From NCBI GenBank assembly GCA_965240325.2, contig OZ251237.1:1673601-1737600 (forward strand): a stretch of 64,000 nt of DNA, given 5' to 3'. The notes beneath the pieces were generated by a model. The model was not told the origin of the DNA and made no database searches. It saw nothing but the letters and a program-made list of their open reading frames with translations. Shown here piece after piece: positions 1 through 64,000 of the stretch; within the stretch, counting starts at the first letter, position 1; every line of letters starts with the position of its first letter. Both the position numbers and the translations under genes were made by a program. The DNA is from Rebecca billardiae RCC1528 (lineage: Eukaryota > Protista > Haptophyta).

Positions 1-502
1 GGGGCAGCAGCTCGGTCGGATCGGCACGTGCAATGGCGCATCGTGCCGGGCGAGGCGACCAAGTGGCCCGCCGCGCACGCGCTCTCTGTCTCTCCCGCGC
101 GCGCGCGCGCCGTGTCGCCCGCGGCCCGGGCAGCTCCGCGGGCACGGGGCAGCGCGTGCTGATAGTGCTTGGCTGCAGCCCGCGCGGCGTGGTGCGGAGG
201 CGCTGCGGCGGGCACATCCACGCATCGTCGAGGACTGCATGGTACGCCGGTGGCTCTCGCCCGCCGGGCTCGAGCCACACGCGCGGCAGGCACTGACCAC
301 GGTGGGGCTACCGGACTGCGCTCACTTTGGTCCGCCGAAGCTTCTGCGGATGCTCCTGACCCTCAATCAGCAATCGCCGACGCCGCCGCCGGTTTGAGCC
401 CTGTTTCGTCAAGCGTAGCCCACAAAAGTTTCCGACGGCGACAGGTTCCTCCGTCAAACCCATACAGGAGCGCGCGTGGCCGTGGGCGGCACGCTGCCGC
501 CG

Positions 503-3076
503 ATGGCGTGGAATGACGGGTCGCCGAGCGCGCAGCTGACCGAGCCGCTCTTCCCGCCAGTCGACAAGCCGCGCGCCGCTGGCGCGCCAGGCCGCGCTGG
601 CCGCCGCGCGGCCGAGCGCGGCGGCGACGCGCGGCGGCGCGGCCTGGGCGGCGGCGGCGGCGGCGGCGACACCTTCATCGCGCGCGGGCGCACGCGCGAG
701 GAGGAGGAGGCGCTGAGGGTCGAGTCGCTCCTCGCGCGCGCCGGCGCGCCCGACGCCTCCGCGCCCTTCGCCCTGCGCCTCGCCGAGCCGCTCGAGTGCG
801 TGTGCGGCGCGGTGGAGCGGCTCTGGGCTGCGCTGCTGCGGTGCGTGCTGGGCGCGCGCTGGCGGATGACGCGGCACGGGCCCGGGCGGGGCGGCGAGCT
901 GCAGCTGCGCTCGGCGCAGCTCCCCCGGCAGCTCGTCGTCGAGTCCGACGTGCGTCCGGGCAGCCGCTTCGCCGACCACTTCGCGCTGCGCGAGCTGCTG
1001 GGCGTGGGCGCGTCCTCGCGCGTGCACCGCGCGCGCAGGCTGGTGGGCGGCCGGCGGGTGCGCGGCGAGGGCGGCGTGTTCGCCGCGAAGGTGGTCTCGA
1101 AGGCGCGCCTCGGCATCGACGCGCGCTCGCGCGCCGCCGCCCTCCGCCAGGTCCACGCCGAGCTCGACGCGCTGAGCGCGTGCGCGGGCCACCCGTGCGT
1201 GCTGGCGCTGGCGTGTGCGTTCGAGGGGCGCATGCAGATTGTGATCGTGCTGGAGCACTGCGCGGGCGGCGAGCTGTTCGACTTCTTGGTGGCGCAGGGC
1301 GCGCTCACCGAGGCCGACTGCGCGTGCATCCTCGCGCAGGTCTGCGCCGCCCTTTGCCACGTGCACGCGTGCGGCTACATGCACCGCGACGTGAAGCCGG
1401 GTGAGTGAGGGGCACGCGCACGCACCCGCTGCTGCCGCGGCTGCTGGCGCGGCTGCTGCTGGCGCGGCTGCGTGCTGGGGGCGCGGGCGGAAGCGCGCGC
1501 GGCGGCGTCGTGCGCCCAGCCGCGCCGCACCCCCGCTGAGCGCGCCCGCCCCCCATCCCCCTCCGCCCGCATGCGCGCCCGCGCCCCCGCCCGCGCCCCT
1601 GCCGCCTGCTGCTGCGCTGCGCTGCGGCCCGCACGCCGATGGCGGCGCGACCTCCGCCGGCGTGGCGGCGCGCGCGTGGCGCAGAGAATATCCTGCTCTC
1701 GGCGCCCGGCCAGCTCGGCTCGCTCAAGCTCGCCGACTTTGGCTACGCGCGCGCGCTGCCCCGCGCCGCGCGAGCGCCGCCGCGCGAGCACGAGGGTGCG
1801 GCGCACGCGCGCGCACCGCCCGCGCCCGCGCCCGCGCGCTCGGAGGCGCAGCGGCCGCAGCGGCCGCGAGAAGCGCGCGAGGAGCCCGCGCCGAGCGGTG
1901 GCGGCGGCGCGGCGGCGGCGCGGGCGGGCTCGGCCGAGCCACGCGACGCGTCGGCCGCCGCTGCCGCGCGCGCTCGGCACACGGCAGCGCTGGCGCACAG
2001 CGCGGCGCAGCGGCCGGCGCGCGCGCGCACGGGCGACGGCTGCGCGGACGCGGCGGCGGGCGGCGGCGGCGGCGGCGGCGGGGTGCGGACGGCAGGCGGT
2101 GGGTCAGCGGCGCACACGCCGCCGTCGCCGCGCTCGACGGCGCCCGCCTCGCCCGCCGCCTGCGCGCAGGCGCGCCCGTCCGCGCGCGCCGCCGCGCGCG
2201 CCGAGCGCGCGCGCGCGGCGGCGGGCGCGGCGTCGGCGGCCACCGGCGCGGCCGAGGCGGCGGCGGGCGGCGTGGCGAGGCGTGGCGCGGCGGCGGCGGG
2301 CGGCGCGAAGCCCAACGGTACGCTCGCGGCGCGCGCCGCGCTGGAGGCGGCCGCGGCGGCGCTCTGCGGCGACGGCGACGGCGACTGGTCGGGCGGCGGC
2401 GCGGCGCGCGCGCACGGCGCGCCGGCCGCGGCCGCGCGCGCCGGCGCGGGCGGCGGCGCGGCGCTGCAGGCCGACGAGCCGCAGGGCGGCGGCGCCGCCG
2501 TCCCCGCCGTGCCGCAGCCCGGCGCCCACGGCTACGGCTGCCGCTCGTTCCTGGGCACCCCGGGCTATCTCGCGCCCGAGATCCGCATCGGCGTCGAGTA
2601 TGGCGCGGGTGCGCGCCGCGCGCGTTGCCGCGCCGCCGCGCGCGCGCGGCGCGGCGCGGCGCCATTCTACAGCGCGCGGCGCTGCGTCGCCCTGCTCACC
2701 GCCCCGCGCGCGCGGGTGTGGCGGCGCGCTGCAGGCGTGGACATGTGGTCGCTCGGCGTCCTCGCGCACCTGCTGCTCACGGGCTCGCTGCCCTTCTCGC
2801 CCGAGGCGGACGCGCACGCGATGCCGTGCGCGCAGCAAGGCGGCAGCGCCGCAGGCGGCAGCGCGCCCGCTCTCTCCGATGCCGTGGCGCGCGCGGCCGC
2901 CGACGCCGCGGCCAGGGCGGCGGCCGGCTGGGCGGCGGCTGCGCCGTCGCGCCGCACTGCCGCCGACGGCAGCGCCGGCGCGCCCGTGGCGAGCGCCACC
3001 GCCTCGCCGCTCGACGGCGCCTCCTCCTCCTCCGCCTCATCACGCGCCTGCGCCGCCGGCCTCGCGGACGCCGCCG

Positions 3077-3110
<34 letters not shown>

Positions 3111-3512
3111 GCCCGCGGCCGCGCCCGGCGCCGGCGCCGGCGGCGCGCCCGAGGGCGGCGCCGCGGCGCGCGACGACGCGGCGCGCGGCGCGGTCAGCAC
3201 GGCCGACCTGCGCCGCGCGTACTTCGTCAACTGGGAGGCGGAGGCGTGGGGCTGCGTCTCCAGAGACGCGCGCGAGCTCGTGCGCGCGGCGCTGCAGGTG
3301 GAGCCTGCGCGGCGCGCCACCGCGCACGAGGCGGCGAGCTCGGGGTGGGTGCGCAGGCTGGCGGCGGCGCACGTGCGGCAGCTGCCGCCGCGCGACCCGT
3401 GCGCGCCCGCGCGCCGCGCGCAGCCGCGCGCGCCAACGCCCGCGGCGCCGGGCGCGGCCCAACACGCGCGGGGCGAAGCGCCGCACGCGCACACGCTGCG
3501 GCCCCGCGCCGA

Positions 3513-3544
<32 letters not shown>

Positions 3545-4713
3545 ACGCCGACGGCCGCGATGCGCCCGCGGCCGGCGGCGCGGGCGGCCCCGCCGGCGGC
3601 GGCGTCGGGCTCGGCGCGCGCCCGCCGCCCGGCGGCGCGCACGCCGCGGCCGATCCCGCCGCCGACCCGCTGCGCCCGCTGCCGTACGCGCCGCGTGAGG
3701 CGCTGGGCCCGTACAGGCGCGGGGCTGCCGGCAGCGGCGCGTCTGCAGCGCCTTACTTCTTCAGCAGCTTCTTCCTCGACGACGCGGCGAGGCAGCGCTC
3801 CGCCGCGTCCACGCCGGTGAGCGGCGGCAGTGGCGGGCTCGGCGGCGGCGCGCTGAGCGCGGTGGCCTCGCCCGAGCTCCGCCCGCTCGACACGCCGCCT
3901 GGCCGGAGGCCGGACCGGCCGGGCGGCGGCGGGGGCGGCGGGGGCGGCGGGGGCGGCGGGGGCGGCGGGGGCGGCGGGGGCGGGTGCGTGTGCGCTGCTG
4001 CGCCGTACCGGCTCTCGATGTCCGACTTTGAGCTGCCGCGCGGTGCGCGCGCCGAGGGGGACGGTGGCGGCGGCGGCGCCGGGGGCGCCGCCGCGCAGCA
4101 CAACGACGACGACGCGCTGCGCACGAGTGATGACGACGAGGACGAGGAGGAGGAGGAGGACGAGGGCGCCGCCGCGCGCGCGGCGGCGGCGCGCACGGCC
4201 GCCGCGGCTGGGTGCCACGCGTCGGCCGGGTACGCGCGCTTCAACAAGCACAACGAGGCGAGCGTGCTGCAGCCGCTGCTCGGGCGCGGCCACCGGACCC
4301 CCGACCCGCCGCCGCCGCCCGTCCGCGCCGCGGGCGCAGCCGCCGCCGTCGGCGCGGCCGTGAAGGCCGGCGGCGGCCTCCCCAGCAGCCTGGTCCCCAG
4401 CAGCCTGCTCCATGGCTCAGCCGCCGGAGGCAGCGGCGGGGCGGCGGGGGCGGCGATGCAGTCCGAGCTGCTGCCCGGCGGCGCGCAGCGGCCCCGCGCC
4501 GTCGCGGTCGCCGTCGCGCTGGATGGCGCATCAGGCGCCACGCCCACGACGGCCGCGGCGTCGGGGCCGCTCCCCGCCGGTGCCGCTCGGCATCTCTGCG
4601 AGGTTATTGGCGGCGGCGGGGCGGGCGGGGCTGCTGCCGACGACCGAGTGACGACGACCGACATGCAGGTGGCTGCCGTGAATCTGCTGGATGATGATGA
4701 CGACGCGATATGA
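503..4713 (+). CDS. Ser/Thr protein kinase, CAMK-group-like, spliced (introns 1401-1684 and 2609-2734), with long low-complexity inserts and C-terminal tail
   Basis: Gly loop LGVGASSRV, VFAAKVV, HRDVKP|ENILL joined across a GT..AG intron, DFG, GTPGYLAPE, YGAG|VDMWSLGV joined across a second intron, VSRDARELVRAALQVEPARR. Confidence 0.9.
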
Positions 4714-4741
4714 CGATGCCGCCGGCGGATATATATATATA

Positions 4742-5550
4742 CAGTCCCCTCCGAACAATTGGTTACCCTTATTGTGTTTGGCTGTCGTCTATATATACCA
4801 GCTCCGTCACTGTTTGAGGCCCACTGCTGCATGCTATCTGTTACTGCACCTATAGCCCTCACAGACCAGGTGGGTATGAGCTGGGCGGGTGTGTGGGCTG
4901 AGTCAGTCATCAGATAAATTGAATGCAGGTGCACAACCGGCTGACGGGTGCTGCGCGGGGGTGCTGGACCACCACGAGGGCAGGCAGGGATGGAAATTCA
5001 CCCCCTGAGCAGGCTGTGGGCTGGCTGGCTGGGAGTGTAGCAGCTGTATAGTGGGCCCTGGCGCTGCAGCTGGATGGCCTTTGATACTGCCTAGCAGCCA
5101 GCCTAGCAGTACAGTCTGGCGTGAGCTGTGCGGTTTCAGTGCGCAGGCCACGTCTCTGCGGGTGGTGGTCGGGGAATGGCCACCACAGTGCACCAGATGC
5201 ACCTAGCCTGCCAGTGGCCCACCTGCTGATTGGGTATGCCCTGTAGCACAGCACACGAGGCTCCGCCGAAAATCAGCGGCGCGCTGTGCTACAAGCTGGG
5301 CTGAAAGGGGTGTGGGAGCCAGTCGAGAGCCTGTCGGCCACGGTCACGTCCGAGCTGGCCGGCTTCACGTGCTACCCAGAGAAGTCCTCCAATGGTCACC
5401 CACCCGGCTGAAGTCATGATGGGTGGGTGCAGCTCGACCGAATGGAGAGTGCTGGGGCCGCAGGTGCCCGTCATGCAAGCCTAGGCGGCCAGGAGAAGGT
5501 GTGATGTGCAGGTGTGCTCTCCATAGGGTAATTTATTGTTGAGAGGACTG
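4742..5550. mobile_element. 809-bp non-autonomous Tc1/mariner-type MITE (family A)
   Basis: Imperfect TIRs CAGTCCCCTCCGAACAATTGGTTACCCT and, as reverse complement of the right end, CAGTCCTCTCAACAATAAATTACCCT; TA on both sides; interior has lower GC than flanking genes. Confidence 0.75.
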
Positions 5551-5569
5551 TACGATGCGCGACGACTAC

Positions 5570-5705
5570 GATATGATATGATATGATATGATATGATATG
5601 ATATGATATGATATGATATGATATGATATGATATGATATGATATGATATGATATATATATATATATATGATATATGGGGGTAGAGAGAGAGAGAGAGAGT
5701 AGAGA
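5570..5705. repeat. (ATATG)n microsatellite followed by (TA)n and (AG)n tracts
   Basis: Direct reading of the sequence. Confidence 0.95.
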
Positions 5706-5741
5706 GGGCCGCCTGTTTTATTTCTACCTGATTCCATTTAC

Positions 5742-6294
5742 TAAAGGGCCGAGCCACTATAACTGTCAGGTTACCGAGCAGATCGCGCGGAGTTAAAAAC
5801 CCATCGTTTTGGTCAATAATAAAACTGGCGGGCGCAAAGTCTGGTCTTTCTGCCGGCGGATCGCGTGATGGCAGAGGAGCACTGCAGCTGCGCCTTCTCC
5901 GACCCGGGCGACCCGGCGCCAGCGGCGCGGCGCGCGCGCGGCTGCGACTCGGCGCTCGCGCTCGACCCGTACGACAGCCGCACCGGACTCGCTGCGCCCC
6001 TTGGCTCGCTTGCCCACAGAGCGCCGCGCGGACCTGGCATGCGTGTCGCGGCCTGCACGCCCGAGGTGCCAATCTCAAATTTGTGCGACATTCAGGGCGG
6101 CGAGGTCGGCACCGTCGACGAGTAGGATGGGTTCTTGACCTCCGCACGTCCCACGCGGAAGTCAAGAGCGCGTCGGAGCGGCCGGGGACCGCGACCTCGT
6201 CGCTGTGAATGTCGCACAGCAAATTCGCGCACGTGGGCCGTGGGCACGTCGGCACGATGGCGCTGCCTGACAGTTATAGTGGCTTAACCCTTTA
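5742..6294. mobile_element. ~550-bp TIR element (MITE family B)
   Basis: 29-bp inverted repeats TAAAGGG[CCG/TTA]AGCCACTATAACTGTCAGG at 5742-5770 and 6266-6294; the terminal TA may be the TSD. Confidence 0.7.
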
Positions 6295-6359
6295 CAGTAT
6301 GTCACGGCGACAAACCCGTGCCCGCCAGTGGGAATCGGTGTCACGCCCCGTTGTATGTA

Positions 6360-7141
6360 CAGGGTCCCCAACAATTGTTCGGACACTGATTTTTGCTGAC
6401 TACGGCTGCTAACGATGAGATGGGCCAGAGGCTCACATGTGCGCCATGGACCTTACTCCTCGGATGACGACAGGGTGTGGGTGCAGCGAGCGGCGCGCTC
6501 AGCGTGTGGCCAGGGCTGGCTTGGATGTACAGCTCAACCGACTAGCGGTTGGCTCTGAACAGGTCCACGGAGCCCCCGCGGGTGGCATGCCTGCTAAAAT
6601 TCGTATCTGGCGCACGGTTGCATTTGGCGGCGGGCGGGTTGGTGCGCGCACTGGTGGGTCTCCAGCGTTCGCTGCGGGTAGTGGCGCCGACTGTAGCCCT
6701 TGCCTGCACGGCCAGAGCCGATCGATGGGCTGTGCAGCAGCTGTGCAAGCGAGGTGCGCAACTGGTAGGCTGGTCCGATCGGGCCGTATATACTCCTGGT
6801 GTAGCGCTACGTCCGGGCTTGCCCAGGGCTGTCGAGCGCATGCCGCATAGTCATCGACCATGCCACGTAATAATATCTGCGCGGCCTTGAGCGGGCTTGC
6901 TGGCTACAGACATGCGCAGAAGCCACACGGCTGCTTCACGGCCCTCACGACCAGCCTTGTGCCGACTGTCCGCATGACCCAGAGGGGTGCTCCACGCGGG
7001 CTGCCCGGCTATGCGCGGTCGCAGACAGACCTAGTGGGGTGCACACGAGCCGAGCTGGCCGCTCCTGACCCCGCGCGAGGCAGCCACAGGCCGTACGCTG
7101 AGCTGCTGCCCAAAGTGTCCAGTTTAATGTTGGAGACCCTG
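6360..7141 (+). mobile_element. 782-bp MITE (family C), solo copy
   Basis: TIRs CAGGGTC[C/T]CCAACA...GGACACT; TA at 6358-6359 and 7142-7143; near-identical to the reverse complement of 7988-8769 and 11579-12360. Confidence 0.92.
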
Positions 7142-7987
7142 TACCTCTCACGGCCGATGGCGGCCTCCACGTGCGTGAGGAATACGATTCGTGCACTCCT
7201 CGGTGACCGGTGAGTGCACGAATCCAGTTGCGGCGCTCGTCCGCCTCGTCGTCGTCGCGGCACGAGGTACATCCAACACCATGGGTCGGATCGCAGAACT
7301 CTCCGCGCGCTCGCGCTCGCGCGGCGAGGCACTGGCAGGCTTGTTCTTCATCTTGGCCAAGGCTGCAGCCTGCCAGATGCGCGAGAACGCGTGTGCATGC
7401 CTTTCCGCGCGTCATGAGTGCGCGTTGCACGCATCCTATCGCAGTCTACGCCGACGAGGCCTGAGCATCCACGTCAACCAGCCTGCCACGATCACGTTCA
7501 AATGCAGGCGGCAAGCTGCATGCGAGCGGCACGCAACGGAAGCATCTCAAGCCCGACAAAGTAGTGGCGGAGGAGCTTGTAGAGCTGGTGGCGATTGCGG
7601 TCTATCTGTTCATCACCTGTTCAGAGTCGCCAACTGACACGGGCGCGACGTAGCCAAGGTAGAGTGCCTGCAGCTTGCAGCAAGCCCGCAGCTGCCACCT
7701 CGGCGACGATCGTCACACAAACAACCGTGCGCCGCGACTGACCACTGTGTCAGGGCGAAGCACCAGGCAAGGCTAAGCAGCATGCCATGGCAACATCTTT
7801 GGCTACATGTCAGCGCGCTAGTACGAGAATGCGCCAACGACGTGCCATCAGTACTCCGCAATCGCGCCGGCACCGCACCAGCGGCCAAGCAGCCGCCATT
7901 TTGCCGCGTTTTGGCGGATGTCGCCGTGGGGCTCTCGTAGAATTAAAGGCTGTATAACCGCTCGGTTATGCGGGTTATATATATATA

Positions 7988-8769
7988 CAGGGTCTCCAAC
8001 ATTAAACTGGACACTTTGGGCAGCAGCTCAGCGTACGGCCTGTGGCTGCCTCGCGCGGGGTCAGGAGCGGCCAGCTCGGCTCGTGTGCACCCCACTAGGT
8101 CTGTCTGCGACCGCGCATAGCCGGACAGCCCGCGTGGAGCACCCCTCTGGGTCATGCGGACAGTCGGCACAAGGCTGGTCGTGAGGGCCGTGAAGCAGCC
8201 GTGTGGCTTCTGCGCATGTCTGTAGCCAGCAAGCCCGCTCAAGGCCGCGCAGATATTATTACGTGGCATGGTCGATGACTATGCGGCATGCGCTCGACAG
8301 CCCTGGGCAAGCCCGGACGTAGCGCTACACCAGGAGTATATACGGCCCGATCGGACCAGCCTACCTGTTGCGCACCTCGCTTGCACAGCTGCTGCACAGC
8401 CCATCGATCGGCTCTGGCCGTGCAGGCAAGGGCTACAGTCGGCGCCACTACCCGCAGCGAACGCTGGAGACCCACCAGTGCGCGCACCAACCCGCCCGCC
8501 GCCAAATGCAACCGTGCGCCAGATACGAATTTTAGCAGGCATGCCACCCGCGGGGGCTCCGTGGACCTGTTCAGAGCCAACCGCTAGTCGGTTGAGCTGT
8601 ACATCCAAGCCAGCCCTGGCCACACGCTGAGCGCGCCGCTCGCTGCACCCACACCCTGTCGTCATCCGAGGAGTAAGGTCCATGGCGCTCATGTGAGCCT
8701 CTGGCCCATCTCATCGTTAGCAGCCGTAGTCAGCAAAAATCAATGTCCGACCAATTGTTGGGGACCCTG
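7988..8769 (-). repeat. Family C 782-bp unit, left terminal repeat
   Basis: Starts CAGGGTCTCCAACATT and ends TTGTTGGGGACCCTG. Confidence 0.95.
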
Positions 8770-8879
8770 TGTGCACACTCGCTTGCCGCATGTTGAGTGA
8801 CTGTCAGCCAGGGAGCTGAAGACGACGGCTTCTCAGAGGCCGCGCGAGCTCGACGGCGGCGCGCGCGGGCACGGTGGGC

Positions 8880-9715
8880 TGGCGCGGCCCCGGCGCACGC
8901 CCATCCGGCCGCACGCCGCCGCGCCAGCCGCTCCTGCACGCGGGCTGACCGAGGCGCCAGCCTCACCCAACCGCCGCTGCTTGCCGTGGAGCTGGTCGGG
9001 AGATGATGGGGTGGGTCGGCTGCTCCCAGAAGCTCCCCACGCGCGCCGCGCGTGCTGCATGCGGGTGCGGCGGGTCGGCGCGGCCCCGCCGCGCGCCCAT
9101 CCGGCCGCGCGCCGCCGCGCCAGCCGCTCCTGCACCCGGGCTGACTCAGGCGTCAGCCTCACCCAACCGTGAGCCGCCAGCTGCTTGCCGTGGAGCTGGT
9201 CGGGAGATGATTTGGTGGGTCGGCTGCTCCCAGAAGCTCCCCACGCGCGCCGCGCGCGCTGCATACGGGTGCGGCGGGTCGGCGCGGCCCCGCCGCGCGC
9301 CCATCCGGCCGCACGCCGCCGCGCCAGCCGCTCCTGCACGCGGGCTGACTCAGGCGTCAGCCTCACCCAACCGTGAGCCGCCAGCTGCTTGCCGTGGAGC
9401 TGGTCGGGAGATGATTTGGTGGGTCGGCTGCTCCCAGAAGCTCCCCACGCGCGCCGCGCGCGCTGCATACGGGTGCGGCGGGTCGGCGCGGCCCCGCCGC
9501 GCGCCCATCCGGCCGCGCGCCGCCGCGCCAGTCGCTCCTGCACCCGCGCTGACTCAGGCGTCAGCCTCACCCAACCGTGAGCCGCCAGCTGCTTGCCGTG
9601 GAGCTGGTCGGGAGATGATGGGGTGGGTCGGCTGCTCCCAGAAGCTCCCCACGCGCGCCGCGCGCGCTGCGTGCGGGTGCGGCGGGTCGGCGCGGCCCCG
9701 CCGCGCGCCGATCCG
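8880..9715. repeat. 204-bp tandem repeat, about 4 copies
   Basis: GAGCTGGTCGGGAGATGAT recurs at about 8989, 9193, 9397 and 9601. Confidence 0.95.
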
Positions 9716-9838
9716 GCGCCATCTAGTCCGCCGCTAAGTCATCGGCGCAGCTCAGAATCTCAGTGCCATAGCTAGGCCGCGCAGCTGCCGCCTGTTACTC
9801 ATCGATCAGCTGATCTAAGTAATCATCAAAAGCGGCGG

Positions 9839-9881
<43 letters not shown>

Positions 9882-9892
9882 CTGCTCATTAC

Positions 9893-11146
9893 TTAGTGAC
9901 CAGTGTTCGCGCCATCCTTCTTGATGCAGAGCTCGAGACGGGCGAGCCAACCATCAAACAGCTTCGTCATAAACACTTTGTCACCGGTCACCTCTGCATA
10001 CATGTCCTTCACAGCCTGCTCAAAGTCCTGCTGTGACACGTACTTGCGCTGCCGCAGACCCATGCGCCGCACCATCTCAGCCCACACATTCTCAATCAAT
10101 GAGAGGTCAGGGCTCAGCGCAGGCCAGTCCCAAAAGCAGCGGCGGGTAAACTTCGTAATCACCTCTCTGCACTTCTGGCCTCGCTCAGTGCTCGGATGAA
10201 TAGTGTGGGCCCTCGCACCATCCTGCTGCCAGTACCAATCCTCACCTAGGTCGTTCTCTTCGAACAGCTTTGCCATGTCGCGGAGCATCTGGAGCAAGAT
10301 GTTGTTCTGGTACTCCTTCGAGGTCACACCGCGCTTCTTCTTGGGCGGGGCTTCGGTGGGGTTACCATCCTCATCGTAGTCGTCAGCTTCGACCTTGAAT
10401 GCTGTACCAGAGACTTTGGTGATGAGCCTGCTCGCACCCCACCAGCAAATGGCGGCGTATGCGTGCACGCGGAAGCGGCGACCAGTCGGCGCGTCGTCAG
10501 GCTCGTGGTTCTCGCAGCGCACCTTCCACTGCCCGGTGGGCCCCAGCTCGTCCGAGATGAAGATCTTCGAGTCGCTGAAGCTCACTGACTGCTTGAACTT
10601 CTTCCTCCCTCGGTCAGTTGCCCGCTTGACGATGGCCTTACACCACGCAACGCGCTTCTTCTTGTGCGCCTTCTTGAGCGTGTACTTCTTGCCGATGCGA
10701 TTCCGCGAGTAGTACGCGCTGATGCGCAGCTTGATCTCCTTGCTCCAAGTCGTGAGGCCGGCAATGCTCAGGTCGCACACCTCACGCAAGGAATGCACCT
10801 TGCCAGTCTTGATCTTTGCTGCTGCCTCGTCAGCGTCTACTGCCGGCACGCTTGGGGGGCGGCCACGCCCTTCGAGCACCGCGCCCACCACCCCAGTCTC
10901 CTCCCACTTCTTGTAGATGTCGTACCCACCAGCCTTGCTCACACCAAACAAGCCCGCAGCGACCGCCATCGGCATGCCGTAGAGGTGAAGGATGATGAGA
11001 CCCCAGTGCCGACCCTCGCGGCTGATCTGGCTAGGGCCATCACCATGCGTGTGCTTGCGCGCACGCTCGCCCGCCTCCGCATTGGTGCCACCCCTCGTGA
11101 TCCCCAGGAGCAGCATCCACCAAGCCACTGGCTGCCGCGGCGCCAT
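9893..11146 (-). CDS. IS630/Tc1/mariner transposase, 417 aa, intact ORF, DD42E
   Basis: N-terminal HTH-like segment plus GRGRPP; catalytic motifs FSDSKIF, WQQDGARAH and WPALSPDLSLIENVW; C-terminal RLELCIKKDGANTGH resembles Tc1 ends. Confidence 0.93.
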   Translation of the reverse strand: MAPRQPVAWWMLLLGITRGGTNAEAGERARKHTHGDGPSQISREGRHWGLIILHLYGMPMAVAAGLFGVSKAGGYDIYKKWEETGVVGAVLEGRGRPPSVPAVDADEAAAKIKTGKVHSLREVCDLSIAGLTTWSKEIKLRISAYYSRNRIGKKYTLKKAHKKKRVAWCKAIVKRATDRGRKKFKQSVSFSDSKIFISDELGPTGQWKVRCENHEPDDAPTGRRFRVHAYAAICWWGASRLITKVSGTAFKVEADDYDEDGNPTEAPPKKKRGVTSKEYQNNILLQMLRDMAKLFEENDLGEDWYWQQDGARAHTIHPSTERGQKCREVITKFTRRCFWDWPALSPDLSLIENVWAEMVRRMGLRQRKYVSQQDFEQAVKDMYAEVTGDKVFMTKLFDGWLARLELCIKKDGANTGH

Positions 11147-11578
11147 GGCTGCCGAAGATCCGCACGGAATCGGCCGGGCATCAGACAGCAGTACCCGAAT
11201 AACGGTTCATCGCGCAGTAACGTCGAAAGCAATGCCTGCCGGCCGCGGCGCGCCGGCGCGCAGGTCAGCACGGCGGGCACGCGCTGGTACGGACCACTGT
11301 GGTGCTCCTGCGAGCAGCTGCTGACGCGTTGGCGCGATGAGACCAGCGTCCTCGCAAACCCGTGACCAGGTGGCCCAGTGCCACTGCCCTGCCTCCACAC
11401 GCTAGTCGAGGGAGTGACGCGTGCCGAATGTGTCTCGCCGGATGACCACCAAGGCTGCTGTCAATAAATATGAGGTGGGTCACGTCGACAACCCGAACTG
11501 CTGGGTGTCTATTTGAAATATACTCCGCAGATTCTGCCAGTGGCAGCTACGGAGCTACGCTCGTCGCCGAGATACCTT

Positions 11579-12360
11579 CAGGGTCTCCAACACTAAACTG
11601 GACACTTTGGGCAGCAGCTCAGCGTACGGCCTGTGGCTGCCTCGCGCGGGGTCAGGAGCGGCCAGCTCGGCTCGTGTGCACCCCACTAGGTCTGTCTGCG
11701 ACCGCGCATAGCCGGACAGCCCGCGTGGAGCACCCCTCTGGGTCATGCGGACAGTCGGCACAAGGCTGGTCGTGAGGGCCGTGAAGCAGCCGTGTGGCTT
11801 CTGCGCATGTCTGTAGCCAGCAAGCCCGCTCAAGGCCGCGCAGATATTATTACGTGGCATGGTCGATGACTATGCGGCATGCGCTCGACAGCCCTGGGCA
11901 AGCCCGGACGTAGCGCTACACCAGGAGTATATACGGCCCGATCGGACCAGCCTACCTGTTGCGCACCTCGCTTGCACAGCTGCTGCACAGCCCATCGATC
12001 GGCTCTGGCCGTGCAGGCAAGGGCTACAGTCGGCGCCACTACCCGCAGCGAACGCTGGAGACCCACCAGTGCGCGCACCAACCCGCCCGCCGCCAAATGC
12101 AACCGTGCGCCAGATACGAATTTTAGCAGGCATGCCACCCGCGGGGGCTCCGTGGACCTGTTCAGAGCCAACCGCTAGTCGGTTGAGCTGTACATCCAAG
12201 CCAGCCCTGGCCACACGCTGAGCGCGCCGCTCGCTGCACCCACACCCTGTCGTCATCCGAGGAGTAAGGTCCATGGCGCTCATGTGAGCCTCTGGCCCAT
12301 CTCATCGTTAGCAGCCGTAGTCAGCAAAAATCAATGTCCGACCAATTGTTGGGGACCCTG
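11579..12360 (-). repeat. Family C 782-bp unit, right terminal repeat
   Basis: Direct repeat of 7988-8769; I noticed one difference (CACTAAA vs CATTAAA). Confidence 0.95.
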
Positions 12361-12368
12361 TATATATA

Positions 12369-12689
12369 ACTCACCGGTAGCCCTCATGAGGGCGGGCTGG
12401 CAGCCAGGGTCCGGCTGCCCGAAGGTTTTCCGGTCGTCAAGCTGAGCCAGGCCCGGACAGGGGTGGGCGCGGATCCGCGCAGTAGCCTGGGCACGCGATG
12501 CGCGTCTCTGCGCGCGCTCGCTGGCTGCACCCGCGGCTCGGCGGCCGGCGTGGCTGCTGGGTCACCGCGGCGCTGGTGGCTGCCCCTCCTCTGGGAGTTG
12601 TTTCTCCCTGCCCTCCCACCCGGCTGGTTGCTGGGTGGGCATGGCCTGGGTGCGCGCGGTGTACTCTCATGTGGGTCTACCGAGTGAGT
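12369..12689. mobile_element. ~320-bp MITE (family D)
   Basis: Left end ACTCACCGGTAGCCCTCATGAG vs right-end reverse complement ACTCACTCGGTAGACCCACATGAG; TATA on both sides; interior and right end are homologous to 61519-62464. Confidence 0.75.
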
Positions 12690-12726
12690 TATACAGGCCA
12701 GACGGAGAGAGAGACGAGGGAGATCA

Positions 12727-12728
<2 letters not shown>

Positions 12729-12798
<70 letters not shown>
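12729..12798. repeat. (AG)n microsatellite
   Basis: Direct reading. Confidence 0.95.
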
Positions 12799-12799
<1 letters not shown>

Positions 12800-13056
12800 A
12801 GTATATATAGTAGTAGCAGCATCAGCAGTGATATGATGACGATGATGATATGCTATGATTCTGACGCAGCGGGCGGCTCGATAGCTCGTCGCGTAATCGC
12901 ACACCGTGCGCACACATCGGCGGGCGCCCCCTGTGTCTGCAGCCCAGCCGGCTTGAGCAGCGCCACCGGCGCTGCCATCCCTGCACCAGCATGCTGCTGA
13001 TTCGCGTGCCTGAGCGGCGCCTGCGCGCTGGCCGCCGCACCGCACGGGCCCGTTGC

Positions 13057-14484
13057 TCAGCGGCGCGCACAGCGCAGGGGCGGCAGCTGCACCGCGCGCT
13101 GCGGCATCGGCTGCGCTCCGCCGTCGTCGCCCACACCTAGGCCGAGCGCACCCGAACGCTTGCCGCATGCGTGCACGCCGCCATCCGCCGTGACGTAGAG
13201 AGCGTGACATCGGCCGAGTGAGCAGTCGACCACGCGCGCATGTGCGAGGCCGTCCACCCGCTCGGGCAGCGCGCGATCCTCTCGGTCCCCCAGCCCCAGC
13301 TGGCCGTAGAGGTTGAGCCCAAACGCGTGCACGCTGCCGTCCGCGCACACCACCGCGCTGCTGTGCAGGCCCGCGCTGGCGCGCACGACCCGCACGCCCA
13401 TCAGTGCTTCGATGCGCGTGGGCACCAAACGACGCGTCTGGTCGCCCTGACCATGCTCGCCATAACAACTACCGCCTCCGAAGGAGTGCACGCCGCCCGC
13501 TGCGTCCACCACCAGGCTGTGGAACTCGCCCGCGCTCACGTGCACGGCGTGCACGCCCACGAGCGCCTTGATGCGCCGCGGCGTGCCCTTGTGCTGCTGG
13601 TTACCGTGGCCAAGGCGGCCGTCCTTGGCCTTCCCGCACGAGTACACGGCGCCGCACGCCGAGAGCAGCAGCGTGTGCGCCCAGCCCGCGGCCACGCCGC
13701 CCACGCGCACGCCATGCAGGGCCTGGATGCGGGTCGGCTCCAGCCGGTGCTTCCTGTCGCCGTGGCCGAGCTGGCCATCGCCGTTGTCGCCCCAGCTGTA
13801 CGCCGCGCCCGCCGCCGTCAGCGCGAGGCTGTGGTCGGCGCTAGCGCAAATGCCGACGACGAGCTCCGCGCCCAGCGCCGCCACCCGCACGAACGCCCGT
13901 CGCTCAGCCTTGTCGCCCACGCCCAGCTGGCCGTACCGGTTGTGGCCGCACGCGTACACCGCGCCCGCCTCGCTCAGCGCGAGCAGGTGCTTGATGCCGG
14001 CAGCCACCGCGCGCACGTGCACCGCCTCGAGCGAGGCCACGCGCGTCGGCACGAGCACGCGCGTCTGCCCGCTGAGCTCGGGGTGGCCCAGCGGTGCGCC
14101 GCACGTGTGCACGCCGCCGTCCGCGTCGACAAACGCGCTGAACGCGTCGTCATACGATCCACCGGAGGCTGCACTGTGCGTGTGCTCGTGCGCGAGCTCG
14201 AGCATACGCTCGCGCGCGAGCAGCTCCTCCGCCCACGTGGACACGCCCGCCGGCAGAGTGGCTGGCAGCGCGGCCTCATGCCCGCGCGCGCGCGCGCGCT
14301 CGCGCAGCGCGTGCTCGAGCGGCGCGCCGCTGAAGAGGCGCGCGGCGGCGTTGGCGGCGGCGAGGTCGCGCGTGCCATCGAGGTGCACGATGATGCGCGC
14401 GACGAGCTCGGGCGGCACGTCGGTCAGCCGCACGGCAGCCGCTGCCGAGCGCGCCTTGGCGCGCGCGCGCGTCGTCGGCGCCAT
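13057..14484 (-). CDS. F-box-like + RCC1-repeat beta-propeller protein, paralog 1
   Basis: LTDVPPELVARIIVHL..DL F-box-like motif; repeated VYxxGxNxxGQLGxGD...P and xAGxxHxLxL RCC1 blades; intronless. Confidence 0.9.
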   Translation of the reverse strand: MAPTTRARAKARSAAAAVRLTDVPPELVARIIVHLDGTRDLAAANAAARLFSGAPLEHALRERARARGHEAALPATLPAGVSTWAEELLARERMLELAHEHTHSAASGGSYDDAFSAFVDADGGVHTCGAPLGHPELSGQTRVLVPTRVASLEAVHVRAVAAGIKHLLALSEAGAVYACGHNRYGQLGVGDKAERRAFVRVAALGAELVVGICASADHSLALTAAGAAYSWGDNGDGQLGHGDRKHRLEPTRIQALHGVRVGGVAAGWAHTLLLSACGAVYSCGKAKDGRLGHGNQQHKGTPRRIKALVGVHAVHVSAGEFHSLVVDAAGGVHSFGGGSCYGEHGQGDQTRRLVPTRIEALMGVRVVRASAGLHSSAVVCADGSVHAFGLNLYGQLGLGDREDRALPERVDGLAHARVVDCSLGRCHALYVTADGGVHACGKRSGALGLGVGDDGGAQPMPQRAVQLPPLRCARR

Positions 14485-14606
14485 GCTGCGCGAACCCGTC
14501 GTCGTTTTGTGGCGGCGACGAAAAAAGCAGCCGCTATTAAAATCGGCGGGGTGCACGATGGAGTGAGGCCCAGTTACGATACGCTCAGGACCTCCAGGCT
14601 GGCGAC

Positions 14607-15246
14607 ATGCGCTTTAGCGTCTCTCTGACCAACACCTCGAACGAGACGCTGACGAAAGCCGACGAGGGCAACGAGTGCAACGTCGACCCCGGGGGCCCGG
14701 TCGAAACCTTCTTCCCGGATGTGCTCATACCGCACAGCACCGATCGCAACACGGTCTTCTATCTCAACGACGGCAGCGCCAAAAGCATCGATTGCCACTA
14801 CGCGTACAAGACGGAGGTGCGCGCGCCGCGCCGCGCCGGGTGCTGTCGGGGCCGCGATGCCGTCGCGGTGCGGTGAGTCCACACCCGTGTCGCCGCCTCA
14901 CCGCCGGCTGCGCACCCCCTCGGTCGCCTCCCTGCGCCTGCTTGCCCCCCCCCCCCCCCCCCTCCCTTGCCTCTCGACGCAGGAGGGCTGCACCGTCACC
15001 GGCGCCGTGTTCGAAAACAACAGCAACCTGATCCGCACGGATGCCGACGGCACCTGCGGCATGCCGGTCCGCGCATACAACATGAACGATACCTCCTTGA
15101 ACCAATTGTCCGCGTGGATCCTCCTTGGCGGCCCTCTCCGTTGAGCAGCCCTGCAGGCGACCTCTGCCGTGAAGGAGGTGTACGTGGACGACCCGCAGGC
15201 CTCCCCCGACGGCGCCATGGACCTGTGGGTCGGCCCCGGCGCCTGA
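14607..15246 (+). CDS. Small spliced gene of unknown function (intron 14817-14982); first stop at 15142-15144 with an in-frame coding-like continuation to 15246; may be a fragment or pseudogene
   Basis: High-GC3 codons; GTGCGC..CGCAG intron joins YKTE|EGCTVTG in phase 0. Confidence 0.55.
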
Positions 15247-16417
15247 CTGAGCAGCCCTGCACGGCATGATGGCGATACTGGAGTATGCTATGATGGCTGA
15301 TGATGGCTGTGCGTGCACGGCGCGATCGACCGATCGTGGCCTGGGCCTGGCCCGCCTGGCGGGAGCCTGGCGGCCAGTGTCGTGCGCGCTCTGTCGTCGT
15401 GCTCTGGTGCCAGTAGCCCGAGTAGGTATAGTAGGTACGCGCGTCGCGCGGCGGCAGTAGCCTTAACTACGTGACTACTCCGCCGCCGGTGAGCCCTACT
15501 GGCAGTACTGCTGGTTATACGGCCGGTAGTATAGCCTGGTCGTATATTATATAAAATAACAGCGGGGGCCTAGCGGCCTTTTCCCGGCGGGGCTGGTCGA
15601 ACACAGCGCGTCTAGGACGCGACGGAGAAGCTTGCCAGGGCCGGCAGACCCGACGACGATGGGACGAGTTGGCCGTTCAGCGCTGACTAACGGTATCATC
15701 CGGGCTGCCGCGTCTTCTGCGCGTCGCGCGTGCGATTTAGCCATTAGCCAGGCCCACCGAGGCGCCAGCGAGGCGCGCGTCGATGCAGTCGTCGCTGCGC
15801 ACGGCCGCTCGGGCACGGCGGCACGGCAACGGCACGCACCGATCACGCCGTGCGTGCGCGCGTCGGCCATCGACGCGTGGTAGTCGTGCAGCAACTGCAG
15901 CTCCGTGGGGTTTTCCGCACGTCGTGCGCGCTGCTGCCGCCGGACGCCCAGATGGCGCGCGACCGCGTCGGTCGCGGCGGCCTCGCGCTCCGCCTCCTCA
16001 TCTGCACGACACACGCCGCGTACACCACGAACAAATCGTTCTCGTGCACGACCTCGCCAGCCGACGCGTCCATGTCGAGCACGGCGGTGAAGACACTCTC
16101 GTCGGGCCCTCCTCGAGGCGGGAGTTTGGGGAAGGGCGTAAGGCGGTACTGGGTAGGGGGTACCGTAAGTAAGATCGCCGCCAGATTTATGGGAATCGCA
16201 ACGACATCCCTATGAGGCGCGCTCAAAAAGGTAACGACATGCGTTCTCGATTCCCGAGGCGTGCCTAATCAAAAAACGTTTCAGGCCCCATTATGTTCGT
16301 ATTCCTACTCCGGTATTACTCTCCCCATCAGTATTGGACACCAATTAAAGGGGGTCGGAGCTGGGTCTCCCAGGGCTTTGTCACGAATTAAAATTGTTTA
16401 AAGCTGTGTTCACCAGA

Positions 16418-16500
16418 ATATATATTATATATATATATTACTATATATATATAATATATATAATAACAATATATTGATCTATGCGCCCTCGGAGTAGTAG

Positions 16501-16549
<49 letters not shown>
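16418..16549. repeat. AT-rich / (TA)n microsatellite region
   Basis: Direct reading. Confidence 0.9.
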
Positions 16550-16550
<1 letters not shown>

Positions 16551-17077
16551 TGACATGCAGTATGGTACGCTGCCTGATCATCAGGCCGCCCGCCCCAGTG
16601 ACAGTCATGCCTGCTCCAGCCTGGCACCGCTTCGGGCACTGCGGCCGTCGGCTTCGGGAGTCGTTCTTTCTGCTGCGATGAATCGCTGCCGCCACTTCCA
16701 GTTCCAGGCCGCGGAGGGAATGTCGAAGGGCATTCAAGCCCACGGCGTGAACGCCGCACCGCGCGCCACGCACAGTGCGAGCTCGAGCTCGGGCCGGCGG
16801 CTCTGAGCGAGCGAGCTGCTCTGGCACCGCCCGTGCTGCAGCTGACTGAACACGAGCCTCAGCGGCGACTCCGCCTTGCTCCGCTCGGGCTGTGCGCGAA
16901 CGGAGCCCGTGCACTGCACGTACACCGAGGCACTCTGGTCGATGACCTCGTCAGTGGCTGGCGCCTGGCGGAGCAGCCCATCGCAGCCCATTTGGCGTGC
17001 GGAAGGCGGCGGTGAGCACTCACACACCGCGCACTCACAAGCCTGCGCGACCAGCGCAACCGCCACTGGCCGTGCGC

Positions 17078-18496
17078 TCAGCGCGGCCCACAGCGCAGGG
17101 GCGGCACCTGCACCACGCGCTGCGGCATCGGCTGCACTTCGCCACTGTTGCCCACGCCCAGGCCGAGAGCGCCCGAATGCGTGCCGCACGCGTGCACACC
17201 GCCGTCCGCCGTGACGTAGAGGGCGTGCTCGTAACCAAGTGAGCAGTCGAGCACGCGCGCATGCGCGAGGCCCTCCACCCGCTCGGGCAGCATGCTAGCC
17301 ATTCGGTCCCCCAGCCCCAGCTGGCCCAAGTAGTTGCTCCCAAACGCGTGCACGCTGCCGTCCGCGCACACCACCGCGCTGGTGAATAGGCCCGCGCTGG
17401 CGCGCACGGCACGCATGCCGCCCAGCGCTTCGATGCGCGTGGGCACCAATCGACTCGCCTGGTCACCGTGGCCGAGCTCGCCACCACTACCGCCTCCGAA
17501 GGAGTGCACGCCGCCCGCTGCGTCCACCACCAGGTTGTGGTAGCGGCCAGCGCTCACGTGCACGGCGCGCACGCCTGCGAGCGCAGCGATGCGCCGCGGC
17601 GTGCGCTGTGCCTGCTCGTCACCATGCCCAAGGCGACCATCAATGGCAGTCCCGCACGAGTACACGGCGCCGCACGCCGAGAGCAGCAGCGTGTGCCCCC
17701 AGCTCGCGGCCACGCCGCCCACGCGCACGCCGTCCAGCGCCTCGATGCGCGTCGGCTCCAGCCGGCGCTCCGTGTCGCCGTGGCCGAGCTGGCCCATATC
17801 GTTGATGCCCCAGCTGTACGCCGAGCCAGCGGTCGTGAGCGCCAGGCTGAGGGCAAGGCCAGCGCCGATGCCGACGACGAGCCCCGCACCCAGCGCCGCC
17901 ACCTGCACGAACGCCCGTGGCGCAGCCGTGTCGCCCACGCCCAGCTGGCCGTACTCGTTGCAGCCGCACGCGTACACGGCGCCCGCCTCACTCAGCGCGA
18001 GCAGGTGATTGTAGCCGGCAGCCACTGCACGCACGCGCACCGCCTCGAGCGAGCCCACGCGCGTCGGCACGAGCACCCGCGCCTGCCTGCTGAGCTCGGG
18101 ATGGCCCAGCGGTGCGCCGCACGTGTGCACGCCGCCGTCCGCGTCGACAAAAGCGCTGAACTCGTCGAAATACATTCCACCGGAGGCTGCAATGCGCGTG
18201 TGCGCGTGCGCGAGCTCGAGCACACGCTCGCGCGCGAGCAGCTCCTCCGTCCACGTGGACACGCCAACGGGCAGGCTCGCCGGCAGCGCGGCCTCGTGCC
18301 CGCACGCGCGCGCGCGCTCGCGCAGCGCGTGCTCGAGCGGCGTGCCGCGGAAGAAGCGCGCGGCGGCGTTGGCGGCGGCGAGGTCGCGCGTGCCACCGAG
18401 GTGGACGAGGATGCGCGCGACCAGCTCGGGCGGCACGTCGGTCAGCCGCGCGCACGCCGGTGGCATCGTCGTCGAGGCGGCCGACGCAAACGGCAT
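17078..18496 (-). CDS. F-box-like + RCC1-repeat protein, paralog 2
   Basis: Same architecture; highly similar to paralogs 1, 3 and 4. Confidence 0.9.
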   Translation of the reverse strand: MPFASAASTTMPPACARLTDVPPELVARILVHLGGTRDLAAANAAARFFRGTPLEHALRERARACGHEAALPASLPVGVSTWTEELLARERVLELAHAHTRIAASGGMYFDEFSAFVDADGGVHTCGAPLGHPELSRQARVLVPTRVGSLEAVRVRAVAAGYNHLLALSEAGAVYACGCNEYGQLGVGDTAAPRAFVQVAALGAGLVVGIGAGLALSLALTTAGSAYSWGINDMGQLGHGDTERRLEPTRIEALDGVRVGGVAASWGHTLLLSACGAVYSCGTAIDGRLGHGDEQAQRTPRRIAALAGVRAVHVSAGRYHNLVVDAAGGVHSFGGGSGGELGHGDQASRLVPTRIEALGGMRAVRASAGLFTSAVVCADGSVHAFGSNYLGQLGLGDRMASMLPERVEGLAHARVLDCSLGYEHALYVTADGGVHACGTHSGALGLGVGNSGEVQPMPQRVVQVPPLRCGPR

Positions 18497-18738
18497 GACG
18501 GTTGGCGCGCGAAAAGATTATTAAAGAGGGTCCGGGGTATTTGATGGTCCTTTCAATGGTCCGGCCATCCGGGCTGATTTATTCCGCGCACGCCTTATTT
18601 TATTTTAGTATATTATTCTTTTCTGCTGCGTTTCTTTGCGTGCTCGCGCGATCTCACTACAGATCAGCATCAGATACTTGAATCCGACGACGCGCGTTCA
18701 TCGGTGAGTGTGATGTATTCAGTATTGCTGCTGATGAA

Positions 18739-18870
18739 GTTGTCCCGCGGTGCCGTGCGTCACAGCCCGGAGAGTAGCGCGGCGTGCTCGCGCAGCGCGG
18801 GCTCGAGCCGGCGCGCGGCAGCAGCGATGTGCGGCACCCACGCGAGCAGCTCGAACGCGCCCTCCTCGCC
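18739..18870 (-). pseudogene. Inverted duplicate of the 3' end of the 22886-26877 gene
   Basis: Reverse complement matches about 26767-26901 (EEGAFELLAWVPHIAAAARRLEPALREHAALLSGL*). Confidence 0.85.
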
Positions 18871-19106
18871 GCCGATCGCCTCCGCAGGCTAGCACTGCGG
18901 GCCAGTTGCGGGTTGGGTGGGGAGACGGGGCTTGGGGCAGGTGCGCCCTGGGTGCCACTGCGTGCCAGTCTGAGCGGAAGGGCCTCGGACGCCTCGGTCA
19001 GCCGCCAGACAGCAGCGGCAGTGCCACGCCGTGCCACACCGCCGTCGTCTGGAGTCGTGCGGCCGCGGCACGTGCGCCCGCGCGCGCACGGCCCGCGCGG
19101 GTGTGC

Positions 19107-22100
19107 TCACGCGCCCATCTGCGCGCGCACGCTGACCAGCCGGTAGCTCTGCGCCGCGCCCAGCCGGTGCTGCGCGCCCACCAGCCCGGCGAGGGCGAGC
19201 AGCGCGTCCGCGCGCGCCTCGAGCCGCGCGCGCTCGGCGCCGGCGCCGCCCGCGCGCGCGTGCAGCGCGCGCACGCACTCCATGGCGCGCGCGAGCAGCG
19301 GCGGCAGCAGCCGCTGCGCCGCGGGCGCCATCGCGCCGACCGCGCGCGCGCACGCGTCCACCTCCGCCGCCTGCGCGCGCGGGGGGCGGGGGGCACGGGG
19401 CGGGCGGGCGCGTGGGCGGTCTGCGCGCGGCTGCCGCAGCGGCCGCGCCGTGCGCGCGCGCAGCCCGCCGCGCGCACCGTGTGTGGCAGCAGCCGGATGT
19501 CGTCGGCGGCGGCGAGCGCGGCCGCGGCGTCGCCCGCGGCCGCGCGCTCGAAGGCGCGCGCCATCGCCAGCAGGCTGCCGAGCGAGCGCGCGGCGGGCGC
19601 GGCGTCTGCGGGCAGCGCGGCCGCGCGCCGTGCGCACGCGTCGTGCACGTCGCGCGCGTCCGCGATGGCAGCCGCCGCCGCGGGGTGCAGCGCGCCGCCG
19701 CCGCCGCCGAGTGCGCACGGCGCCTCCGGCATGGCGAGCAGCGCGTCCGCCAGCGCGGCCGCGCTCAGCGACAGCGCGCGCGCGGGCTCAGCCGCGCCGA
19801 GCAGCAGGTGCGCCTGCGCGGCAGCGGGGGCGGGGGCGGCGGGGCAGCGCGCGCAGCAGCGCGGCAGCGGCAGGGGCGCGTGAGGCGCCGTGCGCACAGC
19901 CCGCCACGCCGCATATGCCGCATCGCGCGTGGCCCCGGCAGCGCGCGCGCGCCCCCTTCCGCGCTTGTGCGCGCGCACCGCCTCCGCCCAGCCGCCCGTC
20001 GCCTCGAGCCGCGCGGCCGCGCGCACGGCCAGCGCCCTGCGCCCGGGCTGCCCCACAAAGCCGAGGTCGTCCGCAGCGGCGCGCTGCGCGCTCGGGCCGC
20101 CAAACGAGCGCGGCGCCGGCTGCGTGAGCAGCTCCTGCAAGGGCGCGGGCGGGGTGGCGCGGGGCGGCGGCGTGCGTGCGTGCGCGCGTGAGTCGCGGTG
20201 GCGGTGCGGTGGCGTGCGCCGCGCTGCGCCGCGCTGCGCCGCGCCGCGCGTGCGCACACCCTGGCTCGGCCCGACTCGACGAGGATGGCCGCTGCGGCGT
20301 CGAGGCGCGCGTCGTCGTGCGCGGCCAGCGGCGCGAGCAGCCACGCGTACCGCACGGCCGCGCCCACCGACTCGGCCGCCAGCGCGCGCGCGTGCGCCTG
20401 AGGGGCGGCGCGGTGCACGGCAGCGGTGGCGCGCGTGAGCCGGCGCGGCGCGGCGCGGGCTTCGCGGCGGCGGCGGTGCGCGCGGTGGTGCGCGCGCGCT
20501 CTGGGCCGCACCTCGAGCATTGGAGCAAGCCGCACGGCCACGCGCCCGCGCGCGTCCACCGCCAGCGGCGCCGCGAACGGCTGCGCGGGCTGCGAGTGCG
20601 CGCCCCCCCAGCCCTCCCCTGCGCTGGTTGGCGCGTGCGGCGCCTGCGTGGCGAGCAGCCCGTGCGAGGCGAGGGCGATGGCGACGTGCAGCCCGTCCAC
20701 GCGCGTGGCGTGCGAGGCGACGAGGTGCGCCACCGCCCCCTCGAGCTGCAGCGACGCCAGCAGCACCGAGGCGTACAGCAGGTCGGACGAGCCGCCGCCG
20801 CCCCCCTGGCCGGCGCCGTGCTCGGTGCCGGGGCCGTGCTCGGTGGCGCCAAAGTGCTTCGGGCCGTACGTGTGCGAGAGCAGCTCCTGCAGCGCCCACA
20901 GCGCGGCGAAGCGCGCGCCCGGCGCGTCCGCGCCCGCCCCGCCGGGCGCGGCGCGCGCGTCCGCGTCCGCCGCCGCCACGGCCAGCTTGTGCCACGTGTA
21001 GTCCTCGACCGTCTGCAGGGAGAGCCGGCACGCGGCGCGCGGCGCGACCGCAGCGGCCGCGTTGTACACGAGGGTGCACCACTCGAGCAGCTGCGGCGCG
21101 GAGGCGCCGGCGGCGTCGGGCGCGGCGGCGGCGCCGCCCGCCGCGCCGCCGTCGCCGCCCGCCGCCGCGTGCGCCCAGTGCGCCGCCCACTCCTGCCGGC
21201 ACGCCGCCACCAGCTCGGCCGAAGCGCAGCCCTCCGCGTCGTCCGCGCGCGCGCGCAGCGCGCGCGCGAGCGCGTCCGTGCGGCCGGCGAGGAGGCGGGA
21301 GGCGGCGCGCGCGGCGTCGAGCGCGCGCGACGCCGCGCCCAGCTCTGCCGCGCGCGCACACGTGTACAGCATGCCCCACAGCTGCGCGGGGCCCGCGCCC
21401 CCGCCGAGGTGGACCAGCTCGGCGCACGGCGCCGCGGACGGCTGCGCGCCGGACGCGCCGAGCGTGCTCGCGCGCACGTACGCCGCGGCGGTGTGCTCGA
21501 AGCCGCCGCGCCCGCCGCGCGCGCCGTCGGCCGGCGCCGCCGCCACGCGCGCGTGCGCGACCGCCTGCGCGCCGGCGCGCGCGGCCGGCGAGGGCGGGCG
21601 CGCGGCGCGCGTGAGCGGTGCGCGCGTACACGGGCGCGCGCGCGGAGGGGCGCGCGCGCGAGGGCGCGAGGCGTCGCGCGCACCCGGAACTGCGCGCCGA
21701 GGTGCGCGAGCGAGCCGCCGAGCAGCGCGCGCACGAGCCGCGGCTCGCGCGCGCGCCACGGCCCCTCCGCGCCCGGCCTCGGCGCGGGCAGCGCGCCGCC
21801 GCGCGCCGCGCCGTGCGCCGCTCGCACGAGCGCCTCGACCAGCGCCCACACGTACTCAGAGAGGCGGCGCAACGGCTCGGCGTGCGCGCCGCCGGGCGTG
21901 TGCGCGCGCAGCGCGGCGGGCACGCGCGCGAGCTCGCTCACCAGCGCGGGCTGCGACGCCGACGGCGCGGCGGGCGGCGGCGGCTGCGCGCCCGGCGCTG
22001 CGCCAAACACGGCGCGCGCGTACGCAGCGGCCTTGGCGTCGCGCAGCGCGCCCGCGGCGGCGGCGGCGGCGGCGTCGGCGGCGTCGTCGGGCGGGGGCGC

Positions 22101-22762
22101 GAGCGCGGTGCTCGCGCCGCGCGCCGCCGCGCCGCCGCCGCGCGCGTCCGCCGGCCCCGCCCAGCCGCCCGCCGGGTGCGCGAGCGAGGCGAGAGCGCGC
22201 GCATTGTCCGCCGCCCAGCGCGCCTGCCACGCGCCGAGCGACGAGGCGGCGAAGGCGCCGAGCGTGTGCGCGCGCGCGCCGTCGATCGCGGCGCACACCG
22301 CGCGCTCGCGCTGGCTCTGCGCGCGAGCGTGCGCGCGCGCGCGAGGGAGAGAGGCGAGGCGAGGCGCGGCGCGCGTGAGCGGCGACGCGCGCGCGCGCGG
22401 CGCGAGCAGCGCGCCGGCGCAAGCACCTGCAGCCAGGCGTCGAGGTCGAGGCCGTCGGCCGCGCCCGGGCCGAGCGATTCGGCCCGCCCGTCGTCGCGCG
22501 GCGCCGCGCGCCCGTCGCGCGCACGCAGCACGTCGTCCACGTCGAGCGCGCTCGCGTCGACGCCGCGCTTGGCGAGGAACGCCTGGCCCGCCGAGCGCTC
22601 CGCGTCGGCGGCGGGCGCGGTGCGCGCGCCGAGCGCGGCGGTCTGCTGGCGGATCTGCGCGAGGTCGCGCGACACGGGCCCGAAGCCCGCGCCGTCCGCG
22701 TCCGCGCGCGCGGCGAGGCGCTGCGAGCCGCGCAGCAGCTCGGAGAGCGACGCGGCCTCCAT
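19107..22762 (-). CDS. NUP93: Nucleoporin Nup93/Nic96, multi-exon
   Basis: N-terminus LSELLRGSQRL..PVSRDLAQI..AFLAKRGVD..DLDAWLQ..AVCAAID; LWGMLYTCARA; TVEDYTWHKL; YGPKHF; LYASVLLASLQLEGAVAHL; DGLHVAIAL..HGLL. These match my recollection of Nup93/Nic96 blocks. Confidence 0.85.
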
Positions 22763-22885
22763 CGACACGAGCGGCTTGGCAGCGCGGCCGAGCCGAGGCC
22801 GAGGCCGAGGCGCTCTGCGCTGTGAGACATACAGCCGGACTTGCACTTGCCCGGCCGGTGGGCCGGCCCCGGACTGCATCGCGCG

Positions 22886-25800
22886 ATGGCGACGGAGGGC
22901 GCGACGCTCGCCGCCGAGGTCGGCGAGCTCGCCGCGCGGCTGGGCGCGCTCGCGTCGGCGGTGGGCGCGGGCACGCACGCGCCGACGGACGCCTCCGCCA
23001 CGCACGCCCTCCTCCGCCGCCTCGCCGCCGACCTCGGCGCCGCGGACGAGCGCGCGCACGCGCTCGGCCTCGTGCGCGCCGCGCGCGCCGCGGCCGCGGC
23101 CGACGCGGCCGCCGGGGTGCGCGACGGCGGCGGCGGCGAGCTCGACGCGCTGGTGCGCGGGGTGCGCGACGCGGTCGCCTCGCGCCGCGCCGAGCTCGCG
23201 CGCGCCCTCGCCTCCGCGCACGCCGCCGGCCTGCGCGCCTCCGACTCTGCGCTCGACGAGGCGGTGGGCGCGCGAGAGACGGGCGCAGGAGGCGGCGGCG
23301 GGCGCGGTGGCGGCGGCGGCGCGTGGGGCGAGGCGCTCTCGCTCGCCGCGCTCGCCGACGTGCCGCCGTACGAGGCGCTCGTCCCCGCGCTCACCGCGCT
23401 CTGCGCCGCCCCCGCCGCCGCCGCCGCCGCCGCAGCCGCCGCCGCCTGCTGCGGCCGTGCTGCGCGCGTGGCGCGTGGTCGGCGCCTTCTCCGCGCTCGA
23501 GCTGCTGGGCGGGGAGGGCGCGGAGCTGCTGCCCGGGGCGCTGTGCGCGGTGCTCCGCGCGGCGGACGCGTGCGCGGGCGCCCACGCGCCCGACGCGCCC
23601 GAGCTGCGCGAGGCCGCGCGCGCCGCGCACAGCCTGTGCGCGCGGCTGCTCGCGCGCGCGGACGAGGGCGGCTGCGCGCAGATCGGCGCCGCGCTCGCGC
23701 CGCTGCTGCGGCGGACGCGGGCGGCGGCGGCGGGCGGCGCAGGCGCCGGCGGCGAGGCCGAGGCCGAGGCGTGGCGCGTGCTGCGCGCGCGGCTGCTCCT
23801 CGCCGCCACCGTGCGCGCCGCGCGGGGCGGCGTGCACGTGCCCGCGCCGCACGCGCGCGCGCTCGTGCGCGCGCACTGCGACGCTCACGGCGCCACCGGC
23901 GTGGCGGCGGCGGCGGCTGACGGCGCGTCGTCGGCCGGCGCGCTGCTCGCGCGGCTCGACCCGAGCGCGGCGGCGCTGCGCGCGCTGCTGCAGCCGCCGG
24001 GCTGGGCGCGCTGGGTGGTGGCGGTGGCGGAGGCGGAGGCGGAGGCGGAGGCGGAGGCGGAGGCGGAGGCGGAGGCAACGCCCATGGCTGCCGGCGGGGG
24101 GGCGTCGGCAGCCACGCCCATGGCTGCCGACGCCGACGCCGCCGAGAGCGCCGACAGCCCGCCCCTCCTGGCCGCGGTCGCGGCGGAGGTCGCGGCCGCG
24201 CTCGGCGCGCCGACGCCCGCCGCGTGGCCCGCGCGCGGCGCCGCGTGCGCCGCGCGCGCGCACGCGCTGTGCGCCGCGCTCGCGCTCGCGCGCGCGCAGC
24301 CGACGCGCGCGCCCCTGCTCGGCGCGCTCGGCGCCGCGCGCGCGGGCGGCGCGGCCGCGGCGCACGCGCGGCTGCTGGGCGCCGCGCTGCGGCATGCGTG
24401 CGCGCCGCTGCCGCCGCACTCGCCGCCGGCGGACGCCGGCGCGTCCGCGGCGGACGGCGCGGACGGTGCGGAGGCGCGTGCGGCCGCCTCGCTCGGCTCT
24501 GCCGCGTGCAGCGCGCTGCTCGAGGCCGCGTGCGCGGACTGGGCGCAGCACGCGGCAGCAGACTGGGCGCTGCACGCGGGCGCGGCGGCGGGCGGCGGCG
24601 AGGAGGCCACGCGCGTGCTCGCGCGCGCCATCGGCGAGTGCTGGCCCGCGCAGCCCGCCGCGCGCGCCGCCGCCGCGCTGGCGCGCGCGGGCGCGGCGTG
24701 CGCGCGCGCGCTGTGCGCCGAGCGCGCGTGCGCGGCCGCGCTGCTCGGCGCCGCCGCGGCGGGCGGCGGCGGCGCGGCGTGCGCGCGCGCGCTGCGCCGC
24801 GCGCTCGCGAGCCCCGCCGCGGCGCGCGCGCTCGCCGCCGCGGGCGCGGCGGACGGCGCGTGGGCGCGCGCGCTCGGCGGCGCGCCGCCCGCCGCGCTGC
24901 GCGCGCTCTGCGCCGGCGGCGCGGGCGGCGCGGCGCTGGCGGTGGGCGCGGGCGCCGCGCGCCGCGCCGCGGCCGCGTGCGCGCCCTCGGCGCGCGCGCT
25001 CGGCGCGCTCGCCGCCGCGCTCGGCGCGGCGGGCGCGGCCGGCGCGCACGCGGCCGACGCGGCGGCCGCGCGCGCCGCCGTGCACGCCGTCGCCGAGCGC
25101 GACGCCTCCGCGCTGCTCGGCCGCTCCTCCGCCGCGGCGGACGCGCTCGGCCTCGGCCTCGCCGCAGGCGCGGGCGCGGAGGGCGGCGCCGAGGGCGGCG
25201 GCTGCGCGGCCGCGGCCGCGGCCGCCGCGCGGCTGAGCGCGCTGCTGCGCGTGCCGTGGGTGCGCGATCGGCTGCTGCGCGCGCGCGGCGGCGCGCTCGC
25301 CGCCGCGCTGGGCGGCGGCGGCGGCGAGGGCGCGGCCGCAGGCGCGGCGCTGGTGTGCGCGGCCGCGGCGTGCGCGGGCGCGGACGGCGGCGCCGCGCTG
25401 TGCGCTGCCGCGCCCGCGCTCGCGCACGCGCTGCGCACCCACGCCGACGCGGACGCGAGCTCGGCCGGCGTGGGCTGCGCGCAGGCGCTGTGCGGCGTGG
25501 GCGCGCGCGCGCTGCAGCTGGGCGCGCACGCGGCCGAGCCGATGGCGGCGCTCGAGGCGGCCGGGGCGGCGGCGGCGGAGGAGGAGGAGGAGCGCCCGGC
25601 AGCAGCGGCAGCGGCAGCAGCGGGTGCGGTGGGTGCGGCGGTGCCGGTGTCGCTCGGGCGGACGGCGGAGTGGCTGGGCGGTGCGCACCCCGCGCTGCGC
25701 CCCGCGCTGGGCGCTGACCGCTGCGGCCTGCGCGCGCTGTGCGCCGCGCTCGACGGCGCGGGCGCGGCGCCGCCATCGCAGCCGACGCCACCGCCACGGC

Positions 25801-26877
25801 CACCGCCGGCCGGCGCGCCGCCCTTCAGCCAAGCGGGCGCGGGCGCAGACGCGGGCGGCGGTAGTGGCAGCGCGGAGGCCAGCGCGCACTGGCGCGCCGC
25901 CGCGGCGATGCTCACGGCGGCCGCGGCACGGGAGGCGCTGCTGCCGCCCTCTGCCGCGGCGGAGGGCGGCGCCCCGCTGCTGCGCATGCTGCACGCACTC
26001 GGCGGCGCCGCGCTCGGCGGCGCGCACTCGCAGCACTCGCAGCACGCGCCGACAGCGGCGGACGCGGAGACAGGGGCGGGTGCGGAGGGTGCGGGCGGTG
26101 CGCCCTTCCCCTGGGGCTGTGCGCTGCTGTGCGTGCTCGCGTGGGACGCGCCACACGACGAGCTGCGCGCGCTGTGTGAGGTGCAAGCACCGGCCCGCGC
26201 CTCGCCGCGCCGTGCCGCGCGCCCGGCGCCGCGCGCGCACTGCGCCACTGGCGCCCCGCGCGCGCGCGAGCTGACCCGCGCACCGCGCGCACCGCGCACC
26301 GCAGACGCGCACCGCCGCGCTCGGCGGCGGCGGCGACGCGGGTGCCGCGTGTCTGGCGGCGCTCTTGGCGGACGAGGCGCTGGTGTCCGAGCAGCCGGCG
26401 CTGGGCGGCGCGCTCGCCCTGGCGGGCGTGAGCGCGGCGCCGTGCGCGCTCAGCTGGGCGCGCAGCGCGCACGCGGGCGCGCTGCCGCTGCGTGCCGCGT
26501 GCGCGCTCGCTGCGCTCGGCGTTGCGCTCGGCCCGGGCGCGCCCCTCGCGACGAGCCTCGCGCTGCTCGCGCACGCGCAGGTGCGCGCGCGCGGGCCGCG
26601 CGCGGCGGCCGGCGCTCGCGCGCGCGCCCGCGGCTCACGCGCGCCACGCGCCACGCGCCCGCGCCCGCGCCGGCAGCCGCGCGCGCTTGGCCGTGCGCAC
26701 CGCGCGCACGCGCCGCTCGGCCTTATGCTGAGCGTGGCGAGCGCGCCCGCGGCGGGCGAGGGCGGTGGCGAGGAGGGCGCGTTCGAGCTGCTCGCGTGGG
26801 TGCCGCACATCGCTGCTGCCGCGCGCCGGCTCGAGCCCGCGCTGCGCGAGCACGCCGCGCTACTCTCCGGGCTGTGA
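22886..26877 (+). CDS. Large Ala-rich helical protein of unknown function; introns 26181-26304 and 26581-26676; apparent frameshift near 23410
   Basis: Host-like codon pattern in successive frames; canonical introns restore the frame at the 3' end. Confidence 0.6.
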
Positions 26878-27134
26878 CGGATGACGGCACCGCGGGACAA
26901 CGTGCCATCAGCAACGCATCACAATCATCACCGGTGAACGCGTCGGAAGGCACGGTCGCGATCTGCTGCTGCTGATCGCGCGAGCAGGCAAACTCGTAGT
27001 CGAAAAGCGCACCGAGAAACAATAAAGCAGAAATCAGCAGGCCTGTACATCTCCTCTTTCGCATTTTGAATTTGATATTCTCGCCGAGCTGCGCCAACAC
27101 CGTCGTTCTGTAGGCAGCTTCGGCCCCCTCGACG

Positions 27135-28562
27135 ATGATGCCACTACCGGCGTGCGCGCGGCTGACCGACCTGCCGCCCGAGCTGGTCGCGCGCGTGCTC
27201 GTGCACCTCGATGGCACGCGCGACCTCGCCACTGCCAGCGCCGCCACGCGCCTCTTCCGCCGCGCGCCGCTCGAGCACGCGCTGCGCGAGCGCGCGCGCG
27301 CGCGCGGGCACGAGGCCGCGCTGCCGGCGACCCTGCCCGTTGGCGTGTTCACGTGGGCGGAGGAGCTGCTCGCGCGCGAGCGTGTGCTCGAGCTCGCGCA
27401 CGCGCACGCGCACGTCGTGACTGCCGCCGGAGACGCTCTGTGGGAAGTTGAATTTAGCGCGTTTGTCGACGCGGACGGCGGCGTGCACACGTGCGGCGCA
27501 CCGCTGGGCCATCCCGACCTCAGCAGGAAGACGGACGTGCTCGTGCCGACGCGCGTGTGCTCGCTGGAGGCGGTGCACGTGCGTGCGGTGGCTGCCGGCC
27601 GCACGCACCTGCTCGCGCTGAGCGAGGCGGGCGCCGTGTACGCGTGCGGCGATAACGAGTACGGCGAGCTGGGCGTGGGCGACAAGGCTGAGCGACGGGC
27701 GTTCGTGCAGGTGGCGGCGCTGGGTGCGGAGCTCGTCGTCGCCATCGGCGCTGGCGCCGACCACAGCCTCGCGCTCACGGCTGCGGGCGTAGTGTACAGC
27801 TGGGGCGACAACGGCAGCGGCCAGCTCGGCCACGGCGACGCGAAGCAGCGGCTGGAGCCGACCCGCATCCAGGCCCTGCATGGCGTGCGCGTGGGCGGCG
27901 TGGCCGCGGGCTGGGAGCACACGCTGCTGCTCTCGGCGTGCGGCGCCGTGTACTCGTGCGGGGGTGGCTATGCTGGCCGCCTTGGGCACGCTGGCGAGCA
28001 GTCTCAGCACACGCCGCGGCGCATCGCAGCGCTTGCAGGCGTGCGCGCCGTGCATGTGAGCGCGGGCCGCCACCACAGCCTGGTGGTGGACGCAGCGGGC
28101 GGTGTGCACTCCTTCGGACATGGTAGCGTTGGCGCACTCGGCCACGGTGACAAGGTGGATCGTTTGGTGCCCACGCGTATAGAAGCGCTGATGGGCTTCC
28201 GTGCCGTGCGCGCCAGCACGGGCTCTGGCAACAGCGCGGTGGTGTGCGCGGACGGCAGCGTGCACACGTTTGGGAGCAACTACTACGGCGAGCTGGGGCT
28301 GGGGCACCGAATGGGTCGCACGCTGCCAGAGCGGGTGGAGGGCCTCGCGCATGCGCGCGTGGTCGACTGCTCACTGGGCCGATGGCACGCACTCTACGTT
28401 ACGGCGGACGGCGGCGTGCACGCGTGCGGCTCCCACTCAGGCGCGCTGGGCGTGGGCGTAGGCGGCGATGGAAGAGCCGGAGCGCTGCCGACGCCGCAGC
28501 GCGTGGTGCAGCTGCCGCCCCTGCGCTGTGGGCCGCGCTGGGCATCATTCGGGCAGATCTGA
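27135..28562 (+). CDS. F-box-like + RCC1-repeat protein, paralog 3
   Basis: LTDLPPELVARVLVHL plus RCC1 blades. Confidence 0.9.
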   Translation: MMPLPACARLTDLPPELVARVLVHLDGTRDLATASAATRLFRRAPLEHALRERARARGHEAALPATLPVGVFTWAEELLARERVLELAHAHAHVVTAAGDALWEVEFSAFVDADGGVHTCGAPLGHPDLSRKTDVLVPTRVCSLEAVHVRAVAAGRTHLLALSEAGAVYACGDNEYGELGVGDKAERRAFVQVAALGAELVVAIGAGADHSLALTAAGVVYSWGDNGSGQLGHGDAKQRLEPTRIQALHGVRVGGVAAGWEHTLLLSACGAVYSCGGGYAGRLGHAGEQSQHTPRRIAALAGVRAVHVSAGRHHSLVVDAAGGVHSFGHGSVGALGHGDKVDRLVPTRIEALMGFRAVRASTGSGNSAVVCADGSVHTFGSNYYGELGLGHRMGRTLPERVEGLAHARVVDCSLGRWHALYVTADGGVHACGSHSGALGVGVGGDGRAGALPTPQRVVQLPPLRCGPRWASFGQI

Positions 28563-28811
28563 GGCGGTGCGTTCATTGAGCTGCGCGCGTGGGCTCCGCA
28601 CACCGCTGTTGTCTAGATCCATCGACGTTGCGCAACCACACACAACACGACGTCGACGCGGAGTCGGCTGTCGAGACAGTGTCGAGTGTCGATGAGATTT
28701 AGCACCCATGAAAAAGAATTGAGTGCGAAAATCACTGATGCAATTTAACCCCGCATACCAAAAAAACCAAAGGATAGTGAGCCAAGGACAGCGGTGGCGC
28801 GAGCACCCTCG

Positions 28812-30236
28812 ATGGCACCGACGACGCGTGCGCGCGCCAAGGCGCGCTCGGCAGCGGCGGCCGTGTGGATGACCGACCTGCCGCCCGAGCTGGTCGCGCG
28901 CATCCTCGCCCACCTCGCTGGCGTGCGCGACCTCGCCGCCGCCAACGCCGCCGCGCGCCTCTTCCGCGGCGCGCCGCTCGAGCACGCGCTGCGCGAGCGT
29001 GCGCGCGCGCGGGGGCACGAGGCCGCGCTGCCGGCGACCCTGCCCGTTGGCGTGTGCACGTGGGCGGAGGAGCTGCTCGCGCGCGAGCGTGTGCTCGAGC
29101 TCGCGCACGCGCACACGCGCAGCGCAGCCTCCGGTGGATCGTATGGCGGAGCGTTCAGCGCGTTTGTTGGCGCGGACGGCGGCGTGCACACATGCGGCGC
29201 ACCGCTGGGCCATCCCGAGCTCAGCGAAGAGGCGCGCGTGCTCGTGCCGACGCGCGTGGCCTCACTCGAGGCGGTGCGCGTGGATGCAGTGGCTGCCGGC
29301 GACAAGCACCTGCTCGCGCTGAGCGAGGCGGGCGCCGTGTACGCGTGCGGCAGCAACGGCTACGGCGAGCTGGGCGTGGGCGACAAGGCTGAGCGACGGG
29401 CGTTCGTGCAGGTGGCGGCGCTGGGTGCGGAGCTCGTCGTCGGGATTTGCGCTGGCGCCGACCATAGCCTTGCGCTCACAGTTGCGGGCGTGGCGTACAG
29501 CTGGGGCCGCAACGCCTGGGGCCAGCTCGGCCACGGCGACAGGCAACGACGGCTGGAGCCGACGCGCATCGAGGCGCTGGACGGCGTGCGCGTGGGCGGC
29601 GTGTCCGCGGGCGGGAGGCACACGCTGCTGCTCTCGGCGTGCGGCGCCGTGTACTCGTGTGGGTATGCCGGTTACGGCCGCCTTGGGCACGGTGACGAGC
29701 AGCAGCAGCGCACGCTGCGGCGCATCGAGGCGCTCGCGGGTGTGCGCGCCGTGCACGTCAGCGCGGGCCTCTCGCACAGCCTGGTGGTGGACGCAGCGGG
29801 CGGCGTGCACTCCTTCGGAGACGGTCATGGTGGCGCACTCGGCCACGGTGACCAGGCGCCTCGATTTGTGCCCGCGCGCATCGACGCGCTGGGCGGCATG
29901 CGTGCCGTGCGCGCCAGCGCGGGCTGTTACACCAGCGCTGTGGTGTGTGCGGACGGCAGCGTGCACGCGTTTGGGCGCAACTACTTGGGCCAGCTGGGGC
30001 TGGGGGACCGACTCGCTCGCATTCTGCCCGAGCGGGTGGAGGGCCTCGCGCATGCGCGCGTGCTCGACTGCTCACTCGGCGATCAGCACGCCCTCTACGT
30101 CACAGCAGACGGCGCCGTGCACGCGTGCGGCACGCATTCGGGCGCGCTCGGCCTGGGCGTGGGCTACAGTGGCGATGTGCTGCGGACGCTGCAGCGCGTG
30201 GTGCAGCTGCCGCCCCTGCGCTGTGGGCCGCGCTGA
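28812..30236 (+). CDS. F-box-like + RCC1-repeat protein, paralog 4
   Basis: MTDLPPELVARILAHL plus RCC1 blades; ATG at 28812 matches the paralog 1 start MAPTTRARAK. Confidence 0.9.
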   Translation: MAPTTRARAKARSAAAAVWMTDLPPELVARILAHLAGVRDLAAANAAARLFRGAPLEHALRERARARGHEAALPATLPVGVCTWAEELLARERVLELAHAHTRSAASGGSYGGAFSAFVGADGGVHTCGAPLGHPELSEEARVLVPTRVASLEAVRVDAVAAGDKHLLALSEAGAVYACGSNGYGELGVGDKAERRAFVQVAALGAELVVGICAGADHSLALTVAGVAYSWGRNAWGQLGHGDRQRRLEPTRIEALDGVRVGGVSAGGRHTLLLSACGAVYSCGYAGYGRLGHGDEQQQRTLRRIEALAGVRAVHVSAGLSHSLVVDAAGGVHSFGDGHGGALGHGDQAPRFVPARIDALGGMRAVRASAGCYTSAVVCADGSVHAFGRNYLGQLGLGDRLARILPERVEGLAHARVLDCSLGDQHALYVTADGAVHACGTHSGALGLGVGYSGDVLRTLQRVVQLPPLRCGPR

Positions 30237-30681
30237 GCACAGCCGCCGCCCGCGCGCGCTTGGCTGGGCAGCCGCACGTGGCCACGAAGTGCCTGCCTCG
30301 CCCTCGCCATCAGGCCAGAGTGTCCGGTCGGCGGACCGTGCGCGCCCTCGTTCCTTCAGCGCGCGTGCACTACCAGTACCAAGGTACCCCCATACTGGAT
30401 TACTGCTCTTGGGCTCCAGAACTAGTCCAGTCTGTGTGACTGGTGAGTCGACTTTGTAATCGGCGAAGCATCAAACGTGAAACATCGTGTTCACTGATGA
30501 ACCGCCTTTTTCTCCTCGCATCCTCAGCGCGAGATACCATCTGGCCGCAGTGACTCGGCGAAAAACGACGGCCTGCATTGGCGCGTCGCGAGGGGCAAGC
30601 GGCGCATTCACGCTCGAACCGGCTGATTCGACTCGTGGCCGGCCGCCAGCTCGGCCCGCGCAGGCCGCGCGCCACGCCGGC

Positions 30682-32151
30682 ATGGCGCTGGCGCCGACGC
30701 AGCTGGAGGACATGCCCGCCGAGGTGATCGAGCGCGTCCTCGTCGGCCTCGGCGCCGCGTGCGACCTCGCCGCCGCCAACGCCGCCGCGCGCCTCTTCCG
30801 CGGCGCGCCGCTCGAGCACGCGCTGCGCGAGCGCGCGCGCGCGCGCGGGCACGAGGCCGCGCTGCCGGCGACCCTGCCTGTTGGCGTGTCCACGTGGACG
30901 GAGGAGCTGTTCGCGCGCGAGCGCGTCTCCGAGCTCGCGCGCGCGCACGCGTGCCCCGCCTCCGCCGGCGGCGCGGGCCTGAGCCACGTGGGCGCGTTTG
31001 CGTGCGCGGACGGCGCGGTGCTCACGTGCGGCGAGGAGCGCGTGCTCGTGGTGGGCGGCGTGTGGGACTACCGCTCGCCCGCCGCGCTGGGGCACTCGGA
31101 GCTGCGCCACTCGCCCGTCCGCACGCCGCGCCCCGTGCGCTGCCTCCCCGCCGCCGTGCGCGTGCGCGCGCTCGCGTCTGGCTTTGAGCACGTGCTGGCG
31201 CTCACGCACGGCGGAGGGCTGCACGCGTGCGGGGCGAACGGGCACGGGCAGCTGGGGCTGGGCGACACGCTCGAGCGGCGCTCGTTCGTGCCGATCCACC
31301 CGCCCGACCCCGAGCCCGTCGTGTGCGTCGCCGCCGGCACCGCGCACTCCGTCGCGCTCACGGCCGCGGGCTGCGCGTACAGCTGGGGCTACAACGGCTG
31401 CGGCCAGCTCGGCCACGGCGACGCGGCCGACCGCGCGGCGCCGGCGCGCGTGCACGCGCTGCGCGCCGAGCGGGTGGGCGGCGTGGCGGCGGGCGCGGGG
31501 CACACGCTCTTCCTCACCGTGCGCGGCGCCGTGCACTCGTGCGGCGTGGGCGTGCACGGCCGGCTCGGCCACGGCGACGAGCAGCAGCAGCGCGCGCCGC
31601 TGCGCATCGAGGCGCTCGCGGCCGTGCGCGCCACGCACGTGAGCGCGGGGGACACGCACAGCCTGGTGGTCGACGCGGCGGGCGACGTGCACGCCTTCGG
31701 CCAAGGCGACCACGGCGGCCTCGGCCTCGGCCACGAGCGCGACCAGCTCGCGCCCGCGCGCGTGAGCGCGCTCGCGCGCGCGCGCGCGGTGCGCGCCGCC
31801 GCGGGCGCGTCGAGCTCCGCGGTCGTGCTCGCCGACGGCAGCGTGCGCGCGTTCGGGCGGAACTGCTACGGGCAGCTCGGGCTGGGCCACCGCGTGAACC
31901 GCACGCTGCCCGAGCCCGTCGCCGCGCTCGCGCCGCACCGCGTCGTCTGCTGCTCGCTCGGCGGGCGCAACGCGCTGTACGTGACGGCGGACGGCGCGGT
32001 GCACTCGTGCGGCGAGCAGTCGGGCGCGCTCGGCCACGGCGTGAGCCTCGCGGCGGAGCGCGCGCTCATGCGGCCGACGCGCGTCGACAAGCTCGCGGTC
32101 GCCGCGGCGGACGCCGACGCGAGTCTCCGGCTCGCCGCCGTCGACGGGTGA
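30682..32151 (+). CDS. F-box-like + RCC1-repeat protein, paralog 5 (most divergent)
   Basis: LEDMPAEVIERVLVGL plus RCC1 blades. Confidence 0.9.
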   Translation: MALAPTQLEDMPAEVIERVLVGLGAACDLAAANAAARLFRGAPLEHALRERARARGHEAALPATLPVGVSTWTEELFARERVSELARAHACPASAGGAGLSHVGAFACADGAVLTCGEERVLVVGGVWDYRSPAALGHSELRHSPVRTPRPVRCLPAAVRVRALASGFEHVLALTHGGGLHACGANGHGQLGLGDTLERRSFVPIHPPDPEPVVCVAAGTAHSVALTAAGCAYSWGYNGCGQLGHGDAADRAAPARVHALRAERVGGVAAGAGHTLFLTVRGAVHSCGVGVHGRLGHGDEQQQRAPLRIEALAAVRATHVSAGDTHSLVVDAAGDVHAFGQGDHGGLGLGHERDQLAPARVSALARARAVRAAAGASSSAVVLADGSVRAFGRNCYGQLGLGHRVNRTLPEPVAALAPHRVVCCSLGGRNALYVTADGAVHSCGEQSGALGHGVSLAAERALMRPTRVDKLAVAAADADASLRLAAVDG

Positions 32152-32289
32152 TGGCGTGCGTCGTCGCAGCGGAGCGATATGCGATATTGTCAATATCTAG
32201 CAGTTGGAAATGAAATCAGCGGCTGGAGAAAAAGAATCACATCAGAACGAACGATTGCGCCCCGGAGCGGCGGTTTGAAACGGTCCGCG

Positions 32290-33867
32290 ATGGGGCTCTC
32301 GCCGAGCAAGGCGTGCCGGCCGTCGCGCCGCTCGTGGCGCTCGCCGGCACGCCAGCCTGCGGCGATCGCGCCGCTCTCGCCGTCGCGGGCCAACGTGCTC
32401 GCTCCCGATTCACCACCGGCCCGCGGCCCGCCGCCGGCAGCGTGCGCTGCCGTAGCGCCGAGCAGCGGCGCGCCGCCCGCAGCCGCAGACGGGCGCGCCG
32501 CCACGGCCGACCGATCGGCGCGCGGTGACGCGCCACGGGCGCAGCAGCCGCCGGCAAGCACGCTGGCAGTGGCCGCGTCACCGTGCGCCGCGCCAGCGGC
32601 CGCGCCACCGCGCGCTCCCGTGCCGCCGCGGGAGCCCGAGGCGGCGCGCGCTCGCGCGCCGCCGGCGACGGCGCCCGCTGCGGCGCCGAACGCCGAGGCG
32701 GCGCCGGCGCAGGCCCTCGGCCGCGCGGCGTCCGACCCACCACCTGCGCTCGTGGCCCGGACGTCGTCCGTGCGCCCGCGGCCGACCGACGCGCCCGCGG
32801 CGCGCGCGCGGCCACCATCAGCCGCGCCTCCGGCCTCCACGGCCGAGCAGCCGACTGCTGTGGAGGAGGCGGAGGTGGCGGGGCGCGCGCGCACGGTGGC
32901 GCCGCCCTCGGCCGTGGACGCGGCCGTGCGCGCGGCGGTGCCCCTGGAGCGCGCACCGGCCGAGGCAGACGAGCGCGCGCCCGGCGCCGCGGCAGCGCCG
33001 GCGCTTGAGCCCGCGCCCGAGGCGAGCGCGGGCGGCGGCGGTGCGGAGGGTGCGGAGGCGGAGGGTGCGGAGGCGGAGGGTGCGGAGGCGGAGGGTGCGG
33101 AGGCGGTGTGTGACGCTGAGGGCGGCAGCTGCGCACTCGGCGCGTGGTGGGCGCGCGCAGACGCCGCGCCCGCGCCGCTCGGCGGCTCGTCAGACGCTGA
33201 CCTCGCCGCCGAGCCGGGCGCGCACGGCCCGGCCGGCGGCGCCGCCGACCCGGAGGAGGACGCGCGCTCGGCGGCGTGGTGGGCGGCGCTGCCCGCGGGC
33301 GCGCGCGCGGCCGAGGCGGAGTGGGCGCGCGCGCTCTCGCCGCTGGCCTTTGCCGTGCTGCGGCAGGCGCGCACCGAGCCCGCGGGGAGCGGCGAGCTGC
33401 TCCGCACCGACGCGCCCGGGCTGTACGTGTGCGCGGGCTGCGGCAGCGCGCTCTACTCCTCCGAGCACAAGTTCCTCTCCGAGCACGGCTGGCCGGCGTT
33501 CGGGGGCGCGCTGCCGGGCGCGCTCGAGCGCGTGCGCGTGGGCAAGGGCGCCAAGCTCGAGGTGCGCTGCAACGCGTGCGCGGGGCACCTCGGGCACGTC
33601 TTCGCCTCGCGGCGGTACGCGAGCGGCGAGCGGCACTGCGTCAACTCGGCCGCGCTGCGCTTCCTCGCCGGCGCGTGCGCGCCGCCCGCCGCCGCCGATG
33701 GGCCCGGCGGCGAGTCCGAGCGGCCGCGCGCAGCGCCGAGCGCGATGAGCGCGGCGCTTGGCGGCGCCGCCAAGCGCACCGCGTCGGCGGCGTCGCGGCG
33801 CGCGCTGGCGCAGCGGCAGCAGAGCGCCGGCAATATCAGGGCAGCGCGGCGTGCCTCCGCGGCGTGA
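32290..33867 (+). CDS. msrB: Methionine-R-sulfoxide reductase B with long disordered N-terminal extension
   Basis: LSPLAFAVLRQARTE, GLYVCAGC, KF..GWPAF, EVRCNAC.GHLGHVF, RHCVNSAAL: two CxxC zinc motifs and the catalytic Cys. Confidence 0.92.
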   Translation: MGLSPSKACRPSRRSWRSPARQPAAIAPLSPSRANVLAPDSPPARGPPPAACAAVAPSSGAPPAAADGRAATADRSARGDAPRAQQPPASTLAVAASPCAAPAAAPPRAPVPPREPEAARARAPPATAPAAAPNAEAAPAQALGRAASDPPPALVARTSSVRPRPTDAPAARARPPSAAPPASTAEQPTAVEEAEVAGRARTVAPPSAVDAAVRAAVPLERAPAEADERAPGAAAAPALEPAPEASAGGGGAEGAEAEGAEAEGAEAEGAEAVCDAEGGSCALGAWWARADAAPAPLGGSSDADLAAEPGAHGPAGGAADPEEDARSAAWWAALPAGARAAEAEWARALSPLAFAVLRQARTEPAGSGELLRTDAPGLYVCAGCGSALYSSEHKFLSEHGWPAFGGALPGALERVRVGKGAKLEVRCNACAGHLGHVFASRRYASGERHCVNSAALRFLAGACAPPAAADGPGGESERPRAAPSAMSAALGGAAKRTASAASRRALAQRQQSAGNIRAARRASAA

Positions 33868-34100
33868 CATGACTGCACGCATCGCCTGGCATCACGCGGT
33901 GGCCTGCGCTCAAACAGTTAGCGCAGTCGGCGCCCGTCACCCGTCATCGATGAAGATGCGGGTACACTGTACCCGCATTCTGATTAGGCTGATACACGAC
34001 GAATCGACGATCTGCCTCTGACAAACCGGCGCGCAGGTCTGCACTCAAGGCCGTCCAGCAAGAGGGCTGACCCAGCACCACGACGGCCCCGCCGGCAAGG

Positions 34101-35172
34101 ATGTCGGCGCACGAGAGCGACCCGTATTTCGCCAAGGCGGATGACGTGCTCAAGTCGTACGTGATCGACTACGAGAAGTACGAGGAGTTCGCGCTCGACG
34201 TCATGTTCAACAGCCTGATGGCCAACCCATGCCTCTGCTGCAGTGCGCGCCCCCCGCATCGCGCGCGCGCGCGAGACGTGTTTGCCGCGCAGAGCGTGCG
34301 GCCGACTGACTCGGCGCGTGCCGCGCCGCGCCGCCACCCGCGCGCCGGGTGCAGTGCCATGCGTGATATGCGATTACTGCCTGTTCCAAAAGCCCAACAC
34401 GAAAGACCTCATCCGCGCCCAGCACGTCGCCATCACGCGCGACGGCATCAAGTTTGTGACCGACCGGCACAAGACGGCGTGCCGGCTGCAGTGCCAGGAG
34501 CAGGGGCGCGTGTCCAAGACGGTGCCGTTCGACAAGATCACGGACTGTGACGTGGAGGAGCCCGTGCGCGCGCGTGCGCGCGCGCTGCTACGCCCACGCC
34601 GCGCGCTGCGCGCGCGTGCCCGCTGCTCGCCCGCCGACGGCGCACGGCCGCGCCGCCTCCGCACCGCTGCCCTGCTGCCGCTGCCGCGCCACAGGCGGGC
34701 GCGTCGGGCCCGTGCTGCTGCCTGGTGCAGAACGTGCTCTACTACGTGAATGTGGACACCGCCTCGACGCCGCCGGGCGGGCACGAGCTGCACATGGCCG
34801 GCATCAAGGTGCGCGCCGCGCCGCGCGCTGCCCCCCGCAGCGCCCGCACCCTCACGTGCACCGCGCCTGCGGGTGCGCGCGCGCGCTGCGGGCGTGCAGG
34901 ACCCGCACCAGTTCAAGAAGGACGTGTGGGCGATGAAGCGAGGCGAGGCGGTCGACGGCGTCCCCTCGACTCAGTCCTCCGGCCCCGCGATACTTGGCAT
35001 GAGCCGCAACGCCGGCGGCGGCAAGTCGGGCGGCGGCGGCCTCTTTGGCGCGGCGGGAGGCGGCGGCGGCGGCCGTGGTGAGGAGCTCGCGCCGCTGCTC
35101 AAGGAGCAGACGGGGCTGCTGCGCGACATCGCCGCGGCGATCCGAGAGCAGACCGCCGCGATGGCCAAGTGA
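34101..35172 (+). CDS. Four-exon gene, probable membrane-associated bacterial-type PH-domain protein, copy A (introns 34243-34354, 34564-34694, 34809-34899)
   Basis: Splicing gives a continuous ORF with KTVPFDKITD, VNVDTAS and GIKDPHQFKK (YdbS/bPH_2-like by recollection); Cys-rich hydrophobic N-terminal segment. Confidence 0.7.
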
Positions 35173-35430
35173 GCGCGCGGCCCGCGCCTCGCTGCTCGCG
35201 GCTTGGCTCGTCCCTTTCATTTCTGCGATCGCCCGTCATCATCGTACAGAAAGGCGTTTCTGTCTGTTACAGTACGTACTGTATGATTGTATTGCTCGAT
35301 AGAAACGGAAGCGGTAACGAAATACAAACAGACTACTTTAGTACTAGTCGTACTAGTAGTAGCATCTCATTGTGCTGGCAAACCGGCGCGCGGCCCTCAA
35401 AGCCGTCCGGCCAGCACGCACCCGCGAAGC

Positions 35431-36502
35431 ATGTCGGCCCACGAGGGCGACCCCTTCTTCGCCCAGGCGGATGACGTGCTCAAGTCGTACGCGATTGACT
35501 ACGAGAAGTACGAGGAGTTCGTCCTCGACGTCGTGTTCAACACCCTGATGGCCAACCCATACTTCTGCTGCAGTGCGTGCTGCCGCCCACCGAGCGGGAG
35601 GCGCGTCCGCCGCACGCAGCGTGGGGCCGACTGACTCGGCGCGGCACCGCGCCGCGCCGCCACCCGTGCGCCTGCGCAGTTCCGTGCGTGATGTGCGGGT
35701 TCTACCTCTTCACAAAGCCCAACACGAAAGACCTCATCCGCGCCCAGCACGTCGCCATCACGCGCGACGGCATCAAGTTTGTGACCGACCGGCACAAGAC
35801 GGCGTGCCGGCTGCAGTGCCAGGAGCAGGGGCGCGTGTCCAAGACGGTGCCGTTCGACAAGATCACGGACTGCGACGTGGAGGAGCCCGTGCGCGCGCGT
35901 GCGCACGCGCTGCTACGCCCACGCCGCGCGCTGCGCGCGCGTGCCCGCTGCTCGCCCGCCGACGGCGCACGGCCGCGCCGCCTCTCCACCCCTGCCCTGC
36001 TGCCGCTGCCGCGCCGCGCCACAGGCGGGCGCGTCGGGCCCGTGCTGCTGCCTGGTGCAGAACGTGCTCTACTACGTGAATGTGGACACCGCCTCGTCAC
36101 CGCCGGGCGGGCACGAGCTGCACATGGCCGGCATCAAGGTGCGCGCCGCGCCGCGCGCTGTGCACCGCAGCGCCCGCACCCTCACGTGCACCGCGCCTGC
36201 GGGTGCGCGCGCGCGCTGCGGGCGTGCAGGACCCGCACCAGTTCAAGAAGGACGTGTGGGCGATGAAGCGAGGCGAGGCGGTCGACGGCGTCCCCTCGAC
36301 TCAGTCCTCCGGCCCCGCGATACTCGGCATGAGCCGCGACGCGGGCGGCGGCAAGTCGGGCGGCGGCGGCCTCTTTGGCGCGGCGGGAGGCGGCGGCGGC
36401 GGCCGTGGTGAGGAGCTCGCGCCGCTGCTCAAGGAGCAGACGGGGCTGCTGCGCGACATCGCCGCGGCGATCCGAGAGCAGACCGCTGCGAGGGCCAAGT
36501 GA
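35431..36502 (+). CDS. Tandem paralog, copy B
   Basis: Same exon structure at an offset of 1330 bp; 3' exons and introns nearly identical. Confidence 0.7.
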
Positions 36503-38086
36503 GCGCGCGGCTCGCCGCTTGCCCGCGTGGCGCCGCCACCATTCAATTCTGAGTAAGTGACGGTTCGTCCGACCCGGACTCACCGGACTGTCCGATGCGA
36601 CTCACACTGCCCTCGTCATCGCGCTATCTCTGCATCAGGGATGGTTGTCGGCTGGATGCATGCGTCACCGCTAATCTCGCCTGCCTGAGCTGTTAGTGCG
36701 TCTCATTATTCTTATAGTAATATATATTATAAACTGTATAAGGCAGACATACAGCTGCTCGCAAGTCGTCAAGGCTATACATGCAGGAAGCTATACGCTC
36801 TGTTTCACCGCCGAGCCTACGTACTGTATAGTCGTCGTAGCAGTCAGATCGATGAAACTCGTCGTCATCGGTATAGCTTACCGGCGTGAGGTGCCGATCG
36901 AGAACGGTCAACGTCAGTTACGGAATACGGTTCGGGCGGGCGTCGCCCGTCCGCGCCGGGCCGTGCCGCAGTCCGTGCCTGATCAGGCGGCTAGCGGCAT
37001 CATCAGGTTGTTCGGCCCCGCTCGTCCCGGGCGGGGGCGGCCGGACCCGATCGGGCAAAGGATCGCAAGCTGCAGGCAACGCTTTGACTGGGACACCTCC
37101 GGCCCCGCTCGTGCCGGGCGCTGCCAACGGCTGACGGCTCCCAGGAAGTGCTCGAAAGTTGAATGACGACGTCGGGACCGTCCGACTGACTCAGAATCGG
37201 CGCTGGCGCCACTCGGTTGCGGCTGCGTCGCACTCACTCGCAGGCCCGCGCAGCCGAGTGGCAGACGGGCTATACATCATCACAGGGCTCACCGGCGCGC
37301 CCTCATGCGACTATGCGCTCGAGCTCGGCGCTGCGTCGTCATAGATTATGCAGTTGGCAAGGCCAACGCCGGTCATAGCACGCGGTTGGCAAGCCACCCA
37401 CGCGCATCGGCGCGTCGTCATAGATTATGCAGTTGGCAAGGCCAAAGCCGGTCATAGCACGCGGTTGGCAAGGCCACTCGCGAGCCCGCCTGGACGTGCC
37501 GGAGCTGCGGCGTCGTCATCTCATGCAGCTGCCATCGCCCCTGTCTTGCCGACAGCAGAAGGGCGGGCACGACGGCGGCGCGCGGCCGCATCCGAGGCAA
37601 GCATCAGCGGATGTGCAGCGAGACGGTTCGATGCCAGCTGGACGATCATGGAGCAGTGCATGTCCCTGCAGAGCTGGCCGTGCTCTGCGGCGGGCCGGCC
37701 GCTGCCGAGGGACCATCCGAACGCCCGTGGCCGCGTCGCGCGAGAGAACGCTCCTCGACTTTGACGGCTTCCCTGTGCCAGCCGGCTCGACCGCCCCGAC
37801 AACGCCGACGTCGCGAGCGCACCACCCAAAGGCCTAGTGCGTGAGGCGCAAGTCACGAGTCGCATTTCGTCGCGCCCGGCGCGGCAAGATGTTTGTTTGA
37901 TTCCTTGATGAGGCGCCCGAGCGAGCGCGGCAGCAAATTGATCTGGTGCTTACTGCTTAGCGGGGCATCAAAAAGTCTGATGATGAAATTCCTCCGTCCA
38001 AGACCGCGGTTCTGCGCTGGAGCGAGCTGGAGAGCGAGTCGCGCTTCACCGGTAGAGTGCAGTCCGCCAGCGTGCGTCTCGGCAGA

Positions 38087-39307
38087 ATGGGGGCGGCAAA
38101 CGCGATCGCCCGCGACGTGCTGCGCGCAGCGAAGGACCACGCGTCGGCTGACGAGGTGCGCGATGACCTCGCTGCGCGCATCCGTGCGGCGGGCATCTCG
38201 TCGGCGGTCGTGCGCGTGGTGAGACCCGGGCTCGAGCCCATTGAGTGGTCGTTTGCGCGCGCGGACGGCGAGACGGTCTTCCGCCTCTTCTCGGGCACGA
38301 AGCTCTTCACGGCGGCGGCGATCATGCGCCTCGTCGCGCAAGGGTCGATGGGCCTTGAGGACGACGTCGGTACCCTCGTCGGCGCCGCCGATCGCCCGGG
38401 CTGGGATGGCCTCGTCGGCGTGAGCGTCCGCCAGCTGCTCTCGCACACCTCGGGGCTGGTCGACTCGAGCGTCGCGGCGTTCATGTCGACGCACCCCCCG
38501 GCCATACAACCGGGCCCACCCATCGAGGAGCTGCTCTCGCGCTTCGACCTGCGCGCCTCGTCTCGGCGCACGGACGGGGTGGCGCGGTACGCCAACGTGA
38601 ACTACCTCCTCCTCGGGCTGCTGCTCGAGCGCGTCACGCGGCAGCCCTACTCGGCCGCGCTGGGCGCGCTCGTGCTCGCGCCGCTCGGCTCGCGCGCGTG
38701 CTTCTCGTACGCGGACGCCGCCGCGCTTGGAGACAGTCCGAGAGCCATCGGCACCGCCGGCGTCGGCACCCTCCTTGCCCTCAGCGCTGTCCTCGGCCGC
38801 GCAGCGGCCGGGGCGCTCGTCGACAGGCGCGCCGCGCCGTCACCGCCGCTGCCGTGGGGAACGCGCGCGCTCAGGCAGTTCGACCTGGACGGGCTGTCGT
38901 TCGGCGGGCTGCTGGGGCGTGCGCGCGACTTCTCGCCGCTCCTCGAGGCCGCGCTCTGCACGGCGGATCCGTCCGCGGCGTCAGCGGTGCCTGCTGCGCT
39001 TGCGGCCGAGCTCGCGCCGCCGGTCGTGTTTGCCGAGCACGGCGCGCAGCCCGTCGGCATCGAGGCCAAGGCGGGCGCCGGCCTCGGGTGGAAGCTTGGA
39101 GTGTGCGCGGACGGCACGCACTTCTGCACACACGAAGGCGGCGGCGGTGGCTTCGCCACGGAGATGCGCGTATACCCGTCCCTTGGCGTCGGCGTGGTCG
39201 TGCTGCTCAACTGCTGGAGCCTCGACATGCGCGAGGCTCGCCTCTCGCACGCGATCTGCGAAGCCGTGCGCTCCGCGCACGCGCGCGGCACCCTCGGCGC
39301 GGCCTAG
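38087..39307 (+). CDS. Beta-lactamase/AmpC-fold serine hydrolase, intronless
   Basis: SxxK (FSGTKLF), LLSHTSG, YxN (YANVNY), HEGG, GVVVLLN. Confidence 0.88.
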   Translation: MGAANAIARDVLRAAKDHASADEVRDDLAARIRAAGISSAVVRVVRPGLEPIEWSFARADGETVFRLFSGTKLFTAAAIMRLVAQGSMGLEDDVGTLVGAADRPGWDGLVGVSVRQLLSHTSGLVDSSVAAFMSTHPPAIQPGPPIEELLSRFDLRASSRRTDGVARYANVNYLLLGLLLERVTRQPYSAALGALVLAPLGSRACFSYADAAALGDSPRAIGTAGVGTLLALSAVLGRAAAGALVDRRAAPSPPLPWGTRALRQFDLDGLSFGGLLGRARDFSPLLEAALCTADPSAASAVPAALAAELAPPVVFAEHGAQPVGIEAKAGAGLGWKLGVCADGTHFCTHEGGGGGFATEMRVYPSLGVGVVVLLNCWSLDMREARLSHAICEAVRSAHARGTLGAA

Positions 39308-39386
39308 TCGTCCGACAATCATCAGCCGCGGCCATCGTCGCCGCCGCGGCCGTACTCTTCGTGACTCGGGCTGACCGGCGGCGGAG

Positions 39387-39424
<38 letters not shown>
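39387..39424. repeat. (CT)n microsatellite
   Basis: Direct reading. Confidence 0.9.
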
Positions 39425-39885
39425 ATGCCACTATATGCCATGCATACTAGTGCGCTGCGCTGCCGACCGTGACTCGTGAGAGTCTGATTCGCGCGCGGCT
39501 GATAGATGCTGATGATGATGTCGTATATATAGCGTCGTCCGGTTATGATGGCATATCGTCATCATGATGCAGCAGCAGCTAGTGCGCACAGCGCAGCGCG
39601 TAGCCGTATACGTTACGGTCGGACGATATGATGTGAATCATGTAGCGCGTACGTGCTGTTGGCTAATAGCCGCGTCGTCGTTGCATGTGTCGCACGCCCA
39701 GTGGCAGTGCGGCCAGTGCCATATATATAGTGGCCAGTTCGCCTGGCAGATCAGTTCCGCCGCGCCTATACTTCTTGCATGCGCGAGGTGCGCCTTCACG
39801 CCGCTGCGCCGCCTCCGGTCGTCACGGTCGTGCGTCATCTCACACCGGCCCCATCGCTCGATGCGCCGCGCGCGCGGCCGGCTCG

Positions 39886-42800
39886 TCAGAGCGCCGGGTC
39901 GGGCGTGACGCGGATGTACCGCCTGCCCGACGGCACGGCCTGCGTCTGGAAGCCCTTGGGCAGCGCCGCGCGCGCCGCCTCGTCCGAGAGTGCCGGCAGC
40001 ACCTGCGGCGTGCGGCGCGCGGCCGTCAGCGGCGCGTCGGCGCGCGCGCGCGCTCCCCCGCACACGCGGCGCACGGCGCGCGCGCGCGGTCTCGCACCAT
40101 GCACGGCTTGCCCGGCATCCAGTTGGCGGGCGTGGCCACCTTGTGCACCGCCGTCATCTGCAGCGAGTCGATCGCGCGCAGCACCTCTCCAAAGTTGCGC
40201 CCCGAGCTCGCGGGGTAGAGGAGCTGCAGCTTGAGCGTCTTGTCAGGCCCGAACACGAAGACGGCGCGGCAGGTGAGCGGCATGCCCTCCTGCGGGTTGG
40301 TGCCGTCCAGCATCCCGAACGCAGTCGCAATCTCGCGCGTCGGGTCGGCAATGATCGGGTAGCTGCGCACGCGCGCGCACGCGGCGGGGCCAGAGGGCAG
40401 AGGGCGCGCGCTCAGCCGGAGCGGCGTGCGCGTGGGCGCGTGCGCGCGCGGGGGGGGGGCGTGCGCGCTCACGGGAAGCCTCGGTCTGTGGGCAGCCTCG
40501 CGAGCGCGAGCACGTCCTGGCCCCACGCGATGTGCGAGCCGGTGGTGTTGCACGAGAGCGCGAGCACGCGCACTTTGCGCGCGCTGAACTGCGGCAGCAG
40601 CTGCGCGACGCTGCCGAGCTCTGTCGTGCACACGGGCGTGAAGTCGTCCGGGTGCGAGAAGAGCGCCGTCCACCAGCCGCCCCGGCCGAGCAGCTCGTGC
40701 AGCCGGATGCGCCCGTGCGTCGACTCCGCCACAAAGTCGGGCGGGAGCTGGCCGAGCAGCAGGCCGGCCACGGCCGCAGCGGGTGCGCGCCCGGCGGGGT
40801 GCGCGATGATGGCCGTGCCGCCCGTGGCCGTGCCGCGCGATGGCGTCGCAGTCGCCGTCGTCGTCGCCGTCGACGCGGCCGCGGGCGTGGCGGGCGGCGC
40901 CGTCCGCGCCCGCGGCGGCCCCCCGCGTGCTCCTCCTGCTGCCGCGTGCTCCTTCTCCTTCGCGTCGAGCCACTCGGCTGCGAGGTGCACACACGCGCGC
41001 GCAAGAGGACCAGGCGGTCAAGGCGGTCACGGGGGCGGTCACGCGGGGCGACGCGCACGGCCGCGCGCGGGGTGCGGGGCGGGGAGTGAGCGCGGGCCGC
41101 CGCGCGCCACGCGCTCGCCCGCGCGCGCGCGCGCGCTGCGCGCACAGATGGGGGCGAGCGTGGCCGCGGCGAGCGGCACCGCGCCGACAAAGTCCGCGAC
41201 GAGCTGCGAGAGCCGAGGGTGCGCGCGCAGCCCCGCGGCCTGCGCCACGTGCGCGTGCGTGGCCGCGAGCAGGAAGGGCACCACCTTGAAGTCGGCGATC
41301 GTGGGCTCCGCCGAGCCGCCGATGAAGCGCCCGCCCTGCGACGGCGCGGCGGCGCGCGGCGCGCGTGAGCCGCGCGCGGCAGCGGACGGCGGCGTCGGCC
41401 CCGAGCGCGCGGCGTGCGCGCGGTGTGCGGCGTGCGCGCGCGTGGGCGCGTGCGCGCGTGGGCGCGTGCGCGCGTGCGCGCACCTCTGCGCGCAGGAAGC
41501 GCTCCGCCCACACGCCGAGCGCGGCCTCGTACGCGGCGGCCTCGGCGAGCGCGTCGTCGGGCGGCGGCGCGAAGCCCATCAGCGGGTACACCACCTTCTT
41601 GTGGTGCGGCAAGTAGCACTCGAACGCGAACGCGTCCATCGCGCTGTCCAGCTGCGCGGCGAGGCCGGGCTGCGAGCGCGCCGGGTAGAGCTGCTCCGCG
41701 CCGTACGCGCGCGCGCCGTGCCGCAGGATGGCGGAGGACTCGCCGATGCTCACGCCGCCGGGCTCGTGGAGCGTGGGCACCTTGTGGAACGGGTTGAGCC
41801 GGCCGAACGCCTCCGACTTGAGCCCGCCCGCCGCGTCCGGCGCCGCGGGCGCCTCGATCGCGCCGAGCTCGCGCAGCAGCAGCGCCGCGCCCGCGCAGTT
41901 GGCCGACGGGCCGAGCGCGTACAGGCACGCGCGCGCGGCGGCGCAGCGCGCGCCGATGTGCGGCAGGTTGGGCGCGAGCGCGTCGAGCGTGAGCTCCAGC
42001 TGCGTCCGCCCGCGCGCGTTCATCGCGGCGAGCAGCTCCTCCGCGTCCGCGCGCCCGCCGAGCACGTGCGCGCGCGGGTCGGCGCGGAGCGCGGCCGCGA
42101 GCCAGAACGCGCAGCGGCGGCGCGCGAGCTGCACGGCGGCGGGGTGGAGGACGAGGGCCTGCGCCTCGCGCCACGGCGCGACGGGGTGGAGCGTCTGCAC
42201 GTGCAGCACGCCGAGCTCGTCCGGCGCGCCCGAGAAGACCGTGAGCTGCATGCGCGCCGCGTACTCGCGCGTCCACAGCAGCCGGTACGCGCTCCGCACA
42301 GCCCAGCGCGCGACGTGCGCGCGCACGCCGTAGACCGCGGCGTTCTCGAGGCACGCGCGGACGGGGCGGCAGCCGATGTGCTCGGGCGCGCACACCGCGT
42401 CGAGCACCTCCGCCGACGGCGCGTACCCGCGCGCGCCCGCCGCCGCCTCGGTGGCGGCCGCCAGCGAGAAGCCGACGTGCCGCAGCGACCCCTCGAGCGC
42501 GTCGACGGCGCGCTCGTCGGTGGCGAAGTAGAAGGCGCCCTTGCGCTGGACGAGCGTGGCGAGCAGCTCGGTCACCACCTCCTCCGTCGTGAGGTACGCC
42601 CCGCCCGTCGCGTCGTCCACCACCGAGAGCGCGAGCAAGAACTCGCCGAGGTCGCCGCCCGGCGTGCCGTGCACGCGGCGCGACTCGCGGCCGTCGATGC
42701 ACGCGAGGACGGCGGGCGTGGCGTCGAGCGTGGGGTGCGCGGCGAGCGCGAGCTGCGACGCCGCCTCCTCCGGCCGCAGCCCGTACGCCCCCGCCTTGAT

Positions 42801-42926
42801 CGAGACGCACGTCCACGTCGCGTCCACGGCCATGGTCGGCGAGCAGACGAACAGTGTAGTGCTGGTCGCCGAGCGCGACCAAGCGGCTGCTCCGCTGCTG
42901 TTTTCCGAAGCGGCGACTGCGGCCAT
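39886..42926 (-). CDS. Fusion protein: CxDGR/HxxC carbonic-anhydrase-like domain + glutathione S-transferase + 1-Cys peroxiredoxin (Prx6). Exons 42926-41484, 41335-41146, 40977-40473, 40362-40098, 40002-39886
   Basis: [21 protein letters not shown]; [19 protein letters not shown] and FIGG..PTIADF; Prx6 [44 protein letters not shown]. All four GT..AG introns keep the frame. The start could instead be 42833. Confidence 0.85.
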
Positions 42927-43122
42927 GTTTCGTCATCGCGGGCAAGGGCCGAGCGATCCGGCCGAGCGCGGCGCGCCCGGACTGGCCCGCCTCGCCCTGA
43001 GCGCACGCCGCTCGACCGAGCGAGGGCAGCCCTGCTGCTTGGCGCCCAGCCGCTCGCCAAGGGCCCGCCTGCGAGGGCCGCGCCGTCTCGCGCGGCGGCC
43101 CCCACGGGGCGGCCGCAGCGGC

Positions 43123-44563
43123 ATGTCACGCGCGCGCGTGTACGCCGACGTGAACACCGAGCGCCCAAAGGAGTACTGGGACTACGAGTCGCTCTCCGTG
43201 CAGTGGGGGTGCGCGCGCGGCCGGCGGCCATGGCGGCGCGCGGCCCGCCGCGCGCCTCCTTTGCGCGCGCGCGCGCGCGCCGCGGCCGACGCGCGCGCCC
43301 TCCGCCGCCGCCGCCGCGCGCGCTCGCGCCGCGCCGCGCCTCGCGCCGCGCCGCGCGCCGCGCCTCCGTGCGAGCAGCGAGCAGGACGACTACGAGGTCG
43401 TGCGCAAGGTGGGGCGCGGCAAGTACTCGGAGGTCTTCGAGGGCGTGTGCGTGCGCACGGGCGCCAAGTGCGTCGTGAAGATCCTCAAGCCGGTGAAGAA
43501 GAAGAAGATCAAGCGCGAGATCAAGATCCTGCAGAACCTGCGCGGCGGCACCAACATCATCACGCTCCTCGACGTCGTGCGCGACCCGCAGTCGAAGACG
43601 CCGTCGCTCATCTTTGAGCACGTGAACAACACGGACTTCAAGACGCTCTACCCCGCGCTGAAGGAGCCGGAGGTGCGGTACTACATCTTCGAGCTGCTCA
43701 AGGCGCTCGACTTCTGCCACTCCAACGGCATCATGCACCGCGACGTCAAGCCGCACAACGTGATGATCGACCACGAGAAGAAGCAGCTGCGGCTGATCGA
43801 CTGGGGCCTGGCCGAGTTCTACCACCCCAACCGCGAGTACAACGTGCGCGTGGCCTCGCGCTACTTCAAGGGGCCCGAGCTGCTCGTGGACCTGCAGGAC
43901 TACGACTACGCGCTCGACATGTGGTCGCTCGGCTGCATGTTCGCCGGCATGATCTTCCGCAAGGAGCCCTTCTTCCACGGGCACGACAACTACGACCAGC
44001 TCGTCAAGATTGCAAAGGTGCTCGGCACCAACGAGCTCTTCGACTACCTCGACAAGTACAACCTCGAGCTCGACCCGCACTTCGACGGGATCCTCGGGCG
44101 GCACGTGCGCCGGCCGTGGCAGAAGTTCATCACGCCGGAGAACCAGCACCTCGTCACGCCGGACGCGCTCGACCTGCTCGACCGGCTGCTGCGGTGCGCG
44201 CGCGGTCGCGCGCGCGCGCCGCCGGCTCGGCCGCGGCCCGCGGCTCACGCGCGCGCCGCGCGCCGCGCCGCGCCGCGCCGCGCCGCGCGCCCGCCCGCCG
44301 CCGCGCCGCGCAGGTACGACCACCAACAGCGGATCAGCGCGCGCGAGGCGATGGCGCTGCCCTACTTTGCCGCCGTCAAGAATGGGCCGGCCGGCACGGA
44401 CGACGCGTCCGCAAACCCGGCGGGCGCGCCGGCGGCAGAGGCGGGCGCGTCGAGCGAAGCGCCGCCGCCCGCGGCGGCGGCGGACGCGGCGGCGCAGCAG
44501 CCGCCGCAGGCGGCGGCGGCGAGCAGCAGTCAAGCCGCGGCCGCGCCGCCGCCGCCCGGCTGA
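43123..44563 (+). CDS. CK2A: Casein kinase II catalytic (alpha) subunit; introns 43209-43377 and 44194-44313
   Basis: [53 protein letters not shown]. Confidence 0.98.
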
Positions 44564-45185
44564 GCGCGGCCGGGCCGCGTCGTCGGGCCGCGCCGTTGGC
44601 TGGCACGGCCCGCCAGCCGGAGGCTCTGTGCGTCGGTCTGTCCGGCCGCGACTGTGACCGCGCGCCTTGCCCTTGGTCCGGGACCGCGCGCGCCCGTCGT
44701 CGGATCGTCCGCGCAGCTCTGTCTTCTGATCGTGATGGGCAGGGGCCGCGTGCTGACGATGATGGCGGCGCGTGCCGGCGGACTCTCTCGCTCGTACTCT
44801 ATTTGATGGGTGTAGGCACCCACGCACATATTGTAGCGTGTGCGCGATGTCGCCATTATAATAGTCGCGTAGTAAATACTGATTTATTATATTATTTATA
44901 ATAATATATTATATTCAAATTAAAAATTTTAACAGTAATATATATATTATTAAATATAGCGCAGGCATATATTGAAGCCCTAAGCCTAGCTGCTAACGGA
45001 GTCTCTGAGTCTAACGCGCGCAACGACGTACGCACGTGATGAGTTCATATCGATATCGCGATAATTTAATGTCTTCGCGTGACGACGATTTCTTTTTTGT
45101 AACAAGACGACAGCACAGCAGGCCGCGGGCCCGCGGCCGCTCGCGCCATCGCACAGCCATCGCAAATCTTCCCTGGCGACGCGGC

Positions 45186-46112
45186 TCATTGGGGCGGCGG
45201 CGGCGGGGCGCGCCGCCGCGCGCCGCGGCCCACCGAGCCCGGCGCCGCCTTCCGCGGCACATCCGCCGGCCTGCGCGGGCGCGTGCCCGCGAGGTCGTCG
45301 ATGAGCGGCAGCGTGAAGGCGAGCCAGTACTCGTCGCTGTGCACGTGGTGCCGCATGTGGTGCGTGCGCACGCTACACAGGTGGCCGCGCAGCGGCACCT
45401 TGGTGTGCGCGAGGTAGTGGCAGAGCTCGTACGCGAGGCCCCACGCGGTGTAGCCGAACGCGAACGCGAGCCCGCCCCTCAGCGGCAGTGCGTGCAGCAG
45501 CCCGACGCCGACGCCGAGCACGGCGCCGAGCAGGCCGCCAAACCATGCGGCCGCGAGCGGCAGCGGGTCGATGCACGCGTGGTAGTACGGCAGCTCGTGG
45601 TGCCAGCGGTGGGTGCGCTCGCCGAACCAGTCGAAGCGCGAGTGCAGCAGCTTGTCGTGGATCAGCCACTCCTGCGCCCACCACACCGGCGCGCTCGCCG
45701 CGAGCGCGAGCAGCTCGGCCGCGCCGGGCGCGCCGCCCGCCGCGAGCCGCGCGCCCGCGAGCGCGCACAGCGCGCCGCCGATGAAGCGCGGCGTGGGGTG
45801 CGCGCAGAAGGCGCGCGCCGCGTCGGCGCCGGTCTCGGGCACCGCAAAGTCCGTGCCCGCGCCGACGAGCGCGGCCGACACCTCGGGCGCCAGCTGGCGC
45901 GCGTCGACGAGCGGCGGCGCGCGCGCGTCGGCGCGGCGCGCGCGCAGCGCCGCCTCGGCGGCGCCGAGCGGCAGCGGCGCCGCCGGCGCGGCGACGAGCG
46001 GGGGCGGCTGGGCGCGTGCGGGCAGCGCCACCACCGCCGGCGCGCGCGTCGGCGTCGGCGCGAGCCGCGCGCCGCCGAGCGCGAGCGCCGCGGCGAGCGT
46101 GAGCGCGAGCAT
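45186..46112 (-). CDS. Fatty acid hydroxylase/sterol desaturase superfamily di-iron membrane enzyme, probably plastid-targeted
   Basis: His boxes EWLIHDKLLH, HRWHH, YELCHYLAH and HHMRHH; hydrophobic signal peptide followed by an Arg/Pro/Ala-rich transit-like region. Confidence 0.85.
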   Translation of the reverse strand: MLALTLAAALALGGARLAPTPTRAPAVVALPARAQPPPLVAAPAAPLPLGAAEAALRARRADARAPPLVDARQLAPEVSAALVGAGTDFAVPETGADAARAFCAHPTPRFIGGALCALAGARLAAGGAPGAAELLALAASAPVWWAQEWLIHDKLLHSRFDWFGERTHRWHHELPYYHACIDPLPLAAAWFGGLLGAVLGVGVGLLHALPLRGGLAFAFGYTAWGLAYELCHYLAHTKVPLRGHLCSVRTHHMRHHVHSDEYWLAFTLPLIDDLAGTRPRRPADVPRKAAPGSVGRGARRRAPPPPPQ

Positions 46113-46211
46113 CGTCACCGTGTCAGAGCGCGCGCGGTCCAGGCCTGCCGCTTGACATCAGTTCATACGCGCCCGGCTAATGAGCTTCGCTCGGGAGAAG
46201 GCGTGCTGTGC

Positions 46212-49200
46212 CAGGGATGCTGGATTCAATGAATCTCAATCGCCTTTCAATGTTTCATTGAATTCATTGAATTCACTGAATTCACTGAATTCAATGAATC
46301 CGAATTCAACGTTTTTCCGACTCTCCCAAATGGCACCTAAATGCAGTCTAGAGGCGCTGAATGTGACCCTAGCTACAGCGTGTCAGACTTCCTCCGAGTC
46401 GGCGGCGGCGCTGGAGACACCCTGCTCGAGGTCCTGCACCCGTGCAGCAGGGTCTCCGTGCCGGACCTCGGCGCACGCGTGCGCGCAGCAGTCAGTAACC
46501 GGGCCTTGTCGCCGGCGGCCTTTAGTGCCAAGAGCCGAGAATTCTCGCGGTCCGTTGGCGAGGCGGAGGGGCCCTGAAGAGCGCCGATCGATGGCCGAGT
46601 GCGGCGCTTGAGCCTTGATGTACTTGGCGGCATCATCCACAGCAGTCCTCAGCCACTAGCCAGCCCGCAGCTCACTGGACGCCGATGCACCGGTGACGCC
46701 CGCCAGGTCGCGCCGTTGCGGTGCTGTGGAACTTAGCCGATCCGACGAACTCCACTCTCCAGCACACAGTCCGATTCTGAGTTCTGACGAGTCTGAGTGA
46801 ATCTGCTGCTTGCTTTTTGATGATGCCGTGTATGGGGGCGGAATGGGTGACGCATGTTGTGCGCACTGCTACAGTCCATGACTCGCCGTCGGTGGCCCCG
46901 CGGTCACAGCCCCGCACGCCGCGCTCGGCGCGCACGCGGCAGCGCTGCACACACAGTATTACTAGTCACTGCTACTACTGGTCAGGAAATCATTGAATCC
47001 TGCCGCGATTCAGTGTCAATGAATTCAATGATTCATTGACACAGCGCAAGATTTCGGAAAAGATGTCGTTACGGGCCCCCCCCTGCACCCGCCCGCTCGC
47101 GGAAATTCAGCATGGCGACGCGCGGCGCGCTGAAGGGCGGGGAGCGTGCGCGCGCAGTCCCAGACTACCCCGACGAATTTCCCCGAGCGTCTCCCCATCG
47201 ATCCAAGACACCCCGCCCTGCCCACAGCTCGAGATCGGAACAGGTGCAGTTGAGGTCGCGTGCCGCGCGGGCGGCTCGGGCGCCAGTGCGCACCTTTTTT
47301 TATGGATGGCCACAGAACACCCTTCTTCCTCGGTGAGGAGGCCATGCACGGCAGCCACAGGTGCGTATGCATTCGACTGAAGCCTGATCCGCAGCCGGCT
47401 GCTGCTCCGAGCACGCACGCCGCTCGAGTTTGGAGCTGCGCGGCACTAGCACTTCTCCGAGGCGATGATGCCAGGCGTGTGGGGTCAGATCACTGCGATG
47501 GCGCGCGAGGAGGGCGGCGACTAGGCGTCGCCGCCCGGCGATAACGGCGGAAGTTGTTGCGGCCCCGCCTCTCGCGGCCCCGCCTGCAGCACTCCGCTTA
47601 CGGCGTTCGTGTCCACCGCCCAGATCGAGCCCTCAGAGCGGATGCGGCTCGACGCCTCACACGGCGGGTGCAACCTGCAGCGCCGCCCCGCATGACCCAG
47701 CTGCCCGCGCGGCAGCTGCCGAGACCACGTGCCCGCGGCTCGACCCCTCCGTGTTGACCGCCGTCGTGTCACTACCGCCGCCTGGCCGTGCCGACTGCCC
47801 GCTGCCCTCACCCTTCCACCTCCCTGCTGCCCGTGCAAGCCGGAGCTCGCCACCAGCTGCCCGCACTCGTCGACGAGACGCCGATCGCTGGCCCGGCCCA
47901 TCGCTCATCGCCCGCCACCCGCCCGCCCGCGCCGCGGCGCCCGCCGCACGGCACGCAGCTCTCGGCGGCAAGCATTGCTGCCGTGGACGGCAGCGCCGAC
48001 CTGCTCGCGATCCACGTTGCCGAACTGTCGGAGGCGAACGTGCGCAAGAGCTGCGAGCTGAGCGCCGTGCCGAGACTCGAGAAGCAGCTGCACGCGGAGC
48101 ACGCTGCAGCAGCCGAACGGACGGCGGCGGCCGCCGAGACGATGGCTGCACGTAGGGTGCTGCTCGGCGTGGCCGAGGCCAAGTGGCGCGCAGCCTCGGC
48201 CGATGCCGCCGCGAGCAAGCCTGCTCGGCAAACCGCTGCGTTCGCGCTTGCCGCTGCTGCTCGGCGTGAGGCGCGCGCGCACGTGGCCGAGCGCGCTGCC
48301 GCGCGCGAGGAAGGCGCGGAGGAGCTTGGGCGGCTCGAAGCGGACCTGGCTCCTGCGCACGAGGTGACACGTGCGGGGTGTGGGCGCGCGTCCCAGGCGC
48401 GTGCAAGCTCGAGCTCGCGCGCGAAGGACTCGGCGCCAAGCCTCCGCGCACGAGAGCGCGGCGGAGGCGGTGGCGGCGGTGCGGCGCACGAGCAGCGAGC
48501 AGCCGCGCCATCCAGTCGGACGAGCAGTGATGAAGTGCTTCAAAGCTCGGAGTCGGATTCACCGTTCACGTCGGTCACGGCCTGCCACGCAGCTGTCGGA
48601 CTGAGTCCCGGTCCCGGTCATCGTCCGGCGCTGAGTCGTGACTTGTGGCAGCAGCCGCGCCCGGCGGTGCGCGCGGTCCGAGCCCGGGCCCGCGCGGCTC
48701 ACTGTAGTAGCAGTCGCCTGACCAAGTGAGAGTCGTGTTATCGACCAGTAGGACCGTACGTCGTGAGAGTCATCGAGGAGGCTGCTGAGTCAGCTGCGCC
48801 CGACCCGCTCCGCGCCTCCGGTCAGCCTCCGCGCCCGCTGCCGCCTCCGCCGCGGGGCCGGCCGATCGTCGGGCGGTCAGCCGCGTAGTCCGCAATGAAA
48901 CTCGACGTCCAACCGGACAGATTCCCGGTAGTCCGCTGAGTAACCGGTCATCGTAGTGTGAGCCGTGCTGACTGCGTGACGCCGCGGCCGGGCCCGGGCG
49001 CGCGGGTGCCAGTAGCTATACTATAGATACTAGCTAGGCCCCGGGTGCCAGTAGCTACTGGCACCCGGGCGGTAGCTACTGGCACCCGCGCCACCGGTGA
49101 CCCGCCCTGCCGCGGCCGCGGCCGCTCGGCCATTGTGACCCGGCGGCGAGTGAGAGTCCCCGTAGTCAGCTCTCATGATGGCCTCACGCGAGGATCGCGC

Positions 49201-50599
49201 CGGTACGGACCGCTGCGACGACTGGTGGCGCGCGCCGACTTCTGTCTGTCTCGTGCAGCGAGCGAGCCGCGGCGCCGGCGGCAGCGGCGGCAGCCGTCGC
49301 GCCGCCGACTGCTGCGCTGGCTGCTGCGGCGGCGGCGGAGCTTCAACGGCGGCGAGCCGCGCGGCCCGCGCGGTCCGGGCACAGAGCGGCTGAGCTGTGA
49401 CACGGGATGCCGGACCGTCCCGCCGAGCGGCAACGGTCGTCACGGGCTGCACGTTGGGCTCGGACACGGCCGTGGTGAGGTTGACGAGCGCAAGTACGAC
49501 CTCGCCGTTGTGCATGAACTTGAGCGAGATGACCGCGCTGAACGAGCAGGCCAAGTCTGTTCGGCACGCCGCCTAGGGCTGCGCGCTCGCCGCGTGCGTC
49601 GAGGCCGAGGAAGGCTGGGTTCTCAGGAACGGTACTGCAGGCGACAGCAGTAAGCAGCTTGCCCCTGACCGGTCACGTCGCCGAGTCACGCCGCAGCCGC
49701 TCATGAATCTTGCGCACCTGCGCGACGAAGAGGGCGGCGCTGCACGCGGACATGCAGATAACGAGGAGCGCGACGTGCAACGCGTTCATCGCCGTCGCCA
49801 GAGCGCTACCAGACCCACACATCGCCTGCCATGCCGCCTCGACCGCCTCGCGCGAGCTCCACAAACAGTGCGCTTCTGCCGCGCGAGCACGCTCTGCTGT
49901 GTGATCTGGTTGGTGTACCGGTGAAAATGCATCGAGGGGCCCTTCGTATGCGGCATTAGACCTCGCACGTCCTTCTCCCCGCCCTTCTTTCACGCCAAGT
50001 GTCTGCGCGCGCGGCGATCCGCGGCGGCGGGCAGATGCGGCCACATGCAGGCGAGCAGCAGAAAGGGCGCGCGTGCATGGTGAACGCGTCAGATGCAGGA
50101 TACGTGATGCGCATTTTGGGCATCTACACTCCGATCCCGCCCATCGCCACTTATTCGCCAGACCCGCATCTCCAAGGGGCTCGGCGCTGTGCGCGCCTTC
50201 GCGCGCGCGAATGTTCAAATCATGGCCGCGCGTGCAAACGGGGTGCAGGTGGACGATGGATGCGGCGGAGCGATTCCTGCGCCGCGCCGCAAATGCGGGG
50301 AACTGTATTGCGCAGCTGAAGCGCACGCACCATCGCGGCCCAGCCAAGCCGCTCGGTCCCAGGCCGACGCCAGCTGGCGACGTTCGTCGCGCGATGGGCG
50401 ATTTCGACGACATCGCGAAGCGCTCGACCAATTCGCCTCCGGCCGTCCGCCGGCCGCGTCCAACTGCCGGCGAGGGAGCCGGGTCGGCAGTTATCGCATT
50501 TTTTTAATGGGTTCGCCGAATTAGCTTACGGTCGTGGCTGGCGGGCGATCCTGCGCTGTGGAATTTTATTTTTCATTGATTCAATGTTCGGCATCCCTG
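46212..50599. mobile_element. Non-autonomous hAT element (~865 bp of its own sequence) interrupted by a nested insertion
   Basis: TIRs CAGGGATGC..GCATCCCTG (Ac/Ds-like); perfect 8-bp TSD TGCTGTGC at 46204-46211 and 50600-50607; subterminal TTCA(A/T/C)TGAA repeats at both ends. Confidence 0.88.
47040..50560. mobile_element. 3.5-kb CACAG-ended (CMC/CACTA-like) element nested in the hAT
   Basis: TIR CACAGCGCA[A/G]GAT; 2-bp TSD GA; removing it restores the host's TTCATTGAATT subterminal repeat. Confidence 0.72.
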
Positions 50600-51404
50600 T
50601 GCTGTGCAGCAGTGCTGCAGTGGATCCCGGGAGACGTGGCAAGGGCGTGCGCCGCGGCAAAGGACCATCGGTATTTGATGGTCCTTTGGCCGCGGCGAGA
50701 TCTTCAATCTTGAGCGCTTCCGGCGCCGTTCTCGCGTCCGGCGGGTCCGGAATTCATACGATGGCGGACGGTGCCGCCCGCCCTCTCCCCCGGGCGTGCT
50801 CGGAGGCGTGCGCGGCGGTGGCGCGCGGCGGCGTGGTGGCGGCCCCGTCGATCGCCGCGTGCGTGGCGTAGCGGCGGTCCCGCGAGTTCGCGGCACGCGC
50901 CGCCGTCGCTCGCCGCTCCGAGCCGCGCGCGCGCGGTCGCGCTCGGCGCCCGACAGCGCGCGTGCGCCCCCGCGCCGAGTACGCGCCGCGCGCCGAGCGC
51001 TCGCCGAGTGAGGCGGCGCGAGCCGCGTGCGGTGGAGCCTCTGTGCTGTCTCACACTGCACGCGAGCTGAGTTGATGCTCTCGCGCCGCGTCCGCTCTCC
51101 CTCGGCCGGCGCGTTGGCTGCTGCTGAGGCTGCGGTCGCGGCCGCGCGCCGCGCCGAGCAGCGCATCGCAGCGCTTGGCGACGCGCTCGTCGCCGTGCGC
51201 CATTATGACGGGCGCGTCCCACTGCGTGCAATCGCGCTCCACCGAGGCTGCCGCGGCTGCGCCGCGCTCGAGCTGAGCGCGCGGCGCGCCCGCAGCGGGC
51301 TGCTGCTGTGGCTGGCTGCTGCCGAGCGCGGCCCGACGAGGAGCGGCCGCCCGGGAGCTGCGGGCGTGCAGCGCCACAGCTGTCCCGGCGCCTCGCCCTA
51401 GGTC

Positions 51405-54400
51405 CGAGCTGCCCCCGCCCCGGCCCCCCATCTTACTCTTCGTCAAGCCTGCGCCTGGTAGGCCGCGTAGTGAGCGGCAGGCATCAGGTCCCTCCTCATC
51501 GCGCTTGAGCGCCAGCTCTCTGCGCACAGCCGTCGTGCAGCTGGGCGCGCGCGCGCCCCGCGTCGATGGAGTGGGCGCGCCTTGCCGCGGCGGCCGAGAC
51601 GAGCACTGTCGAAGCACCGTCGAGCGCGATCATCGCGGCGGCGAGCAGCGGTCGTGGCTGGCGCAACACACCGGCCCAGCCCGCCCCCGCCCCCGCGCCC
51701 CCATCCTCCACCCGTGCGCGCGATCACGGCCGCGCCGCGCACGCCGCTCGCGCACGCGCCTCGCTTCGAGGGCGAGCGGCCGTCCCTTGCCAAGGCGCGT
51801 GGCGGTCGAGACGAGCGCACACTCTGGCGCGATCACCGCCGGCCGGGGGTGGCGGGCAGGAGTCGCGCAGCCTTTACGTCGAGCAGCCAAGCGCGTGCCC
51901 AGCGCTGCGCGCACACCTGGCGGCAGTTCACGCGTTGCTGACGGGCACCGCGCCCTGCGCGGCGTCGTGCGTGCGATTGATGGAGATGCGAGTGCATCCT
52001 CCCAGCACGCGCGCTCGACCGCTCGGCAGTGCACCCGCGCGGCCGCGCGCAGCCGGCAGCGTGGGCGTGGCAGCGCGGCCGAGCAAGGGGCTGGCGGTGC
52101 GCTCGCGCCGCCGCGATGGCCGCGCGTGGGCGCGCGTGGGGCGCTTTGAGCTGGCCGATGCGCATTCTGGGCGCGTGCCCCCACGGCGCGCGGATCCACT
52201 CGCGCACCACTGCGCCGGCGCGCGACAAGCCGCCCTCTGGCGGACGGCGGGGATGGAGCGCCGCCAGGCTGGCTTCTAGGTTCCGATCGCTGGATCGCGA
52301 CGCGCGAGTCAGCACGGCGAGTCAGCATGGCGGATGCAGTCTGCATCCCGCGGCGCCGATGGGCGCTAGCCGCATCGGACGGGGCCGCCGCGCGCCGGGG
52401 GGGTACGCACGTGCAGCGCCGTATCCGCCTCCGCGCGTCGCTCCAGCCCAAGGCTGCCCCCGCCCCCGCCCCCGCCCCCCCGTCCGGCCACTCGTCGCCT
52501 CCGGCCTGCCTCGCGCAGCGCGCAGCGCGGGCCGTTCGACAGCCGCGCGCGCCGGGCGGTCTGGGCGGGCAGGCGGCGATAGCGGGGCGTCTCTTGGTGG
52601 GCCTTGGCTGCGGCACGCGCACATCGTCTGGTCAAGCAGCCGTCACCCGCGCCCGCGCCCGCCGCCGCCGTTTGTAGTCTCAATCTGATTTTGCCGCCGC
52701 GCACGGGAGTGCTACTGCGAGCGCGGAGCGCCGCAGCCGACCCAGCGCCTCGCGCCGGTCGAAGCTGCCCCCGCCCCGGCCCCCCATCTTACCCTCCGTC
52801 AAGCCTGCGCCTGGTGGGCAGCGTAGTGAGCGGCAAGCATCAGGGCGCTCCTCATCGCGCGTGAGCGCCAGCTCATCTGCGCACGGCCGTCCCACTGCGG
52901 TGCGGCCGGGCGCGCGCGCGCCTCACGTCGAAGGAGCGGGCGCGCCTTGCCGCGGCGGCCGAGACGAGCACTGTCGAAGCACCGTCGAGCGCGATCATCG
53001 CGGCGGCGAGCAGCGGTCGTGCTGGCGCAACACGCCGGCCCAGCCCGCCCCCGCCCCCCCTTGCGCCCCCATCTTCCATCTCGTCCGAGCTGCCTCTGGT
53101 GCGCGACATCACGGCCGCGCTGCGCACGCTCGCACACGCGCCTCGCTTCGAGGGAGCGGCCGTCCCTTGCCGTGGTGCGTGGCGGTCGAGACGAGCGCAC
53201 ACTCCGGCGCCCATGATCACCGCGGGTCGGCGGTGGCGAGCAGGAGTCGCGCAGCCTTTATTTTCAACAGCCGCGCGCGCGCCGCGGCCGAGCTCTGCGC
53301 GCAGACTTGGCAGCTGTTCACATGTGGCTGGCGGGCACCACGCACTGCGCGGCGTCGTGCGTGCGAGTGGCGGAGACGCGAGTGCATCCCCCCAGCAAGC
53401 GCGCTCGGCCGCTCGGCCGTGCGCTCGCGCGGCCGCGCGCAGCCGGCAGCGTTTGCTTTCAGCGCGGGCCGAGCGAGCGGGCAGTGCGCTCGCGTCGGGG
53501 GCGGGGCGGTGCGAGCCGGAGGGGGTGCACTGAGCGCATGGTGCTGGGCGGCGCGTGGCCCCTCTCGCGCACCGCGGAGTCGCGCTGAGTCGGCGTGCGT
53601 GCGCGCCGGACAGCACGACGTCCGCCTTGAGCCCTTTGAGTCTTGACCCCGCGAACGCCGAGGCGGAACGAGGGCCGCCATGCTTGCCGAGGGCTGTTTT
53701 TTTTTGCGTGGGTCGCCGGGCGGTGCTTTTTCCCCTCGCGCTCCCGAATTCCGTCGCTTGTTCGCGAACAGCATGGCAGCCCGAGTTCTCCGCGGGGTGG
53801 GTCTCGCTTTGCAGACGGGCGCAACGGCGGGAGGTGCCGGCGGGTCAGCAACGCGCGCACGCGCGTATGCATGCTCCTCGTCCGCTACGCGCGCGTGCGC
53901 GCTCACTGCCTCGGCGCAGGCGTAGCTGCGCGCCGCGTGGCGGCTCGCGACCGCCGGGCGTCGCGGCTCGGGCCGCAGCGGCCTGGCAGGCGAGGCTCGC
54001 GCCGACGAGCAGCAGCCTGCGCACTGCTGTTTCGCGCGGGGTGCGTGCTGCGCGCTTGGACTGTCCTCTTGCCCGCGACTGCACGCACGCTCTGCGACGC
54101 GCATGCCGCTGCGCGGCGTGGCGGCTCTCCGAGGCTGCGTTGGGCGTCGGACGGCGGCGCGGCCGCGCGCCGGGGGTGACGCGCGCATGGCACCCCACTG
54201 CCGACCGAGCGCCTCGCACCGTTTGAAGCCGGCCCCGCCCCGCCCCCCCCATCTTTCTCTTCGTCCAACCTGCGCCCGGTGCGCGTAGTGGGCGGCAGCC
54301 GCTGCATCGACCAGGCCCCGCACCGCGCGTGAGCGCCGGCTCTCAGCGCACGGCCGCCCTCCGGGTGCAGTCGGACAGCCGCCTGGGGTGTGTGTGTGGG

Positions 54401-55111
54401 TTGGGTGGCGGGTCGGCGACGACAGGCGTTTGCTGGCGAGCCTTGGCTGCATCGTCCGCGTCGTCTAGCCAAGCCGCCATCGCCCGCGCCCGGGCCCTCG
54501 CGCCGCCATTTGTAGTCTCGGTTGCGGCTCGCGCACAGCCAGTGCCGAGTGCTCCGACCGTGCGGCAGCTGCTGGGCTGGCTGGCGAGGTGCGATGAGCC
54601 GCGGCGCTGCACGCTGCGGTCAAGCCGAGCGCGAGGCGTGGAGCCCGGCGGGCTGCTCGCGTGAGGGCGCACGCGACGACCGCGAGCCCGGCTCGGGCGG
54701 CGGCTGCAGCATCGAGGGTGCGTCCGCGGAGCCGTGCCGAGTGGCGCTGCCGGGTGCGCTCGCGACGCCGTGCGGCTCGGCTGGGCTCGTCGGACCTGGG
54801 CGCAGCACGCGGCGCCGCGGCCGAGATCGAGGCGTGGCGCTCCGCGGCGTGCTCGCGCGCGCCCGCACGGGCTGCCCGCGCCCCAGGCTCGACCTGTCGC
54901 GGCCGCACCGACGCTGTGTCGGCGGCAGCGCGCGCGTGGCCGGCACCGGCCGGGCGCGATGGCAGGCGATGGCAGCGCGCGGGGTGGGCCGGCCGAGCGA
55001 GCGCAGCGCGTGCTAGGTCGGCGGCGCGTGGCGCGAGCGCGTCGCGGCCGTGGCTGGCGCAACACACCAGCCAAGCCTGTCCCCGCCCCCGCGCCCCCAT
55101 CCTCCACCTAC
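51405..55111. repeat. Diverged subtelomeric tandem block repeat (~1.4-kb period, degenerate), continuing at 61060-61200
   Basis: GCTGCCCCCGCCCCGGCCCCCCATCTTAC.. block at about 51405 and 52763, degenerate near 54230; GCTGGCGCAACAC block at about 51657, 53021 and 55053. Confidence 0.8.
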
Positions 55112-55364
55112 TAGGGGGTCCATCAGATTAAATTGAGTTTTGATTTTCTTTTCTTTTCCATTCAGAACTTGTTCGGCGGGTTTTCGCGATCGGCAGATTC
55201 CAAATCCGCGCTCGGCTGGCCCCGGCGCGGGAGCGGAGCTCTGAACGGGGTCGGCGAGGCTGATGGCCCTCATCGACGGCCGTCCGCTCGCCATTGGGCG
55301 CACCCACCTCGGTGCAGGCGCCTCGTCAAGCGGCTGGGCGGCTGCGGACGGGTAGCCATGACTC

Positions 55365-57113
55365 GTGCGGACCGGGCTCTCGCTGGGAGTCGTGGTTCAA
55401 CCGAAGCTCGTGCTTCATAATTTGCATCTGCGTGCTCAACGTGTGCTGCTCGCGACCAAGGAGCGAGTCCTAGCAGCACGTGCTGGCGACCTACGCGGAG
55501 ACGAACATGACCTACGCGGTGGGGTGGACATCGACAACGACTCGACGCAGCCTTCTCGCTCACCCGACACCGCGCTCTCGTGCTCAGACTCTCCCCCGAC
55601 GCCTCGGCCGCAAGGAGCGCTCGACGCCGACCAACTTGCGGGCCGCCGCGCCGGGCATGACGAGGTCCAGGGCGTGGCGGATGATGATGTGCGCGTGTCC
55701 ATGGACACGTGCGACCCGCCCGAGGTCCCCGCCAGCACCGCAGAGGGGCTCACCTCCTCCGCGGACGGCCACGATGGCGTGCAGCAGTCAAGGCTCGAGC
55801 TGCCGCCAGACATCAACGTCCGCGTGGAGCAGGTCGAGGAGACGGCGGCGGCGGCGCGCGCCATTCACGTGATGCACACTTTTGGTTGCCGCTTCGTGGC
55901 CGGCACGCACCCGCGGTACGCATCGGTGCTCAACTTCGTGCTCCTCGACCTCCTCCGCACGCTCGTGGACCTCATGCTCGAGAAGAACTTGAGGAAGCGC
56001 AAGCAGTTGGTCAGAGTGTTCACCGCGGCGTACGCCCAGACCGCGGGCGACGGTGGGATGAGGAAGCCCAAGAAGGTCGCGCACGCCTGCGCGGACGTGC
56101 ACGGCATCTCGGCGCGCCACGACTCGCCGCGGCTCGAGATGATCGGCAACTGGCTGATGACCGTGCACAGGTGGTCGAAGGGCAAGCGCCAGGACGTGGA
56201 GCGCATCCTGAGCCGGAAGCTGGGCGCGTCGGCGGCGGAGAGGTTGGGGGAGCTGGACACCGACGACCAGTTGCTGGGCGCCGCCCACGTCAGCTGCCCC
56301 TTCCGCGACCTCGACTCGCACCCCGACGCTGACGCGCCGCGCATTTCCGCATCAGGCCGCGTGACGGTGCCGCTGCACGAGCAGCGCGTGACTCCTGCTG
56401 AGCACGCGATCATCTCGGAGCAGCAGGTGGAGCTGGACTCGTCGCGCAAGGCGACCGCGCGCGCCGTCGCCGACGCTGCGCGCGCCAGCTTGCGCGCCGA
56501 CGAAGCCGAGCGCAGCGCGTGCTGTGGCACAGATCGCGCTGCGGCCGAGCGGGCGGCCATGGCTGCCGACGGCGCCGAGCTCAAGCGCGAGAGGAGAGCG
56601 GCGGAGCTTCGGGGCGAGCGCGTGGCGAAGCGCGCGCAGTCCGTCGCAGTAGTGGTGAACCGGTGGCAGCCTCGCGTGGGCCGGGGTACGACGAACGGCG
56701 ACGATGCCGGTGACACAGAGTACGGGCTTGGAAGTCGCCGAACGGACCGCGGCAAGCTTGGCGGCGGCAATCCGGACTGCCAGTCTGCGCACGCAAGCCT
56801 CGACGGCGGAGCCGGAGGGCTCTCCTGCGAGTGTTGGGATGGTGGCATGCTCAGAGGTGGTCTTGCTAGTGTGCCTCGGCACGCAGCCCGCCACCCGCAT
56901 CAGGCCCGTGCGGGCCTGCTGCGGCACTGTTCGAGGGGCATGAGCAGCGGCAGTGACTGCTCCGCGGCGGCGGCCGCCTATTCGGATGACCCAGTCTCAA
57001 TATTGAACACGGTACCCACATATAGGCACCAATATGAACACAGCAACGATTTCTTTTTTAAAGCGGCCGTTAAGGAAACTCCAACAAATGAATTTTCGGC
57101 CGTTAACGGCTGA
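55365..57113 (+). CDS. Element-borne ORF of unknown function; the credible coding core is about 55700-56650 and the 3' end runs into the nested insertion
   Basis: Long open frame with a high-GC3, globular-looking, Lys-rich centre; no motif recognised. Confidence 0.4.
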   Translation: MRTGLSLGVVVQPKLVLHNLHLRAQRVLLATKERVLAARAGDLRGDEHDLRGGVDIDNDSTQPSRSPDTALSCSDSPPTPRPQGALDADQLAGRRAGHDEVQGVADDDVRVSMDTCDPPEVPASTAEGLTSSADGHDGVQQSRLELPPDINVRVEQVEETAAAARAIHVMHTFGCRFVAGTHPRYASVLNFVLLDLLRTLVDLMLEKNLRKRKQLVRVFTAAYAQTAGDGGMRKPKKVAHACADVHGISARHDSPRLEMIGNWLMTVHRWSKGKRQDVERILSRKLGASAAERLGELDTDDQLLGAAHVSCPFRDLDSHPDADAPRISASGRVTVPLHEQRVTPAEHAIISEQQVELDSSRKATARAVADAARASLRADEAERSACCGTDRAAAERAAMAADGAELKRERRAAELRGERVAKRAQSVAVVVNRWQPRVGRGTTNGDDAGDTEYGLGSRRTDRGKLGGGNPDCQSAHASLDGGAGGLSCECWDGGMLRGGLASVPRHAARHPHQARAGLLRHCSRGMSSGSDCSAAAAAYSDDPVSILNTVPTYRHQYEHSNDFFFKAAVKETPTNEFSAVNG

Positions 57114-60100
57114 ATCTGGTGGTCCGGGCCAAATCCCGAGAGCGTTCGTCGCTCGGCGTCGCACGGACGCCGTCGCAGGGCTTGGCGAGCGGACGTTCGA
57201 CTCGCGGTGCGAGCGCGCGCCGTGCGTGCGCGTGTGGCGGCGTCCACGTCGCCGCTGCGCCACCGGTGCTCTAATCGCGGGTGTTCCCCAACCTATCCCC
57301 CGCCTGCCCCGCACCCGCTCCGCGTCCCGACGCGCCACACCGATCTACTTTGCTAGGTCTGTTCGTAACACGGTGCGAATTCGCGCCCGCCCGCACGCCG
57401 CTGCGCGCGGGGATGCAGGAAGTGTATGGAGGGGCGCGGAGTTGTTATTCAGGCGGCGGGTTACTCGTGATGCACGCACATGCGCAGCGGGAACGCTTAC
57501 TTTTGCATGGGTGACCGGGAATTTGCATCAGACTAACTTGCTGCGGCTGCGCCCGGCACGGCCGCGCAGGACCGCGCTCGCCGCGCGCAGCAATGGCGAC
57601 GGCTGTGCTCACCGTGGGCAAGGGCAAGCGTTCCTGCGCGAAGCCTAGGAAGCCCAAGCTGCATCGCAAAGGTGCCTAACGCATCGGGCGCCACGTCTCT
57701 GCCGCATCTGCATGGCTGCGCATGGCCGCGGCGCTCAGCCGCACGAGATGCTCAAGCTGCGCGCGCGCGAGGCCGCGAGCGAGGTGGACCACTCGATCAT
57801 GCCGAACGAGAACTACCTGGCGGAGGTCAAGCGCAGCGTCAACAGCCTCGTCGCCATCAAGGCCCAGCGGAAGAAGAACAACCTGCTGCGTGTAGCCAAG
57901 CTGCGGCTCTTCTCGTGAGACGCGCTCGTCTTGCATGCCTTCACCTCGCTCGACGACGAGGGCGTCGTGCACTAGGCGCGCGAGAAGGACCGCACACTGA
58001 GCATCGTGGGCTCGCGCCAGCCCGAGAGTTCTCGACGTGGCTCAACCTGGGCATGCGCCACCCGATCCCGCCGCCGGTGGCTGGCTCACGTGAGAGCGCG
58101 CTGCGCAATCGCGAGCACGCGGGCGCGGGCGTGATGATGATCGGCAGCGAGTCGGCGGCGCGGCCGTGGGCGCAGGCCGTGGGCGCCGTGCTGGATCGCT
58201 TGGAGCACTACGGCAAGTCCGCGCGCCCGCGCGGGCAGCCGCATGTCCTCCTCCTCTCGGCGGACACGGGCCAAACGCAGCGCACTCGCGCGCGGCCACG
58301 ATCGCCATCGTGCGCAACTATGAGGGTGTTGCGCTCGCGTCGTCGGAGGCGATCGCCATCTCGGAGCGGCCGGACTCGGACATGCCCGAGCTATGGAGTG
58401 CGGACGCCGACGGGATCAATGACGTGATCCGGAGCGGCCGGCTCCCACCGCGACCGGCGCCGCCAGCTGCCGCCGCTGCACGTGGCCAGCGCGGCAGGGC
58501 GGCGCGGCTGGCGGCGCTGCAGGCGGCGCGGCCGGCGACGCGGCCGGCGGCGCGGCCGGCGGCAGCGGCGGCAGCGGCAGCGGTAGCGGCGTAGCTGGCG
58601 GTGCCGCCGGCGCTGGAGTCCGCGCGGCCGGTTGCGCGGTCGGCGGCGCGGCCGGCGGCGCGGCGGGCGGCGCGGCTGGCAACGCGGGCGCGTCCGCGGG
58701 CACGGGCGGCGGCGCGGCCGGCGCGAGCGGCAGCGGCAGCGGCGTGGCTGGCGGCACAGTCGGCGCTGGCGTCCGTGCGGCCGGTGGCGCGGCCGGCGGC
58801 GCGGCCAGCGGCGCGGCTGACAGCGCGGGCGGTGGCGCGGCCGGCGGCGGCACTGCCGGCGGCGGCGCGGCCGGCGGCGCGGCCGCGCGCGGCCGGCGCG
58901 GCCGGCAGCAGCGGCGGCAGCTGCAGCGACAGCGGCGTGACTGGCGACACAGCCGGCGTTGGCGTCCGCGCGGCCGGTGGCGCGGCCTGCGGCGCGGCCG
59001 GCGGCGCGGCTGACAGCGCGGGCGATGGCGGGCCCGGTGGCGGCGCGCCCGACGGCGGCACGCCCGACAACTGCGCGCCAGGCGGCGGTGCGCCCGGCGA
59101 CGCGGCCGGACGCGGCCGGCGGCGCGGCTGGCAACGCGGGCGCGGGTGCTGGCGGCGGCGCGGGCGGCGCGGGCGGCAGCTGCAGTGGCGTGGCTGGCGG
59201 CACAGCTGGCGTTGGCGTCCGCGCGGCTGGAGGCGCGGCCGGAGGTGCGGCCGGCGGCGCGGACAGCGGCGCGGCTGACAGCGCTCGCGATCGCGCGGCC
59301 GGCGGCGGCGCGGCCGGCGGCGGCGCGGCCGGCGGCGGCGCGGCCGGCGGTGGCGCGGCCGGCGGCGGCGCGGCCGGTGCGGGCGGCAGCAGCAGCACTG
59401 GTGGCAGCAGCAGCGGCAGCTGCGTGGCTGGCGGCACCGCTGGCGCTGGCGTCCGCGCGGCCGGTGGCGCGGCCGGCGGCGCGGCCGGGGGCGCGGCCGG
59501 GGGCGCGGCTGGCAACGTGGGCGCGGGCGCGGGCGCGGGCGGCGGCGTGGGCGGCGCGGCCGGCAGTGGCAGCGGCGTGGCTAGCGGCACAGCCGGTGCT
59601 GGCGTCCGCGTGGCCGGTGGCGCGGCATGTGGCGCGGCCAGCCGCGCGGCTGACAGTGCGGGTGGTGGTGCGGCTGGTGGCGGCGCGGCCGGCGGCGGCG
59701 CGGCCGGCGGCGGCGCGCAGCAGCGCGGCCTCGGTGGCAGCACTGCCTCGGCAGGCGGCAGCGCGGCCGGCGGCGGTTTTGGCGGCGGCGCCGAGGCGGC
59801 CGACTACGCGGAGGAGCAGAAGGCCATCGTGGCGTGCACCGGCGCTTACGTCAGCCTCGCCAGCCTCGCCGGCCAGGGCTCGCACAACGTCCCACCGCTC
59901 CGCTTCAACGTCTGGGCGGTCACGGAGGCGGGCGCAGACGGCGTCTCGCCTCAGGCGGCGGGGGCGCCTCGTGCAGCTCGCGGACGAGCAGGTGCAGGGG
60001 CATTTCGTGCAGGTGACCAAGCGTGCGATGCCGCTCGTGCACGCGCGCAAGTCACTCGACTCATTCGTCCGCGAGTACGCCGAGGGGAAGAAGTCGACGG

Positions 60101-60590
60101 CGGAGCCGCACATCTCGACGGTCGCGCAGCTCGTGCGCCGCGTGTCGCTTGCGACGTGGGCAGAGGAGTTCGGCGACAAGGTGCGGCGGCTCTGGCTGAA
60201 GAAGTACGCCAAGCGGCAGCGCGAATGGCAGCGCAGGGCGGAGACCGACGCGATCGACCTGATCGCGGAGTGCATGACGGCGCGCAAGCTCCTGCGCGAG
60301 GAGGCTGGGCTTCCGGAGAAGGAGTTTTCGGCACTCAGGAGCAAATTGATGGCGGCGCGCTCGCCGGACCGCTCGGTGACGGTGATTTACGCGGCGCGGA
60401 TGTCGCGCGCGACGGTAGCGGGGCTGGGTAGCGGCAATCAGGCAGCTGACGGTGCGGGCATGCAGGGGGGACCAGCCGCGCGCGCGCGCCGCCCCCTAGG
60501 GGCGCGCGCGCAGCGCATAGTAATTTTTCGAAAATTAATCTGGCCGCTGGACACGCTAACGGCCGCTTTAAAAAAGAAGTCGTTGCTGTG
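57039..60590. mobile_element. 3.55-kb CACAG-ended (CMC/CACTA-like) element nested in the 7-bp-TSD element
   Basis: 34-bp TIR CACAGCAACGA[T/C]TTCTTTTTTAAAGCGGCCGTTA; 2-bp TSD AA. Confidence 0.88.
57593..60500 (+). pseudogene. Decayed gene inside the CACAG element, with a Gly/Ala low-complexity repeat core at 58450-59790
   Basis: Coding-like segments (EMLKLRAREAASEVDHSIMPNENY.., QVQGHFVQVTKRAMPLV..) broken by stops and frame changes. Confidence 0.5.
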
Positions 60591-61518
60591 AATATATATA
60601 TAGGAGAGTGCACCCGTATTATATATAAACGGGTAAGTCTGTGCGTATGTGTGGGTAGGGGATCTCTAATTAAATGGGTAAAATGCTCGATCTTGGAGTA
60701 GTTTTTCACCGACCGCTACGCGCACTCATCATGCCTACTAAAATTTAGCAATTCCACCTTAATTTTGTTGGGGCGGGTTGCAACGGTTATGAATAAGTAA
60801 GTCCGACGACATACCGTCATTTAGCCGCCATAACAAGTCCTTGACGTTTGGCTGAATCTGTATGTGACACAGTGGCGCAGCTGGCGTGCGCGCACGACCG
60901 CGCGACGGCGCGCGGAGTCGGTTTTGAGTGCTTCCAACGGCTGGGCTGGGCTCTGGGACATATTTGTAAGTGACTCCGCAAGCGCCACGCTCGTCAGACA
61001 CCTAAATCGCATGGTTGTCGAAAATCACAAATCAATGGGCTGCTGTCATGGACCCCCTACACCTACTCGTCCGAACTGCCCCCAGTGCGCGCCATCACGG
61101 CCGTGCTGCGCACGCTGCTGGGTGCCGCTGCTCGCGCACGCGCCTCGCTTCGAGGGAGCGGCCGTCCGTTGCCGTGGCGCGTGGCGGTCGAGACGTCAGT
61201 CGGGCGTGTCCACGTGCGTCATCCCGCCTACGCGCGCCGGTTCGCAGCGCGGCGCGCGCCCACGGTCGGCTCGCCGGCTGTGGTGGCCGGGGCGTGCCTA
61301 CGCGGCGGTTCGCGTGAGACTTCAGCTGACGGCGATGCGGAAGCTGCTCCAACTCGCTGCATGGCTGGTCGTCGAGGGGGCGGTCGGCTCGGTCGGTTGG
61401 AACGCGTCTCTAGAGGCTGCTCCACCCGGCGCTTCAACTCGCTTTGGCGCACTGATGATTCGAAGCGCGGTCGGCTCGCATGCAGTGGTGGCGGGCGCGA
61501 CCGCGCGGCGGTGCGCGT

Positions 61519-62464
61519 GATGCGCGTCTGGGTGCGGCCGCGCTCGCTGGCTGCACCCGCGGCGCTGCGGCCGGCGTGGCTGCTCTGGTCACCGCTGCGC
61601 TGGTGGCTGCTCCTCCTCTGGGAGTTGTTTCTTCCAGGTGCGTGTGCGTCGGCGGTAGGCCGCCCTCAGCCCTCGCTCTCTCCACTCGTGCACCTGCCCT
61701 GCTTGCTCTCTGCTTTCGATGGGGGCGCCTCGGAGCCGCTTCGAGGCGTCCCCGTCTGCAATCTTCTCATGCTCTATCTGCTTTCGATGGGGGCGCCTCG
61801 GAACCGCTTCGAGGCGTCCCCGTCTGCAATCTATCTTCTCATGCTCTGCTTTCGATGGGGGTGCCTCGGAACCGCTTCGAGGCGTCCCCGTCTGCAATCT
61901 TCTCATGCTCTGCTTTCGATGGGGGCGCCTCGGAACCGCTTCGAGGCGTCCCCGTCTGCAATCTTCTCATGCTCTGCTTTCGATGGGGGCGCCTGGGAAC
62001 CGCTCCCAGGCGTCCCCGTCTGCAATCTTCTCACGCTTCGCAGTCTCGCTTGCCTTCATCGCCTGGCGGGTGGGTGCTGCTCTCTCCTTCTCTGCCGCCT
62101 CCTCTGCAGTCTGCCGTGCACTGCTGTGTGTGGGATGCGACCTGCTACCTTATCTGACGCTACGCGTGCGTGTCTCGCGCCTGCTTCCCGCCTGCGCCGC
62201 CGCCGCCGCGCATGTCTTCGTGCCCACTGTCGCATGCAGTCTGGATCGTCCTTACTCATACAACCCTGCGGGGAGCCCCTCTGGGCCTCTGCCGCCTTCG
62301 GTCCTCATCGGCTTCTGTCGGCGTAGTTGCTCGAATGCATCGGCGAGTCCTTCCTGGTCGGCGTCGCATCCTGGACGGCTTCGGGGGTGTGACCTAGTCA
62401 CCTCACGCGTTTATCAACGCGGCCCCCACCTCAATCTACTCTCATGTGGGTCTACCGAGTGAGT
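61519..62464. mobile_element. Longer relative of MITE family D; left end not found
   Basis: 61519-61634 resembles 12497-12607; the right end CTCTCATGTGGGTCTACCGAGTGAGT|TA is identical to 12664-12689. Confidence 0.65.
61705..62033. repeat. Five-copy 64-68-bp tandem repeat, each unit containing a hairpin
   Basis: GCTTTCGATGGGGG at 61712, 61780, 61848, 61912 and 61976. Confidence 0.93.
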
Positions 62465-62609
62465 TAGAAGTATGTTTTCTCGAGATTGACCGAGCCGAAT
62501 CCTCTCAAAATTGGAGGGCCCCTAGCCCTTCCCATTTCCATGGCAGAGCCCAAGTCTCGTTGAAATCGGTTCGGTCAATCCCGAGAAATTGCCATTTTAG
62601 TACCGGCGA

Positions 62610-62890
62610 CCCTAACCATTTCCCTAACCCTAACCCTAACCATTTCCCTAACCCTTACCATTTCCCTAACCCTTACCATTTCCCTAACCCTTACCTGCGC
62701 CCTAACCCTTACCTGCGCCCTAACCCATACCATTTCCCTAACCCTTACCTGCACCCTAACCCTTACCTGCGCCCTAACCCTTACCTGCGCCCTAACCCTT
62801 ACCATTTCCCTAACCCTTACCTGCGCCCTAACCCTTACCTGCGCCCTAACCCTTACCTGCGCCCTAACCCTTACCTGCTCCCTAACCCTA
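62610..62890 (-). repeat. Inverted variant telomeric array (CCCTAA-CCCTTA-CCATTT/CCTGCG 18-mers)
   Basis: Direct reading. Confidence 0.93.
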
Positions 62891-62900
62891 GGTTAGGTGA

Positions 62901-62931
<31 letters not shown>

Positions 62932-63059
62932 GGTTAGGGTGAGGTTAGGGTTAGGGTTAGGGTTAGGGTTAGGGTTAGGGTTAGGGGTTAGGGTTAGGGT
63001 TAGGGTTAGGGTTAGGGTTAGGGTTAGGGTTAGGGTTAGGGTTAGGGTTAGGGTTAGGG

Positions 63060-63100
<41 letters not shown>

Positions 63101-63208
63101 GGTTAGGGGTTAGGGTTAGGGTTAGGGGTTAGGGTTAGGGTTAGGGTTAGGGTTAGGGTTAGGGTTAGGGGTTAGGGTTAGGGTTAGGGGTTAGGGTTAG
63201 GGTTAGGG

Positions 63209-63249
<41 letters not shown>

Positions 63250-63704
63250 GGTTAGGGTTAGGGTTAGGGTTAGGGTTAGGGTTAGGGTTAGGGTTAGGGG
63301 TTAGGGTTAGGGTTAGGGTTAGGGTTAGGTTAGGGTTAGGGTTAGGGTTAGGGTTAGGGTTAGGGTTAGGGTTAGGGTTAGGGTTAGGGTTAGGGTTAGG
63401 GTTAGGGTTAGGGTTAGGGTTAGGGTTAGGGTTAGGGTTAGGGTTAGGGTTAGGGTTAGGGTTAGGGTTAGGGTTAGGGTTAGGGTTAGGGTTAGGGTTA
63501 GGGTTAGGGTTAGGGTTAGGGTTAGGGTTAGGGTTTAGGGTTTAGGGTTAGGGTTAGGGTTAGGGTTAGGGTTAGGGTTAGGGGTTAGGGTTAGGGTTAG
63601 GGTTAGGGTTAGGGTTAGGGTTAGGGTTAGGGTTAGGGTAGGGTTAGGGTTAGGGTTAGGGTTAGGGTTAGGGTTAGGGTTAGGGTTAGGGTTAGGGTTA
63701 GGGG

Positions 63705-63756
<52 letters not shown>

Positions 63757-63933
63757 TAGGGTTTAGGGTTTAGGGTTAGGGTTAGGGTTAGGGTTAGGGT
63801 TAGGGTTAGGGGTTAGGGTTAGGGTTAGGGTTAGGGTTAGGGTTAGGGTTAGGGTTAGGGTTAGGGTTAGGTTAGGTTAGGGTTTAGGGTTAGGGGTTTA
63901 GGGTTTAGGGTTTAGGGTTAGGTTAGGGTTTAG
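62891..63933 (+). repeat. Telomere (TTAGGG)n
   Basis: About 1 kb of TTAGGG, G-strand oriented towards the sequence end. Confidence 0.99.
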
Positions 63934-64000
63934 ACTTTAACTTTAACTTTAACTTTAACTTTAACTTTAACTTTAACTTGAACTTTAACTTTATTTTAAT

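Follow-up and report, generated by a model that had tools for sequence, protein, structure and literature searches.

A composite-like Tc1/mariner/IS630 transposon with TIR-bounded long terminal direct repeats in the haptophyte Rebecca billardiae

The window, a stretch of 64,000 nucleotides from contig OZ251237.1 of Rebecca billardiae, contains an intact transposase gene enclosed by two long direct repeats, each of which is itself bounded by terminal inverted repeats (TIRs). The genome of this alga is GC-rich. The locus raises the question which part of it is the mobile unit: the whole assembly, the repeats only, or neither. The original prediction regarded all 4,373 bp as one autonomous element, from which solo repeats arise by recombination or by excision of a single unit.

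Anatomy of the element and placement of its transposase

The element at positions 7988-12360 consists of a long terminal direct repeat (LTDR; unit U, 782 bp), an internal region (INT; 2,809 bp) and a second LTDR. The features of the locus are:

6360..7141, minus strand: solo LTDR, an inverted 782-bp unit with TA on either side and an older (ancestral-type) haplotype
7986..7987: left TA target-site duplicate, situated in a (TA)n run
7988..8769, plus strand: left LTDR, 782 bp, bounded by imperfect TIRs of its own (about 26 bp; 7988-8013 and 8744-8769)
8770..11578, plus strand: INT, 2,809 bp, without TIRs; first bases TGTGCACA, last bases ATACCTT
8856..9717: tandem repeat of 204 bp in about 4.2 copies, 3' of the transposase gene
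9839..9882: (CT)n microsatellite adjoining the transposase stop codon
9893..11146, minus strand: intact open reading frame of a 417-aa Tc1/IS630-type transposase with the triad D192, D309, E352 (DD42E)
11144..11578, minus strand: 435-bp 5' region, from the ATG to the upstream LTDR
11579..12360, plus strand: right LTDR, 782 bp, with one mismatch to the left LTDR
12361..12362: right TA target-site duplicate

Both LTDRs lie in direct orientation and differ at a single base (99.87% identity). The repeat starts with CAGGGTCTCCAAC and ends with GTTGGGGACCCTG, which form an imperfect TIR of about 26 bp. The dinucleotide TA is found only at the outermost ends, and the inner junctions read CCCTG/TG and TT/CAGGG (slash, boundary between LTDR and INT). 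No TIR was detected in INT, for which local alignment of one end with the other gave a best score of 8. The outermost ends of the whole unit are inverted (CAGGGTC...GACCCTG), but belong to the LTDRs. The layout originally described, including the TIR-bounded repeats around an intact transposase, the restriction of TA to the outer ends, the inner junctions (given as CTG/TG and TT/CAG) and the TIR-free interior, was thus reproduced in full, as was the stand-alone third unit between two TA, which proved to be inverted. Since the haplotype of this solo LTDR is of the older, ancestral type, it was not derived from the neighbouring element.

LTDR and INT lack any similarity and have not one 12-mer in common, which rules out the LTDR as an internal-deletion derivative of INT. 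The 435-bp 5' region is precisely the piece retained by every transposase-deleted derivative, and the copy number of the 204-bp tandem repeat differs among loci. Pfam searches gave no match for open reading frames in the LTDR, in the tandem repeats or antisense to the transposase; a single sub-threshold hit to SPAN was dismissed as noise. By the same searches, neither INT nor LTDR contains a second domain-bearing open reading frame, and a His-Me homing endonuclease was not found.

The residues D192, D309 and E352 were invariant in the transposase alignment A1. The RNase-H-like Pfam domain DDE_3 matched all ten aligned members with a best E-value of 5.4e-20, the window transposase scoring 27.5 bits, slightly below the cut-off of 28.6. 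This protein also matched the catalytic domain of SB100X (E-value 2.7e-5). With regard to the N-terminal paired-like helix-turn-helix DNA-binding domain of the superfamily, its residues 50-88 were weakly matched by HTH_23 (E-value 0.015), and HTH_32 matched five of its relatives with E-values down to 1e-6. Reverse transcriptase and integrase domains were not found, as Pfam gave only DDE_3 and HTH matches. Judged from its sequence, the element is a member of the Tc1/mariner/IS630 (ITm) superfamily, as indicated by the DDE_3 triad, the TA flanks, the inverted outer ends and the CAG footprints described below.

Copies, footprints and alleles in the genome and in related families

The composite structure is present at 12 loci on 10 contigs, comprising two autonomous copies and ten non-autonomous loci. 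All 12 exhibit identical, non-TA inner junctions. At 11 of the loci, which are unrelated sites, TA occurs on both outer sides; in the twelfth the left LTDR is truncated. Further loci of the same structure, with constant inner junctions and different TA sites, had been predicted. The genome encodes only two copies of the transposase, both intact and both within LTDR-INT-LTDR; no transposase of this family was found in the genome outside such a structure or with ordinary TIRs. The ten non-autonomous loci have one breakpoint in common, INT position 2375 at the ATG, and therefore represent a single deletion derivative that was amplified with both LTDRs attached.

At least 15 solo LTDRs exist in the genome. 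TA was present on both sides in 10 of the 15 shown; in the other five, mostly diverged, the aligned unit falls short of an end and the flank is not readable. The genome also contains (LTDR-INT)n-LTDR multimers such as U-INT-U-INT-U arrays, the trace expected of unequal recombination between the repeats. Excision of single units has left its trace in INT-CAG-INT junctions: three INT-INT junctions, located in two arrays, have the sequence TT-CAG-TG, in which the initial 3 nt of the LTDR stand between the flanks. Both routes to solo copies in the original prediction are therefore reflected in the genome. The CAG agrees with the canonical 3-nt footprint of Tc1-type elements, which is C(A/T)G for Sleeping Beauty (PMC6943129), and points indirectly to Tc1-type cut-and-paste events with transposon-derived footprints.

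In run X1, a different read set of this organism, one contig passes directly from position 7974 to 12365, leaving out the element. It constitutes the predicted empty-site allele, and the element is polymorphic for presence and absence. The short side of this contig measures only 24 nt, and its junction is 17 nt of (TA)n off a simple TA duplication. A contig from a separate read set spans the right inner junction (11209-11608). Among sequencing runs on record as RNA, none was found containing the stretch. Runs X2 and X3 gave no contig for it.

The LTDRs of the composite loci fall into two haplotypes. All 21 at the ten non-autonomous loci were pure N and all four of the autonomous copies pure A, none of them being chimeric, whereas the near-intact solos were mixed (about 5 N, 4 A and 3 ancestral). 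Subfamily-diagnostic as well as copy-private variants occur in both LTDRs of one element, the latter in copy C39 of the window family and in copy C33 of family 2. The LTDRs evolved stepwise in a single lineage, with intermediate solo copies. Because pure cut-and-paste alone leaves variants in both LTDRs unexplained, additional gene conversion must be assumed.

LTDR-INT-LTDR structures were also found in two other transposase families of this genome and in about six from metagenome contigs, in the latter within single contigs. In this genome the three families are each paired with an LTDR family of their own, the TIRs being related. Only coordinates were used for the C1/C7 arrays of family 2 and for family 3 on its far side. 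LTDR length ranged from 758 to 812 bp across families, and the LTDR bodies of different families were unalignable, a weak V/V' match excepted. Of 15 inner flanks read in 8 families, not one was TA. The relative L088, contained in one contig, has the inner flanks TC and GA, the outer flank TA and an INT of only 1,700 bp with one open reading frame. Several metagenome contigs of relatives self-close as LTDR+INT circles or multimers, an outcome equally expected from circles, multimers or collapsed direct repeats. In the closest outside homologues (P0001, P0008; L083-L085) the contigs are of insufficient length to reveal repeats, and for P0005 no DNA is on record. An identity of family 2 with the published Tc1-Mariner 'Luffy' of Tisochrysis lutea was unsupported: the family-2 termini are absent from the Luffy files, and the Luffy indels measure 2,564-2,566 bp with CTA(G) homology. 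As far as these sequences tell, LTDR-INT-LTDR is the standard design of the whole transposase lineage, in which nine families display it. The original prediction needs correction in two points: the arrangement is no one-off composite, and it has a precedent in KolobokP, whose architecture is the same (PMC9587614).

Proposed mechanism and alternative explanations

The results are best explained by an autonomous, probably still active composite-like Tc1/mariner/IS630 transposon of the structure LTDR-INT-LTDR that would move by cut-and-paste, a reading to which we assign a probability of about 0.75. It builds on the directly observed anatomy, recurrence, TA flanks, footprints, multimers, concerted LTDRs and presence/absence polymorphism, from which we infer the synapsed ends and the cut-and-paste chemistry. 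The checks named in the original prediction all favoured the claim that the 4,373-bp unit is the autonomous element, which would transpose from its outer ends. The INT-encoded transposase would bind to both TIRs of every 782-bp LTDR. When the outermost TIRs of the left and right side pair, the whole unit would move into a TA, and the deletion derivatives lacking the transposase gene would be mobilized in trans in this way as well. If instead the two TIRs of one LTDR pair, this LTDR alone would be excised, which would leave the 3-nt CAG footprint and seed MITE-like solo copies. More solos, and the (LTDR-INT)n-LTDR multimers, may come from unequal homologous exchange or gene conversion between LTDRs, processes which may also hold both LTDRs of an element identical. 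The TA-less flanks might perhaps shield the inner ends, but the CAG footprints speak against this notion, since two ends without TA must have been cut to produce them. For Sleeping Beauty, a preprint reported that excision required a TA on at least one flank (10.1101/659086).

An unlikely alternative resembles the translocatable units of IS26. The non-coding LTDR would be the true transposon, and the transposase gene would ride on an extrachromosomal circle of one LTDR and INT, freed by recombination between LTDRs. Replicative (nick-and-paste) insertion of the LTDR at a TA would fuse the circle to the target and duplicate the LTDR, resulting in LTDR-INT-LTDR with TA at the outer ends only. Such cointegrates would explain why the LTDRs are always in direct orientation, why no inner flank is TA and why LTDRs evolved stepwise in one lineage with intermediate solos. 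They would also account for left and right LTDRs that are alike down to their private variants, although gene conversion would be an ordinary and sufficient cause of this identity in 782-bp repeats with 2-3 kb between them. The self-closing metagenome contigs fit the proposed circles, but no better than they fit collapsed direct repeats or multimers. The CAG footprints, in contrast, show double-strand excision by this enzyme, and the model requires replicative transposition, which is not known to occur among Tc1/mariner enzymes. If the model is true, eukaryotes would have an equivalent of the IS26 translocatable units, generated by an enzyme of the Tc1/mariner type, and the private variants common to both repeats of a copy, as in LTRs, would be explained. 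A similar circle model was raised by Kojima and Bao for KolobokP (PMC9587614).

It is very improbable that only the LTDR transposes and INT spreads by homologous recombination of an LTDR+INT circle into a resident solo LTDR, a route drawn in Fig. 5b1 of the KolobokP paper (PMC9587614). This route keeps the TA flanks and the inner junctions, solo LTDRs are common and the multimers show that LTDR-LTDR recombination occurs. However, random integration into the mixed solos would yield the observed pure N and pure A composites with a probability of about (5/12)^10, roughly 1e-4, and the empty and full alleles also speak against it. A chance arrangement of two MITEs beside a TIR-less transposase gene, or a repeat duplicated by the assembler, has nothing in its favour apart from the single locus viewed alone, and deserves hardly any credence given the identical junctions at 12 loci on 10 contigs and the 8 other families with the same design. 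An assembly artefact, which the original prediction had named as a risk, is excluded because 12 loci share the structure and an independent contig crosses the right inner junction.

Significance and comparison with known systems

The element adds to KolobokP a second, independent occurrence of LTDR-INT-LTDR, this time from a protist and within the cut-and-paste superfamily that has been studied best; such a design is thus a recurrent solution and not a curiosity. As solos, multimers and INT-INT forms occur here without a homing endonuclease, multimers need no element-encoded endonuclease, a point of relevance to the model of induced crossover put forward for KolobokP. Two features call for a mechanism, namely the LTDR length, held tightly at 758-812 bp despite unalignable bodies, and inner flanks that are never TA. 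The family offers a natural, sequence-defined path from an autonomous element to a MITE, with footprints that can be read straight from the genome. Pipelines for the annotation of transposable elements likely split such elements into a MITE and an orphan transposase, or misfile them as LTR, TRIM or LARD. Because the copies appear to be young and polymorphic, culture experiments on the system should be feasible.

KolobokP, whose composite-like DNA transposons were called unique among DNA transposons (Kojima and Bao 2022, Mob DNA 13:24, PMC9587614), is the closest known case; the window element is like KolobokP in its workings, but is not a member. In both, each LTDR has short TIRs, INT encodes the transposase, target-site duplications are confined to the outer ends and the LTDRs are of constrained length, and both are accompanied by many solo LTDRs, (LTDR-INT)n-LTDR multimers, deletion derivatives and LTDR-(INT)n-LTDR forms, the INT-INT junctions of which are ascribed to LTDR excision. 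KolobokP belongs to the Kolobok superfamily of animals, has non-TA duplications and carries a homing endonuclease, whereas the algal element is Tc1/mariner-like (DDE_3, similar to Sleeping Beauty), targets TA and lacks a His-Me endonuclease or any second gene. The INT-INT junctions of KolobokP show microdeletions of 3-4 bp instead of a clean +3-nt footprint, and its LTDRs measure about 450 or 660 bp compared with about 760-810 bp here.

Conventional Tc1/mariner elements and their MITEs (Sleeping Beauty, Tc1, Stowaway-type) share DDE_3, the TA target, CAG termini, the 3-nt C(A/T)G footprint and short non-coding TIR units moved in trans. In these elements one TIR pair directly brackets the gene and the D-to-E spacing is 34; here, the spacing is 42, the gene segment is devoid of usable TIRs and a full 782-bp unit with TIRs on both sides forms either end, the two units pointing the same way. 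Bacterial composite transposons and IS26 pseudo-compound transposons likewise consist of two small mobile units that bracket a co-moving segment and can move alone, and IS26 also has direct repeats and uses a one-repeat circle as intermediate. The bacterial composites are assembled ad hoc, with the enzyme in the flanking insertion sequence and cargo in the middle, while here the flanks are non-coding, the enzyme lies in the middle and a whole lineage has inherited the design. With LTR retrotransposons the element has in common long direct terminal repeats, solo repeats, repeat-sharing tandem arrays and element-specific variants in both repeats. Those elements encode reverse transcriptase and integrase and are characterized by TG..CA ends and target-site duplications of 4-6 bp; the element of R. 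billardiae, in contrast, exhibits CAG..CTG ends, 26-bp TIRs and a TA duplication, and leaves DNA excision footprints.

Structure of the element and its transposase

Repeat finding and direct reading of the window bore out the unit-interior-unit anatomy of the original prediction. Two direct copies of the 782-bp long terminal direct repeat (LTDR, abbreviated U in arrays), one base apart, enclose an interior (INT) of 2,809 bp, and the outer flanks of the element are TA. Each LTDR starts with CAGGGTCTCCAAC and ends with GTTGGGGACCCTG; these ends form an imperfect terminal inverted repeat (TIR) of about 26 bp. At the inner junctions the sequence is CCCTG|TG and TT|CAGGG, and comparison of the ends of INT revealed no terminal inverted repeat.

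Features of the element and the adjacent unit (window coordinates)
6360-7141, inverted: third LTDR unit, TA on both sides
7988-8769: left LTDR, direct repeat of the right LTDR
8856-9717: 204-bp tandem repeat, about 4.2 copies, in the left part of INT
9839-9882: (CT)n run in INT, between tandem repeat and ORF
9893-11146, minus strand: transposase ORF in INT, 417 aa
Between transposase ORF and right LTDR: 435-bp segment of INT
11579-12360: right LTDR, direct repeat of the left LTDR

The region is bracketed by a (TATGA)n microsatellite (5557-5669) and a (GA)n run (12716-12810), the latter complementary to the (CT)n within the element. An ORF for a 499-aa protein with RCC1-like repeats (13057-14556, minus strand) begins some 700 bp away from it.

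The 417-aa protein matched the Pfam domain DDE_3 slightly below threshold (27.5 bits) and, in a search of PDB sequences, the catalytic domain of the Sleeping Beauty transposase SB100X (E 2.7e-5) in an alignment that takes in its motifs QQDGA and SPDLSLIENVW. When aligned with nine relatives, D192, D309 and E352 were invariant, and the spacing of 42 residues between the latter two defines a DD42E signature. DDE_3 was matched by all ten aligned proteins and IS630/Tc1-type HTH domains by several of them. The protein has few relatives: among 5.8 billion proteins screened by a word-seeded search, 13 matched, the best with 41% identity. None of the other ORFs in the element had a domain match, which indicates the lack of a nuclease or second gene.

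Copies, derivatives and probable excision footprints in the host genome

INT and LTDR were searched against the host assembly (72 Mb in 41 contigs, the window being part of contig C20), and 25 regions were retrieved and annotated. A second autonomous copy (C29:736988-741368) has a 99.5% identical INT, an intact transposase and LTDRs at both ends; outside these two copies the genome search detected no transposase of the window family. Ten more loci carry one deletion derivative, INT', in which INT positions 1 to 372, 576, 780 or 948 are fused to 2375-2809. Its right breakpoint is single (INT position 2375, window 11144) and lies exactly at the transposase ATG; the left end differs between loci solely by the number of 204-bp repeats. 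The deletion takes out the entire transposase ORF and spares the entire 435-bp upstream segment.

LTDR-INT'-LTDR monomers were present at six loci (C13, C3, two on C12, C39 and C14), and one non-autonomous copy has a left LTDR truncated to positions 433-782 (L032, C29:1194627-1197385). Multimers were U-INT'-U-INT'-U on C33, U-INT'-CAG-INT'-U on C21 and U-INT'-CAG-INT'-CAG-INT'-U-INT'-U on C19. All window-family loci share the inner junctions of the window element, and all complete ones have TA...TA outer flanks in unrelated surroundings. The genome thus holds what the original prediction had named as support, further unit-interior-unit loci with identical inner junctions at differing TA-flanked sites. 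At least 15 solo LTDRs were found among 40 scored of 74 candidates. TA flanked ten of these 15 on both sides; for the remaining five, mostly diverged copies, the alignment breaks off before an end of the unit and leaves the flank there unreadable.

The three INT'-INT' junctions read ...ATACCTT CAG TGTGCAC..., in which precisely the three leading bases of the LTDR stand between the two inner flanks. In Tc1/mariner transposition, cleavage of the non-transferred strand takes place a few nucleotides within the element. Sleeping Beauty canonically leaves its three end bases, CAG or CTG, between the flanks as a footprint (PMC6943129). The INT'-CAG-INT' junctions match this footprint, as expected if a single internal LTDR had been excised from a multimer. 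Since an 8-bp indel separates the C19 from the C21 array in every INT' copy, at least two separate excision events likely gave rise to these junctions. Sleeping Beauty was described in a preprint to require at least one flanking TA (10.1101/659086). The CAG footprints imply cutting at two TA-less ends, which weakens our inference that TA-less inner flanks bias cutting to the outer ends; any such protection would be partial at best.

A separate read set of the same organism (run X1; Logan contigs that differ from the assembly by SNPs) covers part of the window, and its contigs were compared over 7500-12900. One contig (11209-11608) spans the right INT-LTDR junction and another consists of U and the C13 flank. 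A third connects 7974 with 12365 and is missing 4,390 nt, which corresponds to the element (4,373 bp) and 17 nt of the (TA)n beside it. At 24 nt, the shorter arm of this joint is under the 31-nt threshold for joints, yet the joint lies exactly at the expected position, and we read the contig as the allele without the element that the original prediction had called for. A CAG or CTG footprint was not seen at the joint in this one contig, which fits a site that was never occupied. The (TA)n around the element (7975-7987 and 12361-12368) is 17 nt longer, both sides summed, than in the empty allele, so full and empty site do not differ by a simple TA duplication. In another X1 contig, 12692 is joined back to 7951 by an intervening GGT; this may reflect a tandem duplication of the empty-site region in the sample or an artefact of the contig graph at the (GA)n at 12716-12810.

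Sister families with the same layout

The host genome contains two further transposase families with 30-33% identity to the window family. Family 2 comprises at least 23 intact ORFs (433-457 aa, 33% identical to the window transposase; loci L059-L082). Its INT, with the ends AGTGAGCAG...CTGCTCACT, is bracketed by direct repeats of a 796-bp unit, V (TAGGGACCCAC...GTGAGGGACTA), and V-INT-V was found on C39, C33, C10, C35 and C17. The left and the right V show 100% identity and have TA on the outside, and on C33 both V copies carry a private variant. The coordinates of V and ORFs suggest that two V units enclose three INT copies on C30 and four on C7; the INT-INT junction, read in the C30 array only, is TA. 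A 417-bp satellite begins at the INT terminus, so that the left end of INT occurs several times in tandem. The single autonomous copy of family 3 (L058) is enclosed by a pair of identical 812-bp units (C11:81400-82211 and 87465-88276). The family also includes many pairs and arrays that are non-coding, the largest with seven units on C7; the spacing within arrays is constant at 3,923 bp (C7) or 2,683 bp.

Loci of the sister families
Family 2: C39:346487-352490; C33:372922-378925; C10:3433668-3439254; C30:255140-270929; C7:2670038-2687327
Family 3, arrays: C7:3631430-3655779; C11:1815387-1824247

In all three host families a tandem repeat of 204, 417 or 415 bp (8856-9717; L062:1-1364; L058:2732-4107) follows shortly downstream of the transposase gene, in a copy number that varies from locus to locus. 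Some relatives from metagenomes are without such a repeat, e.g. L088, with an INT of just 1,700 bp.

Outside this genome, L068 (37% identity) is a self-closing 3,217-bp sequence of a 798-bp TIR-bounded unit and INT. The single contig L088 comprises the last 126 nt of an LTDR, the 1,700-bp one-ORF INT and a complete 792-bp LTDR (TIR of at least 23 bp) that is followed by TA. LTDRs of 758-772 bp adjoin the transposase gene in L094/L095, L098, L089/L091 and L092/L093. Across nine families LTDR length is 758-812 bp with unalignable bodies. The visible outer flanks are TA, which was not seen among the 15 inner flanks read (TG, TT, AG, CT, GA, TC, CA). Judged from these sequences, the LTDR-INT-LTDR design is lineage-wide.

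The dinucleotides flanking the LTDRs at the inner junctions were compared for L068, L088, L091, L094, L098 and the window element (8769/8770, 11578/11579). In five of seven families they are mutually reverse complementary (CA..TG, CT..AG, GA..TC), a symmetry that extends over 9 bp in family 2 and over 7 bp in L098. INT accordingly bears vestigial inverted ends.

Evolution of the repeats and mode of transposition

Among 37 aligned LTDRs, six sites distinguish two haplotypes: the two autonomous copies carry A in each of their four LTDRs, and 21 of 21 LTDRs at non-autonomous loci are N. Old, diverged solos have an ancestral haplotype and two solos (C12:1031877 and C3:3933348) intermediate ones. 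A private T>C is present in the left and right LTDR of the C39 element, and a private 2-bp insertion is common to two of three LTDRs in the C33 array. These patterns indicate that LTDRs evolve as a single lineage, in the manner of LTRs. Such a lineage does not arise by cut-and-paste alone; gene conversion or unequal exchange, or one template for both repeats, is required, and the multimers show that unequal exchange takes place. A spread of INT through recombination into solo LTDRs already in place is argued against by the lack of chimeric LTDRs among the 37, despite mixed solo types; uniform, non-chimeric LTDRs would then have a rough probability of (5/12)^10.

We favour, with a probability of about three in four, a composite-like Tc1/mariner element whose outer TIRs would mobilise the whole LTDR-INT-LTDR as one unit, whose transposase would also release LTDRs singly and which would be remodelled by homologous exchange between LTDRs. 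The main alternative, an IS26-like route through a circle of LTDR and INT and replicative duplication of the LTDR, would explain in one step why the LTDRs are directly oriented, why the inner junctions lack TA and why left and right LTDR are identical, but it demands a chemistry not known in this superfamily and is considered unlikely.

For the composite-like architecture, one precedent was found in the literature searched, the KolobokP transposons of animals, described by their authors as unlike any other DNA transposon (PMC9587614). Monomers, solos, multimers, INT-INT forms, deletion derivatives and a constrained LTDR length, i.e. every population feature of KolobokP, are common to the present lineage. 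The authors ascribed the KolobokP multimers to an element-encoded homing endonuclease (PMC9587614). In contrast, the lineage described here is part of another superfamily, with TA as its target and clean 3-nt footprints, and has this architecture without an endonuclease.

Follow-up and report, generated by a model that had tools for sequence, protein, structure and literature searches.

Clustered F-box-like RCC1 paralogs with hypervariable propeller positions near a chromosome end of the haptophyte Rebecca billardiae

The five-gene cluster and its surroundings

The stretch of DNA analysed here, referred to as the window, comprises 64 kb of contig OZ251237.1 of Rebecca billardiae RCC1528. A tblastn search identified five intronless paralogs (P1–P5) and no sixth within the window. 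Residues are numbered after P2, on which the structure model was also built.

13057..14484, minus strand: CDS of P1, 475 aa, intronless, from its open reading frame and translation
17078..18496, minus strand: CDS of P2, 472 aa
27135..28562, plus strand: CDS of P3, 475 aa
28812..30236, plus strand: CDS of P4, 474 aa counted from the first ATG
30682..32151, plus strand: CDS of P5, 489 aa, divergent
62901..63930, plus strand: telomeric (TTAGGG)n array, given for context

The position of the telomeric array places the cluster 31–50 kb from the chromosome end. P1–P4 are 78–83% identical to one another in protein and 86–90% in DNA (dS 0.13–0.21), while P5 is ~58% identical to them in protein. Unrelated DNA occupies 14.6–17.0 kb and 18.5–27.1 kb of the span 13057–32151 and includes a Nup93/Nic96-like ORF; a DDE-transposase-like element lies ~700 bp from P1. 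The host alga is very GC-rich.

By self-blastn, 17076–18874 aligns with 28543–26763 at 82.7% identity, and the upstream regions of P2 and P3 are the only place where the duplication extends past a CDS.

18497..18874, minus strand: upstream region of P2 common to P3 (self-blastn)
26763..27134, plus strand: upstream region of P3 common to P2 (self-blastn)
30760..30912, plus strand: probable gene-conversion tract in P5 (sliding-window identity, run-length permutation test)

The P5 tract is 95–98% identical in DNA to P2 and P4, as against 55–80% for the rest of the gene, and probably arose by gene conversion. Quartet support is mosaic along the paralog genes, and their scaffold displays gene-conversion mosaicism.

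The N-terminal module and the propeller

The earlier note had described these proteins as F-box–RCC1 paralogs, and an architecture of an F-box-like module followed by an RCC1-like propeller was borne out by Pfam, the AlphaFold2 model and homolog matches, with the F-box scores of the five proteins themselves remaining below threshold.

14287..14430, minus strand: F-box-like three-helix core of P1 (alignment to P2 residues 17–64)
18305..18448, minus strand: F-box-like three-helix core of P2 (model helices H23-31, H36-45 and H52-64)
27159..27302, plus strand: F-box-like core of P3 (Pfam match and alignment)
28866..29009, plus strand: F-box-like core of P4 (Pfam match and alignment)
30700..30843, plus strand: F-box-like core of P5 (alignment only)

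PF12937 was the top Pfam match for the N-termini of P2, P3 and P4, at 13.4–19.7 bits and thus below its cut-off of 24.3; the strongest was P3 (19.7 bits, E = 7e-4), and the N-termini of P1 and P5 had no Pfam F-box match. The same family matches 28 of the 47 homologs. Of the relatives that the N-terminal profile picked up at E ≤ 1e-13, P0376 (35.8 bits) and P0350 (25.9 bits) exceed this cut-off, and P0327 exceeds that of PF00646 (24.8 bits vs 20.5). The module alignment carries the signature L-x-x-L-P-x-E-L-[LV]-x-R-[IV]. A PDB profile search with the module placed FBXO31, cyclin F and FBXW7 first, each aligned at its F-box, and a fold search was led by Skp1-bound F-box proteins (Fbw7, FBXO31, Fbs1 and FBXO3, all at E ≥ 1); singly, these matches are non-significant, with E values from 0.07 to above 1. 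The conserved module spans 88 positions, about twice the length of an F-box, and identifies 572 clusters (50% identity) among public sequences. The C-terminal part of the F-box-like core and the linker (alignment columns ~45–95) are near-identical in all five paralogs. Judged from these matches, the proteins may be called F-box-like, with scores that are sub-threshold in the five themselves and above threshold in close relatives.

13096..14175, minus strand: RCC1-like seven-bladed propeller of P1, carrying the hypervariable face
17117..18193, minus strand: RCC1-like propeller of P2 (Pfam, AlphaFold2 model)
27420..28502, plus strand: RCC1-like propeller of P3 (Pfam, alignment)
29121..30197, plus strand: RCC1-like propeller of P4 (Pfam, alignment)
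30955..32082, plus strand: RCC1-like propeller of P5 (Pfam, alignment)

All five propellers score well above the cut-offs of PF00415 (194–214 bits; cut-off 21.7) and PF25390 (237–394 bits; cut-off 150), with six RCC1 matches and a WD40_RLD match of 240 bits in P1. The AlphaFold2 model of P2 (pLDDT 94) consists of three N-terminal helices, a linker helix and seven four-stranded blades. Among solved structures, Foldseek ranked UVR8 best (TM 0.92), followed by the RCC1-like domains (RLDs) of HERC1/2 (0.86–0.88), and also matched RPGR and RCC1.

Differences among P1–P4 concentrate at three register positions per blade, namely G-x-N-x-x-GQLG, GD-x-x-x and AG-x-x-H. The variable strings quoted in the earlier note (IK/YN/RT/DK, HNR/CNE/DNE/SNG, DNGD/INDM/DNGS/RNAW, KAKD/TAID/GGYA/YAGY, EF/RY/RH/LS, LHS/LFT/SGN/CYT and RC/YE/RW/DQ) are all present in the alignment, and its view that the paralogs differ at the same two loops of the blades agrees with clustering beyond chance: 24 of the 31 propeller sites with P(omega>1) > 0.5, and all 10 with P(omega>1) > 0.95, fall in loop classes L1 and L3 (Fisher's test: p = 3e-7 relative to the remaining propeller, p = 0.003 relative to other loops). 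Selected propeller codons of P2 include residues 162, 234, 283, 285, 296, 348, 370 and 422. The selected sites align with UVR8 R41/D44, W94/D96, D107, E182 and W233/R234, among them salt-bridge residues of the dimer interface and a tryptophan of the chromophore (PMC5091643). From strand topology and this alignment, together with the loop-class enrichment, the hypervariable residues are predicted to be confined to one propeller face, as had been expected. Multi-nucleotide codon replacement is common, 119 of 192 codon pairs at hypervariable sites differing at two or three bases. The claimed enrichment in Tyr, Trp and Arg was found (3.5x, 4.3x with n = 3, and 1.7x, respectively) but is not exclusive, as D, E, S and M are enriched too; likewise, "almost identical" overstates a scaffold that is 78–83% identical in protein, although ~62% of codons have omega ~0.02–0.03.

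Selection at the variable positions

The M7 vs M8 comparison that had been proposed as a check is significant, as is M1a/M2a (LRT ~116), but these standard site tests are not decisive here because they also fire on fast neutral sites: data simulated without positive selection but with a fast neutral class gave M1a/M2a LRTs of 42–145. A model with a fast neutral class fits almost as well as M2a (lnL -3475.7 vs -3472.1), and the case for omega > 1 therefore rests on p ~1e-3 and not 1e-25. Freeing omega in the fast class gave rate-controlled LRTs of 10.6–17.9 over three trees and frequency models, and the observed value of 10.8 exceeded all 32 null simulations. A set of 42 codons defined a priori by motif, and thus non-circular, had an omega of 2.56 (p = 0.003), as against 0.25 in the remainder of the propeller, and evolves ~11x faster than that remainder. 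Overall, the rate-controlled and a-priori-partition tests give omega ~2.6–14 at p ~1e-3, a size that is imprecise because the selected sites are near saturation (~6.6 substitutions per codon). The codon models were our own implementation, checked by simulation under the null only, and gene conversion breaks their single-tree assumption, a problem that a star tree lessens but does not abolish. The expectation of dN/dS above 1 at the variable sites holds with the local substitution rate left free. The scaffold is strongly constrained while the binding-face positions diversify, and the residues at those positions change faster than neutral, as one would expect if a recognition repertoire were engaged in an evolutionary arms race.

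The pattern is not confined to this cluster. An Emiliania huxleyi-like subfamily has 159 metagenomic matches, and across 29 of its ORFs 9 or more residue types occur at these register positions; the a-priori register-site test on these ORFs gave an omega of 2.88 (p = 2e-13). The hypervariable-face pattern recurs independently in this large subfamily. Its members also have near-identical blades within one protein (mean of maxima 0.77; 0.87 in P0021), and the two members examined in E. huxleyi CCMP1516 are dispersed, not clustered.

Related systems, competing explanations and significance

The likening to diversifying F-box families and fungal hypervariable propellers made in the earlier note is apt. 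Thomas (2006; cited in PMC12062965) is reported to have described expanded, positively selected F-box and MATH-BTB adaptor families in nematodes and plants, for which an anti-pathogen role has been proposed. Like the genes of the window, these are multi-copy, locally duplicated cullin-ligase adaptors in which selection is limited to the substrate-binding domain and the F-box is conserved, as in P1–P5; here, five clustered paralogs combine omega > 1 at binding-face sites with a conserved putative docking segment. For recognition, the animal and plant families use FTH/FBA, kelch, LRR or MATH domains, whereas the haptophyte family has an RCC1-like propeller. In plant S-locus F-box arrays (SLF/SFB), which the cluster also resembles, the recognition domains of clustered F-box paralogs diversify to cover many partners; these use FBA/FBK domains and belong to a pollen–pistil incompatibility locus, and no locus of that kind is evident in the window.

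The fungal HET-E/HET-D/NWD NLRs carry WD40 repeats with high internal conservation (PMC1805685, PMC4986451). As here, an invariant propeller scaffold bears a few hypervariable selected positions per blade on one face, and members undergo concerted evolution and recombination; near-identical internal blades (up to 87%) are shared with them by the E. huxleyi-like relatives. In the five window proteins, by contrast, the propeller is of RCC1 type, a cell-death effector domain is lacking, Pfam detected no NACHT or NB-ARC domain, and HET-type near-identical repeats are absent, internal blade identity being 0.38–0.41 on average and 0.52 at most. As this value is ordinary (~40%), conservation lies between paralogs and not between repeats.

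Other relatives share the architecture or the fold. Mammalian FBXO24 has the same combination of F-box and RCC1 domain and, as an SCF subunit, binds SKP1, CUL1 and RBX1 (PMC10932545). FBXO24 exists as one conserved gene that functions in the germ line, unlike the multi-copy window family, and was not among the top sequence matches of the window proteins. We know of no hypervariable face in FBXO24, nor of hypervariability in the HERC1/HERC2 RLDs or the RCBTB-type BTB-RCC1 proteins. The latter two, which are among the window matches, use RCC1-like propellers as protein-binding modules of ubiquitin ligases, linked through a HECT or BTB domain where the window proteins have an F-box-like one. The plant UV-B photoreceptor UVR8, the closest solved structure, is a seven-bladed RLD whose dimer-interface residues align with the hypervariable positions (PMC5091643), but it is a conserved single gene without an F-box. 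The three GWRHT motifs of its triad (W233/W285/W337) are absent in the window proteins; the equivalent positions in P2 read YN, LA, WG, RY, LF and YE and differ in each paralog. RCC1 proper, the Ran exchange factor, has a conserved Ran-binding face with a beta-wedge and a chromatin-binding N-terminal tail; it is a weaker structural match (TM 0.75–0.78) than UVR8 or the HERC RLDs, and the N-terminus of the window proteins is F-box-like.

The reading that we consider probable, if far from secure, is that these genes encode diversifying SCF-type F-box–RCC1 substrate receptors with a conserved scaffold and a diversified face, most likely in a setting of genetic conflict. The five proteins would be substrate-receptor subunits of SCF-type (Skp1–cullin–F-box) ubiquitin ligases, in which the F-box-like module and a family-specific helical linker dock on Skp1 and the seven-bladed propeller binds targets through one face, formed by the G-x-N-x-x-GQLG / GD-x-x-x loop and the AG-x-x-H turn of each blade; bound targets would be ubiquitinated. 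Purifying selection and gene conversion would keep the scaffold and F-box module alike, while diversifying selection would drive and preserve amino-acid replacements at the binding face. With these two evolutionary modes in one cluster, each paralog would therefore present a different recognition surface, the likeliest partners being fast-evolving proteins such as those of viruses or other selfish elements.

Positive selection may be dispensed with if the register positions are unconstrained surface loops of recent duplicates, perhaps with raised local mutation or micro-conversion, so that what looks like a repertoire would simply follow from free loops on a rigid scaffold. The same positions are variable across all 47 homologs, a model in which one class has omega = 1 at 7x the rate comes close to M2a in fit, the fast neutral null reproduces the M1a/M2a LRTs (42–145), and synonymous third-position divergence is ~2x higher within two codons of hypervariable sites. 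Even so, the fit is better when the fast class has a free omega (LRT 10.6–17.9, with 10.8 above all 32 nulls), the a-priori omega exceeds 1 both in the cluster (2.56, p = 0.003) and in an independent clade (2.88, p = 2e-13), and the hypervariable class outpaces the omega = 1 class or the remaining propeller by ~7–11x. Flanking synonymous sites are raised only ~2x, which makes local hypermutation too weak a cause, and we regard an origin without selection as improbable. Still less credible is an N-terminal module that is not a working F-box, which would make the proteins RCC1-type exchange factors, scaffolds or UVR8-like sensors outside the ubiquitin system. The sub-threshold scores of P1–P5, a module twice the length of an F-box, and nearest solved structures that are UVR8 and other RLDs and not F-box proteins would fit such a role, but module-sharing relatives pass F-box cut-offs, the F-box signature and three helices are present, the UVR8 tryptophan triad is absent, and hypervariability is difficult to square with this very face being a conserved catalytic or sensor surface.

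Diversifying SCF receptors could also serve a non-antiviral role in self/non-self recognition, mating, or control of endogenous elements (transposon proteins, meiotic drivers or toxin–antidote genes), for which there are precedents in tandem SLF F-box arrays and in the F-box families of nematodes. This role, which we think unlikely although it deserves serious attention, would suit a tight local cluster near a chromosome end with conversion among its members, the transposase-like element close to P1, and the finding of no homologs in viral contigs. On the other side, markers of a mating-type or incompatibility locus are absent in the 64-kb window, the two E. huxleyi CCMP1516 members examined are dispersed, and the data do not tell the target classes apart.

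An immune role for the F-box–RCC1 family, among diversifying SCF-type receptors, is plausible. More tentatively, and at rather long odds, haptophytes may possess an F-box–RCC1 superfamily whose hypervariable propeller face forms a germ-line-encoded repertoire, akin to innate immunity, that directs giant-virus or other parasite proteins to proteasomal degradation. If so, it would parallel, in algae, the hypervariable-propeller NLRs of fungi and the F-box families of nematodes. No description of a hypervariable F-box–RCC1 family was found in the literature searched, and with the present one the RCC1-like propeller would join WD40 and kelch as the third type among hypervariable receptor scaffolds. 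A putative ligase-docking module is joined to a diversifying face in at least two branches that are distant from each other, Emiliania huxleyi belonging to one of them, and the cluster near the chromosome end offers a clean natural case of gene conversion beside diversifying selection. Virus-driven bloom collapse in haptophytes is ecologically important, yet to our knowledge almost nothing is known of how marine microalgae recognize viruses inside the cell; the F-box–RCC1 family offers concrete candidates for such recognition.

The paralog cluster and its surroundings

The window is very GC-rich (62–87%) eukaryotic nuclear DNA with ordinary genes, including kinases, a SelR domain and a Nup93/Nic96-like open reading frame (ORF), and a tblastn search of candidates against it recovered exactly five related genes:

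P1, 13057–14484, minus strand, uninterrupted ORF
P2, 17078–18496, minus strand, uninterrupted ORF
P3, 27135–28562, plus strand, uninterrupted ORF
P4, 28812–30236, plus strand, uninterrupted ORF
P5, 30682–32151, plus strand, uninterrupted ORF

Their GC3 (0.84–0.94) is high, as is typical of coding sequence in the window. P1–P4 are 78–83% identical in protein and 86–90% in DNA, and P5 shares ~58% protein identity with them; the loop strings quoted by the earlier note were all found in the P1–P4 alignment. The duplicated DNA ends at the coding-sequence boundaries, the sole exception being P2 and P3, which also have ~380 bp of upstream sequence in common. Pseudogenization or neutral decay was ruled out, as none of the five ORFs is disrupted and ω is ~0.02–0.03 for most codons.

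Because the window ends in TTAGGG repeats (~1 kb of telomeric (TTAGGG)n, then ~65 bp of (TTTAAC)n at the extreme end; 62901–63993), the cluster lies 31–50 kb from the chromosome end. Just inside the telomeric array, degenerate CCCTAA-like repeats of 12 and 18 bp run in the opposite orientation (62609–62889). Three copies of an ~800-bp repeat, 98–99.9% identical (6350–7154, 7986–8770 and 11566–12370; two direct, one inverted), enclose a 200-bp tandem array (8865–9717) and an ORF (9893–11146, minus strand) with a weak match to the DDE_3 (Tc1/mariner-type) transposase; together they probably represent a transposable element, ~700 bp from P1, that was active recently. Microsatellites lie ~260 bp past the 3′ end of P1 ((GA)45, 12705–12798) and ~530 bp past that of P2 ((TA)24, 16502–16549).

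The stretch from 20000 to 26000 reaches an extreme 83–87% GC, with CG-rich tandem repeats at 24191–25061 and ORFs of 1,200–1,800 codons in multiple frames of either strand, none with a Pfam match; the only recognizable ORF there is the Nup93/Nic96-like one (19768–21855, minus strand). Just 28 bp past the P5 stop codon begins an ORF (32179–33867, plus strand) that opens with ~385 residues of Ala/Pro-rich, low-complexity sequence and has SelR/MsrB (methionine sulfoxide reductase B) at its C-terminal end; the true start of this ORF is probably further downstream. The window also holds a 1.1-kb tandem pair, 93% identical (34097–35185 and 35427–36515), a local duplication series with a period of ~1.4 kb and 75–83% identity (51358–54374), and a single long ORF (40029–42932, minus strand) that matches GST N-terminal domains and a 1-Cys peroxiredoxin C-terminal motif and could represent a fusion protein or a read-through across two genes. 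For the casein-kinase-II alpha gene (43154–44560), the closest named protein is from Diacronema lutheri (77% identity), which makes a haptophyte, perhaps a pavlovophyte, the probable source of the window. An Rfam search of the whole window returned no matches.

Domain architecture

The earlier note described these genes as F-box–RCC1 paralogs, and the RCC1 part of that description stands. Each of P1–P5 matched six RCC1 repeats and the RCC1-like-domain model of Pfam far over threshold, and an AlphaFold2 model of P2 (mean pLDDT 94; alignment of 47 homologs) has short N-terminal helices (23–31, 36–45 and 52–64), a long linker helix (82–99) and seven four-stranded blades. The closest solved structures are UVR8 (TM 0.92), then the RLDs of HERC1/HERC2, RPGR, RCC2 and RCC1. 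A UVR8-like photoreceptor was ruled out, since the window proteins, unlike UVR8, do not have the Trp triad.

The F-box part is less firm for the window proteins taken alone: PF12937 is the top match for the N-termini of P2, P3 and P4 at 13–20 bits, below its cut-off of 24.3, and Pfam gave no F-box match for those of P1 and P5. By homology it fares better. PF12937 matched 28 of 47 full-length homologs (best E 1.6e-7); in the PDB, the best matches to an N-terminal profile of 88 positions were FBXO31, cyclin F and FBXW7, aligned at their F-boxes (E 0.07–0.7); and a fold search with the isolated module was led by Skp1-bound Fbw7, FBXO31, Fbs1, FBXO3 and FBXO22, all at E ≥ 1. Out of 1.84 billion proteins, the same profile retrieved 572 representatives at 50% identity (225 at E ≤ 1e-10); an RCC1 propeller is present in each of the ten long hits examined, three of which pass the curated Pfam F-box cut-offs. 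Because the evidence from homologs, profile, fold and relatives agrees, the N-terminal module is treated here as an F-box that has diverged and carries a helical extension particular to this family, its membership being assigned by homology. Two relatives (P0297 and P0327) carry an N-terminal ankyrin-repeat block before the F-box-like module and propeller, and the family therefore has a three-domain form too.

Selection, conversion and the variable propeller face

Nei-Gojobori estimates of whole-gene dN/dS among P1–P4 range from 0.63 to 0.97 (dS 0.13–0.21), which is unusually high given that most residues are invariant. Likelihood tests on the window family rest on these four close sequences only, and used our own GY94-type implementation (F3x4 or F61 frequencies), validated by null simulation only. 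The comparison of M7 with M8 put forward in the earlier note is significant (lnL −3530.48 and −3472.41; M8a −3530.26), as is that of M1a with M2a (−3530.25 and −3472.11; ω2 ~21 in 8% of sites), with likelihood-ratio statistics (LRTs) of ~116, or ~120 on a second topology. Such tests assume a single synonymous rate across the gene, and a rate control was added for this reason. When the third site class was allowed a higher total rate with ω fixed at 1, a rate of ~7x gave lnL −3475.74, nearly matching M2a; with both ω and rate free, lnL rose to −3470.15 at ω 6.2 and a rate of 2.4x (LRT 11.2, p ~8e-4). A star tree, the propeller alone and F61 frequencies gave rate-controlled LRTs of 10.6–17.9 and ω of 8–14. 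Across 32 null data sets simulated with a fast-but-neutral site class, the M1a/M2a LRT was 42–145 (median 75), so that the test proposed earlier cannot discriminate here, and the standard M1a/M2a and M7/M8 comparisons were dropped as decisive evidence. The rate-controlled LRT behaved in the same simulations as chi-square with 1 df (mean 0.84, maximum 4.86), never reaching the observed 10.8.

A non-circular set of 42 codons was defined by motif register alone in the regular blades: x1, x3 and x4 of G-x-N-x-x-G, the three residues past GD, and both x of AG-x-x-H. With their own free branch lengths, these codons gave ω 2.56 (LRT against ω = 1 of 8.64, p = 0.003), a value whose magnitude is uncertain because the hypervariable sites approach saturation, with a tree length of 6.6 substitutions per codon; the remaining 285 propeller codons have a tree length of 0.61 and ω 0.25. 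Positive selection at the variable sites, which the earlier note would require, is thus supported on the rate-controlled and register-set p-values at the ~1e-3 level, not 1e-25.

Within a repeat, strand 4 leads through the long loop L1 to strand 1, a short helical loop (L2) joins strand 1 to strand 2, the tight turn L3 connects strands 2 and 3, and loop L4 comes after strand 3. As strand direction alternates, the loops L1 and L3 emerge on one propeller face, L2 and L4 on the opposite one.

Sites with P(ω>1) > 0.5 by structural element
L1: 14 sites in 98 residues
L3: 10 sites in 24 residues
L2: 3 sites in 47 residues
L4: 1 site in 28 residues
Strands: 3 sites in 161 residues

All ten propeller sites with P > 0.95 fall in L1 or L3, and the L1/L3 enrichment is significant by Fisher's test (p = 0.003 versus other loops; p = 3e-7 versus everything else).

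P2 residues paired with UVR8 by phmmer alignment (chain index = native numbering + 1)
231, 234: R41, D44
283, 285: W94, D96
296: D107
370, 371: A181, E182
422, 423: W233, R234

One of the paired residues, W94, lies at the UVR8 dimer interface. Salt bridges of the UVR8 dimerisation surface include D44, D96, D107, E182 and R234, and the adjacent W233 is a chromophore tryptophan (PMC5091643). The selected sites are thus predicted to occupy one face, as the earlier note anticipated, a statement that is topological and homology-based.

The paralogs also carry signs of exchange. Parsimony-informative support for the quartet 14|23 comes from the 5′ end and columns 313–334, and for 13|24 from columns 270–282 and 377–484, a mosaic that matches the N-termini common to P1/P4 and to P2/P3. 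In P5, ~150 bp of the F-box/linker region (30760–30912) are 95–98% identical in DNA to P2/P4, versus 55–80% elsewhere, and run-length permutation identified tracts between P1 and P3 (columns 272–294, p = 0.0035) and between P3 and P4 (columns 209–236, p = 0.0005). Synonymous third-position divergence in invariant codons is 0.14–0.27 within two codons of a hypervariable site versus 0.07–0.10 further off (p = 0.01, permutation stratified by amino acid). Conversion that homogenises the scaffold, together with loss of those tracts that would wipe out selected differences, would be expected to give such a pattern. The rate term of about 2x in the models is explained by this ~2x synonymous rise, which falls far short of the 7–11x faster evolution of the hypervariable codons.

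Relatives and interpretation

The best homolog outside the window is 51% identical, and the contigs of the nearest homologs (P0001 and P0035) are short and single-gene. A metagenome scan with the five window paralogs gave 93 pattern matches, none of them relatives, and no closer relatives or alleles; a viral-contig scan with one of the family alignments found no viral homolog. Among named proteins, those of Emiliania huxleyi CCMP1516 are nearest (37–38% identical), one bearing the source name F-box domain-containing; the two members examined in that assembly are both single-exon and dispersed. Eleven E. huxleyi-like sequences share 68–78% identity, and their consensus is a nearly perfect repeat that varies only in AG-x-x-H, WG-x-G-x-x-G and GD-x-Q-x-Q. 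A metagenome scan for this subfamily yielded 159 matching stretches, from which 80 loci were kept; all 29 complete ORFs are distinct (60–80% identical), with at least 9 different residues at the same motif positions, and blades inside one protein are up to 77–87% identical, versus ~40% in the window proteins. One locus (L061, 254–1531 and 1989–2726) has two members side by side, one per strand, the only adjacent members within the short flanks fetched. The rate-controlled LRT for this set is 24.8 (ω 1.8), and 28 a-priori register codons gave ω 2.88 (LRT 54, p = 2e-13) against 0.29 for the rest, a register test that is less secure because the tree was fixed and recombination ignored.

We consider it fairly probable that P1–P5 form a local family of SCF substrate receptors, with a binding face that would be diversifying on a scaffold and docking module kept constant by conversion and purifying selection. 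Loops that evolve fast and neutrally, with no positive selection, would agree with the near-equal fit of the ω = 1 class; set beside the rate-controlled and register tests, we regard them as unlikely. A function outside SCF seems improbable: the sub-threshold F-box scores would leave room for it, and the homology evidence points to an F-box. Somewhat more credible, though still doubtful, is an equal molecular function aimed at self/non-self or endogenous targets.

FBXO24, a binding partner of SKP1, CUL1 and RBX1 (PMC10932545), already joins an F-box to RCC1 repeats. Diversifying F-box families, as P1–P5 appear to be, occur in nematodes and plants. The variable face also resembles the one-face hypervariable propellers of fungal HET-type NLRs (PMC1805685, PMC4986451). 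In the literature searched, we found no description of hypervariable RCC1 or haptophyte F-box expansions, and a search on HERC2 peptides brought nothing useful. New in the receptor family favoured here is the way these features combine: in algae of the haptophyte type, an F-box family would use an RCC1-like propeller as its hypervariable module, and its E. huxleyi-like branch adds highly conserved internal repeats. By analogy with these other families, the window proteins may plausibly take part in a conflict with selfish elements such as viruses.

Follow-up and report, generated by a model that had tools for sequence, protein, structure and literature searches.

Peroxiredoxins (Prx) joined covalently to a glutathione-dependent partner are known from the Prx-Grx hybrids, such as PGdx of Haemophilus influenzae, in which a Prx5-type Prx is fused to Grx. 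In mammals the partnership is non-covalent: once it has formed a heterodimer with piGST, oxidised Prdx6 becomes glutathionylated (PMC7566464, with reference to Manevich 2004 and Zhou 2016), and GST together with GSH constitutes the only well-studied route by which a Prx6 is recycled (PMC7566464). A third system of relevance is CDCA1, the zeta-carbonic anhydrase (zeta-CA) of Thalassiosira weissflogii (PDB 3BOB, 3BOH, 3UK8 and 7BEZ), which has three repeats. For CDCA1 a 3-stranded and a 4-stranded sheet arranged in two lobes have been described (PMC4413181), and the metal site of CDCA1-R3 includes Cys473-Val474-Asp475 and Cys535-Gly536 (PMC8217695). Besides CO2, CDCA1 hydrolyses CS2 (PMC8217695).

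The gene described here lies in the window (the whole 64,000-nucleotide stretch of DNA that was analysed) and encodes, in order, an N-terminal domain with a predicted zeta-CA-like fold, a GST and a Prx6-type 1-Cys Prx. Like the Prx-Grx hybrids it joins a thiol peroxidase to a glutathione-dependent reducing partner in what would be a self-contained GSH peroxidase, but the Prx is of Prx6 rather than Prx5 type, the partner is a two-domain GST rather than Grx, the order is different and a third domain is present. Likewise, as for mammalian PRDX6 and GSTP1, a Prx6-type 1-Cys enzyme (PVCTTE, the Arg and the 1-cysPrx_C tail) has a GST as its physical partner; however, the link is covalent, the GST is Ser-type and delta/theta-like and not Tyr-type pi, there is an extra N-terminal domain, and the lipase-motif Ser is lacking.

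Gene structure and conservation of the fusion

The spliced coding sequence (minus strand, from 42926 to 39886) is 2520 nt long and specifies 839 aa, the sole stop being terminal. It begins with the ATG at 42926, two codons downstream of an in-frame stop, ends with TGA at 39888-39886, and has a base composition of GC1 0.74, GC2 0.57 and GC3 0.96. The frame stays open across five exons and four introns, as follows (a slash marks a junction).

39886..42926, minus strand: whole tri-domain coding region, 5 exons, 4 introns, 839 aa
41484..42926, minus strand: exon 1 (aa 1-481), uninterrupted, covering the N-terminal domain, the N-domain of the GST and the greater part of its C-domain
41336..41483, minus strand: intron 1, 148 nt, GTGCGC..GCAG, phase 0; junction continuous in P0012 and P0014
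41146..41335, minus strand: exon 2, remainder of the GST C-terminal domain
40978..41145, minus strand: intron 2, 168 nt, GTGCGC..GCAG, phase 1
40766..41146, minus strand: linker (aa 545-615, intron 2 inside), low complexity, poorly conserved
40473..40977, minus strand: exon 3, GST end, 71-aa linker and first Prx part including PVCTTE
40363..40472, minus strand: intron 3, 110 nt, GTGAGC..GCAG, phase 2; GFP/YPII continuous in L001 and L002
40098..40362, minus strand: exon 4, Prx core and beginning of the 1-cysPrx_C domain
40003..40097, minus strand: intron 4, 95 nt, GTGCGA..GCAG, phase 0; CM/VLP continuous in L001 and L002
39886..40002, minus strand: exon 5, Prx6 C-terminal tail and TGA stop
42927..43123, no strand: spacer of 197 bp to the CK2alpha gene, arranged head-to-head

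An earlier note on this DNA had proposed one gene for all three domains, with four canonical introns in a single frame, the junction peptides FLRAE/GGRFIGG, API-S/EWLD, GFP/YPII and PCM/VLP, and a Thr/Ala linker ahead of the Prx. All of this was confirmed, with exact coordinates, GT..AG boundaries throughout and a linker that holds 23 Ala, 11 Thr, 8 Gly and 8 Pro among its 71 residues. Because the window DNA is roughly 75% GC and its antisense ORFs reach 1162 aa, an open frame alone is weak evidence, and the gene model therefore rests on colinearity with PRDX6, on the GST motif at the exon 1/2 join and on the junctions in the L001 ortholog. The three Prx exons are colinear with residues 12-96, 100-186 and 190-224 of human PRDX6, a motif within the GST C-terminal domain is made whole when exons 1 and 2 are joined, and all four junctions correspond to uninterrupted coding sequence in L001. 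On this sequence evidence the gene structure is solid: one nuclear gene encodes three domains in 839 aa. The adjoining CK2alpha gene has donors of the same type; the 197-bp spacer between the two genes is likely a bidirectional promoter region, and the head-to-head CK2alpha neighbour is also kept in L002.

All related loci were genomic contigs. Two independent ones, L001 (GC 0.64) and L002 (GC 0.72), carry the same colinear three-domain protein, and the fusion is thus present in at least two other organisms. In both, the N-terminal domain, GST, linker and start of the Prx form a single uninterrupted ORF, the introns being placed elsewhere. Identity is 46-50% in the N-terminal domain, 45-55% in the GST, 24-42% in the linker and 68-74% in the Prx, and the linker is about 25 aa long in the orthologs. 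A metagenome scan with the fusion alignment returned 51 relatives of the N-terminal domain and zero further triple fusions, and nothing relevant on a natural GST-Prx6 fusion was found in the literature searched.

It was also considered that the gene might mainly yield shorter products, either an N-domain-GST protein, if intron 2 is kept, or a Prx started internally. Retained intron 2 would indeed end the frame after about 40 codons, giving the first two domains without Prx, and a Met in the linker of the ortholog P0012 could in principle start a Prx. The window copy, however, has no ATG in intron 2 and no Met in the linker, the passage from GST through linker to Prx is intronless and in frame in L001 and L002, and domain adjacency, strand and phase are conserved across three lineages. 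Truncated products as the main output are accordingly very improbable, and the GST-Prx6 junction posited earlier is real and conserved.

The GST and peroxiredoxin domains

The features of the two domains that would make up the peroxidase are these.

41147..41930, minus strand: GST domain (aa ~333-544, intron 1 inside), Ser-type, delta/theta-like
41904..41906, minus strand: Ser341 (S-A-x-C motif), equivalent by alignment to the catalytic Ser in delta GSTs
39889..40765, minus strand: Prx6-type 1-Cys peroxiredoxin domain (aa 616-839), containing introns 3 and 4
40628..40630, minus strand: Cys661, peroxidatic Cys within PVCTTE, by alignment

In the window exons Pfam detects GST_N_2 at 28 bits (cut-off 25) and GST_N_3 at 23 bits (cut-off 22). 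The exon pieces taken singly gave zero matches to Pfam GST_C because intron 1 splits the GST C-terminal domain; the ortholog P0012 shows GST_N and AhpC-TSA, with GST_C_2 below threshold (19.5 bits; cut-off 24.9). Alignment of the subfamily profile A6 with a 216-aa delta-class chain spans positions 3-212 (E 1e-29) and takes in the all-helical C-terminal domain. In the alignment the Ser of delta-GST P-G-S-A-P-C falls on Ser341 of G-P-S-A-N-C, a residue conserved in the orthologs, and the K-V-P-T-L and G-E-S-S segments likewise align with delta-class enzymes. In its full-length match, catalytic Ser, cis-Pro VPxL loop and Glu-Ser G-site the domain resembles the Ser-type delta, theta and phi GSTs, from which it differs in lying between two other domains. 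None of the PDB matches listed was named as pi class, nearly all being delta, epsilon, theta, phi or unclassified. By these alignments the middle domain is a complete Ser-type, delta/theta-like GST, and the parallel drawn earlier with pi-class GST does not hold at the level of class. To our knowledge no Ser-type GST is known to recycle a Prx6. The closest relatives of this GST are tandem double GSTs without a Prx, and the subfamily is protist-specific; a word-index search with the GST as query found zero relatives, the extreme composition limiting searches of this kind.

The C-terminal domain was assigned from several signatures. Pfam AhpC-TSA is matched at 52.6 bits (cut-off 26) in exon 3, with a continuation into exon 4, and 1-cysPrx_C at 36.4 bits (cut-off 21.1). 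The segment F-T-P-V-C-T-T-E, which contains the PxxxTxxC peroxidatic motif, aligns with Cys47 of human PRDX6, and the Arg of window SSGRNF is conserved, aligning with human TTGRNF, whose active-site Arg is Arg132. PRDX6 structures match the domain at E 1e-34 to 1e-23, the best being 2v2g, 1prx and 5b6m at E 1e-34 to 1e-27, whereas typical 2-Cys Prx1-4 match at 1e-6 or weaker; on this evidence the C-terminal arm lacks the resolving Cys by which typical 2-Cys enzymes are known, and the extra Cys residues (in LSC, LTC and PCM) are also found in the Prx6 chain 2v2g. The GxSxG lipase motif is absent, the window protein having GRGGWW at the site of GDSWG, the lipase motif of human PRDX6, and the orthologs having GSWS or NSWS with the Ser kept. 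That motif belongs to the PLA2 side activity of mammalian Prdx6 and is not required for Prx6 membership. Judged by its motifs, its tail and its structural matches, the domain is, as had been proposed, a 1-Cys peroxiredoxin of Prx6 type, and its active site is intact.

Together with the conserved fusion, these assignments led to a proposed mechanism, considered rather likely, in which a single three-domain protein acts as a tethered, GSH/GST-recycled Prx6 peroxidase bearing an N-terminal accessory domain. Cys661 would reduce H2O2 or an organic hydroperoxide and become a sulfenic acid; the tethered GST, through a G-site with Ser341, the cis-Pro loop VPTL and the Glu-Ser pair, would activate glutathione and hand it over to give Cys661-SSG; and a second GSH would regenerate the enzyme with release of GSSG. 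The covalent tether would thereby replace the non-covalent piGST:Prdx6 heterodimer of mammals, self-recycling through GSH being suggested by that analogy.

A different view of the same fusion is that the domains are co-translated merely for co-expression and co-localisation, the GST carrying out ordinary GSH conjugation or GSH-peroxidase reactions beside a Prx that draws on another reductant. The linker, long at 71 aa (about 25 aa in orthologs) and poorly conserved, would fit beads on a string; the tandem double GSTs without Prx point to functions of the GST subfamily's own; and other 1-Cys Prxs do use other reductants, PMC6745495 describing glutathione and thioredoxin reductase systems for yeast Prx1. 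On the other hand, the fusion has been kept in three lineages whose GSTs have diverged to 45-50% identity, and the one Prx6 recycling route that has been well studied works with a GST and GSH. Independent action of the GST and Prx is thus unlikely, if by no means far-fetched.

The N-terminal domain and its bacterial relatives

The N-terminal domain and the sites of interest within it are located as follows.

41943..42749, minus strand: N-terminal domain (aa ~60-328, about 270-280 aa), unannotated family, zeta-CA-like predicted fold
42687..42701, minus strand: C76-I-D78-G-R80 motif, family C[VI]DGR; Cys not conserved in orthologs
42522..42524, minus strand: Ala135, site of the family's near-invariant His of HTD
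42369..42380, minus strand: H183-I-G-C186; the next two residues are R-P, against G-H in the family motif GCGH

Whole-domain profiles place the N-terminal domain in an unannotated family with CxDGR, GTPGGD, HTD and GCGH motifs, of which exhaustive profile search recovered 1011 representatives at E<=1e-3, with 220 of them reaching E<=1e-30; a word-index search with the domain as query found one relative. Its alignment with bacterial members shows 25-37% identity. Pfam gave no match to the window domain and, for 87 family members at E<=10, only scattered chance matches and no CA family; NCBIfam matches on nine family sequences were limited to the rhodanese part; and phmmer and two profiles run against PDB sequences returned chance matches only (somatostatin receptor, Artemis, IF1). 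Among the best 150 of the 1011 representatives, 132 keep all four of CxDGR, HTD, GCGH and GxHxE, and HTD, GCGH and GxHxE are lacking solely in GST-fused members, which form a monophyletic clade on a long stem (SH-aLRT 99-100).

The window domain keeps CxDGR, GTPGGD, D137, E237 and H261-P, and has ATD for HTD, GCRP for GCGH and GAPDE for GxHxE, so that near-invariant His residues of the family are replaced by A135, P188 and P235. These His are replaced in all 4 GST-fused proteins. P0012 and P0008 have Ala or Thr in place of the first Cys, and P0008 has Asp in place of the second. The Asp/Arg dyad beside the first Cys (CxDxR), a mark of beta/zeta CAs, has fared better, D78 being invariant in an 87-sequence alignment and R80 nearly so.

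The window domain and one bacterial member of the family were modelled with AlphaFold (pLDDT 87.7 and 94.9), and the models were compared with the PDB by Foldseek. For both, CDCA1 repeats were the top 5-6 matches (probability 0.72-1.00) and the only confident ones (probability 0.9-1.0), beta-CA and LCIB matching only weakly, and the predicted strand order fits the two-lobe sheet layout of CDCA1. The family motifs C[VI]DGR and GCG(H) resemble the Cys-Val-Asp and Cys-Gly of the CDCA1 metal site, and tandem repetition is shared, Cyanophora having the domain as four tandem copies. The matches are nevertheless modest (E 0.008-0.3; query TM 0.34-0.38, target TM 0.46-0.52), and no sequence or profile link between the family and CDCA1 was found with Pfam at E<=10, PDB phmmer or profiles. 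The domain is also about 70-90 residues larger than its CDCA1 counterpart, with a helical insert between HTD and GCGH, and the window clade has lost the candidate His ligand and does not conserve the Cys.

A beta/zeta CA-like domain with C-x-D-x-R and H-x-x-C ligands had been suggested from the window sequence. Both motifs are present, and the models, with CDCA1 as their best match, make a CA-like fold more plausible than motifs by themselves would; the ligand site is not borne out, since H183 varies (H/Y/N) across the wider family and the candidate Cys-His-Cys ligands proposed for canonical members are not conserved in the GST-fused clade, where the window retains C76 and C186 with Ala135 and the orthologs lose Cys. 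An active beta/zeta-type metalloenzyme coupled to GST-Prx and hydrating CO2, COS or CS2 would draw support from the fact that zeta-CA alone tops the fold search for two independent models, from retention of C76, D78, R80, H183 and C186 in the window copy, from the double specificity of CDCA1 for CS2 and CO2, and from bacterial relatives that are rhodanese-fused and sometimes found beside sulfur transporters or bestrophin. Against it, the family His is lost in every GST-fused protein, H183 is variable and Cys is absent in orthologs, and Pro_CA and CdCA remain unmatched in Pfam. Such an enzyme is improbable; because of these losses CA-like metal catalysis in the clade, including CO2/COS hydration, is judged unlikely, and its N-terminal domain is probably not a carbonic anhydrase.

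The bacterial relatives provide a second context. Rhodanese fusions account for 69 of the best 150 of the 1011 representatives; these proteins, mainly from Myxococcota and about 476 aa long, carry the rhodanese N-terminally. Their domain is homologous to that of the window (29-34% identity, pairwise E 1e-13 to 1e-18), but they keep all four motifs and have no C-terminal GST-Prx. At bacterial loci gathered with a 23-sequence canonical subset, the neighbours of the rhodanese-fused members include bestrophin (11 loci) and YeeE/YedE-type transporters, TauE, OsmC and MarR (4 loci each); the YeeE/YedE-type Sulf_transp occurs with DUF6691 beside bacterial relatives. The neighbourhoods of five standalone members share nothing, and therefore no operon-based function could be assigned. 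Nothing relevant on zeta-CA-like bacterial families was found in the literature searched.

This context raises the idea that the protein handles reactive sulfur species, either in place of peroxides or besides them. Its degenerate CA-like domain would then be the binding site for a sulfur ligand, its GST would pass on or resolve glutathione persulfide, and its Prx Cys would serve as a persulfide or sulfenyl relay. The association of the bacterial family with rhodanese and sulfur-transport genes is consistent with it, as is the loose link to thiol peroxidases given by OsmC/MarR neighbours in 4/80 loci. With a neighbourhood signal that is weak, and heterogeneous among standalone members, and with ordinary peroxidase and GST signatures throughout the Prx and GST sequences, a role in sulfur handling is quite doubtful. 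Being conserved and predicted to be well folded, the N-terminal domain presumably has some role, and within the preferred GST-recycled peroxidase it is taken as an accessory module that may serve in oligomerisation, regulation, or the binding of a ligand or sulfur species.

Implications for peroxidases and the N-terminal family

The family of the N-terminal domain comprises more than 1000 clusters with neither a Pfam nor an NCBIfam model, and its sole structural relative, as predicted from the models, is a rare diatom cadmium carbonic anhydrase; an account of its chemistry would bear on carbonic-anhydrase evolution and on bacterial sulfur metabolism. A bolder and unlikely reading is that these clusters, mostly from Myxococcota and half of them rhodanese-fused, constitute a large unrecognised branch of the beta/zeta-CA fold whose canonical members would be Cys-His-Cys metalloenzymes acting on small one-carbon or sulfur molecules (COS, CS2 or related anions, for example), and from which algae recruited a catalytically remodelled copy into a self-contained glutathione peroxidase, there to sense a ligand or deliver a substrate. 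If that were true, the gene would tie reactive-sulfur or inorganic-carbon status to peroxide detoxification.

In summary, a partnership of GST and Prx6 that has so far been shown biochemically for mammalian piGST only is found here as a natural gene fusion, which as "Rosetta-stone" evidence points to an ancient and general association. The fusion suggests that a Ser-type GST can take the part of pi GST, and it offers what is predicted to be a single-polypeptide, cofactor-free GSH peroxidase that would be readily tested.

Gene model and colinear orthologs

A single gene with four introns had been proposed to join a carbonic-anhydrase (CA)-like domain, a GST and a 1-Cys, Prx6-type peroxiredoxin (Prx). 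Window GC is 0.62-0.87 in 2-kb bins, and because ORFs many hundred codons long occur in most frames on both strands, one of them (1162 aa) antisense to the tri-domain gene, an open frame alone is weak evidence. The gene model was assembled from a three-frame translation of the minus strand (39700-43000), onto which the four junction peptides quoted in the earlier note were placed; all four are exact in the window translation.

Gene model of the tri-domain fusion
42926-41484, minus strand, exon 1 (481 aa)
41483-41336, minus strand, intron 1 (148 nt, GTGCGC..GCAG, phase 0)
41335-41146, minus strand, exon 2
41145-40978, minus strand, intron 2 (168 nt, GTGCGC..GCAG, phase 1)
40977-40473, minus strand, exon 3
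40472-40363, minus strand, intron 3 (110 nt, GTGAGC..GCAG, phase 2)
40362-40098, minus strand, exon 4
40097-40003, minus strand, intron 4 (95 nt, GTGCGA..GCAG, phase 0)
40002-39886, minus strand, exon 5 (TGA stop 39888-39886)

The spliced coding sequence of 2520 nt (GC3 0.96 versus GC2 0.57) specifies 839 aa with a single terminal stop, and its ATG at 42926 has an in-frame stop two codons upstream. Exons 3 and 4 contain a Pfam AhpC-TSA match, and exon 4 also has one to 1-cysPrx_C. In a search of solved structures the best matches of exons 3-5 were all Prx6 proteins, with exon 3 corresponding to human PRDX6 residues 12-96 (best E 1e-23), exon 4 to residues 100-186 (1e-34) and exon 5 to residues 190-224 (2e-5); since the three exons tile Prx6 with neither gap nor overlap, introns 3 and 4 are validated. 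Both the peroxidatic motif PVCTTE, with Cys661, and the arginine of GRNF are kept. At the position of GDSWG, the lipase motif of human PRDX6, the window protein reads GRGGWW, and the serine of the mammalian motif is absent.

GST N-terminal domains were located by Pfam at aa 335-409, in exon 1, and the region matches GSTs of the delta, epsilon, theta and phi classes; a pi-class identity was rejected on these matches. Ser341 aligns with the catalytic serine of the matched GSTs, and the VPTL and Glu-Ser elements of the G-site are conserved. A subfamily profile, built from the orthologs and their closest relatives, aligned end to end with a delta-class structure (E 1e-29), and because this alignment crosses the exon 1/2 junction the GST is complete and intron 1 validated. 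The GST of the fusion has its closest relatives in tandem double GSTs of 460-560 aa from marine metagenomes and metatranscriptomes (P0156-P0165), with which it appears to form a protist-specific subfamily; three of the five that were read begin with MG and small residues, resembling a myristoylation signal. Between GST and Prx lies a Met-free linker of 71 residues, of which 23 are Ala, 11 Thr, 8 Gly and 8 Pro. Alternative processing into shorter products is a main rival to the full-length protein, as retention of intron 2 would bring a stop some 40 codons on and give an N-domain-GST product; against it, neither intron 2 nor the linker of the window gene contains an ATG that could serve as the start codon of a separate Prx.

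An exhaustive profile search with the N-terminal domain (N-domain, aa ~60-328) brought up three proteins in which GST domains are present as well. P0012 (749 aa) combines the N-domain with GST_N, AhpC-TSA and a GST_C_2 match below threshold, P0014 (561 aa) has the N-domain, a GST and 30 residues from the start of Prx6, and P0008 (400 aa, on a truncated contig) has the N-domain and GST_N. On the genomic contigs of P0012 (L001, GC 0.64) and P0014 (L002, GC 0.72), a single uninterrupted ORF runs from the N-domain through GST and linker into the start of Prx, and the remaining Prx is interrupted where the window is continuous, by introns after SHP and STG in L001 and after ELGSV and SSG in L002. 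Each of the four window splice junctions is thus continuous coding sequence in another species. With the L001 and L002 proteins spliced by eye, the three fusion proteins (839, 731 and 771 aa) align colinearly over their whole length, at pairwise identities of 46-50% for the N-domain, 45-55% for GST, 24-42% for the linker and 68-74% for Prx. The gene model and these colinear proteins bear out the one-gene, four-intron fusion, and the genomic DNA argues that the triple fusion is very probably a conserved gene architecture and not a read-through artefact of GC-rich sequence.

Head-to-head with the fusion gene, at 197 bp from the fusion ATG, is a casein kinase II alpha-type (CK2alpha) gene with the same splice signals (GTGCGC donor, CAG acceptor); the same head-to-head arrangement is found upstream of the fusion on L002. 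Just downstream, on the opposite strand, is an ORF with a Beta-lactamase domain.

Other features of the window
43124-44563, plus strand, casein kinase II alpha-type protein kinase gene (Pfam Pkinase, E 4e-54), intron about 43209-43377
38057-39307, plus strand, 416-aa ORF with Beta-lactamase (serine hydrolase) domain (Pfam, E 1e-34)
About 39380-39425, (CT)n microsatellite
5570-5673, (GATAT)21
8881-9717, tandem array of a 204-bp unit, four copies, 95% matches
24647-25061, degenerate 63-82-bp GC-rich repeats in a region of 0.87 GC
24670-24764, plus strand, tRNA-Ala(CGC) call (ARAGORN, 95 nt), doubtful because of its length and its position inside GC-rich tandem repeats
50856-50936, plus strand, tRNA-Ala(CGC) call (ARAGORN)
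58489-59712, GC-rich 12-mer array, about 1.2 kb
62628-62889 and 61708-62037, an 18-mer array with C-strand telomere units and a 64-mer array, ahead of the telomere repeat
62901-63930, about 169 copies of GGTTAG (TTAGGG-type telomere repeat), to the right end

The right end of the window appears to be a chromosome end, and the telomere repeat explains why GC is low and GC skew strong in the final 2 kb.

The N-terminal domain and its family

The N-domain has no sequence match in Pfam, NCBIfam or PDB, and no description of its family was found in the open-access literature. Its profile retrieved 1011 representatives at E<=1e-3 (220 at E<=1e-30); of the 150 best, 55 stand alone (at most 345 aa) and 69 have a rhodanese domain. 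Among reference genomes, those of Myxococcota are the main source of the canonical form. An alignment of 87 sequences gave the signature C[VI]DGR, GTPGGDxGE, FYxHTDxHA, HxGCGHLRL, GxHxE, HP and QLxxTxxxLAxxLP, and CxDGR, HTD, GCGH and GxHxE occur together in 132 of the best 150. Two Cyanophora paradoxa proteins from EukProt (P0002 and P0003, ~1880 aa), in which Pfam finds no domain at all, have four matched N-domain stretches each, and the best-matched copy that was aligned has the canonical SCIDGR, HTD, GCGH and GxHxE.

AlphaFold models of the window N-domain (pLDDT 87.7) and of a bacterial family member, P0021 (pLDDT 94.9), found confident PDB fold matches only in the repeats of CDCA1, the diatom cadmium/zinc zeta-class CA (probability 0.72-1.00, E 0.008-0.3, TM ~0.37 by query and ~0.5 by target), with beta-CAs and LCIB far down the list. 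A 3-stranded sheet is predicted to come before a 4-stranded one, in keeping with the two lobes described for CDCA1 (PMC4413181). The metal ligands of CDCA1-R3 are Cys473, His525 and Cys535, and Val474, Asp475 and Gly536 lie next to them (PMC8217695), and these C-V-D and C-G motifs resemble those of the N-domain family; the tandem copies in Cyanophora likewise parallel the three-repeat layout of CDCA1. The CA-like guess of the earlier note is thus supported for the family at the level of fold and motif, with a modest structural score and no support from sequence statistics. A remote link to zeta-CAs, as modeled, is possible, and is more novel but less certain than the fusion.

The GST-fused members depart from the family signature. 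Their four N-domains cluster as a single long-stemmed clade (SH-aLRT 99-100), with a path length of ~2.9 to the closest outsider versus ~1.1 inside the clade. HTDxHA reads ATDERA in the window protein and CTD or ATD in the others, GCGH reads GCRP (elsewhere GCRH, GDRH or GCRP), and GxHxE reads GAPDE, its His also lost in the others; among the best 150 representatives, only the three GST-fused proteins lack HTD, GCGH and GxHxE together. The His of the H-x-x-C that had been suggested, H183, is H, Y or N across the wider family, the first Cys (CxDGR; C76 in the window) is Ala in P0012 and Thr in P0008, and the second (C186 in the window) is Asp in P0008. Judged from these sequences, a conserved Cys-His-Cys metal centre is not a property of the clade, which makes CA-type catalysis unlikely; an active carbonic anhydrase in the window N-domain, one of the main rival readings, is accordingly quite improbable. 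The domain keeps the Asp/Arg dyad, the GTPGGD loop, D137, E237 and H261 and, being well folded by prediction and conserved at 46-50% identity, is probably functional in some other way.

Some 30 metagenome contigs of 1-1.7 kb (L086-L130) encode relatives at 24-31% identity to the fusion's domain. One, L092, has a 449-aa ORF (32-1381, plus strand) whose N-terminus resembles a signal peptide and precedes an N-domain variant reading CLDDR, HCTD and HGDSH, the last placing Asp at the second Cys; by its motifs this type represents a further eukaryotic lineage in which the site has been remodelled.

Family chemistry and the proposed peroxidase

Eighty bacterial loci (L004-L083, mostly Myxococcota) were surveyed, with the family gene among the filtered ORFs in ~70, mostly as a rhodanese fusion of ~476 aa. 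These fusions point to sulfur transfer in the family, and a role in handling reactive sulfur is a main rival for the tri-domain protein. A bestrophin-type anion channel gene lies near the rhodanese-fused gene in 11 loci (adjacent and on the same strand in 7), a link of interest for a CA-like fold. YeeE/YedE-type sulfur transport proteins with DUF6691, the sulfite exporter TauE, and OsmC together with a MarR regulator are each found near the family gene in 4 loci; standalone members have heterogeneous neighbourhoods. Together the neighbourhoods fit a function that involves oxidative stress and small anions of sulfur or carbon, and define no reaction.

For the GST and Prx domains the model is mammalian Prdx6, which undergoes glutathionylation of its oxidised Cys after heterodimerisation with piGST, followed by reduction with GSH (PMC7566464). 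By analogy, GSH- and GST-dependent recycling is favored, with some reserve, for the fused Prx6, although the mammalian partner is piGST and the window GST is of another class. The length of the linker is not conserved among the fusions, and the GST subfamily also occurs as tandem double GSTs without Prx. Independent action of GST and Prx is a main rival. No description of a natural GST-Prx6 fusion was found in the open-access literature; the known natural hybrids of Prx and Grx are an analogous solution. Under the recycling mechanism, the tethered GST would most likely use the reach of the flexible linker to provide Cys661-SOH with activated glutathione, and the fusion would be a self-contained GSH peroxidase.
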